From Eledone cirrhosa (lineage: Eukaryota), in NCBI GenBank assembly GCA_964016885.1, contig OZ024743.1:205096001-205160000 (forward strand): 64,000 nt of DNA, given 5' to 3'. The translations under genes were made by a program, and so were the position numbers. Positions 1 through 64,000 of this stretch are shown here, one piece after another. Positions within the stretch are counted from its first letter, which is position 1. The number at the start of each line of letters is the position of its first letter. The notes under the pieces are model-generated. The model worked only from the letters and a program-made list of their open reading frames with translations. It was not told the DNA's origin and made no database searches.

Positions 1-795
1 TATAAAATGCACACAATGTAGGTCCTGGGTACACAAGAGATGTAGCGGGATAGCAGGCAAACTAACAGGTAGGGAGAAATATGTATGCAGTAGATGTACA
101 GGGAAATTAGACAGTAGAAGTCGCACTGATAGACACATTTTTCAAATGCGAGAGGGCGCTATAGAAGTGGTGGATAGCTTCCGGTACCTAGGAGATCAGA
201 TTAGCATGGGAGGAGGGTGTTCCGAGGCCATAGTATCTAGAATAAGGACGGGTTGGAAGAAGTTTAGGGAGCTGCTTCCTCTGTTGACGAAGAAGGGTTT
301 CTCCCTGCGTACGAAAGGCCGGTTGTATGATGCCTGTGTGAGGAGCGCGATGCTGCATGGTAGTGAGACATGGGCAGCTACCGCAGAAGATATGCGACGG
401 CTGGAGAGAAATGAGGCAAGCATGCTCCGTTGGATGTGCAGTGTAAATGTGCGTGAACGACCCAGCATAAATGTGTTGAGAGAGAAACTGTGTCTGAGAG
501 GGATAGAATGTAGTGTACGGGAGAGGAGACTGAGGTGGTATGGACATGTGATGCGCATGGAGGATGACCGATGGGTGAAGAAGTGCCAGGAAATGCCAGT
601 TGAAGGAAGACGTAGTAGAGGTAGACCACGAAAAACATGGGCGGAGATGGTGAGAACAGACCTCAGATCATTGAAGCTCACGGTGGAGATGACGAGGGAC
701 CGTGACGAGTGGAGAGATGCTGTGCTGAATAAGACCCGTCCCACCCTTGCAAGCAGGGAAAAGCGGACGTAAAATGATGATGATGATGATGATGA
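1..795 (+). mobile_element. RTE-clade LINE (family B), 3' portion with (GAT)n tail
   Basis: ORF 146-772 has the RTE C-terminal signature (FRYLGD...LYDACVRSAMLHGSETW...RRLRWYGHVMR...GRPRKTW). Upstream bases encode KCTQCRSWVHKRCSG. Ends ...GGAAAAGCGGACGTAAAA(TGA)n. Confidence 0.9.
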
Positions 796-902
796 TATAT
801 ATTATATAAATATATATATATTTTATAAATATATATACATATTTTATATATATATATATATGTTATATAAATATATATATATTTTATATATATATATATA
901 TA

Positions 903-2600
903 AGAGCGAATTGATCTAGACGAAATGCAGTTCGGGTTTGTGTCAGGTAAAAGTGCAACAGACGCTCTTTACGTTGTACGACAACTACAGGAGAAGTACC
1001 TGGCTAAAAGTAAACCCCTATACTTAGCTTTTGTTGACTTGGAGAAAGCCTTTGACAGAGTACCCCGTTCCATTATCTGGTGGGCCCTTAGAAAACTAGG
1101 TGTTGATGAATTTCTTGTGAGAGCTATACAAGCCATGTATAAAGAAACAGTAAGCAAGGTTAGAATTAACAACGAATATAGTGAAGAGTTTAGCGTAAAA
1201 GTTGGTGTTCATCAGGGCTCCGTCCTTAGCCTCCTACTATTTATTATTGCCCTTCAGGCTATAACAGAGGAGTTCAAGATCGGCTGCCCATGGGAACTCC
1301 TATATGCAGATGATCTAACGCTCATAGCTTAATCAATGGCTGAACTAGAGAAGAAATTCCAAACATGGAAGCACGGCCTAGAATCAAAAGGCCTTAAAGT
1401 TAACTTGTCTAAGACTAAAGTTCTAGTTTGTAGGAAGGAAAATAGAGCACTGGTCCCGTCTGGGAAATGGCCATGCTCAGTGTGTAGGAAAGGAGTAGGC
1501 AGAAAGTTCATTTTATGTCCCAAATGCAAAGTATGGGTGCATAAAAGATGTAGTGGGATCACAGGTAAGCTAACTAAGAACATAGATTTTACATGTGGCC
1601 GGTGCTCTGGTGCAATAAGTAGCAGCAAGTGCCCACAAAATACTAGCTCTTTCAATTGCACAGAGGGTTGTATAGAAATAGTGGACAGCTTCCGTTGCCT
1701 GGGTGACAAAATCAGCAGTGGGGGAGGGTGCTCTGAAAGTACAGTAGCTAGAGTCAGAACGGGATGTAAAAAGTTCAGAGAGCTTATACCACTATTGGCC
1801 GCTAAAGTGTTCTCTCTAAAAATGAAAGGTAGGCTGTATGATGCCTGCATACGAACAGCAATGTTGCATGGCAGTGAGACCTGGCATTGTGTGCAGAGGA
1901 TATACGCAGACTTGAGAGAAACGAAGCTTGCATGCTCCGCTGGATGTGTAATAGTAATATAGGTGAACGGCAAAGCATAAACGAACTAAGGGAGAAATTA
2001 GAAATAAGAGGGTTCAGATGTTGTTTACTCGAGAGAAGGCTACGTGGGTACGGTCACGTGATGCGCATGAAAGACGACAGCTGTATAAAAAAGTGCAGGG
2101 CAATAAAAATAGACGGTAGCCACGGAGTAGGCAGACCCAGAAAAACCTGGGACGACTTGATAAATTCCGACCTCACACACTTACACCTCTCCAAGACAAT
2201 GTCACTGGACCGAGATCTTTGGCGCTACACAGTAATAGAGAAGACCCGCCTTACCTAAGTGCAAAGTGAAACCTACTACAGTCAGTAGGCACCTCTAACA
2301 AAATACACCCCCGTCCCACTACTCCCACCCCATCCACACCACCCCTTTCAATGTAAAGTTATGTTGGTACAACAACATCCAGCCCGAAACAAATGAGGTC
2401 GTGTAGGTAACACGGTAAAAACCTCCCAGTTCCACACTGTAAATGTAGTTGGTGTTAGGAAGGGCATCCAGCTGTAGAAAACCCGCCAGACAGTCCTATG
2501 CGAGCAAGACCACCACTCTTGCCTCAAGTGGGAAAACACCCGTCCAAACCCATGCGAGCGTGGAATATGGACGTTAAACGATGATGATGATGATGATGAT
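903..2600 (+). mobile_element. RTE-clade LINE (family A), 5'-truncated and disrupted
   Basis: RT motifs QFGF, FVDLEKAFD, GVHQGSVLS, LLYADD, then a Cys-rich insert and the RTE C-terminus. Premature TAA at about 1330 and a frameshift near 1890. 3' UTR ends in (GAT)n; flanked by (TA)n. Confidence 0.9.
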
Positions 2601-2621
2601 AGATGTATATATATATATATA

Positions 2622-2660
<39 letters not shown>

Positions 2661-2730
2661 CTGTATGTATATATATATATAGATGTATATATATATATTA
2701 TATATGTATATATATACATACATCTATATA

Positions 2731-2774
<44 letters not shown>

Positions 2775-2959
2775 GATAAATCTACCAAGAGTTTACGGTA
2801 GTGTCCAATCCGTATGAAGAACTCAATGTATTCCGGATATCATGGAAAGAAGAGATGTAATGAAAAACGACTTTCGGTGAAAGATAAACGGTATACATAG
2901 TCAAGATAAAATATTAAACAAATAATGAATAAACAATTCCTTATATTAAACAAAAAAAG

Positions 2960-3114
2960 TTCATTATTTAACGATCGTTTCTAGGATATATATGTGTTAT
3001 AATTGGTATGCATATTCAACAGATCTATGTACAAAATTATACAAAATTATACAAATTATCAAGATTAAATATACATACCAAACACATATATACGCCGTCT
3101 TCAGAAATAATGAA
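2960..3114 (-). ncRNA. Type I hammerhead ribozyme motif (copy in inverted PLE unit)
   Basis: Reverse complement of the 12133-12287 motif. Confidence 0.7.
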
Positions 3115-3923
3115 GTATATTTATTGATAATAACAACAATTCAAAATTTCAGTTCAAAATTGACCAATGAAAACACAAAGGGTTAAATGCAGTTCGGTGT
3201 GTGTATATACATGTAAAACCCTTACACATATTTTACAAAAATGTATGTATAATTTGTATACGCATACTAAAAGGATGGATGCAAATACGAAATTTCAAGG
3301 TTAATGTCTCTGTGAGATTACAATGCGCAGATAAGATACTTATGAAATCAAGTATATAAATATATTTTTTCATACTCACACATATCAGTACAATCACACA
3401 TACACGCGCGTATATGCATAAATATACACATAACCACGAACATACAGACACACACACACCCCCACTCACATTTATATATGTGGATATAAAATCATAAGCA
3501 CATGGATATTAATTCACTCACATAAAACACTGGCACACACATTTCTAGATCAAGATACAGAAATTAGGTGGGAGGGGGGGGAGGGGTCAGTATTCAACTG
3601 TCTGAGCAAACTGTCCAATATAAATGTATCTATAAATTAAGAAAAATAAAAAAATAAAACAATAAAATATAATAAATATAATATAATATACATACACATA
3701 CAGATATATACACATACATACATGTACGCACACATAGAAATATTTACGCATACACACATACACACATACATATACAGTCATACACACACATACACTTACA
3801 CGAACATACACATACACATATATAAAGATATATATATATACACACACACACACACACGCAACACATACACACATACACATATATATAAAAATAAATAATA
3901 AAGATATATACCTATATATATAT

Positions 3924-3970
<47 letters not shown>

Positions 3971-4369
3971 GACACACATACATCTAAATATACATACACA
4001 TACATACACACATACATGTACATACATGTACATACATATACGCACATCGATATACATATATATATATATACATATATATATATACACACACATAGACATG
4101 TAGATACATACACACACAACTTACATACACACATATATATATACATGTATATTCATACATAGAATTAGATATATAATCATACATACTTATGCACTTACTT
4201 ATACTCATATATACAAATACATACGCATCTATATATGCATATATACATAAAAAAAACTACAACCTCACCTAACTCAGACATACAAATAAAAATAATAATA
4301 AAAAGGCATATGTATATACATACACACACGCATTAATAGAGATATATATATAGAGACACATACATACAC

Positions 4370-4402
<33 letters not shown>

Positions 4403-4432
4403 TATATATATATATATATACACACATACACT

Positions 4433-4474
<42 letters not shown>

Positions 4475-4541
4475 GATATCCACACACTCATACCACCATA
4501 AATACACATACAAACACCCACATATATATATATATACACAC

Positions 4542-4596
<55 letters not shown>

Positions 4597-4690
4597 TATA
4601 CATACATACATACACATACATACATACATATAAACATATACATACATAAATACACACATACTAATAAAGACATATATTCACACATAGACA

Positions 4691-4736
<46 letters not shown>

Positions 4737-5875
4737 TATATACATATATACACACACACATATACACAGACACATATACACACTCACATATATATATGTG
4801 TGTGTGCGCACACACACATATGTACACACACACACACAAATACACATAAACACATACATATGCATACATGCACACACACACACACATATATCACATAGAT
4901 ACGAAGATAAACATATAAATAGAGAGACATACATATATATACAACACACATACACACACATACATACACACGCATATACATATACATATATATATATATA
5001 CATATATATATTCCTATATATACATGCATACACATATATACACATATATACACATACATACACATATACGTACACACATTCACATACACATACATATATA
5101 ATGCATATATACACATATATACATACATATACACACTCATATATACACACGCAATCTTACATTCATATTTGCATGCGCATATATGTATTTTTATATTTAG
5201 ATATAAATACCCAAACCTATATAGACACCTACCTACATATATATTCATACATAGACGCTTACAAATACAGATGATAATAGTATGGGGGAAAGGGGGGGTT
5301 TGGAGAAGGGGATCAAAGTAAATATATGTTTCAAGAAACATAGAAAATTTTCCGTATTTTTATCCAATGTATGTTCTTACATATTTTCAGTGTTAGGAAA
5401 TACGACAAACAAGAACCAAGGCAAAATCTATGCATCTCAAAATAAATAAGTATATCATTAATCATATGTTAACTAAACCAAAGATAGTCAACATATTGAT
5501 TTCTAAGGTGTAAATTAGTTAGGTTTATAATATTTGAAGCAGAATTTTGAAGTCAAACAGTAGTAGATTATTAATTACAGTATAACTAAATTAAAGTTAA
5601 TAACGTTATGGTATCAATATTAGGAAATGAATTTAGTAATAGGGAAAAAAATAAAATAAAGTATTACATCGGTAGTAGAATATAAATTATATGTTAACTA
5701 AATTAAAAATTATATATTTATTTCAATAGTATATGTTAATTAGGTATACAATACATAAAGCAGATACTGTATTTCATCAATAGCATAATATAATTATATG
5801 CAAATAGAAATCAAAATTAATACGCATACATATACATATACATACACATACACATATACATACATATACACACAC

Positions 5876-5920
<45 letters not shown>

Positions 5921-6444
5921 TACATACATACACATACACATACACACACACACATACACATACACATATACATATACATATCTTTTTCAAAAAAATTGCA
6001 TAGAATATATTAACTAGGTATATATCCAAAACGCATCCCATTCTATGATTACATGACATTCTGCAATTCGTCTGTATAAGGATACTAATTTTAAGCAAAT
6101 TAAAATTAAAATTTTTAGGTTGATTAAAACTAAAACCAAATAATAAATATATTTCTAAAATGTATATTAATTAGGTCTATAATACTAAAAATTATTTCTC
6201 TGTCATTGGATACACGATATTATTTTGTTATATTTTATCTGTAAAAGAGTTATAATAAAAGGTTTAAATAAATTAAAATTAATCTATAAATTAAATTACT
6301 AAGTATATATTAGTAATATTTAAAGGTTTTTCACAATTTATGATTACATAATATTTTATATTCTCATCTGTAATAAAATATTAATTAAATTAAATTTATA
6401 GGTTAACTAACATTTAAATTAAATTAATTTCTAAAATAATGTTA

Positions 6445-8886
6445 TTAATTAGGTTTATAATATTTAAATGTTTTTTTTAGTTTATGATTACACGATATAA
6501 TTAATTCCTGTCGTTTATTTAATAAGATATCCTTAGACTTCATTATTTCAAATAGTTCTTGGGAACATAATCTACATTCATTTCTATTATTTTGATAAGG
6601 GGTGGCTCTTTTGAGCACACTCCAGGTCAAATCATATTTTATATTCTTATTTTTATAACTATTGATTTTTTCTGCTAGAGATGTTGTATTAGCCAGTGCG
6701 GCATTTTTAAAACTATGCTTGTGGGTATTAAACCTTGTCTTAAAATTGTTAGAGGTAGCTCCTATATATGAGCAAATAGAATCTTTAGTTTTAACATTAC
6801 ATTTATAGACTATGTTGTTAACAAGACAATTCCCTTTTAATGGGCAGTTTGCTTTGTTTCTACAGTTACATCCTTTCGTTAATTCTGTATTTGAGGAGAT
6901 ATTATGGTTAATTTGATGTACTGGTGGTATACTTATGGTTTTCTTACATTTATATGCATTATATGCACTTATATTTTGTTTTATGTTATTTGTTGTAGAG
7001 TATGAGAATTTAACTGTAGACCTATTTAAGATTTGATGGTATTTGTGGTTTGGCGGGAAGTTTTTCTCAAGGATATAAAAAAATTTTTTAGCAATATTAT
7101 CCTTAACTTGTAAATTAAAAGGAGCATTATACCAAGTAACCCGTCTATTACGGTTTCTATGTTGTTTATTATTTTTATTATTTTTATAGGTTGTATCGTG
7201 ATTTTTACTAGGAGGATTAATGTTAATGATCTCACCACAACTATTTTTAGTTATATTTGTAGATTTAGGTGTTTTATCTTTTTTATTAGGAGTTTTATTA
7301 TTAATATTTATTATAGTTGTATGATGAGTAGTTTTTTGAGAGTTACTATACTTTATATTAGAAGATTTAGTATTTTGGGGTATAGTGTGGGTGGCATTTA
7401 GGTGTGTACTTTTCATTTGGTGTTTGTTGGTAATATTATGTTGTATGCTTTCAGTATTTTTAGTAGAAGGTATATACTCTAATCTATTTTTGTGGCCACT
7501 TCTATCTAGAGCTTCGTTATAGAAGGTCGCATTTTTATCAAATACATCTTGGTTAGAAGAAAGGTTAGAAATTCTAAGTGATATATTATATGCAAGGTTT
7601 TTAAGGATAGATTTAGGGTGATTAGATTGTGAGTGTATGTAATGTAAGTTTTGGTTAGGTTTATGGTAAGGTTGGTAGATACCCGTAGCTAAATCTAAAG
7701 TTATATCTAGGAAATTTACTACTTTACTTGTTTTTTCAAAAGTAATATTAAGATTATAATAGTCTTTAAGGAAAGTTCTAATATGTTTTTTGTTTTTTTC
7801 GATTTCTGAAAGGCTAAGGTTGTTAGAAAGAAGAAGACAGTCATCACGATATAAACCACCTTTGAGGTGGGGAAAAGAGGCATTTATGTTGAAAAGGAGA
7901 AAGAGGCCCACAAGATCAGTAATTTGGGCGGAATCGCTTGAACCCATAGTAATATCAAAAAGATTACTGTATGTGTTTCTGGTCCAGTATTCATTCTGAA
8001 ATTCAATAAGTGTTAGTCTAGCATGTGTAATAATGTTAATGTCATCCAAAGTTAAGTTAGATCTATTTTTAGCAAATATCAATGCTTTGTTCAGGAGTAT
8101 AGGTGATATAGAAGAATAGTAATTATCTATATCAAATTGTAGGAAAGAAGCAGAAGATTTACACCTAATATTTTTAAACCAGTTAATTACCTGGGAGGTG
8201 TTTTCCCAGAGTGGTAAAATAACGTGTTTTCTTATTTGTGGGATGACTCTATCTAAAATTTTTTTGCTAATTATTCCAATATCTGATTTGGAGGGACATA
8301 TAAGTCTAATAGAAGGATTTGAGTTAAAGTTAGATTTGTGATCTTTCAGGTTGAAGTGTGGTCTTTTCAATGCCAAAGGTTCAGTTCTATCTTCAATGTT
8401 TAGTTTTTTTACTATGTTGTGTGTTTTGTTGTTGATGTTGGTGAGTGACACATTATTAGATTTTTTATAATTTTTTCTGAGTTCTTTATATATGAACTCG
8501 TTATAATGTTCAATATCCATATGATACAAATTACCAGTTTTGTCCGAGTGGACATGGATTTTTTTAGACTTTTTTAGGTCCAATAGGGTAGAATCAAGGT
8601 CCTTTTGAAAGACGGATTTATACTTTTTAAATTTGAGGTGTTTAATTAAATTAAAAAGGTCTTTCTCGAAGTCTTCAAGTAAAAAGTTGTGTGGTGGATT
8701 CTTGTAAGTATTGAAATCATACATATATTTCCGATCTGCTTGTTTAGATTTTCTATCGAAGTGGTAGGCTCTCCATCTAACCCTTCTGATAAAATTATTA
8801 GTTTTCTGAATCATAAGGAGTAAGAAGTCGTCCTTAGAAGGTATTGGTATGTTTTTCAAGGAGGTTCCTAAATATTGTTTTTCCAT
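6445..8886 (-). CDS. PLE reverse transcriptase + C-terminal GIY-YIG endonuclease, intact (813 aa from first ATG)
   Basis: RT motifs DKTGN, PSIRLI, QFDIDNYYSSI, ITMGS, LYRDD, VNFLDITL, YHKP. CNCRNKANCPLKGNC linker, then IVY...YIGAT...FKTRFNTH, CRLC..E, LNKRQEL, C.H. The ORF track start at 8907 is a TTG; first ATG is 8886. Confidence 0.92.
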   Translation of the reverse strand: MEKQYLGTSLKNIPIPSKDDFLLLMIQKTNNFIRRVRWRAYHFDRKSKQADRKYMYDFNTYKNPPHNFLLEDFEKDLFNLIKHLKFKKYKSVFQKDLDSTLLDLKKSKKIHVHSDKTGNLYHMDIEHYNEFIYKELRKNYKKSNNVSLTNINNKTHNIVKKLNIEDRTEPLALKRPHFNLKDHKSNFNSNPSIRLICPSKSDIGIISKKILDRVIPQIRKHVILPLWENTSQVINWFKNIRCKSSASFLQFDIDNYYSSISPILLNKALIFAKNRSNLTLDDINIITHARLTLIEFQNEYWTRNTYSNLFDITMGSSDSAQITDLVGLFLLFNINASFPHLKGGLYRDDCLLLSNNLSLSEIEKNKKHIRTFLKDYYNLNITFEKTSKVVNFLDITLDLATGIYQPYHKPNQNLHYIHSQSNHPKSILKNLAYNISLRISNLSSNQDVFDKNATFYNEALDRSGHKNRLEYIPSTKNTESIQHNITNKHQMKSTHLNATHTIPQNTKSSNIKYSNSQKTTHHTTIININNKTPNKKDKTPKSTNITKNSCGEIININPPSKNHDTTYKNNKNNKQHRNRNRRVTWYNAPFNLQVKDNIAKKFFYILEKNFPPNHKYHQILNRSTVKFSYSTTNNIKQNISAYNAYKCKKTISIPPVHQINHNISSNTELTKGCNCRNKANCPLKGNCLVNNIVYKCNVKTKDSICSYIGATSNNFKTRFNTHKHSFKNAALANTTSLAEKINSYKNKNIKYDLTWSVLKRATPYQNNRNECRLCSQELFEIMKSKDILLNKRQELIISCNHKLKKTFKYYKPN

Positions 8887-9198
8887 TGTGATATGGATGA
8901 TGGACAATTGAAAGAGCTCAACTAAATGTATATGGGTTTACAAAATCATACATATATATATGTTTATACATAAATATAAAATTAATACACACATACAGTA
9001 CAAAAATACGAATATTTCCGTGAAAATAGGAGCAAAATTATGTAGATAAATCTACCAAGAGTTTACGGTAGTGTCCAATCCGTATGAAGAACTCAATGTA
9101 TTCCGGATATCATGGAAAGAAGAGATGTAATGAAAAACGACTTTCGGTGAAAGATAAACGGTATACAGAGTCAAGATAAAATATTAAACAAATAATGA

Positions 9199-10344
9199 TA
9201 TATGTATATGTGTGTGTATATGTATGTATATGTGTATGTGTATGTATATGTATATGTATGCGTATTAATTTTGATTTCTATTTGCATATAATTATATTAT
9301 GCTATTGATGAAATACAGTATCTGCTTTATGTATTGTATACCTAATTAACATATACTATTGAAATAAATATATAATTTTTAATTTAGTTAACATATAATT
9401 CATATTCTACTACCGATGTAATACTTTATTTTATTTGTTTCCCTATTACTAAATTCATTTCCTAATATTGATACCATAACGTTATTAACTTTAATTTAGT
9501 TATACTGTAATTAATAATCTACTACTGTTTGACTTCAAAATTCTGCTTCAAATATTATAAACCTAACTAATTTACACCTTAGAAATCAATATGTTGACTA
9601 TCTTTGGTTTAGTTAACATATGATTAATGATATACTTATTTATTTTGAGATGCATAGATTTTGCCTTGGTTCTTGTTTGTCGTATTTCCTAACACTGAAA
9701 ATATGTAAGAACATACATTGGATAAAAATACGGAAAATTTTCTATGTTTCTTGAAACATATATTTACTTTGATCCCCTTCTCCAAACCCCCCCTTTCCCC
9801 CATACTATTATCATCTGTATTTGTAAGCGTCTATGTATGAATATATATGTAGGTAGGTGTCTATATAGGTTTGGGTATTTATATCTAAATATAAAAATAC
9901 ATATATGCGCATGCAAATATGAATGTAAGATTGCGTGTGTATATATGAGTGTGTATATGTATGTATATATGTGTATATATGCATTATATATGTATGTGTA
10001 TGTGAATGTGTGTACGTATATGTGTATGTATGTGTATATATGTGTATATATGTGTATGCATGTATATATAGGAATATATATATGTATATATATATATGTA
10101 TATGTATATGCGTGTGTATGTATGTGTGTGTATGTGTGTTGTATATATATGTATGTCTCTCTATTTATATGTTTATCTTCGTATCTATGTGATATATGTG
10201 TGTGTGTGTGTGCATGTATGCATATGTATGTTTATGTGTATTTGTGTGTGTGTGTGTACATATGTGTGTGTGCGCACACACACATATATATATGTGAGTG
10301 TGTATATGTGTCTGTGTATATGTGTGTGTGTATATATGTATATA

Positions 10345-10390
<46 letters not shown>

Positions 10391-10484
10391 TGTCTATGTG
10401 TGAATATATGTCTTTATTAGTATGTGTGTATTTATGTATGTATATGTTTATATGTATGTATGTATGTGTATGTATGTATGTATA

Positions 10485-10535
<51 letters not shown>

Positions 10536-10655
10536 CTTTATTATTATAATATAACTTATGTGTATGTATGTATAAGTGAGGTTGTGTACGTGTATATAAT
10601 ATGTGTATATATAAGTGTATTTAATGTATATATATATGTGCATGTCTGTTTTTTA

Positions 10656-10700
<45 letters not shown>

Positions 10701-10769
10701 GTGTGTATATATATATATATATGTGGGTGTTTGTATGTGTATTTATGGTGGTATGAGTGTGTGGATATC

Positions 10770-10813
<44 letters not shown>

Positions 10814-10843
10814 AGTGTATGTGTGTATATATATATATATATA

Positions 10844-10876
<33 letters not shown>

Positions 10877-11275
10877 GTGTATGTATGTGTCTCTATATAT
10901 ATATCTCTATTAATGCGTGTGTGTATGTATATACATATGCCTTTTTATTATTATTTTTATTTGTATGTCTGAGTTAGGTGAGGTTGTAGTTTTTTTTATG
11001 TATATATGCATATATAGATGCGTATGTATTTGTATATATGAGTATAAGTAAGTGCATAAGTATGTATGATTATATATCTAATTCTATGTATGAATATACA
11101 TGTATATATATATGTGTGTATGTAAGTTGTGTGTGTATGTATCTACATGTCTATGTGTGTGTATATATATATATGTATATATATATATATGTATATCGAT
11201 GTGCGTATATGTATGTACATGTATGTACATGTATGTGTGTATGTATGTGTATGTATATTTAGATGTATGTGTGTC

Positions 11276-11322
<47 letters not shown>

Positions 11323-12340
11323 ATATATATATAGGTATATATCTTTATTATTTATTTTTATATATATGTGTATGTGTGTATGTGTTGCGTGTGTGTGTGT
11401 GTGTATATATATATATATCTTTATATATGTGTATGTGTATGTTCGTGTAAGTGTATGTGTGTGTATGACTGTATATGTATGTGTGTATGTGTGTATGCGT
11501 AAATATTTCTATGTGTGCGTACATGTATGTATGTGTATATATCTGTATGTGTATGTATATTATATTATATTTATTATATTTTATTGTTTTATTTTTTTAT
11601 TTTTCTTAATTTATAGATACATTTATATTGGACAGTTTGCTCAGACAGTTGAATACTGACCCCTCCCCCCCCCTCCCACCTAATTTCTGTATCTTGATCT
11701 AGAAATGTGTGTGCCAGTGTTTTATGTGAGTGAATTAATATCCATGTGCTTATGATTTTATATCCACATATATAAATGTGAGTGGGGGTGTGTGTGTGTC
11801 TGTATGTTCGTGGTTATGTGTATATTTATGCATATACGCGCGTGTATGTGTGATTGTACTGATATGTGTGAGTATGAAAAAATATATTTATATACTTGAT
11901 TTCATAAGTATCTTATCTGCGCATTGTAAGCTCACAGAGACATTAACCTTGAAATTTCGTATTTGCATCCATCCTTTTAGTATGCGTATACAAATTATAC
12001 ATACATTTTTGTAAAATATGTGTAAGGGTTTTACATGTATATACACACACCGAACTGCATTTAACCCTTTGTGTTTTCATTGGTCAATTTTGAACTGAAA
12101 TTTTGAATTGTTGTTATTATCAATAAATATACTTCATTATTTCTGAAGACGGCGTATATATGTGTTTGGTATGTATATTTAATCTTGATAATTTGTATAA
12201 TTTTGTATAATTTTGTACATAGATCTGTTGAATATGCATACCAATTATAACACATATATATCCTAGAAACGATCGTTAAATAATGAACTTTTTTTGTTTA
12301 ATATAAGGAATTGTTTATTCATTATTTGTTTAATATTTTA
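9199..12340 (+). repeat. 5' pseudo-LTR of the PLE (about 3.1 kb, largely TA/TG/TATG microsatellite mosaic)
   Basis: Near-identical to about 15631-18780 (offset 6432-6440) and to the inverted copy at about 2907-5886. Confidence 0.88.
12133..12287 (+). ncRNA. Type I hammerhead ribozyme motif with about 115-nt stem II
   Basis: Stem I TTCATTATTT (12133-12142) pairs with AAATAATGAA (12278-12287). Core CTGAAGA at 12143-12149. Stem II pairs TATATATGTGTT/AACACATATATA and TGGTATGTATATT/AATATGCATACCA. GAAA at 12266-12269, palindromic stem III C-GATC-G, predicted cleavage after GTT at 12277. Confidence 0.72.
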
Positions 12341-12630
12341 TCTTGACTCTGTATACCGTTTATCTTTCACCGAAAGTCGTTTTTCATTACATCTCTTCTT
12401 TCCATGATATCCGGAATACATTGAGTTCTTCATACGGATTGGACACTACCGTAAACTCTTGGTAGATTTATCTACATAATTTTGCTCCTATTTTCACGGA
12501 AATATTCGTATTTTTGTACTGTATGTGTGTATTAATTTTATATTTATGTATAAACATATATATATGTATGATTTTGTAAACCCATATACATTTAGTTGAG
12601 CTCTTTCAATTGTCCATCATCCATATCACA

Positions 12631-15072
12631 ATGGAAAAACAATATTTAGGAACCTCCTTGAAAAACATACCAATACCTTCTAAGGACGACTTCTTACTCC
12701 TTATGATTCAGAAAACTAATAATTTTATCAGAAGGGTTAGATGGAGAGCCTACCACTTCGATAGAAAATCTAAACAAGCAGATCGGAAATATATGTATGA
12801 TTTCAATACTTACAAGAATCCACCACACAACTTTTTACTTGAAGACTTCGAGAAAGACCTTTTTAATTTAATTAAACACCTCAAATTTAAAAAGTATAAA
12901 TCCGTCTTTCAAAAGGACCTTGATTCTACCCTATTGGACCTAAAAAAGTCTAAAAAAATCCATGTCCACTCGGACAAAACTGGTAATTTGTATCATATGG
13001 ATATTGAACATTATAACGAGTTCATATATAAAGAACTCAGAAAAAATTATAAAAAATCTAATAATGTGTCACTCACCAACATCAACAACAAAACACACAA
13101 CATAGTAAAAAAACTAAACATTGAAGATAGAACTGAACCTTTGGCATTGAAAAGACCACACTTCAACCTGAAAGATCACAAATCTAACTTTAACTCAAAT
13201 CCTTCTATTAGACTTATATGTCCCTCCAAATCAGATATTGGAATAATTAGCAAAAAAATTTTAGATAGAGTCATCCCACAAATAAGAAAACACGTTATTT
13301 TACCACTCTGGGAAAACACCTCCCAGGTAATTAACTGGTTTAAAAATATTAGGTGTAAATCTTCTGCTTCTTTCCTACAATTTGATATAGATAATTACTA
13401 TTCTTCTATATCACCTATACTCCTGAACAAAGCATTGATATTTGCTAAAAATAGATCTAACTTAACTTTGGATGACATTAACATTATTACACATGCTAGA
13501 CTAACACTTATTGAATTTCAGAATGAATACTGGACCAGAAACACATACAGTAATCTTTTTGATATTACTATGGGTTCAAGCGATTCCGCCCAAATTACTG
13601 ATCTTGTGGGCCTCTTTCTCCTTTTCAACATAAATGCCTCTTTTCCCCACCTCAAAGGTGGTTTATATCGTGATGACTGTCTTCTTCTTTCTAACAACCT
13701 TAGCCTTTCAGAAATCGAAAAAAACAAAAAACATATTAGAACTTTCCTTAAAGACTATTATAATCTTAATATTACTTTTGAAAAAACAAGTAAAGTAGTA
13801 AATTTCCTAGATATAACTTTAGATTTAGCTACGGGTATCTACCAACCTTACCATAAACCTAACCAAAACTTACATTACATACACTCACAATCTAATCACC
13901 CTAAATCTATCCTTAAAAACCTTGCATATAATATATCACTTAGAATTTCTAACCTTTCTTCTAACCAAGATGTATTTGATAAAAATGCGACCTTCTATAA
14001 CGAAGCTCTAGATAGAAGTGGCCACAAAAATAGATTAGAGTATATACCTTCTACTAAAAATACTGAAAGCATACAACATAATATTACCAACAAAAACCAA
14101 ATGAAAAGTACACACCTAAATGCCACCCACACTATACCCCAAAATACTAAATCTTCTAATATAAAGTATAGTAACTCTCAAAAAACTACTCATCATACAA
14201 CTATAATAAATATTAATAATAAAACTCCTAATAAAAAAGATAAAACACCTAAATCTACAAATATAACTAAAAATAGTTGTGGTGAGATCATTAACATTAA
14301 TCCTCCTAGTAAAAATCACGATACAACCTATAAAAATAATAAAAATAATAAACAACATAGAAACCGTAATAGACGGGTTACTTGGTATAATGCTCCTTTT
14401 AATTTACAAGTTAAGGATAATATTGCTAAAAAATTTTTTTATATCCTTGAGAAAAACTTCCCGCCAAACCACAAATACCATCAAATCTTAAATAGGTCTA
14501 CAGTTAAATTCTCATACTCTACAACAAATAACATAAAACAAAATATAAGTGCATATAATGCATATAAATGTAAGAAAACCATAAGTATACCACCAGTACA
14601 TCAAATTAACCATAATATCTCCTCAAATACAGAATTAACGAAAGGATGTAACTGTAGAAACAAAGCAAACTGCCCATTAAAAGGGAATTGTCTTGTTAAC
14701 AACATAGTCTATAAATGTAATGTTAAAACTAAAGATTCTATTTGCTCATATATAGGAGCTACCTCTAACAATTTTAAGACAAGGTTTAATACCCACAAGC
14801 ATAGTTTTAAAAATGCCGCACTGGCTAATACAACATCTCTAGCAGAAAAAATCAATAGTTATAAAAATAAGAATATAAAATATGATTTGACCTGGAGTGT
14901 GCTCAAAAGAGCCACCCCTTATCAAAATAATAGAAATGAATGTAGATTATGTTCCCAAGAACTATTTGAAATAATGAAGTCTAAGGATATCTTATTAAAT
15001 AAACGACAGGAATTAATTATATCGTGTAATCATAAACTAAAAAAAACATTTAAATATTATAAACCTAATTAA
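12631..15072 (+). CDS. PLE reverse transcriptase + C-terminal GIY-YIG endonuclease, intact (813 aa from first ATG)
   Basis: Same protein as 6445-8886 apart from one visible substitution (ITNKNQ vs ITNKHQ). No stops or frameshifts. Confidence 0.92.
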   Translation: MEKQYLGTSLKNIPIPSKDDFLLLMIQKTNNFIRRVRWRAYHFDRKSKQADRKYMYDFNTYKNPPHNFLLEDFEKDLFNLIKHLKFKKYKSVFQKDLDSTLLDLKKSKKIHVHSDKTGNLYHMDIEHYNEFIYKELRKNYKKSNNVSLTNINNKTHNIVKKLNIEDRTEPLALKRPHFNLKDHKSNFNSNPSIRLICPSKSDIGIISKKILDRVIPQIRKHVILPLWENTSQVINWFKNIRCKSSASFLQFDIDNYYSSISPILLNKALIFAKNRSNLTLDDINIITHARLTLIEFQNEYWTRNTYSNLFDITMGSSDSAQITDLVGLFLLFNINASFPHLKGGLYRDDCLLLSNNLSLSEIEKNKKHIRTFLKDYYNLNITFEKTSKVVNFLDITLDLATGIYQPYHKPNQNLHYIHSQSNHPKSILKNLAYNISLRISNLSSNQDVFDKNATFYNEALDRSGHKNRLEYIPSTKNTESIQHNITNKNQMKSTHLNATHTIPQNTKSSNIKYSNSQKTTHHTTIININNKTPNKKDKTPKSTNITKNSCGEIININPPSKNHDTTYKNNKNNKQHRNRNRRVTWYNAPFNLQVKDNIAKKFFYILEKNFPPNHKYHQILNRSTVKFSYSTTNNIKQNISAYNAYKCKKTISIPPVHQINHNISSNTELTKGCNCRNKANCPLKGNCLVNNIVYKCNVKTKDSICSYIGATSNNFKTRFNTHKHSFKNAALANTTSLAEKINSYKNKNIKYDLTWSVLKRATPYQNNRNECRLCSQELFEIMKSKDILLNKRQELIISCNHKLKKTFKYYKPN

Positions 15073-15596
15073 TAACATTATTTTAGAAATTAATTTAATT
15101 TAAATGTTAGTTAACCTATAAATTTAATTTAATTAATATTTTATTACAGATGAGAATATAAAATATTATGTAATCATAAATTGTGAAAAACCTTTAAATA
15201 TTACTAATATATACTTAGTAATTTAATTTATAGATTAATTTTAATTTATTTAAACCTTTTATTATAACTCTTTTACAGATAAAATATAACAAAATAATAT
15301 CGTGTATCCAATGACAGAGAAATAATTTTTAGTATTATAGACCTAATTAATATACATTTTAGAAATATATTTATTATTTGGTTTTAGTTTTAATCAACCT
15401 AAAAATTTTAATTTTAATTTGCTTAAAATTAGTATCCTTATACAAACGAATTGCAGAATGTCATGTAATCATAGAATGGGATGCGTTTTGGATATATACC
15501 TAGTTAATATATTCTATGCAATTTTTTTGAAAAAGATATGTATATGTATATGTGTATGTGTATGTGTGTGTGTGTATGTGTATGTGTATGTATGTA

Positions 15597-15630
<34 letters not shown>

Positions 15631-15641
<11 letters not shown>

Positions 15642-16778
15642 GTGTGTGTATATGTATGTATATGTGTATGTGTATGTATATGTATATGTATGCGTATTAA
15701 TTTTGATTTCTATTTGCATATAATTATATTATGCTATTGATGAAATACAGTATCTGCTTTATGTATTGTATACCTAATTAACATATACTATTGAAATAAA
15801 TATATAATTTTTAATTTAGTTAACATATAATTTATATTCTACTACCGATGTAATACTTTATTTTATTTTTTTCCCTATTACTAAATTCATTTCCTAATAT
15901 TGATACCATAACGTTATTAACTTTAATTTAGTTATACTGTAATTAATAATCTACTACTGTTTGACTTCAAAATTCTGCTTCAAATATTATAAACCTAACT
16001 AATTTACACCTTAGAAATCAATATGTTGACTATCTTTGGTTTAGTTAACATATGATTAATGATATACTTATTTATTTTGAGATGCATAGATTTTGCCTTG
16101 GTTCTTGTTTGTCGTATTTCCTAACACTGAAAATATGTAAGAACATACATTGGATAAAAATACGGAAAATTTTCTATGTTTCTTGAAACATATATTTACT
16201 TTGATCCCCTTCTCCAAACCCCCCCTTTCCCCCATACTATTATCATCTGTATTTGTAAGCGTCTATGTATGAATATATATGTAGGTAGGTGTCTATATAG
16301 GTTTGGGTATTTATATCTAAATATAAAAATACATATATGCGCATGCAAATATGAATGTAAGATTGCGTGTGTATATATGAGTGTGTATATGTATGTATAT
16401 ATGTGTATATATGCATTATATATGTATGTGTATGTGAATGTGTGTACGTATATGTGTATGTATGTGTATATATGTGTATATATGTGTATGCATGTATATA
16501 TAGGAATATATATATGTATATATATATATGTATATGTATATGCGTGTGTATGTATGTGTGTGTATGTGTGTTGTATATATATGTATGTCTCTCTATTTAT
16601 ATGTTTATCTTCGTATCTATGTGATATATGTGTGTGTGTGTGTGCATGTATGCATATGTATGTGTTTATGTGTATTTGTGTGTGTGTGTGTACATATGTG
16701 TGTGTGCGCACACACACATATATATATGTGAGTGTGTATATGTGTCTGTGTATATGTGTGTGTGTATATATGTATATA

Positions 16779-16826
<48 letters not shown>

Positions 16827-16920
16827 TGTCTATGTGTGAATATATGTCTTTATTAGTATGTGTGTATTTATGTATGTATATGTTTATATGTATGTATGTA
16901 TGTGTATGTATGTATGTATA

Positions 16921-16977
<57 letters not shown>

Positions 16978-17099
16978 CTTTATTATTATAATATAACTTA
17001 TGTGTATGTATGTATAAGTGAGGTTGTGTACGTGTATATAATATGTGTATATATAAGTGTATTTAATGTATATATATATATGTGCATGTCTGTTTTTTA

Positions 17100-17144
<45 letters not shown>

Positions 17145-17211
17145 GTGTGTATATATATATATATGTGGGTGTTTGTATGTGTATTTATGGTGGTATGAGT
17201 GTGTGGATATC

Positions 17212-17253
<42 letters not shown>

Positions 17254-17283
17254 AGTGTATGTGTGTATATATATATATATATA

Positions 17284-17316
<33 letters not shown>

Positions 17317-17715
17317 GTGTATGTATGTGTCTCTATATATATATCTCTATTAATGCGTGTGTGTATGTATATACATATGCCTTTTTATTATTATTTTTAT
17401 TTGTATGTCTGAGTTAGGTGAGGTTGTAGTTTTTTTTATGTATATATGCATATATAGATGCGTATGTATTTGTATATATGAGTATAAGTAAGTGCATAAG
17501 TATGTATGATTATATATCTAATTCTATGTATGAATATACATGTATATATATATGTGTGTATGTAAGTTGTGTGTGTATGTATCTACATGTCTATGTGTGT
17601 GTATATATATATATGTATATATATATATATGTATATCGATGTGCGTATATGTATGTACATGTATGTACATGTATGTGTGTATGTATGTGTATGTATATTT
17701 AGATGTATGTGTGTC

Positions 17716-17762
<47 letters not shown>

Positions 17763-18772
17763 ATATATATATAGGTATATATCTTTATTATTTATTTTTA
17801 TATATATGTGTATGTGTGTATGTGTTGCGTGTGTGTGTGTGTGTGTATATATATATATCTTTATATATGTGTATGTGTATGTTCGTGTAAGTGTATGTGT
17901 GTGTATGACTGTATATGTATGTGTGTATGTGTGTATGCGTAAATATTTCTATGTGTGCGTACATGTATGTATGTGTATATATCTGTATGTGTATGTATAT
18001 TATATTATATTTATTATATTTTATTGTTTTATTTTTTTATTTTTCTTAATTTATAGATACATTTATATTGGACAGTTTGCTCAGACAGTTGAATACTGAC
18101 CCCTCCCCCCCCCTCCCACCTAATTTCTGTATCTTGATCTAGAAATGTGTGTGCCAGTGTTTTATGTGAGTGAATTAATATCCATGTGCTTATGATTTTA
18201 TATCCACATATATAAATGTGAGTGGGGGTGTGTGTGTGTCTGTATGTTCGTGGTTATGTGTATATTTATGCATATACGCGCGTGTATGTGTGATTGTACT
18301 GATATGTGTGAGTATGAAAAAATATATTTATATACTTGATTTCATAAGTATCTTATCTGCGCATTGTAAGCTCACAGAGACATTAACCTTGAAATTTCGT
18401 ATTTGCATCCATCCTTTTAGTATGCGTATACAAATTATACATACATTTTTGTAAAATATGTGTAAGGGTTTTACATGTATATACACACACCGAACTGCAT
18501 TTAACCCTTTGTGTTTTCATTGGTCAATTTTGAACTGAAATTTTGAATTGTTGTTATTATCAATAAATATACTTCATTATTTCTGAAGACGGCGTATATA
18601 TGTGTTTGGTATGTATATTTAATCTTGATAATTTGTATAATTTTGTATAATTTTGTACATAGATCTGTTGAATATGCATACCAATTATAACACATATATA
18701 TCCTAGAAACGATCGTTAAATAATGAACTTTTTTTGTTTAATATAAGGAATTGTTTATTCATTATTTGTTTA

Positions 18773-18780
<8 letters not shown>
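15631..18780 (+). repeat. 3' pseudo-LTR of the PLE
   Basis: Direct repeat of 9199-12340. Terminates at ...GTTTAATATTTTA joined to (TA)n. Confidence 0.88.
18573..18727 (+). ncRNA. Type I hammerhead ribozyme motif (3' pLTR copy)
   Basis: Same sequence as 12133-12287 at offset 6440. Confidence 0.7.
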
Positions 18781-18804
<24 letters not shown>

Positions 18805-18818
18805 CATACATCTATATA

Positions 18819-18880
<62 letters not shown>

Positions 18881-18905
18881 ATATATATATACATACATCT
18901 ATATA

Positions 18906-18943
<38 letters not shown>

Positions 18944-18950
18944 TGTATAT

Positions 18951-21900
18951 ATCATCATCATCATCATCATCATCGTTTAACGTCCATGTTCCACGCTTGC
19001 ATGGGTTTGGACGGGAGTTTTCCCACTTGAGGCAAGAGTGGTTGTCTTGCTCGCATAGGACTGTCTGGTGGGTTTTCTACAGCTGGATGCCCTTCCTAAC
19101 ACCAACCACATTTACAGTGTGGGACTGGGAGGTTTTTACCGTGTTGCCTACACGGCCACATTACAGCGTGGACTGTTTTTTTTTTTTGTTTTTTTTTGTC
19201 GTGACACCTACACGAACTCATTTGTTTCGGCCTGGATGATGTGGCACCAACATAACTTTACATTGAAAGGGGCGGTGTGGATGGGGTGGGGGTGGTGGGA
19301 CGGGGGTGTGTTTTGTTAGAGATGCCTACTGACTGTAGTAGGTTTTACTTTGTATTTAGGTAAGGCGGGTCTTCTCTATTACTGAGTACCGCCAAAGGTC
19401 TTGGTCCAGTGACATTGTCTTGGAGAGGTGTAAGCGTGTGAGGTTGGAATTTATCAGCTCGTCCCAGGTTTTTCTGGGTCTGCCTACTCCGTGGCTACCA
19501 TCTATCTTTATTGCCCTGCACTTTGCTATACAGCTGTTGTCTTTCATGCGCATCACGTGACCATACCAACGTAGCCTTCTCTCGAGTAAACATCTGATCC
19601 CTCTTATTTCTTATTTTTTCCTTAGTTCGTTTATGCTTTGCCGTTCACGTATATTACTATTACACATCCAGCGGAGCATGCAAGCTTCGTTCCTCTCTAG
19701 TCTGCGTATATCCTCTGCACACAATGCCCAGGTCTCACTGCCATGCAACATTGCTGTTCGTATGCAGGCATCATACAACCTTTCATTTTTAGGGAGAACC
19801 CTTTAGCGGCTAATAGTGGTATAAGCTCTCTGAACTTTTTCCATCCAGTTCTGACTCTAGCTACTGTACTTTCAGAGCACCCTCCCCCACTGCTGATTTT
19901 GTCACCCAGGCAACGGAAGCTGTCCACTATTTCTATAGAACCCTCTGTGCAATTGAAAGAGCTAGTATTTTGTGGGCACTTGCTGCTACTTTTTGCACCA
20001 GAGCACCGGCCATATGTAAAATCTGTGTTCTTAGTTAGCTTACCTGTGATCCCACTACATCTTTTATGCACCCATACTTTGCATTTGGGACATAAAATGG
20101 AGTTTCTACCTACGCCTTTCCTACACACTGAGCATGGCCATTTCTCGGAAGGCACCGGCGCCTTATTTTCTTTCCTACAAACTAGAACTTTAGTCTTAGC
20201 CAGGTTAATTTTAAGGCCTTTTGATTCTAGGCCGTGCTTCCATGTTTGGAATTTCTTCTCTAGCTCGGCCATTGATTCAGCTATGAGCGTTAGATCATCT
20301 GCGTATAGGAGTTCCCATGGGCAGCCGGTCTTGAACTCCTCTGTTATAGCCTGAAGGGCAATAATAAATAGTAGGGGGCTAAGAACAGAGCCCTGATGGA
20401 CACCAACTTTTACGCTAAACTCTTCACTATATTCATTGTTAATTCTAACCTTGCTGACTGTTTCTTTATACATGGCTTGTATAGCTCTCATAAGCCATTC
20501 GTCAACACCTAGTTTTCTAAGAGCCCACCAGATAATGGAACGGGGGACTCTGTCGAAGGCTTTCTCCAAGTCGACAAAAGCTAAGTATAGGGGTTTACTT
20601 TTAGCTAGGTACTTCTCCTGTAGTTGCCGTAAAATGAAAAGAGCGTCTGTGGTACTTTTGCCTGACACAAACCCGAACTGCATTTCATCTAGATCAATTC
20701 TCTCTCTGATTAGTTGCGCTATTACTTTTTCCGTGACCTTCATGACCTGGTCGATTAATTTAATGCCTCTATAGTTACTCCTATCTAGGGCGTCTCCTTT
20801 ACTCTTGTAACAGTTTTAGGAAATAAATATCGGTGTACATGCAACATAATATAAAAGACAGTAAATACTGGTGTGTGTGTGCGTAATAAAGTTTTACTTC
20901 ATAGAAGTCAAAAGGCATATAATATAAGGGTTTGTTACCCGATGGTAATAATACAATTCTGAAGTTGGTAGAAACATCTTGGCGCTCTCACCTCAGGCTG
21001 CAAGCTGCATTGTGCTTGGTAACGAAAGGGTCGTCCAGAAGGAATCACAAGCTATGGTCGAAGGTGTTACCACTTCAGGAATCAGGAGGCGAGAGGGAGA
21101 TTTTGCGGTAAACCGCTCCTTTTATATCTGTTGCCCGTAAGTGACCACCAGGGAGTCTGGTCAATCCCAAAGGGAAGCAACTCCACCTACTTCCTGTCTA
21201 GAGAGCAGTGATTAGATTGTCGTGGCAGGGGAGGCAACTCTTACTACATTATCCCCCGCCAGATTTTGAAAACATAAAAATCGAAAGAAGCATGCATGGA
21301 GTAAGATGGCGAGCATGTAAGAGGCATGAATATGTAGCAGTAGCCTCCCTTGTTGTGACTCACAACCCCAATAGATTGACATCTAGACGGGAAATAGAAC
21401 CCTTTCTGTAACTTCCGGCAGAGCCCTATAAAACGAATAGCTCTCGGCTCTCTCCCTCTCATTTGCCCTTCCGGCGCCTGGCCTTCGCCAGGCGTCTCGC
21501 GTTTGCCTGGCAATCAAAACGGTAACTAACAGTTAATGATGATGCTGCTACGCCAGTCCTTCGGAACAACCCCATTCTGTATGACTTGGTTTACTATCCG
21601 GGTGACCATGGTGTGTCCCACCGTTCCAGAGGCCTTCAGCATCTCAGCAACTATTTCCGAAGGCCCAGCCGCCTTACCCGTCTTCATATCTTTGATTGCC
21701 TTACTTATTATACTACCTTCAACTAACACTGCTGGTCCCTCTATTGGATCGATCTGGGGGAGACTATCCTTCTCCCATTTATTCTCCTTATTTAGTAGCC
21801 TCTCGTAGTGACACTTCCAAGCGACCTTCTTATCAGCGTCAGTGATGGCGAGTACGCCATCATCATTTAGTACACACTTCTCCCCAACAATATCACGGTT

Positions 21901-23345
21901 TTCCTTGACTCATTGCCTAGCAATCCTGAACACCTCACGTTTTTGGTCCTCGCGTTGTAGAACATGCTTGAACTTTCTTTCCTCTGCTTCCCTTCTTGCG
22001 AAGTACACTTGTCTCCTAGCTTCCCTCCTGGCCACTTGATAGTCTTCTCTACTTCCCCCATCCCGCCATACTTTCCAAGCCTGCTTTTTGGCCTTAATCG
22101 ACTCCTCCACCTTACTGTTCCACCACCATGTTACTCTCCTCCTGCCTATAGGCCTGCTCCGGCCACAGACTTCGTCTGCCGCCATCAGCAGGTTTGCTTT
22201 CAGGAATTCCCACTGTTCCTCTATATTGTACGACTCTAAATGCTCTTCCTTACTGTCGAAAGCATCAAGTAATATGCTTTGAAATTTATTTCTGGCTGTG
22301 GGGTCCTTTAGCTTCCATATTTTTCTCCTGAGGATAGTCCTCTTCTGCTGTCGGGTACGTCTCGTCCTGACTATGAGGTCGCTAATTATCAGTCTATGTT
22401 GGGAGGTGCATTCTTCATGGGGGAGGGATTTAGTGTTTACAACAGTCACTCTGTCACGTCTTCTGGTAAGGATATAATCTACCTGGCTGGTATGTTCCCC
22501 TGATCTGTAGGTGATCAAGTGATTGTCTCGTTTTTTGAAGTTAGTGTTACAGATTGTTAGGTTATTTGCGTCACAGAATTCCAGGATTCTGGAGCCTTCC
22601 TCATTTCTAGTACCAAACCCATAGCCTCCATGGATTCCATCATAGCCGTCACAATGTTGTCCAACGTGACCATTTAGGTCGCCAGCAATAATTATATAGT
22701 CACTGTCGGTTATTTGGGAGGTAGTGAGCATCAGTGTCTCATAGAAAGTGTCTTTTATAGCGCCAGGCAGTCTGGATGGGGGTGCGTACGCAGATATTAT
22801 CGTCACAGTAGTTCTATTTAGAACAAGTCTTATTTTAATTATTCTGTCGTTTACTCTATTTACGTCTATTATCTTATCCGCCCATTTTTCTGCTAACATG
22901 ATTCCTACCCCACCCAGCCCATTGTCATTTCCCACCCAGAAAAGCTTATAGCATCGTTTTTTATCCACAATGAATCTAGCAGACCCGCCCCTCCACCTGG
23001 TCTCTTGGATGCAGCAGACATCAACCTCCTTACGTTCAAGCATTTCTACAACCTCGTTTGAGCGGCCTTTTAAGGTCCCTACATTCATGGTACCAACTCT
23101 GAAGTTTTGGATTGCGTTTGGTGTATGGGGTGCAGGGAGGGGTGAGGTTGATGGGGTTGGGGTTATGTTGGCCATCTGCGGCCGCAACAAAGAGGGTGGG
23201 GCTTTGCCCTTTCGTCCGGCAGCATGAGGTGAATTTGTCGTTATCTTTTGCATTGTCTTCGGGTGTCCAGATTCTTCTGACTCTCCAGAAATTCCCTAGT
23301 TCATCCATCATATCGAAAAAGCAACCAGAAGTGTTAGCATAGGTC
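18951..23345 (-). mobile_element. Near full-length RTE LINE (family A), disrupted
   Basis: APE endonuclease in ORF 21910-23253 (GTMNVGTL...CIQETRW...AGDLNGH...VDYIL...HRLI). RT in 21526-21729 and 19697-20743, then Cys-rich insert, C-terminus, 3' UTR and (CAT)n on the plus strand. Contains stops, frameshifts and a nested insertion. 5' boundary approximate. Confidence 0.9.
20816..21526. mobile_element. Unclassified ~0.7 kb insertion inside the RTE RT, flanked by 8-bp direct repeat TAACAGTT
   Basis: Splits the RT motif IINC/YKSKGDALDRSNYRGI. TAACAGTT at 20808-20815 and 21527-21534. No clear TIRs or coding similarity. Confidence 0.75.
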
Positions 23346-23912
23346 GTTTACTTGTGATTGGTCCAAATAATAAGGTGGAGAGTGGGGGCGGGAGGGAGGG
23401 AGGGTATGGGGTAGTTTGCGAGGAGCAGAATTATTTTTAGAACAACGGTGAGACAGAACAGAATTATAGAAAGCCAATTTTGAATACGATTTTTTGATTC
23501 TGGGGGATTGTAAGATATATAGATGAATGAACCGAATGTGGAGAGTTGAGAAGAAAATGAGATATGTACGTTACATTTCGTAGAAGAAAAACTGAACAAG
23601 CGACCATCAATAATAGTTGACAAATTCTGGGTTTAGTCCCCCGTAACAAGACCTATTTATATTTGGTTGGCAAGGAGTGAGGGGGAGTGTGAGAGCAGCG
23701 TATATGATAGTGAGAGTGAGGGGGTGAGAGGGTGAGAGGCTATTTCAGCAGGCCGAGAGAGAGAGAGAGGCCAATCCCTAATTTAACCTGGCGTAATTTT
23801 TTGGCCAAAATGGTTGCGGGAATATTATTTAGAATTATAGAAAGACAAACAATTATGAACATGATTTTTTGATTCTGGGGGATTGTAAGATATATAGATG
23901 CGAGGAGCAGAA

Positions 23913-23951
<39 letters not shown>

Positions 23952-24061
23952 CATCTATATAGATATATATATATATATATAAATATATATATAGATGTAT
24001 ATATATATATATATATAAATATATATATAGATGTATATATATATATATATATATATCTATA

Positions 24062-24112
<51 letters not shown>

Positions 24113-24264
24113 GGGTACTATTTATGGTTATGTATATACTAAAACTTTTTATAGTTATGTATATTTTAAACCCTAAACAGTGAAAGACAGTAATTTATTA
24201 CTACCTTATTACCAGTAAGATAAATAGCTCAATGTAATAACATCAGTTGTTCTACAGAGCAGTT

Positions 24265-24339
24265 ATATAGAATTCACAAGAATCAAAGCATTTACAAGTG
24301 AATAAATGCTTTGAACATAGCTTTGATTCTTGTGAATTC

Positions 24340-24344
<5 letters not shown>
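24265..24344. repeat. Inverted repeat, 25-bp arms, ending a TA-embedded unique island (about 24107-24344)
   Basis: ATATAGAATTCACAAGAATCAAAGC ... GCTTTGATTCTTGTGAATTCTATAT with a 30-nt spacer. Confidence 0.9.
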
Positions 24345-24378
<34 letters not shown>

Positions 24379-24380
<2 letters not shown>

Positions 24381-25820
24381 GAATCAATGGCCGAGCTAGA
24401 GAAGAAATTCCAAACATGGAAGCACGGCCTAGAATCAAAAGGCCTTAAAATTAATCTGGCTAAGACCAAAGTTCTAGTTTGTAGGAAAGAAAATAAGGCG
24501 GCGATCCCTTCCGGGAAGTGGCCATACTCAGTGTGTAGGAAAGGCGTAGGTAGAAACTCCATTTTGTGTCAGAAATGCAAAGTATGGGTGCATAAAAGAT
24601 GTAGTGGGATCACAGGTAAGCTAACCAAGAACATAGATTTCACATGTGGCCGGTGCTCTGGTGCAATAAGTAGCAGCAAGTGCCCACAAAATACTAGCTC
24701 TTTCAACTGCGCAGAGGGCTCTATAGAAATAGTGGACAGCTTCCGTTGCCTGGGTGACAAAATCAGCAGTGGGGGAGGGTGCTCTGAACGTACAGTAGCT
24801 AGAGTCAGAACTGGATGGAAAAAGTTCAGAGAGCTTATACCACTATTAGCCGCTAAAGGGTTCTCCCTAAAAATGAAAGGCAGGTTGTATAATGCCTGCA
24901 TACGAACAGCAATGTTGCATGGCAGTGAGACCTGGGCATTGTGTGCAGAGGATATATGCAGACTAGAGAGGAACGAAGCTTGCATGCTCCGCTGGATGTG
25001 TAATAGTAATATACGTGAACGGCAAAGCATAAACGAACTAAAGAAAAAATTAGAAATAAGAGGGATCAGATGTTGTTTACTCGAGAGAAGGCTACGTTGG
25101 TATGGACACGCGATGCGCATGAAAGTCGATAGCTGTATAACAAAGTGCAGGGCAATAAAGATAGACGGTAGCCACGGAATAGGCAGACCTAGAAAAACCT
25201 GGGACGAGCTGATAAATTCCGACCTCACACACTTACACCTCTCCAAGACAATGTCACTGGACCGAGACCTTTGGCGGTACTCAGTAACAGAGAAGACCCG
25301 CCTTACCTAAATACAAAGTAAAACCTACTACAGTCAGTAGGCATCACTAACAAAATACACCCCCGTCCCACCACCCCCACCCCATCCACACCGCCCCTTT
25401 CAATGTAAAGTTATGTTGGTGCCACAACATCCAGGCCGAAACAAATGAGATCGTGTAGGTGTCATGACAAAAAAAACACTCAGTCCACGCTGTAATGTGG
25501 CCGTGTAGGCAACACGGTAAAAACCTCCCAGCCCCACACTGTAAATGTGGTTGGTGTTAGGAAGGGCATCCAGCTGTAGAAAACCCGCCAGACAGTCCAC
25601 GCTGTAATGTGGCCGTGTAGGCAACACGGTAAAAACCTCCCAGCCCCACACCGTAAATGTGGTTGGTGTTAGGAAGGGCATCCAACTGTAGAAAACCCGC
25701 CAGACAGTCCTATGCGAGCAATGACAACCACTCTTGCCTCAAGTGGGAAAACTCCCGTCCAAACCCATGCAAGCGTGGAACACGAACGTTAAACGTTGAT
25801 GATGATGATGATGATGATGA
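24379..25820 (+). mobile_element. RTE LINE (family A), 5'-truncated
   Basis: ORF 24387-25310 is the uninterrupted Cys-rich insert plus RTE C-terminus. 3' UTR has a 112-bp tandem duplication and a (GAT)n tail. Confidence 0.9.
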
Positions 25821-25978
25821 TATATATATATATATATGTATATATATAGAGAGAGAGAGACATCTGTGTATATATATACATACATACGTGTATCATCATT
25901 CATCATTTTATTTTACCTCCGCTTTTTCCCTGCTTGCAAGGGTGGGTCGGGAACTGATTCTGGCTTGATTGACATCAA

Positions 25979-26036
<58 letters not shown>

Positions 26037-26543
26037 TGTATATATAGATGTATATATAGATGTATATATATATGTAGATGTATATATATATATATATATA
26101 TAGATGTATATATATATATTTATTAAAATAACAGATTAAAGTTTAAGCAAAGAATCGCTGCTTTCACCCTTAACGGGATTTTCTGAAACTAACAAAGTCA
26201 ATCTGTGAACGCAGAAGTGGATATTTCAAAAAACGTTGCAACCGGAGGAAGACAGGAAGACGATACTTTGGTTCGTGGAAACATTTCCTGGCAAAGAACG
26301 GGAAAAAACGAATATAATACGTCATTATTTGGAGCGGTGAAAAACAATTACACGCAAAGACAGAATCACGTTTATGGTATAAAAGAAGTCATAGACTAAT
26401 ATTCTATTAGGTGGTTCATAGAGACGTTCTCTGACAATGAACGGAAAAAACGAAGATAATACATCATATGTGGAGCATAGAGAACAAATGCACGCAAAGA
26501 CAAAATCACGTAAATGGTATACTGAAGTCGTAGACTAAAATTC

Positions 26544-26575
<32 letters not shown>

Positions 26576-26600
26576 TAGAGGTATATATATATATATATAT

Positions 26601-26922
26601 GGAAGCACATGGCTTAGTGGTTAGAGCATTGGCCTTGCAATCGAAAGGTTGTGAGTTCAATTCTCAGACCGGGTGATGTGTTTTTTCCTTGAGCAAGACA
26701 CTTTATTTCACATTGCTCCAGTTTACTCAGCTGTAGAAATGAGATGATAGGGACTGCAAAGTGGTCGTGGAGGTGCCATGGCAAAAAAAAGCACCCAGCA
26801 CTCACTGTAAATGAGGTTGGTGTTAGGAAGGGCATCCAGCTGTATAAATCAAGCCAGAGTCAGTTCCCGTCCCACCCTTGCAAGCAGGGAAAAGCGGACG
26901 TAAAATGATGATGATGATGATG
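26601..26922 (+). mobile_element. tRNA-derived SINE with RTE-B 3' tail
   Basis: A box TGGCTTAGTGG, B box GAGTTCAATTC, central CCTTGAGCAAGACACTTT motif. Tail CCCGTCCCACCCTTGCAAGCAGGGAAAAGCGGACGTAAAA(TGA)n matches the end of the LINE at 1-795. Confidence 0.85.
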
Positions 26923-26979
26923 ATATATATATATATATATACATATATAGAGGTATATATATATATATATATATATATA

Positions 26980-27013
<34 letters not shown>

Positions 27014-27028
27014 TGTATATATATATAT

Positions 27029-27076
<48 letters not shown>

Positions 27077-27462
27077 AGATGTATATATATATATATATAG
27101 ATGTATATATATATATATAGATGTATATATATATATAGATCTATATATATATATATATAGATGTATATATATATATATATAGATGCATATATATATATAT
27201 ATATATATATAGATGTATATATATATATAGATGTATATATATATATATATATAGATGTATATATATATATATATATATATATAGATGTATATATATATAT
27301 ATATATATAGATGTATATATATATATATATATATATAGATGTATATATATATATATATATATATAGATGTATATATATATATATAACGAAGGAAATGTGG
27401 TAAGGAACCAGATGGACCATAATGCACCAAAGTACTCAATACTTAGGGTAGTAGAGTGGGTA

Positions 27463-27597
27463 ATAGGAACGAGTGGGACCCCGACGGCTGAGCTCAAGCC
27501 GTTTCGACGGCTAATTCTGGACGCGTTTAGAATTAGCGTCCAGAATTAGCCGTCGAAACGGCTTGAGCTCAGCCGTCGGGGTCCCACTCGTTCCTAT
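27463..27597. repeat. Perfect inverted repeat, 62-bp arms, 11-nt loop, containing the 3' half of a hammerhead core
   Basis: Arms 27463-27524 and 27536-27597. Each contains GAAAC-GGCT-tgagctc-AGCC-GTC. Confidence 0.9.
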
Positions 27598-27616
27598 ATA
27601 TATATATATATATATA

Positions 27617-27672
<56 letters not shown>

Positions 27673-27746
27673 TGTGTATATATATATATAGAGAGAGAGA
27701 GATGTGTGTATATAAATATATTTTGATGTATATATATATATATATG

Positions 27747-27801
<55 letters not shown>

Positions 27802-27954
27802 GTATAGATTTTGAGTTTATGTTGGTTGTATACCAACACCTCAGTATGCAGGCTGGAGCACTCGACGAAGTGCGCAGGTTGGTTTGGTTACTCCGGAGTA
27901 GTGTAAAATAAAGTTAAATAAAAGTCAAATGATTAAAATTTAGCTTCGTTTATT

Positions 27955-28009
27955 ACTGCTATATATATTTCAGTGACAGCCATCTTTGACTGTTACCTCT
28001 TCAGGCAGT
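27955..28009 (-). ncRNA. Minimal type I hammerhead ribozyme motif (mirror copy)
   Basis: Reverse complement of 28230-28284. Confidence 0.75.
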
Positions 28010-28229
28010 TTGAATTAGTATGGTATAGACAAGTACATATGTTGTTTAGGTGTATAATATTGTCAATACTCTGATATGCCCAGTTCCTTGTTGGGTTGTT
28101 AATTTACTGAGGAACTGACTCCAGTTCCTCAGTGAATTAACAACCCAACAAGGAACTGGGCATATCAGAGTATTGACAATATTATACACCTAAACAACAT
28201 ATGTACTTGTCTATACCATACTAATTCAA

Positions 28230-28284
28230 ACTGCCTGAAGAGGTAACAGTCAAAGATGGCTGTCACTGAAATATATATAGCAGT
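28230..28284 (+). ncRNA. Minimal type I hammerhead ribozyme motif
   Basis: ACTGC-CTGAAGA-GGTAACAGTC(aaagat)GGCTGTCACT-GAAA-TATATA-TA-GCAGT. Stem I ACTGC/GCAGT, palindromic stem III, immediately followed by AATAAA. Confidence 0.78.
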
Positions 28285-29038
28285 AATAAACGAAGCTAAA
28301 TTTTAATCATTTGACTTTTATTTAACTTTATTATACATACGTATATATAGATGTATACAAATATACATGCAGACACACACACACACATATAGGTGTATAC
28401 AAATATATACACTTATATAAATATAGCTATAGATATATACACATATATATCATCATCACCATTATCATTTTATGTCTACTACTTTTCCATACTGGAACAG
28501 GTAGGACCACACACACAAACACACAAGTTATATACATTGGATTTTAAGTAGGCTATACATAGATCTACTGTACTATAAGATTATTTCTTCTTTGCCCACT
28601 TATTCTCGAGGGAGGGCGGAGCGGGCGTGAGAGCAGAGTCCTCAAGTACGCCTTCTATCGAGTCCTGTGAGAAGCAACTGTCTCCAATTGATCCAGCTAG
28701 ATCCTCTAGTGAAACCAGCTGAGCTTAAGATGTTTGTTTTTTTTTTCTCAAGAGGAAAGAAATGTGTATTTCAAATAGTTTTTTTTTGTTTCTAAAATAT
28801 TTGAAAGACATATTTCTTTTACCTTAAGGAAAAACAAAGAGACAGGTTTAAAATGTACAAGAAATAATATGAATGGAAAAATATGGATGATATAAAATCT
28901 GTCAAAAACCGAAATGACAGAGTTAATGACAATTATCGGTAGGCAAGGCATTGACAATTATTTGAAGTTCTAAAAAAAAAAAGTGAAAAAGAAAAGAATA
29001 ATAATATAATAAAAAAAAGGGCTAAAAAGGCTAAAATT

Positions 29039-29189
29039 CTAAATAGGTGATAATGAAAATTTTTCATGTTCCGTGAGTTCAGGATGCCAAAAATCAACAA
29101 TCAATACAATTCGGTTCTTATTTCCTTGATGCCAAACTTCATGTTCAAAAGAATCATCAAATATTATGAATTCTCCTTCTTTCCAATTC
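29039..29189 (-). CDS. ASPH: Aspartyl/asparaginyl beta-hydroxylase, last coding exon
   Basis: NWKEGEFIIFDDSFEHEVWHQGNKNRIVLIVDFWHPELTEHEKFSLSPI-stop matches the ASPH C-terminus (DDSFEHEVW, WHPEL). AG acceptor, phase 2. Confidence 0.95.
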
Positions 29190-30059
29190 CTGAGTGAATA
29201 AACAAACAAAATGGAGGATGGTTAAAATGGTTTTGGAAAAGCTGGTACAAACATCATCATCACCACCAACAACAACACCATCACAACCACCACCACCTCC
29301 AACACCATAATCACTACTGCCAACACCATCACCACCCATATTTAAGGGTCTTCACCCTATTTTATTACATCTCCAGGTATGAGTACATCATTCTGTATAA
29401 TTAACATCTTCTCAGCCCGTCGTAAAAGTCCAAAAGATCAGCTCCATACACAGTGTTTGTTGACATTTAAAAGCTGTGATTCAGCTCCCTAATTTAAGAC
29501 AGTAAAAGTTGTCACAGTCTCTTGGTTTAATGCTTTAAAACATCTAGCTGGTATCTGGGAGATATGAGGTTCAATTCCTCATAACAACCGATGGCAACTT
29601 CTTTTTCTGTCTTTTAAGGGTCTTCACCCTATTTTATAAGCTATTTCATACCATCCCTGTTCATGAGCACATCACACTTTTTACAAACTTTATCATCTCA
29701 GCACTTTGTAAAAGTCTGAGAGACTGGCTATATTTGCATGATTTTTATTTATTTATATAAACATATATATTAATAGAAAAAAAAAAGAACCAATATCATC
29801 ATGTGTGTGTATATATATATATATATCTATCATCATCATCATCATCATCATCACCGTTTTACGTCCGTTCTTCCACACTAGCATGGGTTAGACGGGTTGT
29901 CCTGTTGTGGGCAGTAGCTGGTCAGCTGACCATGCCTTGCTCATACGGGGACTGATTCTGACTTGATTTCTACAGCTGGATGCCCTTTCTTAAACCAACC
30001 TCATTTACAGTGAGTGCTGGGTGCTTTTTTCCGTGGCGCCTACACGTCCACTTTACATT

Positions 30060-31100
30060 ATAATAATAATAATAATGAAATTATTGTGTACAGTGCTCAG
30101 GTGCACTACAACTCATCAAAGGTGCATGTATAGTACATAGAATAATGTACAAATGTCAGGAAAATGAACAGTGTACAAGTCATGAAATACATGTGTGCAT
30201 GTGTATGGAGCGGGGATATCAGGTATAGTATTGGCGAATCTCAGGAACCATGGAGGTCTTAAAGGATGCAGTGTCTCGACAGCTAACAACTGATGCAGGG
30301 AGTTTGTTCCATGCTTCAGCAAATCTGAGCGTGAAAAAATGTTTCCGAAAGTTATGGCAGCTGTGCTGTTTTCTGATTTTGTTGGCATGCCCATGTGTGT
30401 TAGACACATGAAAATCAAAAAGGTGCTCAGGGTTGTTGTTGGCAAGATGGTTAATAATTTTGTGGGTGTTTACCAAGTCAGTTGCCAGACGTCGGAGCTT
30501 CAATGTATCAATGCCCAGGGAAGCAAGGTATTCAGAGTATGGTAGATGCCTGATGGAAGGTATTCGCTTGTTTGCATGTCTCTGAACAGTTTCCAGACGG
30601 TCAATGTTCTGAGCAAGATAGGGGTTCCAGACTGGTGATGCAAATTCTAAGTGTGGCTGCACCATAGCTATATACAGCTTTAAATAGATAGCTGAAGAGC
30701 GGCTGGCAAAGGTCTTGCTGAGTGATGATAAGACACCCCCGGCTTTCTTGACAATTTTAGACGTGCTTCGTCCAACGCAAATCACTGCTGACAGTAATGC
30801 CCAGGTCACATTCACAAGAAGACTTCTTGATATTAGTGTTGTGGAGGGAGTATGTGGACGCTGGGTTTTTACTCCCAAAATGCATAGTAGTAGACTTGCC
30901 CACAGCCAAGTTGAGTTGTCAGTCCATGATCCATTGTTGCATTGTGTCCAGATCAGATTGCAGGAAAGATCTATAATGTTCAGGATCTATCCTTTTTATC
31001 TCAAGGTACAGCTTGATGTCATCGGCATATTTCAGTACTGTGGCATTCTTTAAGTTGGCATCTATGTCATTAATGTATGCCACAAACAAAAGGGGGCCAA
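30060..31100 (-). mobile_element. CR1/L2-group LINE 3' fragment, degraded
   Basis: LGPLLFVAYIND...YADDIKL; LYIAMVQPHLEFASPVWNPY...LETVQR; FFTLR...WNKLP; (ATT)n tail. Confidence 0.85.
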
Positions 31101-31215
31101 GAACATACACACACATGTATATATACACACATACACATTATATATTCCTGAATGCACTTTATAGCACTTGATTTATGAACAAAAATAAACAATTTAGTAT
31201 AATATAAGACATTAC

Positions 31216-31346
31216 CTTGTTTTATTGCCAACTCTTATTTTAACACCAGATGGCACTACTAAACCAAGATGGGCTCTTAAACGACAGTTTGTTGGACCAC
31301 AATGTGGCCACACATGACTTCCTGGTTTCATGATGGAAAATTTCAC
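31216..31346 (-). CDS. ASPH: ASPH exon (catalytic domain)
   Basis: VKFSIMKPGSHVWPHCGPTNCRLRAHLGLVVPSGVKIRVGNKT(R). AG/GT junctions, 131 bp. Confidence 0.95.
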
Positions 31347-31619
31347 CTGCCATACAAAAGATAAAGATGTTTCAATACAAACAGTGACATTTACCCAAGT
31401 TATCTCAGTTAATCTTGCTATATGTGACATGTAGGTGTTATATAAACAGTGACATTTACCCAGGATAGCATGCAGTGGGATGAAACCCAGGACCTTCAGA
31501 TTACAAAGCAAACTTCTAAACCATTCACCTATGTGGTGCCAACTTTTGAAGATAAGGGCACTGGATGAGAGCTGACCTATGATTAAACAATATTAGCAGT
31601 AATAAAAAGATATTCTTAC

Positions 31620-31711
31620 CTGTCCTCTCTTACAGTTGGTAGCTTCATGTAAATGATCTAGTAATGCACACGTTTTAAGGACATTTAAACAACCTTTTTT
31701 CATTCGCTCTC
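31620..31711 (-). CDS. ASPH: ASPH exon
   Basis: (G)ERMKKGCLNVLKTCALLDHLHEATNCKRGQ. AG/GT junctions, 92 bp, phases fit neighbours. Confidence 0.92.
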
Positions 31712-31907
31712 CTGTAAATAGAAATGAATAATGGTAAGATAACCTGACAGATACTGATCAGGAATAATAATGACGATGATGATGATGATTATAAATGGTG
31801 ATGGTGGTAGTGGTGGTGATGATGGTTATGATTGTGGTGGTGGTGACAGTGACAACAATGATCACAATTATCATTGTCTTTCCATTATTACATATGTACA
31901 CCCATTA

Positions 31908-32180
31908 AAGGCACATGGCTTAGTGGTTAGAGCATTGGGATTGCAATTGTGAGGTTGTGTGTTCAATTGTCGGACCGGGTGATGCGCTGTGCCCTTGAGC
32001 AAGACACTTTATTTCACATGGCTCCAGTTTACTCAGCTGTAGAAATGAATTGTAACGTCACTGGTGCCGGTCTTTGCCTTTCCCTTGGACAACATTTGTG
32101 GTGTGGAGAGGGGGGATTGGTATACATGGGTGACTGCTGGTCTTCCACAAACAACCTTGCCTTGACTTGTGCATCGGTGA
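31908..32180 (+). mobile_element. tRNA-derived SINE
   Basis: GGCACATGGCTTAGTGGTTAGAGC head, GTTCAATT B box, CCTTGAGCAAGACACTTT core. Confidence 0.75.
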
Positions 32181-32216
32181 TGATGATGATGATAAGAGAT
32201 AAAGAAACTGACTCAC

Positions 32217-32352
32217 CTCGTTGGTAGAGTGTCATCTGTCTCCACATTCCTCTTTCTAGAAGATTCTCAGCTTCCTCAATAAAATCTGACCCAGAATAAT
32301 CAACATATTCTAAAACCTCGTCTCGAATCATTTCCCAGTTATCTTGAAGAGT
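32217..32352 (-). CDS. ASPH: ASPH exon
   Basis: TLQDNWEMIRDEVLEYVDYSGSDFIEEAENLLERGMWRQMTLYQR(G). AG/GT junctions, 136 bp. Confidence 0.93.
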
Positions 32353-33497
32353 CTAAGAAAATAATAAAATGAGAAAATAAAATAAAAAAAAAAAGAAATT
32401 TGGTTTAAATTAGATCACACACACACACAAGATTTTTTGAAAATATATTTCATTACAAACATATTTTTATATTATTACATAAACAATAATTGGATTGGCA
32501 GTAATCAGCAGAGCATTGGACAACATGCTTTGTGGCATTTAGTTATGGCCCTTTACGTTTTGACTTCAAATCTTGCCGATGTTAGCTTTGCCTTTCTTCC
32601 TTACAGGATTGATAAAATAAGGTACCAGTAATTCACTGAGGTCAATTTAATTGATTTTACCCTACCCCCAAAATTGTTGATCCTGTGCACTGCCCCAAAT
32701 GTACGGAAGTTGTAAGGGAACGCCGCTCACCCAAGTGGATGACGGACTTTGACATGGCGTGATATGATGGGATGATTGATCCCTGAGGTGGATGAGTGGG
32801 TGGGGCTAGGGTATTGGAAGTGCAAGGGAGGTCTTGCCAGAAGCGAGGGGCCAGTGACATCACATTGGAAGTGTGCACGGTCTTTTCAGGCTCTTTTTTC
32901 GTCATGAAGCTACAACATGTGGCTATGTGTGTGCATGAATGAGTGTGTGAGGCTTGCTGTATTCTTTGGCTAGACATAAAACAGGTGAACATCCGAGCAG
33001 GGAGATTCAGTCAGGACACTTGTGGAGACGCAAAGGTAGGTCCTTTTGATTTTTACAACAATGCCTAAATGAGAAACCAGTATATGGATGTCTTTGTCAT
33101 GTTTGCTTAGATTGTCATGTACTGAGTCAGGTGACATGGCTATGTCATGTACTGAGGCTAGACAGGTGTCATGGCCATATCTTGTTCATATGTTCAATTT
33201 TTGGCTTGGATTCTACAGCTGGATACCCTTCCTATTGTCAACCCCTTTTATAGCATATACTGGGTGTATTTTATTGTGGCACCAGCCCCACCACCTTACA
33301 GGGTGAACTGAGTGCCTTTTGTTGTGGCACCAGTACTGACACCTTACAGAGTGGACTGAATACTTTTTGTTGACACCAGCACTACCACTTTACAGAGTGG
33401 ACTGGGTGCTTTTAATCATGGCAACAGCACTACCTTATTAAAACACTAGGGTAATGATATTTAAAAATGAAATGAAAAAAAAAAAACGCTAACAAAC

Positions 33498-33635
33498 CTT
33501 AATTGTTGTTTGATAAGGTAAATCTTCAGGTTCCCACCAAGGTTTACCTGTAAGTCTATCAACATTATATAAAGAGCGTTGGTCTCTGGAAAGGAATAGT
33601 TTTTTGGCAGCTCCATCATTGTATACTTCCTTGGC
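33498..33635 (-). CDS. ASPH: ASPH exon
   Basis: AKEVYNDGAAKKLFLSRDQRSLYNVDRLTGKPWWEPEDLPYQTTIK, containing the conserved QRSLYNV...PWW motif. 138 bp. Confidence 0.93.
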
Positions 33636-34289
33636 CTGGAAATAAAATAAATATTACATATATTAAGAGTTAGTGGCTTATCTTCCTTTTCTGTTCCTTC
33701 TAATGGCGTATTTTTTTTTTACAAGATACTACTCCATTATATTTATATAATGTCAATGGTTTTTGTAAGATATTACTCAATTATATTCATATAATGTCAA
33801 TTTTTTAATAAGATATTGCTCAATAATGTTTATGTGTCAATAGTTTTTCATGACATTGTCAGATTTTCTATATTGAATATGTTTGTTTTTCATTTCAGTT
33901 ATTTTATATTGGTCTATCTGTATGATGTCACTTTACATTGACTATTAAATGTTGTTTTAATAATAATAGTGAAAATTATTGTGTACAGTGCTGAGGTGCA
34001 CTATAAAAAAAAAAAATTCAGTCTCCTCAAATGTCTTGAACGTAGATTAGATTCAAGGAAGAGTGCTGAAGATTGGATAGAATTGCAGTCATCTTAGATC
34101 TTAGAGTCTTGTTTATTTCAGTATAGCTGCAATCTCATAAATCTCTCTCAAGCCCAGAGGCTCATCAGAGGCTTATCCCAGTTTCATGGCGTTAAGCGAC
34201 AGAGAGTACAAGACTCACTCCTAGACAGGGTTAAAGTCTGTCTCAAGCCCAGAGGCTCATCAGATCAGTTTGTACCAATTTCGTAGTGT

Positions 34290-34781
34290 TAAGCGACTGA
34301 CAGTACAAGACTCCACTCCAAACAGGACACCAGTCCTTCACAGGGTTAAATCCTCAGCTATTGTTGGTACTCATTTTTAACTGAGTATATTGTAGCTATG
34401 TGAAATGAAGTGTTTTGCTCAAGAACACAACACTCAATCCAGTCCAGGAATTGAATCCATGACATTATGATCATAAGACCAACACCCTTACCACTAAGCC
34501 ACACACCTCCACAGAACACAATTCACAACCCAGTCTAGGAATCGAACCCTCAACACTATGATCGTAAACCAACACCCTCACCACTAGGCCACACACCTCC
34601 ACAGAACACAACTCACAACCCAGTCCAGGAATCGAACCCTCAACATTATGATCATAAGCCCAACATCCTCACGACTAGGCCACACACCTCCACGGAACAC
34701 AACTCACAACCCAGTCCAGGAATCGAACCCTCAACATTATGATCGTAAACCAACACTCTCACCACTAGGCCACACACCTGC
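34290..34781 (-). mobile_element. SINE with four tandem ~90-bp tRNA-like heads
   Basis: Unit GGAGGTGTGTGGCCTAGTGG...GGTTCGATTCCTGGACTGGG repeated with period 90-91 (anchors at 34501, 34591, 34682, 34772), followed by a single CTTGAGCAAAACACTTCATTTCACAT body. Confidence 0.82.
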
Positions 34782-34831
34782 ACAATCTCATCAACAGTCA
34801 CCAGAAACATAATTAAAATGTATTTATTTAC

Positions 34832-35026
34832 CTTTTGAGGTTGTCCAACACGTTGGTAAGCATCACCAAGATGAAAGAAGAATCTGGCATCAACTGCACT
34901 TTCATCTCTACTCTCAATACCAGACTTTAAGTATGGTATAGCTTTAGCTGGATTATTATCGTTAACCTTGATGATGAATCCTAAATGGGCCATGGCATAC
35001 CCATTATTAGCATCTATTTTCAGGGC
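34832..35026 (-). CDS. ASPH: ASPH exon (TPR region)
   Basis: ALKIDANNGYAMAHLGFIIKVNDNNPAKAIPYLKSGIESRDESAVDARFFFHLGDAYQRVGQPQK. 195 bp, AG/GT junctions. Confidence 0.93.
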
Positions 35027-35559
35027 CTGAAATGATAGTTTTATTCTGTTAGACATATCTATGGCCCTTGTCAGGGGATCCATCTAGAAGAAGGTAAACT
35101 CATATATAAAACCTTAAGTGCAGTTGGTTTTTGGTTGTCCTAGCCTCTACTGGGCCACTAGCATTATAGCTGATTGTTATGACAAGTGGGTTTAGCCCTG
35201 TACAAAGCTTTATCCACTTTGAACAGATTCATGCACAGGAGCCTTTTGGACTCTTGGAGCAAAATCAGGAATTTTGAAGTGAAATACACAGGCCTAACTA
35301 GTTGGGAGTAGGTAATTGTTAACCTGCATGTAGGTAGCTTGGGGTATTGGTTGCTTCATTTTCAATTTGGCAATGGTGCGATTTGACAGCACTCCAAGTG
35401 ACACTACAGCCCTTTTTGGAGGAATAGCACTGCTCACCTGCTAGCAGGAAGGACATAGAAAAGGTGGTCTAAACAAAGCTTGCCAAATTCCAAACTGGCC
35501 AACACCATACAGCCAAAGGTTGTTCTCACTTATGTGGATGAAATGCAAATGATGGAAGA

Positions 35560-36340
35560 AAACTCAAAGTTAAAAACTGGACAAATACGGCAATCTAATC
35601 TGAAGATTGCATGCTGGGATATCCGTACACTGCTGGATTTGTCAGGCTCGGCATGTCCTGAGTATTGCACCACTATAATTTGTTAGGAACTGTCGCATTA
35701 TGATCTTGATATTGTTGCATTGTCTGAGACAAAGCTATCTGATGATAGCCATCTACAAGAAGCTGAGTCTGGTTACTTCTTATTTTACAAAAAGAGGCCA
35801 GGTAATTGGTATCGAGCAACAAAAACATTCATGTCCTTCTGTATGCTGATGATTGTGATCTTGTCACTCCCACTGAGTCAGATCTTCAGCTCCCAATAGA
35901 CTACATTTCGACCTCATGTGATGAATTTAGTCTTACAATCAGCCTCAGGAAAACCAAAGTAATATATCAGCCAGCACCAGGCAAGCTATATATCCCACGA
36001 TTGATATACATCAAGGATAAAATGTTGGTTATTGTGGATATGTTTGTCTCCCTAGGTAGCACCCTATTCAGGTTTAACATCCTTTTGAAGAAATCAATTA
36101 TAGACTTTCCATGACTTATAACAGAAGGCTTGAGTGAAGGCTCTGGTCAAAATCTGACATAAGATTGCCAACAAAAGTTGAGGTCTATAAAGCTTGTCTT
36201 AACTCTGTTATATGGTTGTGAGACTTGGACAACCTATCACAGGCATAGCCAGTGCCTTGAACACTTCCACCAGCATTGCCTGTGTTCTCTGTTAAAACTT
36301 TCATGGTGATCAAATATGCTTGACACCAGAGTACTTTCCA
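35560..36340 (+). mobile_element. Old RTE/BovB-like LINE remnant
   Basis: Fragments LKIACWDIRTLLD, DIVALSETKL, LLYADDCDL, LTISLRKTKV, LLYGCETW with many stops. Confidence 0.7.
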
Positions 36341-38385
36341 TCTCTCTTCTGATCTTCTGACTTTTCTCTACTTTTCTCCACCTCTCTCTATGTTTCAGTT
36401 TCTTTAGCTCTCTTATTTATTTGTTCTGGCTCACAGATCCTTTTATAATGACCAACAGAAAGTTTACTTTTGAATTAGTCCATCACAATGTAGAATCTAA
36501 TTTCTCTTCTACAGAAGTGTATCTGTTGATCCAGGTTCAAATTCTATGTAGCCAGTATCTAAATCAGATTGGGGACATGATTTATCAGTAATACTACAGA
36601 GATAATATACAGTAATTCAGTTGTTGAAATCACACCAAAATTGGAACATATAAATGTGACATGAACCATGACGACCTGAGCAATCTATGCCAGCATAGAA
36701 AGTGAACAGGAAGGTGATGTCCTCATTCTTCTGTCAGCTTTTTCTATGAGAGTTTTTAAAGTAGATTTTCTACCAATGTATTTGTTTCAATCATTGGTGA
36801 TATGATTTATCAAGGATAATACCCTGTAACATTTAGGAATAACACCTTTGTTAACTCTTTGGGTTCTCAGATCATTTTCTGGTCTCTAATTGGCTTCAAC
36901 ATTAGATTTACTGACCAAAGGCACTTCACTGTTCTTGTAAATCTCCATTTTAGTTACTAGTTCTAGCTATTTCTTCTAACATCGCTATACATTCTTACAT
37001 TCTTTGTTCACTCTTGTCTGCATATTATTTGGTAATCATGATTGAGTGGTCAACGACTATACTAGCTCCCCCACCAGACCTTGGTCTGGTCAGGTCAGTC
37101 TTTTGCCTATTACAGCTATCATATAACCCATTACAGACTGCTTCAATGTTAAGTGGTCAGCAACTAAATTGGCTCCTCCATCAGAACCTGGTCTTGTGAG
37201 AAGGATAAGTGGAACTCAAACAGCACAAAAAACAAGAACTGTTAAAAGGGTGGATGAACTCCTCAGAGTCAACAGTCATCCACACCAACTATGGGTTAAA
37301 TAGCTTTACCAACTCACCATTGGCTAAGTGTGATGAATATGACTACACCTCTGGCACCTGACATGACCAAAACCAAACAGAAAGTGGTGGAGGTCAACCA
37401 GGGAAGGGTTCCTCCAACAGGAGTGAGAGCCCTGATTTAGGTATATACCATGATGGATCCTCAATAGCAAATGATATTGTCGCTAGTGTCTTTATCTAAT
37501 GTCACAGCAATGCTGAAGGGAATAAATCTGTAACTATTAGGACACCATAAGAAATAAGAATCAAAGGGTCCAAATTGCTGAGGAAAGCCTTTGGCATTTT
37601 TACCAACTGCGCTATATCTTCAACAAGACATAAGATGGTATATTTACCACCTGTACCATTCTTTCAACAAGGCATAAGATGGTGTATTTACCACCTGTAC
37701 TATCTGTTCAACAAAACAGAAGGTGAATGGTATAATGGTGTATTAAGAGGTTCACAACATATATTTTCAAGCCATTCTAAAATTTTCCCATCACAGAATT
37801 CAACTGCAATGGCAGAACTCAATATATGTGTAACTTCGTTCTTTGTAAAACTGATTCTGAAAATATTAATCATAGATCTATCAGTGACTCTCACCTCTTC
37901 CAGCCACTCAGTAAAAGTATCAAGTAAGATGAGTTCTAAAGTACTAAATAAACATCTTGTATTATGTAACCAACACCAAGCTTTCACTTCAGCTGGTCAA
38001 GGAAGATGAGTTCTAAACAAACATCTTGAACTATGTAACCATGGCCAAGCTTTGTTTTCAGCTGGTCAAGTAAGCTCAGTATTATTCTGTATTGGTTTAA
38101 TCTTATAGCATCTAGAACAATTTCTAATGTAATCTTCAATATCCCAACAACATCCAGGTTACCAGTCTTCCAATCTCAACCCAGTGTTGGACTTACCTCT
38201 ATGTTAAATAAGCTTAGGTCCACACACCCTGGTGGGGGGCTCATTTTAAAAAATATATTTTTTATTTTATCATTAGTTTTTATTCTTTAACACTAAATTA
38301 TCAAAATTATATATATATATTCACACACACATACATGTGTATATATGCACACATACAAACATATATATATATATGTGTATATATG

Positions 38386-38418
<33 letters not shown>

Positions 38419-38959
38419 GAAAGCACCCTGGTAGAGTGCATTTGGTATGGTCATATTTTTTCAATTTGAATCAATGCCAATGTGTGTTCCATGTAAGTGG
38501 TCATGCCTGGCTTATCTTCTCTTTAGGAAGGGTATCCAGCTGTAGAAACCAAACCAAACTCAGTTCTGTATGAGCAAGACATGGTCAGCTGACAGCATTT
38601 CTCACAACAGGATAATTCATCTAATTCATGTTAGTATGGAAAAATGATGTTAAACGATGATGATGATGATATCTATCTTGAGAAAATCAGAAGATATTGA
38701 GCATTGATTTGTATCTATAGTAACTACAACATCCTTTCTTGTATCAGATATTTGTACAACAGATGCTTTAGTAAAATATTTCTTTAATCTTTTCCAACAA
38801 CACCATATAATCTTAGGTCCATAAAATTGAAGAATTCCTTAAATTTGAAGATCCACCATGTTTTCCTAGAATAACCTGGAATAAACTGACTATAAAAATT
38901 GTCATTCCTAGAAATTATTCCAATTATCTTCTATCCTCTGGATTTTTTAGTTCCTTACT

Positions 38960-39210
38960 ATCATCATTTTTACATCCGGTTTTCTACACTTGCATGGGTT
39001 GGACAGGTCCTTTTCAACACAGCTGCTCTCCACTCATCACATTCCTCCGTCATCCCCTCTGTGAGCTTCAGCAATTTGAGATCAGCTCTCACCACCACTA
39101 CCCAAGTTTTCCTTGGTCTTCTTCTACTGCAACTTCCTATTACTGGGATTTCTTGGTATTTCTTTACCCAGCAATCATCATCCATGTACATCATTTGTCT
39201 ATACCATATT
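38960..39210 (-). mobile_element. RTE LINE 3' fragment
   Basis: DDCWVKK...RRRPRKTW...EWRAAVL with a CAT tail. Similar remnants at about 41380-41650 (+), 41700-42700 (-) and 43650-44180 (+). Confidence 0.7.
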
Positions 39211-42200
39211 TGGATATTTTATATCCTAAAACAATCTATTTTTCTACATAAAAACATTCTTTTCATTAATTTTCGTATGATGCGAGGCCAATTTTTGTAA
39301 GATTTCTTTAATTCCTAATTCCTCAGCTATCCTACCACCAATGCATATGTCATCTTCAGAAATAATTATACCTGTAAAATCTCCCAACACATTGTCCATA
39401 GCTTACTGAAAGATAGCACTTACTGTTTTTATACCACATGGTAGACATATCCATATCAGTATGAAATACTAACAGGTAATATTTCTTGAGCTTCATTAGA
39501 TATTTCAATTTAAGCTGCTGTGAAGGCAATCCATCTGGGAGAGCAGTCACTCTGAATAAAAACTAATACAGGATAGAGTGGACAACCTTTAGTGCTAGTG
39601 GCACAAATAATGCCTCCAATCTATGTTGTAAAGTGATTGGTGATGGGAGAGAATATATGAGAGGAATTTCATGCTGCAAAAACTGGCGATGGGCCTGCGA
39701 CATATTCTGGGAGGTGTGGGATGGACATATAAAGATAGTGTATCCGAGACCCCGAAGGAGGGTTTGGAAGGAAGAAAACTTTGACATATATATGTGTGTA
39801 CCATATATTTGAATATATGCTGAGGAATATCTGACCAAAAAAACCTTTAGTAAAATGGAGTGGATGGTCTGCTTATATACACCATCTAAACAATACGTTG
39901 ATTAGCTGCCTCAGTTTATAAAAGGGGTTTGGATTTTTGCCCATTTCTCAAACATAAAATAGGAGGTGGGTCAGTTTATATTCTAGTATATATATATGTA
40001 CGTATATATTGGTAAAGAACCATGAGAACTTAGGACATTTTGTGCTGGTGAAAACCTGCATACCAACCTAAAACTTGACCTGCTCCATTCACATATTCCT
40101 CCTCCCTTATTATAACCCCTTAATAGCTATTTTTGCTATTATTGCGTGCCCATCTATCCCCTGTAGTAGCTTTTCTCAACATCATTGTACACTCCGACTC
40201 CTCCTTTATCTGGGATCACCTCCAACCACCCTAAATCTTCACATTATCTACTCAGGCTCACCACCCACCCATCCTACCACTCTAGATACCCCTTCTCTCA
40301 CTTTTACTAACCCTGACACAATGGTATCCTACTCTACCACCCAACCACCACCCCTCACTCCGATGTACCCCACCCACCACACATTTTTGACAAAACCCCA
40401 TCCCTATCAGTAGGTAGAGAGGGTTATTCAGTTGAGTCAATGACAACCTTTCTAGTGTTGATGATTTACATTATAAACGATCACCCAGTAACCTGTCAGA
40501 CAAAGAGACTCTTCAATTCTGACAACTTTCCTAGTGTTGGTACCGCAATAAAATGTACTCAGCAGAGCATGGGATTGTATGTCAGACTCCTGGCCCAACT
40601 AAACTGTGATGACATGTCCAATGCTTGCTAGCAGGGAACGCAGACGTTAATTGATGATATATATATGTCAATGTATCCTAGTTTTAAGGATAGGTAGAAC
40701 TTATCCTTGTGTGTTGTAAGTTCCTTATTCTATCAAATACTTTTTTTTATATCATTCTAATATATGAAGGTAGTTTCTCATGTTGAAGACAACATATAAA
40801 TGTTTATTAATATATGTGCATGCTTCTTTAACAGATGTTCAATATACATAATGGCAACTAAAAGGGTTGACATCGGGAAGGGCATCAGTCTGTGAAATAT
40901 CTCAAAACTTCCTCTCTAACTATGTTGACATGGAAAAGTGAATGTAAAACGATTGTGATGATGATATAATTATCTCCTCTTGATTTTTAATCCTTTTAAA
41001 TCCCATCAGAGTGATCTCCCTTGTCATGTATCGGCAACATGAAATTTAAACTGACCAATCAGCGTCTCTCCACAATTTTCAATCTGCTGTTCCACGTTTT
41101 CTTATCAAAACGGCTGACTCACCAAAGATGTTCCAGTTTTGGCCAGATTGCTTTTAACTCAGAAAATGGAATTATTCATTTTCTATCATCCATTATTCAG
41201 AACCTTTTCTCTCTTCTGTTACTACACACACATGAAGGACTAGCGTCCAAAATGTTAAGACCCTCTTCCTGCTATTTTCAAGCGTTAACCTAATATTCCT
41301 TCCATATACTGTACCGATTGTGTTGTTATTTCTGTTTACCTTATTGCATATATGAAAACTGGGTTTAAGAGGAATCCGAGGTGGTGGTGCAGGAGAAAAG
41401 ACTGCTTTGGTATGGATATGAGATGTGCATGACAATGGTCGTTGGGTGAAAAAGTACCAGGTAATCCCTGTGAAAGGAAGCCACAGAGAAGTTAACCAAG
41501 AAAGACTTGGGTGGCGGTTGTGAGAGCTGACCTCAAATCACTGAGGAGACGACGAAGGAACGTGACGAGTGGAGAGATGTCGTGTTGAGAAGGACCTGTC
41601 CAACCCATGCAAGTGTGGAAAAACGGATGTAAAAATGATGATGATGATGGTATATATATATACTATCATCATCATCTTTATATCTACCTTTTCATATTTG
41701 CATGGTTTGTATGAGTCTTTTCCAGGACAGCCTCCTTATACTTGTTGCATTCATTTATCACCTCTTCTATGAGTTTCAGCATCTTCAGATCCGCTATTAC
41801 CCAAAACTACTTTGATGATCTTCTGCATCATCCTATCACTTGAAAACCAGGCTCTTCTTCGTCCAATGGTCACCTTCCACATATATCATGTGGCTAGACC
41901 TTCTCTCTTACACTTCTTCAACTTATTTCTGCCTCTTCATCATTTGTGTGCACTAACATTAATGCTGGCCTCATTTCTTTCTAACCGTTGCATATCCTCT
42001 GCATTCACTGCCCATGACTCACTGTCATACAACACCACACTTCATATGTACCATACTATCTATCCTTCAATCAGAGATAGAATCCTTTCATTATGAACAG
42101 AGGTAGTAGCTCTCTAAGCTTTTTCCATCTTGTTTTTATTCAGGTTACTATGCTTTCAGAGCATCTTCCTTCATCATCATCACCATCACCGTTTTACGTC

Positions 42201-44490
42201 CGTTCTTCCACGCTAGCATGGGTTAGATGGGTTGTCCTGTTGTGGGCAGTGTCTGGTCGGCTGACCATGCCTTGCTCATACAGGAACTGATTTGGCTGTT
42301 AATTTGGTTACCTAGGTAACAGAAGCTATCAACTACTTCTATGTAACATCTTTTGGAGTGAAAAAAGTTGGATTCATTAGTACTCTTCCTACTAACTCCT
42401 CCTGTGTGCCTGCCATGCTACACACAATATGTCTTTTTAGCCTACCTGTGACCCCCCTACACTTTTTGTGTACCCATAGTTTATACTATATGGAGTTTCT
42501 ACCAACTTCATTTCAATAAATTTCCTTGATCATAGCACAATCCTGTCTTTTTTCATACTTACTAAAACTTCAGTCTTTGCTCTGAAGCATTTCAATTCTA
42601 GGTTTTGTTTCCACCTTTGGGATTTCTTCCACAGATCTTGTTATAAGTACTAAATCACCTTCAAACACCTCAGACTAACAGCCAGTCTTGAACTCTTTGT
42701 TGTGGCCTGGAGAGTTATATAACTCCTATTTTGGCCTTCTTCAATAGCTTGTTTAAGTGTTGGTTCTACTGAAGGTAGTCCCTCTTTCACTCAGTCCTTA
42801 CATTTAGCAGCCTCTTTCTTCTGAGTGTTATTCTCAACACACTTCCCTCACATTGATACTCTTCTTTGCTATATAGAATACTAGATAATCTCATCATACA
42901 ATATTGACAAACTTCTTGCTTTCAGTTGTTCTCTGTGCTATGTAAACCTGATACCTCACTTCTATTTAAGTTACTTGATATTGTTTTTTGCTGCCCTCTT
43001 TCTTCCTGTTTTCCAAGCCTGTCTAGCTTATATGGCTCTTTCTCCCAGTCTTTCCACACCTGTTTTCACCTTATAATGGCTCTGCCTTTCTCCCAGTCTT
43101 TCCAAGCCTGTCTCCAGCTTATAATGGCTCTATCTGCAGTACTATACTACTACCATGTCACCTTCCATTTATCTGCTACATTAGTCGAACCACAGATTTT
43201 GTCAGCAGATGGGTTATGGATGCAAATGATAAGAGATAGGTATGAGAGATGGTGGAGATCCTGGTTTGGGAGTTCAATATTGGTCAGGAGATACATATAG
43301 GGGACGATGGTGATAGGTGATGAGACAAACAACCAGAGATAGGTATTGATGGAGATCTTGAAGAGGTAGATTTAGGTACATGTGTAAGGGGACAACCTGT
43401 CTAACCCATGCTAGCATGGAAAATGGACATTAAACAATGATTATGATGATATATAATATGTATATATACACACACACACACACACATATATATATATGAG
43501 TATAATTTTGTTGCTTTGGTAAATTAGTGCTTTTGATACAAACCTGTTAAAACTGGCTCTGGTTTGATGAAATAAAAACACTTTGAAAGGTTCCTTAATA
43601 ATGAAATAATTATTTATGTAAATCCCACCAAATTCTTCTTTAGAAATATGGTGAGAGAAGATTCAAATGACTGAACCTGACATAAGAGATGATCACAAGT
43701 GGAAAGAAGCTGTGCTGGAAAGGGTCTGTCTAACCCATGCAAGCATGGGTTGTAATGATGATGATGATGAAAGACAGGATACCATCAGGGAAGAGGCCTT
43801 CCTCAATATCTCAAAAAGGGGCTGGGCAAAAATTGTGTAAGGTGCACAGTACAAGCAATGGATGCAGAAGAGATTGCAGGTATGATGATAGAGAAGGTGA
43901 GTTATGTTTGTGGATGATGTACATGAGAAATAACAATTTTCCAGGTGGCTCCCTAGAAATTGTTGACAGCTTTTGCTATTGAGGTGACCTAAACAGCAGT
44001 GAGGAAGAATGCTCTAAAAGTGTGATAACTGGGGTAAGAACAACCTGGAATCATTTTAGAGAGCTAGTATCTCTTCTGAACCCAAAAGGTTTCTCTCAGT
44101 GAAAGGTAGACAGTATGATGCTTGTGTGCAAACTGTGATGCTTCATAGCAGTGAGACATAAGCCTTGATTGCAAAGGTTGGATAGGTTGTCACAGACCAA
44201 GTCAGTACTTAATCAGAACCACTGATCTCTTAGATGTGCCAGAGGCTGCATCTTGCTTGCATATGTTTCCACAGAGTGCACTGGGTGCATTTTATCATGG
44301 CACCAATACTAAGGAGGCTGTCAAGTCTTTGACACAACTAATGCGTCTAAAAAAGAAACTGGAAAATATCTGTCAATTAAATTAGCAATTGGAATACTTT
44401 CAAAGGTATATTCTACTTCTATTAATTCCATGCTGGCCAGAAAAGAAAAAAAAAATGGGAAAGGGTGCAACAAGAAAAGGTTTTACTAAC

Positions 44491-44627
44491 CTCTTTAAAT
44501 AAATTTTTAGCATCCTCATTACGACCTAATATCAAGTTGGTGATTCCAAGATCATTTTTCACATCAATGCTATTTGGGAAACGTAAATTCAGGAAGGTCA
44601 AAGTTTTGAGAGCTCGGTTGGTCCAGC
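44491..44627 (-). CDS. ASPH: ASPH exon (TPR region)
   Basis: (G)WTNRALKTLTFLNLRFPNSIDVKNDLGITNLILGRNEDAKNLFKE. 137 bp, phases fit. Confidence 0.9.
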
Positions 44628-44802
44628 CTACATCAACATGAAACAATAGCTAACAGACATGAAATAAAAACAAAAAACTTTGTGCCCAAGACATTTCTTG
44701 AAAGCAGATCTGCAACAACAATACTTTAATAGGGTATTAAATGCTTGCAGAAATATTTGTTAAGTCAAAGATATATATATATAAACCAGTCAAATATAAA
44801 CA

Positions 44803-44861
<59 letters not shown>

Positions 44862-45973
44862 AATGCATGCATCCCAATTAGTCAATTACTAAAAGTACTG
44901 CTAGAGATGGAAAAAGTAGACAAAGGTACCTCTGTCTACTTTTATTTATCTCCAGGAATAATTTACCTGATTTTCTCAACTATTATTTATAGTAATCAAC
45001 TATTATTATAGTAATTTGCGTTGGGTTGCACACATTTCAAACGCTTCTTAAGTCAAATGCTTTAAATATACACACATATATATATATATACACAAATATA
45101 TATACATATATATGCACACACACATATATATATGTACAAATATATATATATATGACTGGTTTAAGTCACATGTGTCACTGCCTTCAAGAGTTTTAATAGG
45201 TCATATTGACTTTAGTACATATTTCAACCTGATACATATATCATTTTGCTAAACTGTCCAGTAATAGGATATATAGGAATACAACAGACACATACAATGA
45301 CCTTCTGAAGTTTCTTTCTACCAAATTCTATACATATGGTATCGATCAGTTTGAGACTAAAGTCCAAGGGGTCACACAGTGGGATTGAAATTGGAAACAC
45401 ATGGCTACAAAGTAAACTTCTTAATCACAGAGTTATGTCTGCTGCCAATAAATCTTGCAAAAGAAATACAAAAATTTGGTCTCTGTATTTCTTAACCTTT
45501 TTTTAATATTTGATTTTATTGACATACCAATCGAAACCAGTAATATTTGACAAAATTTAAATCCATTTAATGTAACAAATACAAAATTCTGTTGGATTAA
45601 AGAAAAAAAAAAAAATCAATATTAAATATACCTCCGTGCTTTTCACTTTTACTCTTTGATTTGCATGGAGATTTACCCCCTGTTTTCAACTATATATATA
45701 TATGTTCTTATCTTAATATACATAACATTGTACCTCTAAATGATATTTTGAATGATAGTGCTCTCACGTTGTGAGTTTGATTCCTGGAACAAGCAGTGTG
45801 TTGTATCCTTGAGCAAGACACTTTTATGATGTACATAGTCCACTCACCTGGAAACTATAAAGGGCTGCAACAACAATAGTGCTTTTGCCTTTCCCTTGGA
45901 CAATATTGGTAGTGAGGAGAGAGTTAAGCTAAGCCAAGCCCAGCTAGACAAAATTGTGATAATCCGATCCTGG

Positions 45974-47053
45974 ATCAGATCCAATAATACAGGCAGTCTG
46001 ATAGTGCTGACTAATAATACAGACATCAGATCCAATAATACAGGCAGTCTGATAGTGTTGACTAATAATACAGACATCAGATCCAATAATACAGGCAGTC
46101 TGATAGTGTTGACTAATAATACAGATATCAGATCCAATAATACAGGCAGTCTGATAGTGCTGACTAATAATACAGACATCAGATCCAATAATACAGGCAG
46201 TCTGATAGTGTTGACTAATAATACAGATATCAGATCCAATAATACAGGCAGTCTGATAGTGCTGACTAATAATACAGATATCAGATCCAATAATACAGGC
46301 AGTCTGATAGTGTTGACTAATAATACAGACATCAGATCCAATAATACAGGCAGTCTGATAGTGCTGACTAATAATACAGATATCAGATCCAATAATACAG
46401 GCAGTCTGATAGTGCTGACTAATAATACAGACATCAGATCCAATAATACAGGCAGTCTGATAGTGCTGACTAATAATACAGACATCAGATCCAATAATAC
46501 AGGCAGTCTGCTAGTGTTGACTAATAATACAGACATCAGATCCAATAATACAGGCAGTCTGATAGTGTTGACTAATAATACAGACATCAGATCCAATAAT
46601 ACAGGCAGTCTGATAGTGCTGACTAATAATACAGACATCAGATCCAATAATACAGGCAGTCTGATAGTGTTGACTAATAATACAGACATCAGATCCAATA
46701 ATACAGGCAGTCTGATAGTGCTGACTAATAATACAGACATCAGATCCAATAATACAGGCAGTCTGATAGTGTTGACTAATAATACAGACATCAGATCCAA
46801 TAATACAGGCAGTCTGATAGTGTTGACTAATAATACAGACATCAGATCCAATAATACAGGCAGTCTGATAGTGTTGACTAATAATACAGATATCAGATCC
46901 AATAATACAGGCAGTCTGATAGTGTTGACTAATAATACAGACATCAGATCCAATAATACAGGCAGTCTGATAGTGTTGACTAATAATACAGACATCAGAT
47001 CCAATAATACAGGCAGTCTGATAGTGCTGACTAATAATACAGATATCAGATCC
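45974..47053. repeat. 51-bp minisatellite, 21 copies, intronic
   Basis: Unit ATCAGATCCAATAATACAGGCAGTCTGATAGTGYTGACTAATAATACAGAY; 45974 + 21x51 = 47045. Confidence 0.95.
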
Positions 47054-47236
47054 GATCCCGGATTATATATATATATATGTATTTGTGTATATAAAGCGTG
47101 TAGTTCAAAAAGAACCCTGTAACTCACCTGATGCTTGGTTAATACATCAGATTCATAAAGAAACCTGAAGGGGGTCACTACCTGCTCAACTGATTCACAC
47201 TAAACCAACTTGCCAACATTTTCTTCAGTATGTTCT

Positions 47237-47270
<34 letters not shown>

Positions 47271-47732
47271 TGATTTTGTGTGTATGCAATTATATATATA
47301 TTAGTGTTAAGGCATGTTAAGAGTGTTTACTCGGTAAGCGAATGAAGTGTGGGATCTTGTTGATTGACTCCTTCCTTTGTTACCATATTTCTAATGAAAT
47401 AACTAATCATAAAATTAAAATTTTCCTCCATAAGTATGCACATTTTAAAATGATCAGTTGTGTATTGTGAAACCCGTGTGGTAGTGGGGGTTTCAGTACG
47501 GTTTGTATCAAAAGAGTTAATAAAACATTTCAACAAACCTGCGTACAGTTAAATTCACTTTCTTTTTAGTATATGTTTTTTTGAACAATGTGTTTGTAGG
47601 GGTTATGGACTTAAAGAGACATCCAAAATAACAATAAAAGGCTCACTACATGTTATATGCTTCCATCTAGACTATGTACAACATTTTAACAACAATTCTC
47701 CTAATTTCCATCTCAAATGAAAAGTAATAAGA

Positions 47733-47991
47733 TTAACCTTTTAGCCTTTAAACCGACCATATCCAGCCAGAACTCTCTCATCTTTTCCTGTTCATCTGGC
47801 TGGATACAGCCAGTATTATCTCACCTCTTTCTGTTCAAACCGGTTGTAACCGGCTGCTCATACTGATGTTAAGGTATTGTTCTCAAAATAAATAACATCA
47901 CCAAAATCTCATAGATTCAATATTTTGTGAACTAAAACCTTTACCGTGAAAATACAATAGTAAATATAGAGTAATGTATGTAAAGGGTTAA
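47733..47991. mobile_element. piggyBac-type MITE, degraded
   Basis: TTAA-CCTTTTA ... TAAAGGG-TTAA termini. A similar element lies at 50631-50819 (TTAACCCTTT...AAAGAGTTAA). Confidence 0.5.
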
Positions 47992-48520
47992 CAGCATAAT
48001 AAATACATAATTATATCTGTGTGTGTATCATATATATATTCATCTAAAAATGATTTTTCATATAGACACAAACCATAAAGTGGATGCAGCATGGTTAAAT
48101 ATTTAAGAAGTTCACTTTACAATCAATAGGTCCCAGGTTCAATCCCACTGTGTGACAACTTGGACATATGTGATATACCATAGCCTCAAATCTGCCTATG
48201 TCTTGTGTGTGATACTTTGGTTAACTGAAACTGCCTGGAAGCCCGTTAGATGGACTATATCTGTAAATCTAACAACTAGCTTTTTATACACTGTGTCATG
48301 CTGAATCTCCCTGAGAATTACATTAAGTGTATACGTGTCTGTGGAATACTCAGCCATTTATGTTAATTTCATGAGTAGGTTGTTCCATTGACCAAATAAT
48401 TGGAACATTGGAACACTGTTGAAACTGATGGAGGTACATGTCATTCCATGAATTTGAAATGCCAGAGCAGAGTTGATTGAATCAACATTCAGTTTATTAT
48501 TAGTTGTTTATCAACCCAGT

Positions 48521-48790
48521 GGAGGCACGTGGCCTAGTGGTAAGGGTGTTGGATTTATGATAATAATGTTGTAGGTTTGATTCCTAGACTGAACTGTGCG
48601 TTATATTCTTGAGCAAAACACTTCATTTCATATTGCTGAAAATGAGTACCAGCAACAGCTGGGGCTTTAACCTTGCAATGTATCGTCCTATCCAGAGGGA
48701 AGTCTTGTACTCTCAGTCACTTCCCACCACCAAAACTAGAATAAGCACCGGCCTGATGAGCCTCCAGACTCAAGACAGACTTGAGACGTT
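48521..48790 (+). mobile_element. tRNA-derived SINE
   Basis: GGAGGCACGTGGCCTAGTGG head, GGTTTGATTCC B box, CTTGAGCAAAACACTTCATTTC core. Same family as 34290-34781. Confidence 0.75.
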
Positions 48791-48828
48791 AGAGGGAAGC
48801 AAGGCAAAGGTGTCCATGCTGAACAATT

Positions 48829-49093
48829 CATTTAGACTGTGTTGTATAGGATAAAACTAAATACTTTAACACATTTAGACTGTGTTGTATAGGATAAAAC
48901 TAAATACTTTAACACATTTAGACTGTGTTGTATAGGATAAAACTAAATACTTTAACACATTTAGACTGTGTTGTATAGGATAAAACTAAATACTTTAACA
49001 CATTTAGACTGTGTTGTATAGGATAAAACTAAATACTTTAACACATTTAGACTGTGTTGTATAGGATAAAACTAAATAGAGCAACACATTTAG
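48829..49093. repeat. 43-bp minisatellite, 6 copies
   Basis: CATTTAGACTGTGTTGTATAGGATAAAACTAAATACTTTAACA at 48829, 48872, 48915, 48958, 49001 and 49044 (last copy diverged at its end). Confidence 0.95.
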
Positions 49094-49179
49094 TCAAATA
49101 ATCTATTTTTGTAACCCTTATACCATATACCAGGTGTTAAAATCTTTAAAAAAAAACATGCCTGTAAATAAATTCTTAC

Positions 49180-49417
49180 CTCTGAAACGTTGCTTGTCAG
49201 CCAGTATCAAACCACTTTTCAATAACAAAGCATCAGGACTATCAGGATTACTTAGAAGTACTTCCAAAACCTGAATACCTTGCTGAAGAAGAGTGTTGCT
49301 GGACTGTAATTCAGCTAACTCAAGCAAAGCACCAGAGCGACCGTATGCAGCCCGAGGACTCTTAATGGACTTTTCAAGAATTTTGTTAAAAGCATTCAAA
49401 GATTCCTTAGCAAATCC
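49180..49417 (-). CDS. ASPH: ASPH exon (TPR region), the most 5' exon recognisable in the window
   Basis: GFAKESLNAFNKILEKSIKSPRAAYGRSGALLELAELQSSNTLLQQGIQVLEVLLSNPDSPDALLLKSGLILADKQRFR(G), with the SPRA.YG...LAE...SN..L motif. 238 bp. Confidence 0.9.
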
Positions 49418-51499
49418 CTTCAAAAATAGAAGATAGGAATCAAAATAAAAATTGTAAACTCTGGCATCAAGTGAATTTTTTCAGTGTTTTTTTTTTTCAT
49501 TTTGTTTTATTTGTAAATTGTTTGGTTACAGTGAATTATTTTATTTAAAAAAAAAAAAAAATCAACATGCTTAAAATGTTATATATATATTTTTAAAAAT
49601 TTTGGACAGGGTGGACAGGGGTCATTTATTTATACAGTATTTTTATTCTCTTTTATTTTTAATCTCAAGGCAGGAATTAGTGAAGTAGTCAATGGTTGAA
49701 TTTGTTTTTTTTTAATGCCATAGAAATGATAGTTTTCTTCTTGTGATTTCTTCTTTTTATTTTAGAGTTAAATGGAATTTAGTAAAGCAATGCTAATATG
49801 TTAAAAATTGGGAAACTAAAACGACTTATTTATTATTATTTGTTTTTTGTTTGCTTTTTTTCCCTTTAAATCAGAATGCAGCAAAAATTAATATGAAGAT
49901 AAGTTTAGTAGAATTTTGTTTAAAATGTGTTAAGGCTAGGATGCAGTTAAGAATATTGTTCTTTTATCATCAATTCATTGGTATGTTCATGTGTGGACAT
50001 CATATTAACTTCACAAAACAGAAAAAAGATTTATACATATACAGTGTGTGTGCCTGTCTGTTTGTCTTTCTGCATGTATATGTATTTTAACTAAATTGGT
50101 GAACACACAATTGTCTTTCAGTACATATATGTAGTTTGACTAAGGCGGTGAACATACAATTGTTAAATGAATCATAATAGTCTTCGTACAATTATAACTG
50201 ATCAGCAATGAAGAAATTGAGTGGTTTCTGCTGGAACTCTTTTGGAAAGGACCTGAGAAGATTGTACACATACATCATACATACAAAACACATACATGTG
50301 AACTTTGTCTCCTGCAGACAAGTATACAGAGCAGAGGTGAGCACCTCCTGAAGTCTTTTCTCACAGCTGATAATTATCATCATCATTAGAATTAAGGCAG
50401 TGGAGTGGCAGACAAAAATGGCTTCTAGTATTTACTTGTAATGTTTTACATTCTGAATGCAAATATTAAAGTTTATCTTTACTCAAGATGCAAGGGAAGA
50501 AGAGCCAATAAAATAAGTATCAATAACCAATTCAATCAACAACATCCCACTCTATACAGATGAGTCTCTTGGTGCTAATAAAATAATAATAATAATAATA
50601 ATCATCATCATCATTACTAAAATTAACTGTTTAACCCTTTTGCTTACCAACCCAGCCAAAACCAGTTCTGGTTCAATGAGATTAAAACAACCCATTTTAA
50701 AGGTTTCCTATTTAAATTAAAATCTTCCAACATAATTTTATATAAAAACCTTACATTAAGTTACTACCATAGTCAAAATTCTTCATTGATAAATAGAAAT
50801 AAGGTCATGAAAGAGTTAAGTTACTTTCTTTATAATGAAATAATTAATAATTTTAGTAAATCTCTCAAAATTCTTCATTAATTAATAGAAATAGAGTGTA
50901 TTTCATTAGAAATGTGGTCATGAAACAATTATTTTCTCATTTGCCAACATATTTTCGGCTGTGTTGCATTGCAATAAAATAGCAGAAATTTACTCCAGAA
51001 TTCCATTTAACTGCAGTTAGGCCAACAATTTTGGAGGAGGGGAAAGTTAATTAAATTGACCTTAGTGCATTGCTGGTACTTTATTTTATTGACCCTGTAA
51101 GGATGAAAGGCAAGGCTAATCTTGGCGAGATTTGAATTCAGAAATATATGCCACAAAGAATATTGCCCAACACTCTACTGGTACTGCCAAATGATGATGA
51201 TGATGATGATGATAAATAATAATAATGGTTTCTGATTTAGGCACAAGGCCAGCAACTTTGTGGGGAGGTGAAAGTCGATTTAATAATCATAACAAAAACA
51301 ACAACATTATGAAGAACACTTTCAATACTCTAAAAATGACAACACCAACACTGCACATACCTAAACAATACTGCACCTACCCAAACAACACTGCACCTAC
51401 CTAAACAACACTGCACATACCTAAAGCACAGAGTTATGCTTGGTAATGCTGTGATGTCATGCAATATTAATATAACTAATATTAATTATAATAATAATT

Positions 51500-51675
51500 G
51501 TTTCTACTTTTGGCACAAGGCCAGCAATTATCCCAGTGTATTACTGGTGCTTAATTTTATCGACCCCGTAAGGATGAAAGGCAAAGTTAACCTCGGCGGG
51601 ATTTGAACTCAGACCGTAACTCCATGCTGCAAAGCATAGCGTCTGACCCTTTACCAATACTGCCAATCCATCACC
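51500..51675 (-). mobile_element. tRNA-derived SINE of a second family
   Basis: GAGTTCAAATCCCGCCGAGGT B box followed by CCTTTCATCCTTACGGGGTCGATAAAATTAAGCACCAGT. Related copies at about 32500-32700 (+) and 51040-51190 (-). Confidence 0.7.
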
Positions 51676-52505
51676 AAATTAATAATAATAATAATAATAA
51701 TAATATATCGACTTGAAGATCAAAATTGCCTTAATGTAGTCTATAGCACCTGACACCAGAATTACAAATTTCTTTTGGGCACTGCACATATACTCTCAAG
51801 TCTCAAATAATCGCTCCCCACCTCCTTGCTTATTTATTTTTTAGATCTCCTCTCTTATTCCACCCCATCCTGCTTATTAAATTTTGCTAATCTATCTCCA
51901 GCGAAATTTTATTTTGATTAGTAACATTCCTGCGACAATGAATTTTATACATTAAACAATACACAAAAAGTACATTACTAGAAATCCAATATGTTATAAA
52001 ATAAATAGGATGGGTTGGCGTCTCAATATGTAAACTAAACAACTAATTTTGGTTTAAAAAAAAAAAAATCAATGAAGACAACCTAGAAAAATTACAGATT
52101 TTTTAATCCCCCCCCCCCCTTATTTGGGACCCAAGAATACTCAGGAATGTACTGTTTGTCTAAGGTCCTTGTTGAGACATGGCGGGCAGCAGAAGATATA
52201 GTAATTATATTTACTATGTAAACCACCAATAATATTGATGATGATGATGACAATAATAATTATAAAACAATTTATCAGAGTTGTAGCCCTTTCTGATTCC
52301 TCTTTCAATATTGAACTCTAGATGTTCCAACTGAACATCACCTATCTGCTAGGATTCAATTATTTAATAAATATTCTATAAAAAATTATAAAGGATATCA
52401 TTTGGATGTGTGTTTGTATACATATATACACACATACATATATATATATTTCGTTTCTGAATTTGTTTAGCAAGATTCTTTATCTGAAATCGTGTGTTGA
52501 AACCG

Positions 52506-52563
52506 ATATTGTTATACTTTGGGAGGGTCATGGCAACATGACCCTCCCAAAGTATAACAATAT
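52506..52563. repeat. Perfect hairpin, 27-bp arms, GCAA loop, ending a TA-embedded island
   Basis: ATATTGTTATACTTTGGGAGGGTCATG-GCAA-CATGACCCTCCCAAAGTATAACAATAT. Confidence 0.92.
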
Positions 52564-52894
52564 ATATATATTGTTTTTCAGATTTTATATATCAACAGCC
52601 GATCGACTTCAAATTGGACCAAGGAAACGTTTCCATTGGTCTTTCTAATTGCTAATACTATCTATAGGTCACAACTCCAGGTAGAAGGAGCAACGTGAAA
52701 TAAAGTTGGCTTGCTCAAGCACATGACGCATCACTCGGTCTGGATATCGAACGCACAACCTCACGATTGTGAATCCAATTCTCTAACCACTCAGCCACGC
52801 GCCTTCACTATTTTATATATATATACACATATACATACACACACACACACACACATATATACAAATACACATATATATATATACACACACACAA

Positions 52895-53435
52895 TCATCA
52901 TCATCATTTTACGTCTGCTTTTCCCTGCTTGCAATGGTGAGACGGGTCTTATTCAGCACAGAATCTCTCCACTTGTCATGGTCCTTCGTCATCTCAACCG
53001 TGAGCTTCAGCGATCTGAGGTCTGTTCTCACCACCTCTGCCCATGTTTTTCGTGGTCTACCTCTACCACGTCTTCCTTCAACTGGCATTTCCTGGCACTT
53101 CTTCACCCATTGGTCATCCTCCATGCGCATCACATCCATACCATCGCAGTCTCCTCTCGCGCACACTACATTCTATCTCTCTCAGACACAGTTTCTCTCT
53201 CAACACATTTATGCTGGGTCGTTCATGCACATTGACATTGCACATCCAACGGAGCATTCTAGCCTCATTTCTCTCCAGCCGTCGCATATCCTCTGCAGTT
53301 GCTGCCCATGTCTCACTACCATGCAGCATCGCGCTCCTCACACAGGCATCATATAACCGGCCTTTTGTACGCAGGGAGAAACCCTTCTTCGTCAGCAGAG
53401 GAAGCAGATCCCTAAACTTCTTCCAACCCGTCCTT

Positions 53436-53437
<2 letters not shown>
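52895..53437 (-). mobile_element. RTE LINE (family B) 3' fragment
   Basis: IRTGWKKFRDLLPLLTKKGFSLRTKGRLYDACVRS..., closely similar to 146-772, with a CAT tail. Confidence 0.88.
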
Positions 53438-53496
<59 letters not shown>

Positions 53497-53500
53497 AAAT

Positions 53501-53833
53501 GGAGGCACATGGCTTAGTGGTTGGAGCATTGGCCTTGCAATTGAAAGGTTGTGAGTTCAATTCTCAGACCAGGTAATGTGTTGTTTCCTTGAGCAAGACA
53601 CTTTATTTCACATTGCTCCAGTTTACTCAGCTGGAGAAATGAGATGATAGGGACTGGGGTCCCTATCATTCCACTGCAAAGTGGTCGTGGAGGTTCCACG
53701 GAAAAAAGCACCCAGCACTCACTGTAAATGAGGTTGGTGTTAGGAAGGGCATCCAGCTGTAGAAATCAAGCCAGAATCAGTTCCCATCCCACCCTTGCAA
53801 ACAGGAAAAAGCAAACGTAAAATGATGATGATG
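53501..53833 (+). mobile_element. tRNA-derived SINE with RTE-B tail
   Basis: Close paralogue of 26601-26922. Confidence 0.85.
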
Positions 53834-53965
53834 ATACACACACACATAAATATACACACATATATATATGTATATATATATATACACACACATATATATG
53901 TATATACATATATACACACATATATATATGTATATACATATATACACACATATATATGTATATAC

Positions 53966-53999
<34 letters not shown>

Positions 54000-54017
54000 A
54001 TATATGTATATACATAT

Positions 54018-54050
<33 letters not shown>

Positions 54051-54054
54051 AAGA

Positions 54055-55160
54055 GAGAGCTGATGGACCAGGTCATGAAAGTAACGGAAAGAGTTTTAGC
54101 ACAGTTGATTAGGGACCGGGTAAAACTAGATGAGATGGAGTTTAGGATTTTGCCAGGAAGAGTACCTAGCTAAAAGTAAGCTGCTCTACCTGGCATTTGT
54201 CGATTTGGAAAAAGCCTTCGACAGAGTGCCCCGTGCTGTAATCTGGTGGGCTCTTAGAAAACTAGGAGTAGATGAATAGCTTGTGAAACCTGTACAAGCC
54301 ATGTATAGGGGAGTCAGCAAAGTTAGGGTTAACAATGACTATAGCGAGGAATTTAGTATACAGGTTGGTGTCCACCAGGTCTCTGTTCTTAGACCTGGTG
54401 GACACCAACCTGTATACTAAAGACCTCAATACTATAATAAACTCTGTTTATTATAGTATTGCAGGCTATAACGGAGTAGTTTAAAACAAGATGCCCATGG
54501 GAACTTCTGTATGTGGATGGGATGATCTTACACCACTTATAACTGAATCCATGGCGGGACAGCAAGCAGCAAATGGCCACAGGAAACAAGCACCACCAAA
54601 GTCTGGGAGGGCTCTGTAGAAACAGTAGACAACTTTTGCTACCTAGGTGACAAAATTAGCAGCGGAAGTGGGTGTTCTGAAAGTATAGTAACCAGGGTAA
54701 GAATGGGATGGAAGAAGTTCAGTGAGCTACTGCTACTGCTAGCTGCAAAAGGCTTTTCCCTCAAAATGAAAGGCAGACTGTATGATGCGTGCATACGAAC
54801 AGCAATGTTACATGGTAGTGAGACCTGGGCACTGTCTGTAGAAGACTTGCGTAGATTAGAAAGAAATGAAGCCTGCATGCTCCGATGGATGTGTAATAGT
54901 AATATACACGAACAGCAAAGCATAAACGAATTGAGAGAGAGACTGAGCATAAGAGGAATCAAATGCTCTGTGCAGGAGAGGAGGTTGTGTTGGTATGTAC
55001 ATGTGATGCATATGAAGGATGACAGCTGCATAAAAAGGTGCAGAACACTAGAAGTCGATGGAAGCCATGGAGTGGGGAGACCCAAGAAGACCTGGAATGA
55101 GGTAATAAAAGCCGACCGTACTCAATTGCACCTCTCAAAGGCGATGACACACGACCGTGA
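54055..55160 (+). mobile_element. RTE LINE remnant with internal deletions and a fold-back
   Basis: [26 protein letters not shown] and C-terminal ORF 54703-55179. Inverted duplication at 54352-54421. Confidence 0.85.
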
Positions 55161-59452
<4,292 letters not shown>

Positions 59453-59453
<1 letters not shown>

Positions 59454-59854
59454 CATCATCATCATCATCAACGTTTAACGTCCGTGTTCCACGCTTGCAT
59501 GGGTTTGGACGGGGGTAGTCCCACTTGAGGCAAGAGTGATTGTCTTGCTCGCATAGGACTGTCTGGCAGGTTTTCTACAGTTGGATGCCCTTCCTAACAC
59601 CAACCACATTTACAGTGTGGGTCTGGGAGGTTTTTACCGTGTTGCCTACACGGCCACATTACAGCGTGGACTGTGTGTTTTTTTGTCGTGACACCTACAC
59701 GATCTCATTTGTTTCGGCCTGGATGGCGCGGCACCAACATAACTTTACATAGAACGGGGTGGTGTGGATGGGGTGGGGGTGGTGGCGGGACGGGGTGTAG
59801 TTTGTTAGAGATGCCTACTGGCAAGGCGGGTCTTCTCTGTTACTGAGTACCGCC
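59453..59854 (-). mobile_element. RTE family A 3' end fragment
   Basis: (CAT)n, 3' UTR and the last codons [11 protein letters not shown]. Confidence 0.88.
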
Positions 59855-59887
<33 letters not shown>

Positions 59888-59909
59888 GTATATATACATA
59901 TACATATAC

Positions 59910-59940
<31 letters not shown>

Positions 59941-59953
59941 CATATATATATAC

Positions 59954-59984
<31 letters not shown>

Positions 59985-60005
59985 CATATACATATATATA
60001 TATAC

Positions 60006-60050
<45 letters not shown>

Positions 60051-60090
60051 CATATATATACATATATATATACATATATATACATATACA

Positions 60091-60140
<50 letters not shown>

Positions 60141-60222
60141 TACATATATATACATATACATATATACATATATATACATATACATATATACATATATATA
60201 CATATACATATATATATATATA

Positions 60223-62905
60223 AAATATGTAGTTTAGAAAGCCACAACAATGCAGATGGGAAATCTTGAGGTGGGAAGTGAGTAAGAAATAGGAGAAAAG
60301 TAAAAAATGAGAGAAACGAAAACAAAACAAAGGTAGAAGGATTACCATAGTGGAGATTTAAACCCAATATTTCGGGCTCACGCCCATCAACAGGGGGAAA
60401 AGTTCCAAAAGGGGGGGAACAGGCTAAGCCGGAGAAAGTTGTTATATTGTCGTTAAAACATAGGAATGCCGTTATGGGGAAAAATTCAAATGAGGGAAAG
60501 AGTGCGCGTGCACGTGATAGGCTGTGGCAAAAGCTACTGACCAATTGGGTTAGATCAATAGGGTGCGCTAGCGCGTGAAAGCCGTAAAATATGTGTGTGT
60601 AAATATATATGTGTGTGTAACTGTGTGTGTATGTATGTGAGTGTGTGTGTGTGTGAAAGATAGTGGGCCGTAGAAGCTGGAATTCAAAGGGTGTGAATGG
60701 TGGTAGGTTGTATAAACATGTGTGCGTGTATAAATATAGATGTGTGTGTGTGTGTATGTGTATGGGTATACATATAAGTGCGTGTGTGTGAAAGATAGTA
60801 GGCCGTTACTGGTCACTATGATTAGATTAGCCATGTCAGTTCATTTCTCTCAGCCCGGTTGTTGTCTGAGGTTCTTAATAACAAGTGCTTCCTTTATCCT
60901 TAAGGATCCGATGCTGCGTTCAGTCGCTAGGACTGTGACCAAGGGTCTGCCCTGTGGGTTTCCGCATTTAAGGATGTGTTTACGGAAGGAAGATGCGTTG
61001 GTGTTGACATGTTCCTTGATACGAACATGCAGGGGTCGGATGGTGCTACCTATGTAAAACTTGTTACATTTATCGCATTGAATCTTATATACGACATAGG
61101 TGCGTAGGCAATCTGCCCCCCGTATCGGGCAGTTGCTGAGGGAACACGTCCCATCTGACTCGTCGGGTTTGGTGGAGAGGCATCTTCGGAGCGAAGGTCC
61201 TGTGTGGGCCAAATGTATATCAAGTCCCTGCCTCCGTATGGCCCTGCGGATGGCGTTCGTGGTATATTCACTCAGGTGAGGGATTTTAAAGAAGCACTTG
61301 TATTTATCTAAGTTTCTAGTGGGTGTCTGTCTATTAGGTCTGGGGTCCCTAATTCTGTTAATCAGTCGCTTGGGATATCCATTAGACTTGAGTAGATTAC
61401 GGAATTGCGTGGTATGGGTGAGACCACCCATCGGGTCGCTGCATCTATTAGTGATCCGTATAAGTTCATTTGGGACATAGCCTCTCTTAGCGTTGTTGGG
61501 GAGGGCTGAGTTGTAATGCACAAATAAGTCCTTGCACGCTGCCTTGCGGTAGAAGGTGGTGTTTATGTCTCCTTCTTCCGAGATGTTGATACGGAAGTCG
61601 AGGAGGGCGAGTGACCCGTCTTCTTCAGGGTGTTCGATGGTGAAATCGACGTGATGGTCCGTGTCGTTAAAGATTTGGTGAATTTCATTCGCCATCTCCC
61701 GGGAAGAAGTGAGTATCAGTATGTCATCAACGTATCTGGAGTAGAAGGCGACGGCGTTGGGTTGGCAGGTGTTGAGTGGCTTGCGTTCCAGGTGGTCCAT
61801 GTACGAGATCGCAAGTATGCCGGACAGACTAGAGCCCATAGATCTGTTTGTACGTGTGGCCGAGGAAATTAAAGAATGCATTATCCACAACGAAGGAGAG
61901 GAGTTGGTGGATGTCCGTGTGTGCGAGTCCGAAGTAGTGTAAGTTAGATGATCGGACTCGTTCGGTTAACACGTCGACGGCTGGGGATGCTGGTACGGAG
62001 GTATAAAGGGCGACCACATCAAGACTGAAGGCATATCCGTTGTCCTTTCTGGTGTTGGGTGCCAAATGGTGTAGTCGCTTCAAGACCTCCTTTGAGCTGC
62101 AGACGAGGGCTGGTAGTGTGTGTAGAATGGGTTTCAGTAGTGTGGAGAGCAGCCACGATATTTTGTAAAGTGGGCCCTCCACGCTAGAGACAATGGGCCT
62201 GATTTTCAAATCGGGTCCTTGTTTATGGGTTTTCACCAGCTGGTAGAAGGTGGGTAGTTTGCTGTTTCTAGTCGTTATGTTATTTTTTACCTTCTTTGGC
62301 AGTTGTCGTTGGACACAGATGTTAGTCCATATGGTGTTAATGCCTTCCTCGATTAGAGTCGAGGTGGTCCCTGTGACTTTCGAGTAGAGGCTGTCGTCAT
62401 TAAGATGTTGGAGAGCTAAGTTGTTTTAGGTCTCTCTCGAGATGACACAGAATTCTTTCCCCTTGTCAGAGGGAAGGTAAACAAGGTTCATGGATCTTAG
62501 GTTGGTGAGAGTGTTAAATTGTGCATTGGTGAGGTTGCGTTTATTGTGTGTGTGTGTGTGTTGGGAAAGGATGTTAGAGATAGAATGTTTCAACCTGAGT
62601 AGTTTAGTGTCAAGTTCGTGGTTGGTGGGTGGGGGGTGGAGTGGGTTGTCGAGGTGGTACGTGGGGAGTGTGGGGTGGGTTGTGGGGTTGTAATCGATCT
62701 CGGTGTTGTTTTGGATGGCGGTTAGCCATTTTAGTTGATACGCTGTCCGACAGAAGTTGGTTTCAATGTCGAGTTTCATTCTATCATCGAGACGCTGTGT
62801 AATGATGAACTTGGGTCCGAGGCGCAGGAGTTCGAGTTCGCCGTTGGTGAGGGTACCGGTTAGGTCGGTAACGAGGTGTGACGCATCGTTGGTAGGTAGA
62901 TCGCT
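60223..62905 (-). pseudogene. Second, degraded Penelope-like element (RT + C-terminal GIY-YIG with CCHH motif)
   Basis: [23 protein letters not shown]...IRPIVS, FSLDVVALYTSVP, MGSSLS, YSRYVDD, LALLD, FYRK, VVYKIQCDKCNKFYIGST.RPL..RIKEH...H...C. Split over several frames; both ends in TA-rich tracts. Confidence 0.88.
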
Positions 62906-62906
62906 A

Positions 62907-62974
<68 letters not shown>

Positions 62975-63047
62975 CATATATATACATATACATATATATA
63001 TACATACATATATATACATATACATATATATATACATATACATATAC

Positions 63048-63078
<31 letters not shown>

Positions 63079-63115
63079 CATACATATATATATATATACA
63101 TATACATATATATAC

Positions 63116-63146
<31 letters not shown>

Positions 63147-63189
63147 CATATACATATATATATATACATATACATATATATATATATAC

Positions 63190-63234
<45 letters not shown>

Positions 63235-63477
63235 CACATATATATACATATATATATATACATATATACATATATATATACATATACATATATATATACA
63301 TATATATATACATATATATACATATATATATATATATATACATATATATATACATACATATATATATACATACATATATATATACATACATATATATATA
63401 CATACATATATATATACATACATATATATATACATACATATATATATACATACATATATATATACATACATATATAT

Positions 63478-63594
<117 letters not shown>

Positions 63595-63632
63595 CATATA
63601 CATATATATATATATATATATATACATATACG

Positions 63633-63676
<44 letters not shown>

Positions 63677-63686
63677 CATATATATA

Positions 63687-64000
63687 TCATCATCATCATC
63701 ATCATCAACGTTTAACGTCCGTGTTCCACGCTTGCATGGGTTTGGACGGGGGTAGTCCCACTTGAGGCAAGAGTGATTGTCTTGCTCGCATAGGACTGTC
63801 TGGCAGGTTTTCTACAGTTGGATGCCCTTCCTAACACCAACCACATTTACAGTGTGGGTCTGGGAGGTTTTTACCGTGTTGCCTACACGGCCACATTACA
63901 GCGTGGACTGTGTGTTTTTTTGTCGTGACACCTACACGATCTCATTTGTTTCGGCCTCGATGGCGCGGCACCAACATAACTTTACATAGAACGGGGTGGT
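63687..64000 (-). mobile_element. RTE family A 3' end (runs off window)
   Basis: Nearly identical to 59453-59763. Confidence 0.88.

Follow-up and report, generated by a model that had tools for sequence, protein, structure and literature searches.

We identified a composite element of 16 kb in Eledone cirrhosa (GCA_964016885.1, OZ024743.1, 205,096,001-205,160,000, forward strand; this 64,000-nt stretch is the window, and all coordinates below refer to it), made of an inverted arm, a pseudo-LTR (pLTR) and a full forward unit. The inverted arm (2769-9198, reverse strand) begins at the equivalent of position 12319, runs through one full unit, and ends at an outer site, S2, after a 137-nt tail past a second site, S1 (tail at 2769-2906, reverse strand, with S2 adjoining (TA)n). 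The pLTR (9199-12341, forward strand) corresponds to 15631-18781 and represents the 3′ half of a unit preceding the forward one; it is followed on the same strand by an internal copy of the two end sites (12341-12478; S1 is 12340/12341 and S2 is 12478), by an ORF for an 813-aa protein with reverse transcriptase (RT), linkers and a GIY-YIG nuclease (12631-15072), and by a 3.7-kb 3′ region (15073-18781) rich in degenerate TA/TG microsatellite, including 15 perfect (TA)6+ runs, which ends at S1 into (TA)n. A second 813-aa RT and GIY-YIG ORF lies in the inverted arm (6445-8886, reverse strand). The outer ends of the element are 2769 and 18780/18781, and (TA)n stands immediately beyond both: the left flank (2606-2768) is the tail of an RTE-type LINE relic, and the right flank (18782-18952) is the tail of another, oppositely oriented.

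A preliminary description, made from the letters alone, had reported two head-to-head ORFs with one visible amino acid difference, three copies of a pLTR-type region, and insertion in (TA)n, and all of this agrees with our coordinates. The ORFs (8886-6445 and 12631-15072) point away from the centre of the element and differ at 1 of 2,442 nt, giving H489 in the inverted arm and N489 in the forward unit; H489 is the allele in all 44 other matches, and N489 is private to the forward ORF. The hammerhead-bearing 3′ region occurs at 9199-12341 and 15631-18781 (forward strand) and at 5887-2906 (reverse strand), and the three copies differ by about seven substitutions, by microsatellite indels and by one deletion of 169 bp. 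The two flanks share a 65-bp match, which we did not take as a target-site duplication, since the motif recurs within the right flank; a flank match of this kind was seen in 1 of 39 mini-insertions (shuffled mean 0.16, maximum 2). Placement of the element inside ASPH was also rejected, since the last coding exon of that gene ends near 29081.

In the predicted model (pLDDT 85.4), the 813-aa protein comprises a TERT-like RT (residues ∼1-478), a disordered N/T/K-rich linker (479-572), a CxCx5C linker (673-681) and a GIY-YIG domain (690-793). The top nine Foldseek matches to the model were telomerase RTs, and the best match in the VIA structure comparison was TERT (Z 14.5), tied with the DRT2 RT; residues 690-793 matched the I-TevI GIY-YIG domain (Z 9.8, rmsd 2.4, 89 residues aligned). 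The element thus has a single ORF with a telomerase-related RT, as in the EN+ Penelope-like elements (PLEs). The protein went unrecognised in Pfam (no RT match) and in PDB sequence searches, and a profile search gave one weak match, to a retron RT at E 0.001. No RNase H domain was found in the model or among the fold matches. Among 68 homologues, Y694, Y707, G709, R718 and H722 are invariant, and E777 and N790 are nearly so; the predicted catalytic R, H, E and N of a C-terminal GIY-YIG endonuclease are thus all present. The I-TevI match places the nuclease at the C-terminus, so the protein lacks the N-terminal GIY-YIG arrangement of Naiad/Chlamys.

The preliminary description had proposed that the element resembles the Hydra clade, and our comparison supports membership: all motif-level diagnostics of Craig et al. 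(2021; PMC8557442) are present. The RWK-type motif is RVRWR at 35-39 (K or R stands in this column in 60 of 68 homologues), the GxKF/Y motif is not conserved, and DKG is changed to DKT at 115-117, as in the Hydra clade. The motifs named earlier lie where they had been placed: YRDD at 346-349, CNCRNKANC at 673-681 (linker cysteines C673, C675 and C681), PY-x6-CRLC at 763-774, and CNH at 799-801, with CRLC (771-774) and CNH supplying the CxxC and CxH around E777 and N790. No CxxC lies between VY (693-694) and YIG (707-709), either in this protein or in any of the 114 full-length homologues; the CCHH motif and DKG that mark Penelope/Poseidon, Neptune and Nematis are both absent. In four 12-aa motifs, 7-8 of 12 residues are identical to Hydra reference proteins in the query and 10-11 of 12 in homologues. 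The protein is collinear by eye with Hydra-1_Amil and Hydra-1_Obim (over the first 400 aa for the latter), and the element further shares with the clade its (TA)n targets and a type I hammerhead near the 3′ end (PMC8557442). The partial tandem (pLTR), inverted 5′ copy and one-sided tail of EN+ PLEs are all found as well. By contrast, a PLE relic at 60.8-62.9 kb, which had been described as a different type, is indeed distinct: it carries DKG, YVDD and a CxxC inside GIY-YIG, contains one stop and one frameshift, and aligns to the 813-aa protein over 52 aa of the nuclease only (E 8e-4).

Earlier work has described the Hydra clade with its hammerhead, its insertion into (TA)n and its layout of a partial tandem plus an inverted copy, and the clade includes an octopus family (PMC8557442); judged by sequence, the element represents a new family within this known kind, distinct from the octopus Hydra-1_Obim in having another hammerhead and a protein that is far from identical. 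Hydra elements are described as “generally short (<3 kb)” (a descriptive trait), and the 27 families listed measure 1.1-3.0 kb (PMC8557442), whereas the unit here measures 6.44 kb (tandem spacings 5.6-7.0 kb) because of its long 3′ region; the unit and tail lengths are unusual for the clade. Other departures from what is reported for the clade (PMC8557442) are the 3.7-kb microsatellite-rich 3′ region itself, a hammerhead stem II of ∼110 nt, copies in the thousands, and a clear pLTR and inverted arm where Hydra-1_Obim is listed as “no pLTR”; in addition, the linker is 106 aa long, against a median of 12 in 68 homologues.

The family is abundant, with about 5,000 termini in the genome. Exact counts gave 869 occurrences of an RT 27-mer, 5,158 of an S2 20-mer, 3,955 of S2 followed by TA, 1,526 of S1 followed by TA, and 297 in which S2 reads through into the ORF leader. 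The preliminary description had expected a TA preference in other copies, and among the first 100 matches on C1, 91 of 93 terminal S2 ends adjoin (TA)n. Insertions are inverted pairs whose outer ends lie at two fixed sites 137 nt apart: an outward-facing S2 end lies within 25 kb of 23 of the 35 S1 ends listed (chance ∼0.012 each), S2-S2 pairs occur once among 100 S2 ends, and, of 40 inverted partner arms, 34 have their end precisely at 12341 and three more lie at most 3 nt off. The pairing is not strict, since a share of S2 arms has no inverted partner nearby and the S1 total (1,526) is below the S2 total (3,955), a difference due in part to the subfamily specificity of the S1 pattern. By comparison, position 12319, where the inverted arm in the window begins, is common to none of 99 arms (the S2 arm set, 99 of 100 loci, L111 left out) and is not a fixed 5′ end; an apparent 5′ end at 12095 proved to be an 18-bp insertion in older subfamilies.

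These ends bear on how the 16 kb arose. The copies are more than 99% identical and embedded in microsatellites, and the junction at 9198/9199 is known from the assembly alone, as would suit an assembly artefact or a later duplication or inversion of one copy; but the outer ends coincide to the base with S1 and S2, a placement repeated at dozens of further loci; private substitutions distinguish the three copies, and a sibling locus on C1 repeats the three-part layout. The recurrence of the two-armed layout at many other loci, together with the private substitutions, speaks against an artefact, which we consider very improbable. In our reading, an autonomous Penelope-like retrotransposon of the Hydra clade produced the 16 kb in one recent insertion event, by priming at two sites, and we assign this joint reading a probability of roughly 0.85.

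The description of the element as very young and probably mobile is borne out by copy numbers and by the ORFs: 26 of 39 sampled ORF copies are intact (39 of 40 loci, L203 left out; the tree also omits L212, which is rearranged), and pN/pS is 0.12 for shared variants versus 0.48 for private ones, consistent with purifying selection on shared changes. The family has been active recently and may still be so. Tandem arrays of two to four units occur in the genome, and in five of five arrays or pairs the units are each other's nearest relatives.

Each 3′ region carries a predicted type I hammerhead (2960-3114, reverse strand; 12133-12287 and 18573-18727, forward strand). In the pLTR copy, stem I is formed by 12133-12142 and 12278-12287 (10 bp), the core by CTGAAGA (12143-12149), GAAA (12266-12269) and GTT, stem II is long, and stem III is palindromic, with predicted cleavage after 12277 (GUU). 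Motif search and folding gave this structure in all three copies, and its core and stems have been conserved among the aligned subfamilies; an Rfam search did not detect it and returned AT-repeat microRNA noise only. The structure is that of a canonical type I hammerhead, predicted to be self-cleaving. A second copy of the 5′ strand of stem I lies downstream (12318-12327, forward strand) and is a predicted competitor: once it is included, equilibrium folding gives stem I a probability of 0.02-0.03, and in an RNA beginning at 12136 stem I reaches at most 0.04. The predicted cut site is the start of 3 of 99 arms, one of which is explicable by microhomology.

The short arms end at A12136 within an initiator-like TCATT (12134-12138, forward strand). 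An arm start at 12136 preceded by a non-template base was found 1,730 times, the extra base being G in 29 of 100 among the matches listed; at the control position 12138 there are 334 such arms, with G in 6 of 100 among the matches listed (P 2e-5 for the G excess at 12136). The extra G and the initiator-like base point to a capped transcript start, while untemplated addition at an uncapped end could also give the G. Stops at 12134-12139 occur in 24 of 67 first-pass short arms but in none of 33 ORF-bearing copies (P 1e-5), or none of 27 with tandem arrays collapsed (P 1e-4). This suggests a capped linear RNA as the source of short copies; full-length copies likely use another template, an RNA without that start. 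A stall of the RT, or release of a cDNA hairpin, at the base of stem II could also cluster ends ∼10-15 nt beyond a long stable hairpin (z -7.35); a sequence-intrinsic stall should, however, act at every pass, yet none of the 33 ORF-bearing copies stops on the second, and neither the G excess nor the initiator-like context is predicted by it, so we regard it as distinctly unlikely.

Insertion may then proceed as follows. The protein likely cuts both strands of (TA)n, and both 3′-OH ends would prime copying of element RNA at two internal sites 137 nt apart, yielding an inverted pair of arms, by analogy with Poseidon PAc of Anolis carolinensis: in vitro, PAc cleaves and extends each of the two strands, and reverse transcription begins at two internal positions that delimit the tail (Frangieh et al., 2024; PMC11167929). 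Transcription would start at A12136 and the RNA be capped; priming at S1 and S2 near its 5′ end would run off after ∼205 and 342 nt, accounting for the many palindromic mini-copies of 500-570 bp. Long arms (here 9.6 kb and 6.4 kb) would come from a template lacking the 12136 5′ end, and the two cDNAs would be joined through short stretches of microhomology or with a few extra bases.

That template is possibly, and most simply, a 6.44-kb circle released by cleavage at two hammerheads and then ligated, a proposal to which we give somewhat less than even odds; the copies in the window are not identical, so a single circle fits only with RT error or later mutation. The circle step is weakened by results for PAc, in which hammerhead mutants left insertion in vitro unaffected and RNA-seq gave no reads terminating at the cut site (PMC11167929). 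Otherwise the template would be an upstream read-through RNA: long arms would derive from uncleaved multi-unit or host-initiated transcripts, the hammerhead having no part in making them. This we hold to be a real possibility, if on balance improbable; PAc inserts from unprocessed RNA in vitro (PMC11167929), folding predicts that the decoy prevails over stem I, and the tandem arrays are possible sources, but with the putative 12136 start in every unit, many template ends would be expected one unit upstream (0 of 33 observed), and the hammerhead is kept across subfamilies. An LTR-like strand transfer, in which a short run-off cDNA re-anneals to the 3′-terminal repeat of its own template or of a second RNA and is then extended, is unlikely: an RNA spanning 12136 to the following hammerhead would be terminally redundant (12136-12277 equals 18576-18717) and run-off products at 12136 are abundant, but a second run-off there after one unit should be common (again 0 of 33), and the model and fold matches lack an RNase H domain. 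Returning to the circle, we suggest, as a doubtful extension, two RNA forms: a capped linear RNA from the promoter within the hammerhead would give dead-end 0.5-kb palindromes, and a ligated, protein-coding 6.44-kb circle, copied repeatedly by a two-ended RT complex, would give full-length and tandem insertions, with the decoy strand gating the ribozyme. If true, this would give the PLE hammerhead a role that has long been looked for and explain pseudo-LTRs.

Like the element here, PAc has two fixed internal sites for starting reverse transcription, which lie shortly downstream from a hammerhead and bound a one-sided tail, and AT-rich targets with both strands primed (start sites and priming here are deduced from genomic ends); uncleaved RNA is usable as its template (PMC11167929). 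PAc differs in belonging to the Penelope/Poseidon clade with a CCHH nuclease, in a tail of 30-40 nt inside the ORF (against 137 nt in the 5′ leader), and in start sites determined in vitro (PMC11167929). Penelope of Drosophila virilis and Pen2a of Adineta vaga likewise show a partial tandem with an inverted copy and one tail, and a promoter with an initiator-like motif inside the pLTR; the available text of these reports describes neither (TA)n specificity nor a run-off population marked by a cap, and the Adineta vaga palindromes have been attributed to self-priming on antisense RNA, in contrast to the two target-primed cDNAs proposed here (PMC2377424; PMC3846280). Metazoan non-LTR retrozymes also have type I hammerheads and tandem genomic copies, with circular RNA as the proposed template, but their demonstrated circles are non-coding and 170-400 nt long, whereas the 6.4-kb coding circle is hypothetical (Cervera and de la Pena, 2020; PMC7229834; bioRxiv 10.64898/2026.07.22.740005).

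Craig et al. (2021; PMC8557442) listed as open questions how PLEs transpose and what the hammerhead does; both have been addressed only in part, in vitro, for one Poseidon element (PMC11167929), and our literature search found no functional study of any Hydra-clade element. The family offers an intact, nearly unmutated ORF with a putative RNA map (start, two priming sites and ribozyme), and its thousands of natural products could serve as a check for an in vitro system. Its TA specificity and probable two-ended priming may be of interest for RNA-templated insertion tools. Finally, each long copy carries 3.7 kb of microsatellite-like DNA, so the element spreads the type of sequence that it targets.

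We identified two 813-codon ORFs in the 16-kb insertion by ORF scan of the window (8886-6445, minus strand, and 12631-15072, plus strand), and pairwise comparison found a single base separating them (H489/N489), in agreement with the one-residue difference given in the preliminary description. Self-alignment confirmed its three copies of the pLTR-type region, one in each of three parts: a full unit of 6,440 bp (12342-18781, plus strand); directly before it a pseudo-LTR, which is the unit's own 3′ half (9199-12341, plus strand); and an inverted arm (9198-2769, minus strand), which begins at the equivalent of 12319 and contains one full unit plus 137 nt of the next. The proposed insertion in (TA)n also stood, since (TA)n adjoins the element at both outer ends; this target is flanked by the tails of two RTE-type relics in opposed orientation. 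The window starts at C4:205,096,001 (C4 being its contig), and genome-wide counts refer to the 3.0-Gb assembly of 1,796 contigs.

The 813-aa protein was not recognized in Pfam or PDB sequence searches; a sequence search returned 118 homologues (31-48% identity), and a profile search thousands more. For its AlphaFold model (pLDDT 85.4; residues 479-572 disordered), the nine best Foldseek matches are telomerase RTs, and residues 690-793 resemble the GIY-YIG domain of I-TevI (Z 9.8, rmsd 2.4). Excerpts of Craig et al. (2021; PMC8557442) define the Hydra clade by an RWK motif, DKT, absence of CCHH, and a CxCX5C linker, and further by CxxC and CxH motifs flanking the catalytic residues E and N, by a hammerhead, and by insertion into (TA)n. 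Motif comparison found every one of these traits in the window element (the first as an RWK-like motif), which bears out the Hydra-clade resemblance suggested earlier. The supplement of that paper, as excerpted, gives 27 Hydra families, 1.1-3.0 kb in length; one of them, Hydra-1_Obim of Octopus bimaculoides, is by eye collinear with the window protein over the first 400 residues compared, yet clearly a separate family. The window element is a new family, but its clade and its layout are both already published; the preliminary description was right that it is real and young, and described it well. The CCHH-type PLE from which it had been distinguished is a broken relic (60850-62905, minus strand; DKG, YVDD, and CxxC in GIY-YIG; stop near 62429, frameshift near 61830) that barely aligns with it. 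Extended (TA)n arrays border this relic, as do RTE ends.

An RT 27-mer has 869 exact matches genome-wide and a 20-mer at outer end S2 has 5,158; S2 copies continuing into the ORF leader number 297. Among the first 40 of these 297, all on contig C1, 39 were readable, and the ORF is intact in 26 of the 39, in most cases with 95.5-100% identity to the window ORF; extrapolated genome-wide, this gives about 200 intact copies. In the sampled ORFs pN/pS is 0.12 for shared and 0.48 for private variants; with the tree, this contrast appears to be the pattern of several active lineages. The three window copies carry about seven substitutions in 16 kb, six of them absent from the other loci compared (between 2 and 102 comparisons for each site); the remaining one lies in a microsatellite. 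The insertion is accordingly very young, as first judged: at most about 0.12 Myr old, provided that the octopus rate quoted in the part of PMC13282606 used here fits the host. Near-identical pieces (0-4 differences per 150-500 nt) occur in sequencing runs X4, X6, X7, and X8, which come from three studies and are labelled as four other organisms. The family therefore exists outside the present assembly as well; these pieces may reflect close relatives or recent shared activity, or horizontal transfer.

Two end points are fixed among the copies, S1 at 12340/12341 and S2 at 12478; genome-wide, 1,526 S1 and 3,955 S2 ends run directly into TA. Of the first 100 S2 matches on C1, 7 read through; 91 of the remaining 93 adjoin (TA)n and 2 AT-rich DNA, so the expected TA preference of other copies held. 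An outward-facing S2 lies within 25 kb of 23 of the 35 S1 ends listed, versus about 1% by chance, and the same comparison found one S2-S2 pair; in 34 of 40 inverted partner arms the end falls exactly on 12341. There are no long duplications of the target, a match of that kind appearing in 1 of 39 mini-insertions examined. The S1/S2 ends match the one-sided tail typical of PLEs. Similarly, excerpts of Frangieh et al. (2024; PMC11167929) describe two internal RT start sites, with both strands cut and extended, for the Anolis carolinensis Poseidon element PAc in vitro, although the tail is 30-40 nt in PAc versus 137 nt here.

Among 99 S2 arms, 67 extend to the hammerhead 5′ side, and 24 of the 67 end at 12134-12139, most of them on A12136. 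Of 40 partner arms, 26 end at 12133-12139. These inner stops produce palindromic mini-copies of about 500-570 bp. The surrounding TCATT is what we take to be an initiator-like context. Genome-wide, 1,730 arms start exactly at 12136 with a non-template base before it, which is G in 29 of 100 listed; at the control position 12138 (334 arms) it is G in 6 of 100 (P 2e-5). At this control position palindromic overlaps raise the number of A, but G and C are equal (6 and 7). Reverse copying of an RNA cap leaves an extra G; since the extra G would be its trace, 12136 is likely a capped transcript start. Nine upstream ATGs lie between this putative start and the ORF (12136-12630), an interval with no convincing intron signals.

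In contrast to these short, first-pass arms, none of the 33 ORF-bearing copies that reach the 12136 region a second time, one unit on, stop there (P 1e-5; 0/27 with arrays collapsed, P 1e-4). The templates of long arms therefore had no 5′ end at a distance of one unit upstream from the priming site; simple stalling at 12136 fits worse, as does strand transfer for the long arms. Within a tandem array, units are mutual closest relatives in the tree, and lesions are shared: three units have a common 18-bp deletion, and three (L200-L202, ORF loci at C1:126.84-126.86 Mb) a common frameshift, suggesting a defective template copied in trans or tandem duplication afterwards. An unusual tandem of truncated arms, six element 5′ ends in a row at 2.2-2.9 kb spacing, lies at G000:C1:162169023-162183231 (same genome).

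The most likely mechanism is two-ended cutting of (TA)n with priming on element RNA. The protein would cut both (TA)n strands, each cut end would prime on element RNA, with S1 used by one end and S2 by the other, and microhomology would join both cDNAs. Capped linear RNA primed close to its 5′ end would give mini-palindromes, and long arms would require a template without that end, for which a circle from two hammerhead cuts is the simplest candidate; excerpts of PMC7229834 show hammerhead-made circles for small retrozymes. Motif search and folding place a type I hammerhead in each 3′ region (stem I 12133-12142/12278-12287, plus strand; CTGAAGA; long stem II; GAAA; short palindromic stem III), with cleavage predicted at a GUU site after 12277; Rfam gave no score for it. 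Three arms begin at the predicted cut (0.2 expected; one ambiguous). Copying of long arms from read-through RNA is a serious rival to the circle, because the PAc hammerhead is dispensable in vitro (PMC11167929, as excerpted) and folding disfavors stem I here: a repeat copy of its 5′ strand (12318-12327, plus strand) is a predicted competitor, lowering predicted pairing from 0.92 to 0.03 once included, and pairing is ≤0.04 on RNA beginning at 12136 (secondary structure only). A literature search did not find this first-pass/second-pass contrast of Penelope arms in print; it makes the role of the hammerhead directly testable, and the family offers a substrate that is intact and high-copy and whose RNA map is precise.

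About 10 kb separate the element from the last coding exon of an ASPH gene, beyond which it lies (aspartyl/asparaginyl beta-hydroxylase; exons 29081-35083, minus strand; catalytic-domain exons C4:205127212-367 and 205125081-194). Other repeats are a 51-bp minisatellite (45974-47053; 21 copies, 97% identical), a 43-bp repeat array (48829-49093), and a nearly pure 4.3-kb TA/CA microsatellite between two RTE ends (55162-59453). Several RTE-type LINE relics (140-2600, 18950-25700, and 52800-55160) are also present, many with terminal (CAT)n/(TA)n tails, a target supply for this Penelope family.

Follow-up and report, generated by a model that had tools for sequence, protein, structure and literature searches.

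How does a retroelement come to carry the very repeat into which its clade inserts, and does this matter for the surrounding genome? The question is raised by a stretch of about 3.1 kb that occurs three times in the window (the whole 64-kb stretch of Eledone cirrhosa DNA analysed here), and that a preliminary description took to be a pseudo-LTR (pLTR) of a Penelope-like element (PLE), built mostly from microsatellite. Our reading is that a young PLE with Hydra-clade motifs lies in a (TA)n array, and that the mosaic in its tail likely grew in place by slippage and is likely passive cargo. We give this reading about an even chance, and rank it ahead of capture of host DNA, a one-off at this locus, a retained intron and an RNA-editing ratchet.

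The insertion spans 2769–18781 and makes up 25% of the window. Its plus arm consists, on the forward strand, of copy A of the repeated stretch (9199–12341), a 5' leader of 289 nt (12342–12630), an intact ORF of 813 aa (12631–15072), and a 3' region of 3,709 nt (15073–18781) that ends 64 nt past the predicted hammerhead cleavage site; the unit measures 6,440 nt from hammerhead to hammerhead. The 3' region runs through 463 bp of AT-rich DNA, a TG/TA block at 15536–15692, approximately 680 bp of unique sequence, mosaic B at 16370–18000, and approximately 780 bp with hammerhead B. The inverted arm (2769–9198, minus strand) starts 43 nt beyond the point of hammerhead cleavage and holds an intact ORF (8886–6445) that differs from the plus-arm ORF in one amino acid, followed by a 3' region with copy C (5886–2906), which is the inverted recurrence of copy A with a 169-bp deletion and a hammerhead core at 3104, and by a tail of 137 nt (2905–2769). 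A tandem copy with an adjacent inverted copy and a tail is a layout met in EN+ PLEs, where a partial tandem (the pLTR) is accompanied by an adjacent inverted copy and optionally a tail (PMC8557442). The unit structure, the ORF with reverse transcriptase (RT) and GIY-YIG-type domains, the hammerhead and the tandem/inverted layout thus bear out the assignment of the stretch to a PLE pLTR. Its length of 3.1 kb has to be read differently, although the repeated stretch is real: because a PLE pLTR is a 5'-truncated upstream copy (PMC8557442), 3.1 kb reflects the point of truncation, and the element-level feature is the 3,709-nt 3' region. The truncation point of copy A lies within a (TA)15 tract, equivalent to 15605–15635, which is joined, at 1 nt of microhomology, to the 5' end of the inverted arm. 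A junction would fall in such a tract by chance with a probability of 3.4–5.5%, but the join involves 5' ends and not an end at which priming takes place.

Both outer ends of this single insertion lie within one host TA array, of which the left part occupies 2606–2771 and the right part 18782–18952, and which is flanked on either side by the (ATG)n tail of a LINE copy, the two LINEs being convergent. Among named animal matches to the neighbouring LINE, the highest identity is to Octopus vulgaris (66%), and one match of 73% carries a bacterial MAG label. The last unit of the left part (approximately 57 bp) recurs at the right junction, and a 20-nt marker motif, which the window contains at 2715, 18803 and 18890 and nowhere else, suggests a candidate target-site duplication of approximately 55–75 bp, the length of which is ambiguous because the motif occurs twice in the right part. 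An insertion nested in a TA tract of the element itself is not favoured as the origin of the inversion, since that tract adjoins the 5' end of the inverted arm while both 3' ends lie in the host array; nor is an assembly fold-back artefact, given that the two flanking LINE copies are not the same (93% identity) and that each arm stops at its own position.

The identity of the ORF rests on its homologues and on motif scans. It has 323 homologues at E ≤ 1e-30, a YRDD motif and an aligned GIY-YIG-type C-terminus; searches of the ORF itself against Pfam returned no RT or GIY-YIG match, one of 12 aligned members showed a weak Pfam GIY-YIG match, and the profile weakly matched a retron RT. The motifs comprise RWR at residue 37, aligned to RWK of the homologues, DKT (a modified DKG) at residue 115, invariant in 12/12 aligned sequences, a CxCx5C linker (CNCRNKANC) at 673, CRLC at 771 and CNH at 799, while a CxxC between the two halves of the GIY-YIG motif and a CCHH in the endonuclease were both absent. 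RWK, DKT, CxCx5C, the lack of CCHH, and CxxC plus CxH near the end form the diagnostic set of the Hydra clade (PMC8557442). Judged from these motifs, the hammerhead, the layout and the TA target, the element is a Hydra-type EN+ PLE. At 6,440 nt the unit departs from the description of the clade as generally short (<3 kb), a trait that is descriptive and not diagnostic in its source. In a tree of 63 homologues, among which there were no reference Hydra RTs, the query fell in a 9-member group together with both named octopod proteins (support 0.99, midpoint root). One homologue, P0012, resembles Hydra-1_Amil by eye only. The best homologue identity was 48% among near-full-length matches and 55% among fragments, and the protein collection searched held no protein identical to either of the two ORFs. 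Membership in Naiad/Chlamys was rejected on the C-terminal endonuclease and the hammerhead, compared with the N-terminal endonuclease and no canonical hammerhead there, and membership in Neptune, Nematis or Poseidon was rejected as their DKG and CCHH motifs were not found in the element.

A scan with a consensus core located a type I hammerhead motif near the 3' end of all three copies. In copy A it lies at 12133–12287 on the plus strand, with a 10-bp stem I, the core at 12143, a 116-nt stem II insert, a palindromic stem III and predicted cleavage after 12277; hammerhead B lies at 18573–18727. No hammerhead arose in 500 dinucleotide shuffles of the 3' region (0/500), and the Rfam search at gathering threshold gave no hammerhead match. 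A palindromic helix III and a dimeric fold have been described for hammerheads (PMC4209133). Downstream of the motif, at 12318–12327 on the plus strand, lies a second copy of the stem I 5' strand, which is predicted to pair with the 3' strand and thereby disfavour the ribozyme fold (−53.0 kcal/mol for the predicted alternative and −47.5 kcal/mol for the ribozyme). In this folding model the second strand out-competes the ribozyme and would favour read-through templates.

Comparison of the three copies, which the preliminary description had called almost identical and which are indeed approximately 99% identical, informs on both age and growth. Copies A and B (15631–18781) form a direct repeat with 99.4% identity over 3,156 columns and differ by three substitutions and six indels of 2–6 bp each, while B and C differ by one substitution, three small indels and the 169-bp deletion, which joins two (TA)n tracts. 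The ORF-bearing bodies of the two arms show two substitutions and no indels over 3,311 bp, indicating that the insertion event is very young. All nine distinct indel sites among the copies fall within simple repeats, eight of them in the mosaic and none in the body, indicating that the mosaic is a slipping array; the three copies were all drawn from one locus, and a comparison among them does not polarise the indels. Copy A is the odd one out, as B and C agree against it at three substitutions and three indels. This agreement suggests that the donor already had two differing mosaic copies, in which case the mosaic is probably present at another locus; alternatively, B and C could owe their closeness to gene conversion between the inverted arms.

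The mosaic itself occupies 9938–11560 in copy A on the plus strand (T 783, C 62, A 462, G 316), or 9897–11574 when taken as the segment of alternating purines and pyrimidines, and consists of an aperiodic alternation of T with a purine in TA, TG and TATG. Its length of 1.62–1.68 kb is approximately a fifth below the 2 kb first given, and the flanks at 9261–9937 and 11561–12340 (approximately 1.45 kb) are mostly non-microsatellite. Whether the pLTR is "mostly" microsatellite depends on the measure: the share of copy A is 51.6% by alternation and 53.9% by TRF with the lenient mismatch penalty, which supports the word marginally, but 28.4% by TRF with the strict one, and perfect repeats of at least 12 bp cover 15.0%. 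The presence of several pure (TA)n tracts is clear, as copy A contains 13 of (TA)6 or more, five of which are 33–41 bp long. On the sense strand, 37 blocks of the mosaic are G-type, two are C-type and four are mixed, although these blocks are not independent of each other, and host arrays were strand-polar in four of the five tested (249:26, 41:1, 21:2 and 16:1). G fills 41% of the purine slots in the mosaic and 15–17% in three host arrays, whereas the tail mosaic of the second PLE of the window is C-polar on the sense strand. Among TA arrays beside (ATG)n tails, four of the five main cases are G-polar and one is neutral, with counter-examples elsewhere. Internal duplications of the mosaic did not exceed a Markov model (one repeated non-simple 20-mer, where the model gave means of 9.0 and 16.4). 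A long unit copied by segmental duplication or telomerase-like reiteration was rejected as a source because repeated 16–24-mers were not above Markov simulations, and strand-symmetric, independent point mutation of (TA)n was ruled out by the polarity, though the host arrays are equally polar.

Compared with relatives, the real oddity is the 3.7-kb post-stop region and not the 3.1-kb pLTR. We scanned contigs for relatives and obtained nine loci, from assemblies labelled bacterial MAGs that are probably host DNA; a downstream hammerhead could be scored at eight ORF ends in seven of the nine loci, while L004 had no scorable end and L001 is cut at the contig end, with approximately 127 nt from stop to hammerhead by eye. 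The distance from stop codon to hammerhead is 3,513 nt here and 82–196 nt at the eight ORF ends, making it approximately 18–43 times longer than in the relatives examined, and none of their scored tails has a TA tract between stop and hammerhead. The enlargement is not confined to the tail. The stem II insert is 116 nt long here and 11–24 nt in the related loci, and our measure of the RT-EN linker, which is expanded and N/K/T-rich, gives 119 aa against a median of 24 and a maximum of 72 in the 94 of 120 homologues where it was measurable. The expansion thus runs throughout the element, in mosaic, stem II and linker.

How such a tail would be copied can be sketched by analogy with Poseidon PAc, the protein of which nicks and extends both strands of AT-rich DNA in vitro (PMC11167929). 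In that system reverse transcription starts internally, on mainly uncleaved RNA, and the start site in relatives lies downstream of the hammerhead, on unprocessed RNA (PMC11167929). Here, both strands of the host TA array would be nicked and would prime two cDNAs, with starts +64 and +201 nt relative to the hammerhead site; joining of the two at their truncated ends would give the inverted layout. Repeat slippage would enlarge the mosaic inside the tail, between ORF and hammerhead, and the mosaic would then be copied as passive cargo at each retrotransposition. Because the mosaic lies between the ORF and the hammerhead on both arms, it is most likely part of the copied RNA, and, being upstream of the RT start sites, it would be copied each time. 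Two observations sit uneasily with growth in place: approximately 1.9 kb of the tail is non-repetitive, far above the 0.1–0.3 kb tails of relatives, and is unexplained by slippage; and no recent block-wise growth is seen, the largest indel being the 169-bp loss.

An unlikely but serious competitor is capture, in which host DNA was trapped between an upstream copy bearing the ORF and a downstream 3' end bearing the hammerhead in a neighbouring TA tract, and the chimera was afterwards fixed by a read-through RNA with priming at the downstream end. PLE ends do cluster at TA tracts in two of the related loci, L003 and L008, each of which has eight hammerhead motifs of several families adjoining short TA tracts. 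The tail here also looks intergenic in its alternation of unique and microsatellite blocks, a TG/TA tract marks the first of its block boundaries (15536), 463 nt past the stop codon, and the mosaic has a polarity like that of host arrays. However, no relic hammerhead was found past the stop codon, even when one core mismatch was allowed, and the tail contains no fragments of the common LINE or other repeats of the window, the unique tail segments giving low-complexity matches only. Plain 3' transduction or read-through would moreover put host DNA downstream of the hammerhead, not upstream, and capture leaves the expanded stem II and the protein linker unexplained.

It is improbable that the mosaic is a one-off, restricted to the present locus or a single donor, with its copies made by local duplication or fold-back while the tails of the family are short. 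The remaining 48 kb of the window indeed contains no other copy (tblastn matched the two ORFs only, and k-mers of the unique segments, 0/710–762, were not found elsewhere in the window), and no homologue exceeds 55% identity. Nevertheless, both outer ends lie in one TA array and share a marker motif that is absent from the rest of the window, each arm stops at its own position in the element in a layout that matches the published tandem/inverted PLE pattern (PMC8557442), and copy A is unlike both B and C at six sites.

Slightly less probable again is that the mosaic lies inside a spliceosomal intron of approximately 1.7 kb (9925–11616 in copy A) that is removed from the mRNA but retained in the RNA that transposes, as in other PLE pLTRs. 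When the 41 YAG acceptors are ranked by pyrimidine content, the top one lies approximately 56 nt past the mosaic, a 7/9 donor is found 13 nt ahead of the mosaic, and introns in pLTR/5' UTR regions of PLEs have been published (PMC8557442); but 15 of 414 GT sites score at least 7/9, making the donor unremarkable, the scoring against a splice consensus was crude, and 23 upstream ATGs would remain between the acceptor and the ORF.

Coleoids show heavy ADAR editing, and the least probable explanation is an editing ratchet, in which (UA)n dsRNA is edited from A to I by ADAR and RT fixes G, so that sense-strand TA becomes TG over successive rounds: the excess of G-type blocks, the raised share of G, predicted folding energies of −129 to −162 kcal/mol for each 400 nt of the sense RNA, and nearest named relatives that are octopod proteins all point that way, yet the host arrays are equally polar and the blocks not independent, the second PLE has the opposite polarity, and A/G changes account for only two of the seven substitutions among the copies.

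Growth in place therefore remains our preferred account of the mosaic, and we turn to whether its tracts act as targets. That the element carries its own target is literally true, since (TA)n is the published target of the clade and one unit contains 15 tracts of (TA)6 or more, six of them (TA)15 or more. The longer tracts are denser in the unit (0.93 per kb) than outside the insertion (0.29), and the insertion holds 16 of the 30 (TA)15+ tracts of the window. For tracts of (TA)6 or more the relation is reversed, with 4.46 per kb outside the element and 2.33 inside (outside, 1.65 without the three largest arrays), so targets do not appear to be limiting. The window has 8.6 kb of alternating DNA outside the insertion and 5.1 kb inside, and its TA arrays already host LINE tails and the second PLE. 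None of the 41 tracts of the insertion contains a nested element (0/41), the copies being young. Each full jump would add approximately 15 TA tracts, a real but probably minor target supply in a TA-rich genome, and positive feedback at genome scale is unproven. We regard as a long shot the full loop, in which the family disperses its own targets, every copy in the genome has a TA-rich tail and both later copies and other TA-targeting retroelements land in the carried tracts, perhaps with sense-strand A-to-I editing fixed as TG by RT, so as to give a measurable share of the compound TA/TG microsatellites of the host.

The locus nevertheless suggests that the same Hydra machinery can apparently move a 6.4-kb unit with approximately 1.7–1.8 kb of microsatellite, including the insertion repeat of the clade, and it provides a young, ORF-intact case for asking whether, in repeat-rich invertebrate genomes, transposons give rise to compound microsatellites and to landing sites of their own. 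Each jump would likely plant new TA target sites; if the feedback fails, what is left is an ordinary passenger effect, as in shrimp (PMC7878876). For annotators, repeat masking and short reads will split such elements at the mosaic, hiding the hammerhead-bearing end.

Among known systems, the element is most like the Hydra clade (PMC8557442), which includes Hydra-1_Obim of Octopus bimaculoides. It has a single RT-EN ORF, a type I hammerhead near the 3' end, RWK-type and DKT motifs, CxCx5C, no CCHH, and CxxC and CxH near the end, as well as a (TA)n target (reported for 26 of 27 Hydra families in File S1) and a tandem/inverted layout with a tail. Unlike the clade, the unit is 6.44 kb long instead of 2,084–2,729 bp in the complete listed families, its tail is 3.7 kb instead of the approximately 0.2–0.3 kb that we read by eye in three consensi, and its extra tail is 137 nt instead of 30–40 nt (PMC8557442). 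It further differs in its internal microsatellite mosaic, its 116-nt stem II insert and a linker approximately 95 aa above the median.

The closest precedent for the cargo comes from Litopenaeus vannamei, in which recently transposed Penelope copies (>98% identical) carry internal SSRs that moved with the element and then changed length, and Penelope carriage has been proposed as a route of SSR expansion, including that of long (AT)n (PMC7878876). The text available of that study does not give the clade, target preference or self-supplied targets, whereas here the repeat carried is the one reported as the target of the clade, and the mosaic can be placed within the unit. Poseidon PAc of Anolis carolinensis belongs to a different clade, prefers an ATT motif and has a hammerhead overlapping the ORF start; microsatellite cargo is not described in the portion of the source available (PMC11167929). 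Long PLEs in SSR-rich genomes are likewise found in Penaeus monodon, with consensi of 6.25 and 7.61 kb (PMC3124438), and in Octopus vulgaris, with 336 insertions of recently active PLEs that cover 1.83 Mb of 2.8 Gb at a mean of 5.4 kb (PMC13282606), though the available parts of these reports do not describe clade, tail length or microsatellite content; the Octopus vulgaris repeat library (PMC13282606) may already contain the family. In the literature covered, which lay mostly outside subscription papers and Repbase/Dfam, we found no description of a microsatellite tail of several kilobases in any Hydra element, nor of a self-supplied target loop. Microsatellite carriage by Penelope and (TA)n targeting by Hydra are already published, and what sets this element apart is its long microsatellite tail.

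Besides the young Hydra-clade Penelope-like element (PLE), the window carries one more PLE, a broken copy from a different clade, on the minus strand (60222–62905), flanked on both sides by TA arrays. This copy has Pfam matches to the reverse transcriptase (RT) and GIY-YIG domains, and DKG and a CCHH-type endonuclease were judged by eye. The tail of 0.6 kb includes a CA/TA mosaic of about 200 bp at 60587–60790; it also has, near 60360–60400, a motif that resembles a hammerhead but whose core is altered. Microsatellite in PLE tails may be a genome-wide habit.

A near-perfect palindrome of 436 bp (98%; 27902–28337) lies between TA-rich tracts and contains two outward-facing type I hammerhead motifs, with cores at 28235 on the plus strand and 28004 on the minus strand; it probably consists of two PLE 3′ ends in inverted orientation. 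A smaller palindrome of about 132 bp (93%; 27463–27597) has a TA array on either side. Outside the window, in loci with PLE relatives from the contig scan, clustered hammerhead-bearing PLE ends of several families adjoin short TA tracts in 9397–12135 of L003 and in the entire L008; the assemblies concerned, labelled bacterial MAGs, are probably animal DNA.

In the main element, the stem I strand of the hammerhead is duplicated 40 nt downstream, and an alternative hairpin is predicted from this duplicate in the region 12278–12327 (equivalents at 18718–18767 and 2969–2920). This arrangement could possibly serve as a built-in off switch for the hammerhead. The 5′ end of the inverted arm falls within the same segment of the unit.

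Two homogeneous minisatellites, of 51 bp × 21 (97%; 45974–47053) and 43 bp × 6 (98%; 48829–49093), were also found, as was a weak tRNA-like match (30 bits; 29523–29581, plus strand), possibly a SINE head.

A LINE family with an APE endonuclease, an RT, a C-terminal PHD finger and an (ATG)n tail is represented by copies at 903–2579 and 24375–25796 on the plus strand and at 18975–23295, 59471–59855 and 63708–64000 on the minus strand. A TA array directly adjoins the (ATG)n tail in all five copies, and four of the five arrays are G-polar when read on the LINE sense strand. The 4.3-kb TA-derived array at 55162–59453 shows strong strand polarity: on the minus strand, 249 blocks are G-type and 26 are C-type. 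The LINE tail adjoining this array and the tail at 63708–63992 share 99.6% identity across 285 bp. The TA arrays were either targeted or built by the LINE family with the (ATG)n tail.

Follow-up and report, generated by a model that had tools for sequence, protein, structure and literature searches.

The large PLE and the short fold-back islands

The window, which is the 64,000-nucleotide stretch of Eledone cirrhosa contig OZ024743.1 analysed here (positions 205,096,001 to 205,160,000), contains a large Penelope-like element (PLE, a retrotransposon) in two opposed copies as well as four short fold-back islands. Copy A (2769..9198, minus strand) carries the tail and an ORF at 6445-8937, and copy B (9199..18778, plus strand) carries an 814-aa ORF at 12631-15072. 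The 6.4-kb inversion reported in a preliminary description of this DNA is real and consists of a 6430-nt copy that is more than 99% identical to its partner. Copy B has a 5'-truncated pLTR that begins in an internal TA tract and a 3' pLTR that stops at the short end, and its hammerheads lie at 12143 and 18583 with a 116-nt stem II region. The element has three hammerhead copies with a 10-bp stem I and is flanked by TA, combining a pLTR hammerhead with a TA target. Its motifs (RWR37, DKT115, CxCX5C673, YIG707, CxxC771 and CxH799) suggest assignment to the Hydra type. It is similar to the published Hydra clade in the RWR, DKT, CxCX5C, CxxC and CxH motifs and the C-terminal GIY-YIG-like region (PMC8557442, section 11), and also in having a hammerhead and TA flanks (PMC8557442); it differs in its 3.3-kb microsatellite-rich pLTR and in the length of the stem II region. 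A simple fold-back was rejected for this element because the 3' end of copy A exceeds that of copy B, the supposed template, by approximately 140 nt. Comparison of the three pLTR copies gave no direction of copying.

The four TA-flanked islands, each described as ending on the right in an inverted duplication, were all recovered by an exact scan with the arm sizes originally given. The arms lie at 24265-24289 / 24320-24344 in island 1 (25 bp), 27463-27524 / 27536-27597 in island 2 (62 bp, 11-nt loop), 27907-28104 / 28135-28332 in island 3 (198 bp, one mismatch and 12 bp, thus 211 bp, with a 4-nt loop) and 52506-52532 / 52537-52563 in island 4 (27 bp, 4-nt loop). All four follow a common order of (TA)n, a unique tail of 55–155 nt, arm, loop, inverted arm and (TA)n. 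Their occurrence is far above chance: a mismatch-tolerant scan found six short-loop inverted repeats with arms of at least 20 bp, compared with a mean of 0.05 in 60 local dinucleotide shuffles (maximum 1, longest arm 21), and (TA)n lies directly to the right of four of the six (P ~0.001, one side). The inverted repeats at 28756-28819 and 41630-41680 are minor and were set aside as weak.

The tail is confined to one end in every island, with polarity established for islands 2 and 3 only, and the islands display the inverted, 5'-truncated head-to-head copy and one-ended tail characteristic of PLE insertions. All four have TA on each side, which fits a (TA)n target with a short TSD; the candidate target duplications are a 9-bp repeat at island 3 and (AT)6 at island 4, with none discernible at islands 1 and 2. 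Insertions of EN+ PLEs with an inverted pLTR, a tail at one end and a 9-bp TSD were published in 2013, with self-priming proposed as the cause (PMC3846280). Like the islands, EN+ PLEs have a head-to-head 5'-truncated inverted copy, a tail at one end, an 8-10-bp TSD, a junction palindrome and (TA)n targets (PMC3846280; PMC8557442, Fig. 2). In contrast to them, the islands are only 110-530 bp long without an ORF, have tails of 55-155 nt rather than 30-40 nt, and may have the loop in either copy. At least two islands are likely to be truncated PLE insertions of the published head-to-head type. The structures themselves are known PLE structure, and what is added is a testable refinement of mechanism. 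No evidence supports a host function of the islands.

The islands matched neither of the window's two PLEs nor any of 92 Hydra loci. The supplement of PMC8557442 contained none of four exact island motifs, a weak result in that an exact match is needed and line breaks interrupt the text. No link to an ORF was found in these three sources.

Island 1 (24110..24344, minus strand by analogy) has a unique tail of about 155 nt, a 25-bp arm, its inverted arm and TA on both sides. Its junction holds a second, inner hairpin of 12 bp plus 5 extra nt, and the outer "loop" is therefore 30 nt; a 5'-truncated RTE LINE begins beside it at about 24375. Island 4 (52451..52563, minus strand by analogy) has a 55-nt tail, a 27-bp arm, a GCAA loop and the inverted arm, turns around at CATG, and is flanked on both sides by (AT)6, compatible with a TSD. 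Neither island has a homolog among the window's PLEs or the 92 Hydra loci, and island 1 has no significant homolog anywhere in the window. Hammerheads were not found in either, perhaps because their arms (25-38 nt) do not extend far enough. Islands 1 and 4 would be placed with PLE insertions by their anatomy.

Hammerheads and family ends in islands 2 and 3

The preliminary description linked the islands to PLE families and reported hammerhead motifs in two of them. Islands 2 and 3 do resemble the 3' ends of PLEs, their fold-backs lying on the 5'-truncated side, but a PLE origin was not upheld for islands 1 and 4. The hammerhead is complete in island 3, but island 2 has the 3' half only. An Rfam search gave no hammerhead at gathering score.

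Island 2 (27387..27597, minus strand) consists of a 76-nt tail, a 62-bp arm, an 11-nt loop and the inverted arm. Its half-hammerhead comprises stem II, GAAA and a 6-bp stem III with a palindromic loop, with the GUC site at 27483 and the CUGANGA core missing. Island 3 (27807..28336, minus strand) consists of a 96-nt tail, an arm that extends to 216 bp with 2 mismatches in the mismatch-tolerant scan, a 4-nt loop and the inverted arm, and is flanked by a 9-bp direct repeat (27798-27806 and 28337-28345) that is a candidate TSD. A complete type I hammerhead lies in its left arm (27955..28009, minus strand) and a mirror hammerhead in its right arm (28230..28284, plus strand), with a 5-bp stem I, a long stem II and a short palindromic stem III. 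Each turn-around falls within a predicted stem: in island 2 this is stem II of the hammerhead, and in island 3 it is a native 8-bp stem with a palindrome after it.

The catalytic fold of the island 3 hammerhead (-9.6 kcal/mol) is not the MFE structure (-14.0 kcal/mol), and the island 3 palindrome is predicted to form a 214-bp duplex that would bury the ribozyme; the suggestion that such islands are a source of ribozyme-bearing hairpin RNAs is therefore unsupported. Some RNA runs share small parts of the window, which is not evidence that it is expressed. Minimal hammerheads of metazoan PLEs and retrozymes are likewise of type I with a long helix II and a palindromic helix III, and opposite-strand hammerhead pairs 100-700 bp apart have already been reported (PMC4209133; bioRxiv 10.64898/2026.07.22.740005). 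Unlike those of metazoan PLEs and retrozymes, the hammerheads here are not tandem, and island 2 lacks the CUGANGA core. The island 3 hammerhead pattern gave 0 matches in metagenome contigs.

Island 3 belongs to a high-copy family found on 2712 contigs in X1. Family contigs have loose ends of TA or GA before 27805-27806 (the tail end) in X1, X4 and X5, and TA loose ends occur before 27904 (the outer end of the inverted arm) in one contig each of X5 and X6, the fixed short end of island 3 thus resting on 2 contigs. Both arms carry alleles at 27989 and 27994 that are missing from more than 99.5% of the X1 family depth and carried by no listed depth in X4-X6; the sharing of two rare alleles indicates either a single template for both arms or later homogenisation. 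Four further X1 contigs join at 28113-28116, and with one more there are five joints in all, showing that the turn-around site recurs. An 8-nt palindrome is native to the turn-around sequence, where loose ends occur in X1, X5 and X6; the exact island 3 junction is not displayed in any listed contig.

Head-to-head pairs in another animal

Most of the evidence for two defined ends comes from hand-picked Hydra families of another animal (G001). In family 1, 10 of 20 matches, at identities of at least 95%, have ends at query 231 (five), 291-293 (four, including the query) and 252 (one). In family 2, the ends of 7 of 15 matches at identities of at least 93% lie at 143-147 (four), 208 (two, including the query) and 174 (one). 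All six resolved head-to-head pairs combine a tail end with a fixed short end, a count that leaves out L079, L083 and L089, whose inverted repeats have contig ends and no reference. A look-alike island in this second animal can be tied to a Hydra PLE ORF (L081 versus L086, 97%).

The position of the loop varies among the pairs. It is part of the short-end copy in the window's large PLE, at L115 and at L081:12262-12672; in island 2 (by its fold), L081:11571-11854, L085 and probably island 3, it continues directly from the tail copy. This occurrence of the loop in either copy argues for two primed ends. The pair at L086:10633-10733 has zero overlap. At L115, as read by eye, an 18-bp snap-back of the short-end copy is joined to the tail copy via 3 shared nt. 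L086:9214-9375, a perfect 76-bp snap-back within a PLE ORF, stops on TA away from any known fixed end, from which it follows that single-cDNA snap-back also occurs. None of 78 metagenome loci had a short-loop fold-back with an arm of at least 40 bp, which is uninformative since these short contigs probably break at palindromes, and no relatives were found among viral contigs by Hydra profile.

Routes to the fold-back

The completion of PLE integration and the origin of inverted copies with a one-sided tail have been stated to be open questions (PMC8557442, PMC11167929). The islands are, on balance, probably very short 5'-truncated PLE insertions into TA repeats, formed by priming from two ends, fold-back of cDNA and microhomology joining. 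The PLE protein would cut both strands of (TA)n and prime from each end. This resembles PAc (Poseidon, Anolis), which cuts and extends both strands in vitro and starts reverse transcription at two sites, one at either boundary of the tail (PMC11167929); that paper found no difference in start site between strands in vitro and left 5'-end joining to steps "yet to be validated". The start of one cDNA would be a distant "tail" site and that of the other a "short" site lying 55-155 nt upstream of it, giving the asymmetric tail; fixed tail and short ends are visible in the sequence data. Synthesis would halt early, likely at a stem, and the free cDNA end would snap back on a few bases to make sense-strand DNA, which would be complementary to the second cDNA and could anneal or join to it. 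A joined snap-back product of this kind is present at L115. Snap-back synthesis may have been carried out by a host polymerase, for example Pol theta, and not by the PLE reverse transcriptase.

More tentatively, and with the balance leaning somewhat against it, PLEs may routinely use double target-primed reverse transcription from a tail site and a short site, with a host-made snap-back bridging the two same-sense cDNAs. If so, this one scheme of double priming with snap-back would account for the tail, the inverted pLTR and the palindromes at junctions, no antisense template being required, and TA-targeting PLEs would generate small palindromes on a large scale in the genomes of invertebrates.

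Alternatively, as in the preliminary description and Arkhipova (2013), a single tail-primed cDNA folds back and copies itself, the copy then meeting the TA flank through microhomology or endonuclease trimming at a fixed AT-rich site. Self-priming is not new, having been proposed from such palindromes (PMC3846280), and a snap-back has been described for R2 (PMC11371274); in R2, as in L1 twin priming and fold-back duplications (PMC10191854), the 3' end of a cDNA primes synthesis on that same cDNA ahead of 5' junction formation. Consistent with this route are the loops contiguous with the tail copy in four cases (one probable), the short loops (4, 4, 11, 7 and 10 nt), the rare alleles common to both island 3 arms, the AT-rich words at short ends and the L086:9214-9375 snap-back, which fits fully. 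However, where the loop is in the short-end copy the copied arm would have no tail, and the non-overlapping L086 pair could not be produced at all. The R2 snap-back arm ends on target DNA, whereas the arms here usually end at a second fixed element end. Because both outer ends are fixed element ends and several pairs cannot derive from one cDNA, self-priming by one cDNA is insufficient and appears unlikely to be the whole explanation.

Two target-primed cDNAs of the same sequence might instead pair in trans at self-complementary words, no hairpin ever forming. The native palindrome in island 3, the CATG at island 4 and the fixed outer ends are in keeping with such annealing, and for short loops it yields a sequence identical to that of fold-back in cis. 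However, loops as short as 4-11 nt would not be expected to predominate if the two cDNAs were truncated independently, and the true self-copying in L115 and L086:9214-9375 and the two nested rounds of templated synthesis in island 1 make this route distinctly unlikely. Genome-wide counts of end type and loop ownership would separate single-cDNA self-priming from two-end priming, and insertions this small allow a single read to cover the central junction together with the two target junctions.

A double fold-back at 54352..54461 (no strand assigned; 31 bp with loop 8 and 16 bp with loop 3), overlooked in the preliminary description, lies in the RT region of a decayed RTE LINE that is collinear on both sides, with no TA flank. 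Alignment to two other RTE copies shows a small deletion at which both flanks have been copied in inverted orientation, and local diverged bases have been copied from both sides of the break. This fold-back suggests that host repair may leave the same scar, and specificity of the scar to PLEs is consequently not supported. It matches the pattern of Pol theta templated insertion, a pattern from which an enzyme cannot be named. Host repair of double-strand breaks (Pol theta / SD-MMEJ) in fragile TA tracts, as a later event separate from retrotransposition, could likewise have copied the neighbours of a break into the islands, most plausibly islands 1 and 4; the nested junction of island 1, 30 nt from the RTE 5' end, resembles iterative templated synthesis. 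Short fold-back inversions at breaks, with few-base priming, short loops and nested rounds, are documented (PMC11292364, PMC11724301), and repair of this kind matches 54352-54461 and the island 1 junction but leaves TSDs and fixed element ends unexplained. With a TSD around the whole island 3 unit, both outer ends at family boundaries and the fold-backs of islands 2 and 3 at the 5'-truncated side, this origin is improbable. A sequencing or assembly artefact beside TA tracts is highly improbable: no listed contig spans the stretch with the exact junction and all five window tails are on the left, but the two arms of island 3 are not identical (2 differing sites), a TSD and ends specific to the family are present, short-read contigs join at the same site, and the same anatomy recurs in another animal's contigs.

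Fold-back islands and the large Hydra-type element

All four fold-backs noted in the preliminary description were regained by an exact scan, with arms of 25, 62, 198+1+12 and 27 bp (islands 1-4; 24110..24344, 27387..27597, 27807..28336 and 52451..52563). They share one layout, namely a (TA)n tract, a unique tail, an arm, a loop, an inverted arm and a second (TA)n tract, with tails of about 155, 76, 96 and 55 nt, respectively, when the TA ends are placed by hand. A mismatch-tolerant scan of the window yielded six inverted repeats with arms of at least 20 bp and a short loop, versus a mean of 0.05 and a maximum of 1 in 60 shuffles, and a TA tract adjoins the right side of four of the six (P about 0.001; 73 merged TA tracts). 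The host is an animal whose genome is rich in TA. None of the islands has a match elsewhere within the 64-kb window. The island palindromes are real in the assembly and for the most part represent a known structure; islands 1 and 4 were attributed to no element.

The inversion described for the large Penelope-like element (PLE) was also recovered. Copy A (2769-9198, minus strand) and copy B (9199-18778, plus strand) lie head-to-head and differ at few sites. The 3' end of copy A reaches about 140 nt beyond that of copy B, and the 3.1-kb spacer, which begins in an internal TA tract, is part of copy B; copy A is therefore not a simple copy of B. Uninterrupted Hydra-type ORFs are present at 6445-8937 and 12580-15072, and the mere two substitutions between them indicate a young insertion. 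The 814-aa ORF has no family match in Pfam; it carries Hydra-clade motifs and resembles 54 database proteins. The five tails (2769, 24110, 27387, 27807 and 52451) all lie on the left, for which the chance is 1 in 16.

Paired 3' ends in Hydra-type loci elsewhere

With a profile built from the large-element ORF, 78 loci were retrieved from metagenomes and 14 from a genome collection. Five short-loop fold-backs, their arms 62-143 bp long, occur on eight longer contigs (92.7 kb) that are likely animal DNA within bacterial bins; no such fold-back with arms of at least 40 bp was found in the remaining 84 loci, which are shorter than those eight contigs. PLE ORFs are found in loci L079-L092, whose contigs are catalogued under bacterial genomes; hammerheads and microsatellites accompany several of these ORFs, and the contigs are likewise likely to be animal host DNA. 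The anatomy of the islands recurs at L081:11571-11854, which consists of TA, a 67-nt tail, a 105-bp arm, a 7-nt loop, the second arm and TA, has a hammerhead in each arm and matches, at 97% identity, the pLTR that follows a PLE ORF in L086.

Searches of another animal (G001) with two families revealed two fixed 3' ends for each, here called the tail end and the short end. Family 1 ends at 231 (n=5), 291-293 (n=4) and 252 (n=1) in 10 of 20 matches at 95% identity or more, and family 2 at 143-147 (n=4), 208 (n=2) and 174 (n=1) in 7 of 15 matches at 93% or more, each count containing the query once. Six head-to-head pairs were resolved by hand (two each in L081 and L086, one each in L115 and L085, leaving out L079, L083 and L089), and all six have one tail end and one short end, the tail of L085 being assigned from its resemblance to family 1. 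The loop belongs to the tail copy in three of the six pairs and to the short-end copy in two. The pair at L086:10633-10733 has zero overlap, with 9 nt missing between the pieces, while in L115 the short-end copy forms an 18-bp snap-back that, by eye, is joined to the tail copy via 3 shared nt. A perfect 76-bp snap-back within another PLE's ORF (L086:9214-9375) ends on TA away from any known fixed end and stands against one single rule. Several family copies (L095, L096, L099) lack the inverted partner. Separately, an element at L081 8202-9544, with inverted arms of about 600 bp and a 175-nt centre, breaks up a Hydra ORF.

Hammerheads and the turn-around sites

A descriptor search of the window, using hammerhead core motifs, identified a complete type I hammerhead in each arm of island 3 and a single further, weak match at 39330-39248. 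The CUGANGA core is missing from island 2, in which stem II, GAAA, a stem III of 6 bp and a GUC site are present; thus the earlier report of hammerheads in two islands stands in full only for island 3. At gathering score Rfam reports no hammerhead in the window, missing also those at 12133-12287, 18573-18727 and 2960-3114, one in each pLTR of the large element, in which the stem II region is unusually long at 116 nt. In islands 2 and 3, read on the sense strand, the tail forms the 3' terminus and the fold-back lies at the 5'-truncated side. For island 3, the catalytic fold is predicted at -9.6 kcal/mol versus -14.0 for the MFE, and the structure predicted for a transcript across the palindrome has 214 base pairs, a duplex that would bury the ribozyme; the proposed ribozyme-bearing hairpin RNAs are unsupported.

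Island 3 was compared with the contigs of four of 24 public sequencing runs (X1, X4, X5 and X6). Its family is abundant, matching 2712 X1 contigs, and is also carried by two further organisms (X5, X6). Loose ends in TA/GA repeats just before 27805-27806 in X1, X4 and X5 agree with the boundary set by a 9-bp flanking direct repeat, a candidate TSD, and TA directly precedes 27904, where the inverted arm has its outer end, in one X5 and one X6 contig. Past 28117, directly after a native 8-bp stem, other family copies run on into an imperfect palindrome, so that island 3 turned around on structure. Turn-around at predicted stems is thus seen in island 2, within stem II, and in island 3. Four of the five X1 joints listed land at 28116 or 28113, indicating that the site recurs; they skip 73-192 nt or 296 nt, and all start from arm positions other than that of island 3, whose exact junction is absent among the contig pieces listed, a minority of all matching pieces. 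Island 3 departs from more than 99.5% of the X1 depth, and from the whole of the X4-X6 depth listed, at positions 27989 and 27994. Both island 3 arms share these rare bases, which implies one template or later homogenisation.

A proposed integration scheme, possible host repair and neighbouring features

The palindromes, candidate TSDs, fixed paired ends and the copy to which each loop belongs suggest a scheme in which each target end would prime its own cDNA, a stalled cDNA end may snap back to yield the sense strand, and this strand would then anneal or be joined to the second cDNA. The self-priming advanced in the preliminary description is partly right and had already been proposed (PMC3846280). 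In published work, both strands are cleaved and extended for PAc, with two RNA start sites bounding the tail (PMC11167929); PLEs are described as targeting TA and as having tails and 5'-truncated copies in inverted orientation (PMC8557442); opposite-strand hammerhead pairs lie 100-700 bp apart (PMC4209133); and snap-back junctions are on record for R2 (PMC11371274). The combination of two ends and snap-back was not found stated for PLEs in the open-literature passages searched, which do not extend to subscription papers such as the 2005-2006 PLE reviews.

Alternatively, host repair may produce such structures. A decayed RTE LINE holds about 40 extra nt at 54352-54461 relative to two other copies, composed of an inverted left-flank copy and an inverted right-flank copy, with the LINE collinear on both sides. 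This clean scar of host-repair type fits break repair with snap-back on both ends, and the host is therefore likely able to make fold-back scars without a PLE.

The window holds one more PLE, decayed and of a different type (60220-62905, minus strand; RT and GIY-YIG matches), which lies between TA tracts without an inverted copy, apparently inserted in an RTE 3' end. Island 1 lies between head-to-head RTE-like LINE copies (19058-23900, minus; 24375-25890, plus) that are about 95% identical and in which a PHD finger follows the RT. Young minisatellites occur at 45974-47056 (51 bp x 21) and 48829-49093 (43 bp x 6), with 97-98% identity, and a weak tRNA-like match at the Rfam threshold (29523-29581) is probably a SINE head.
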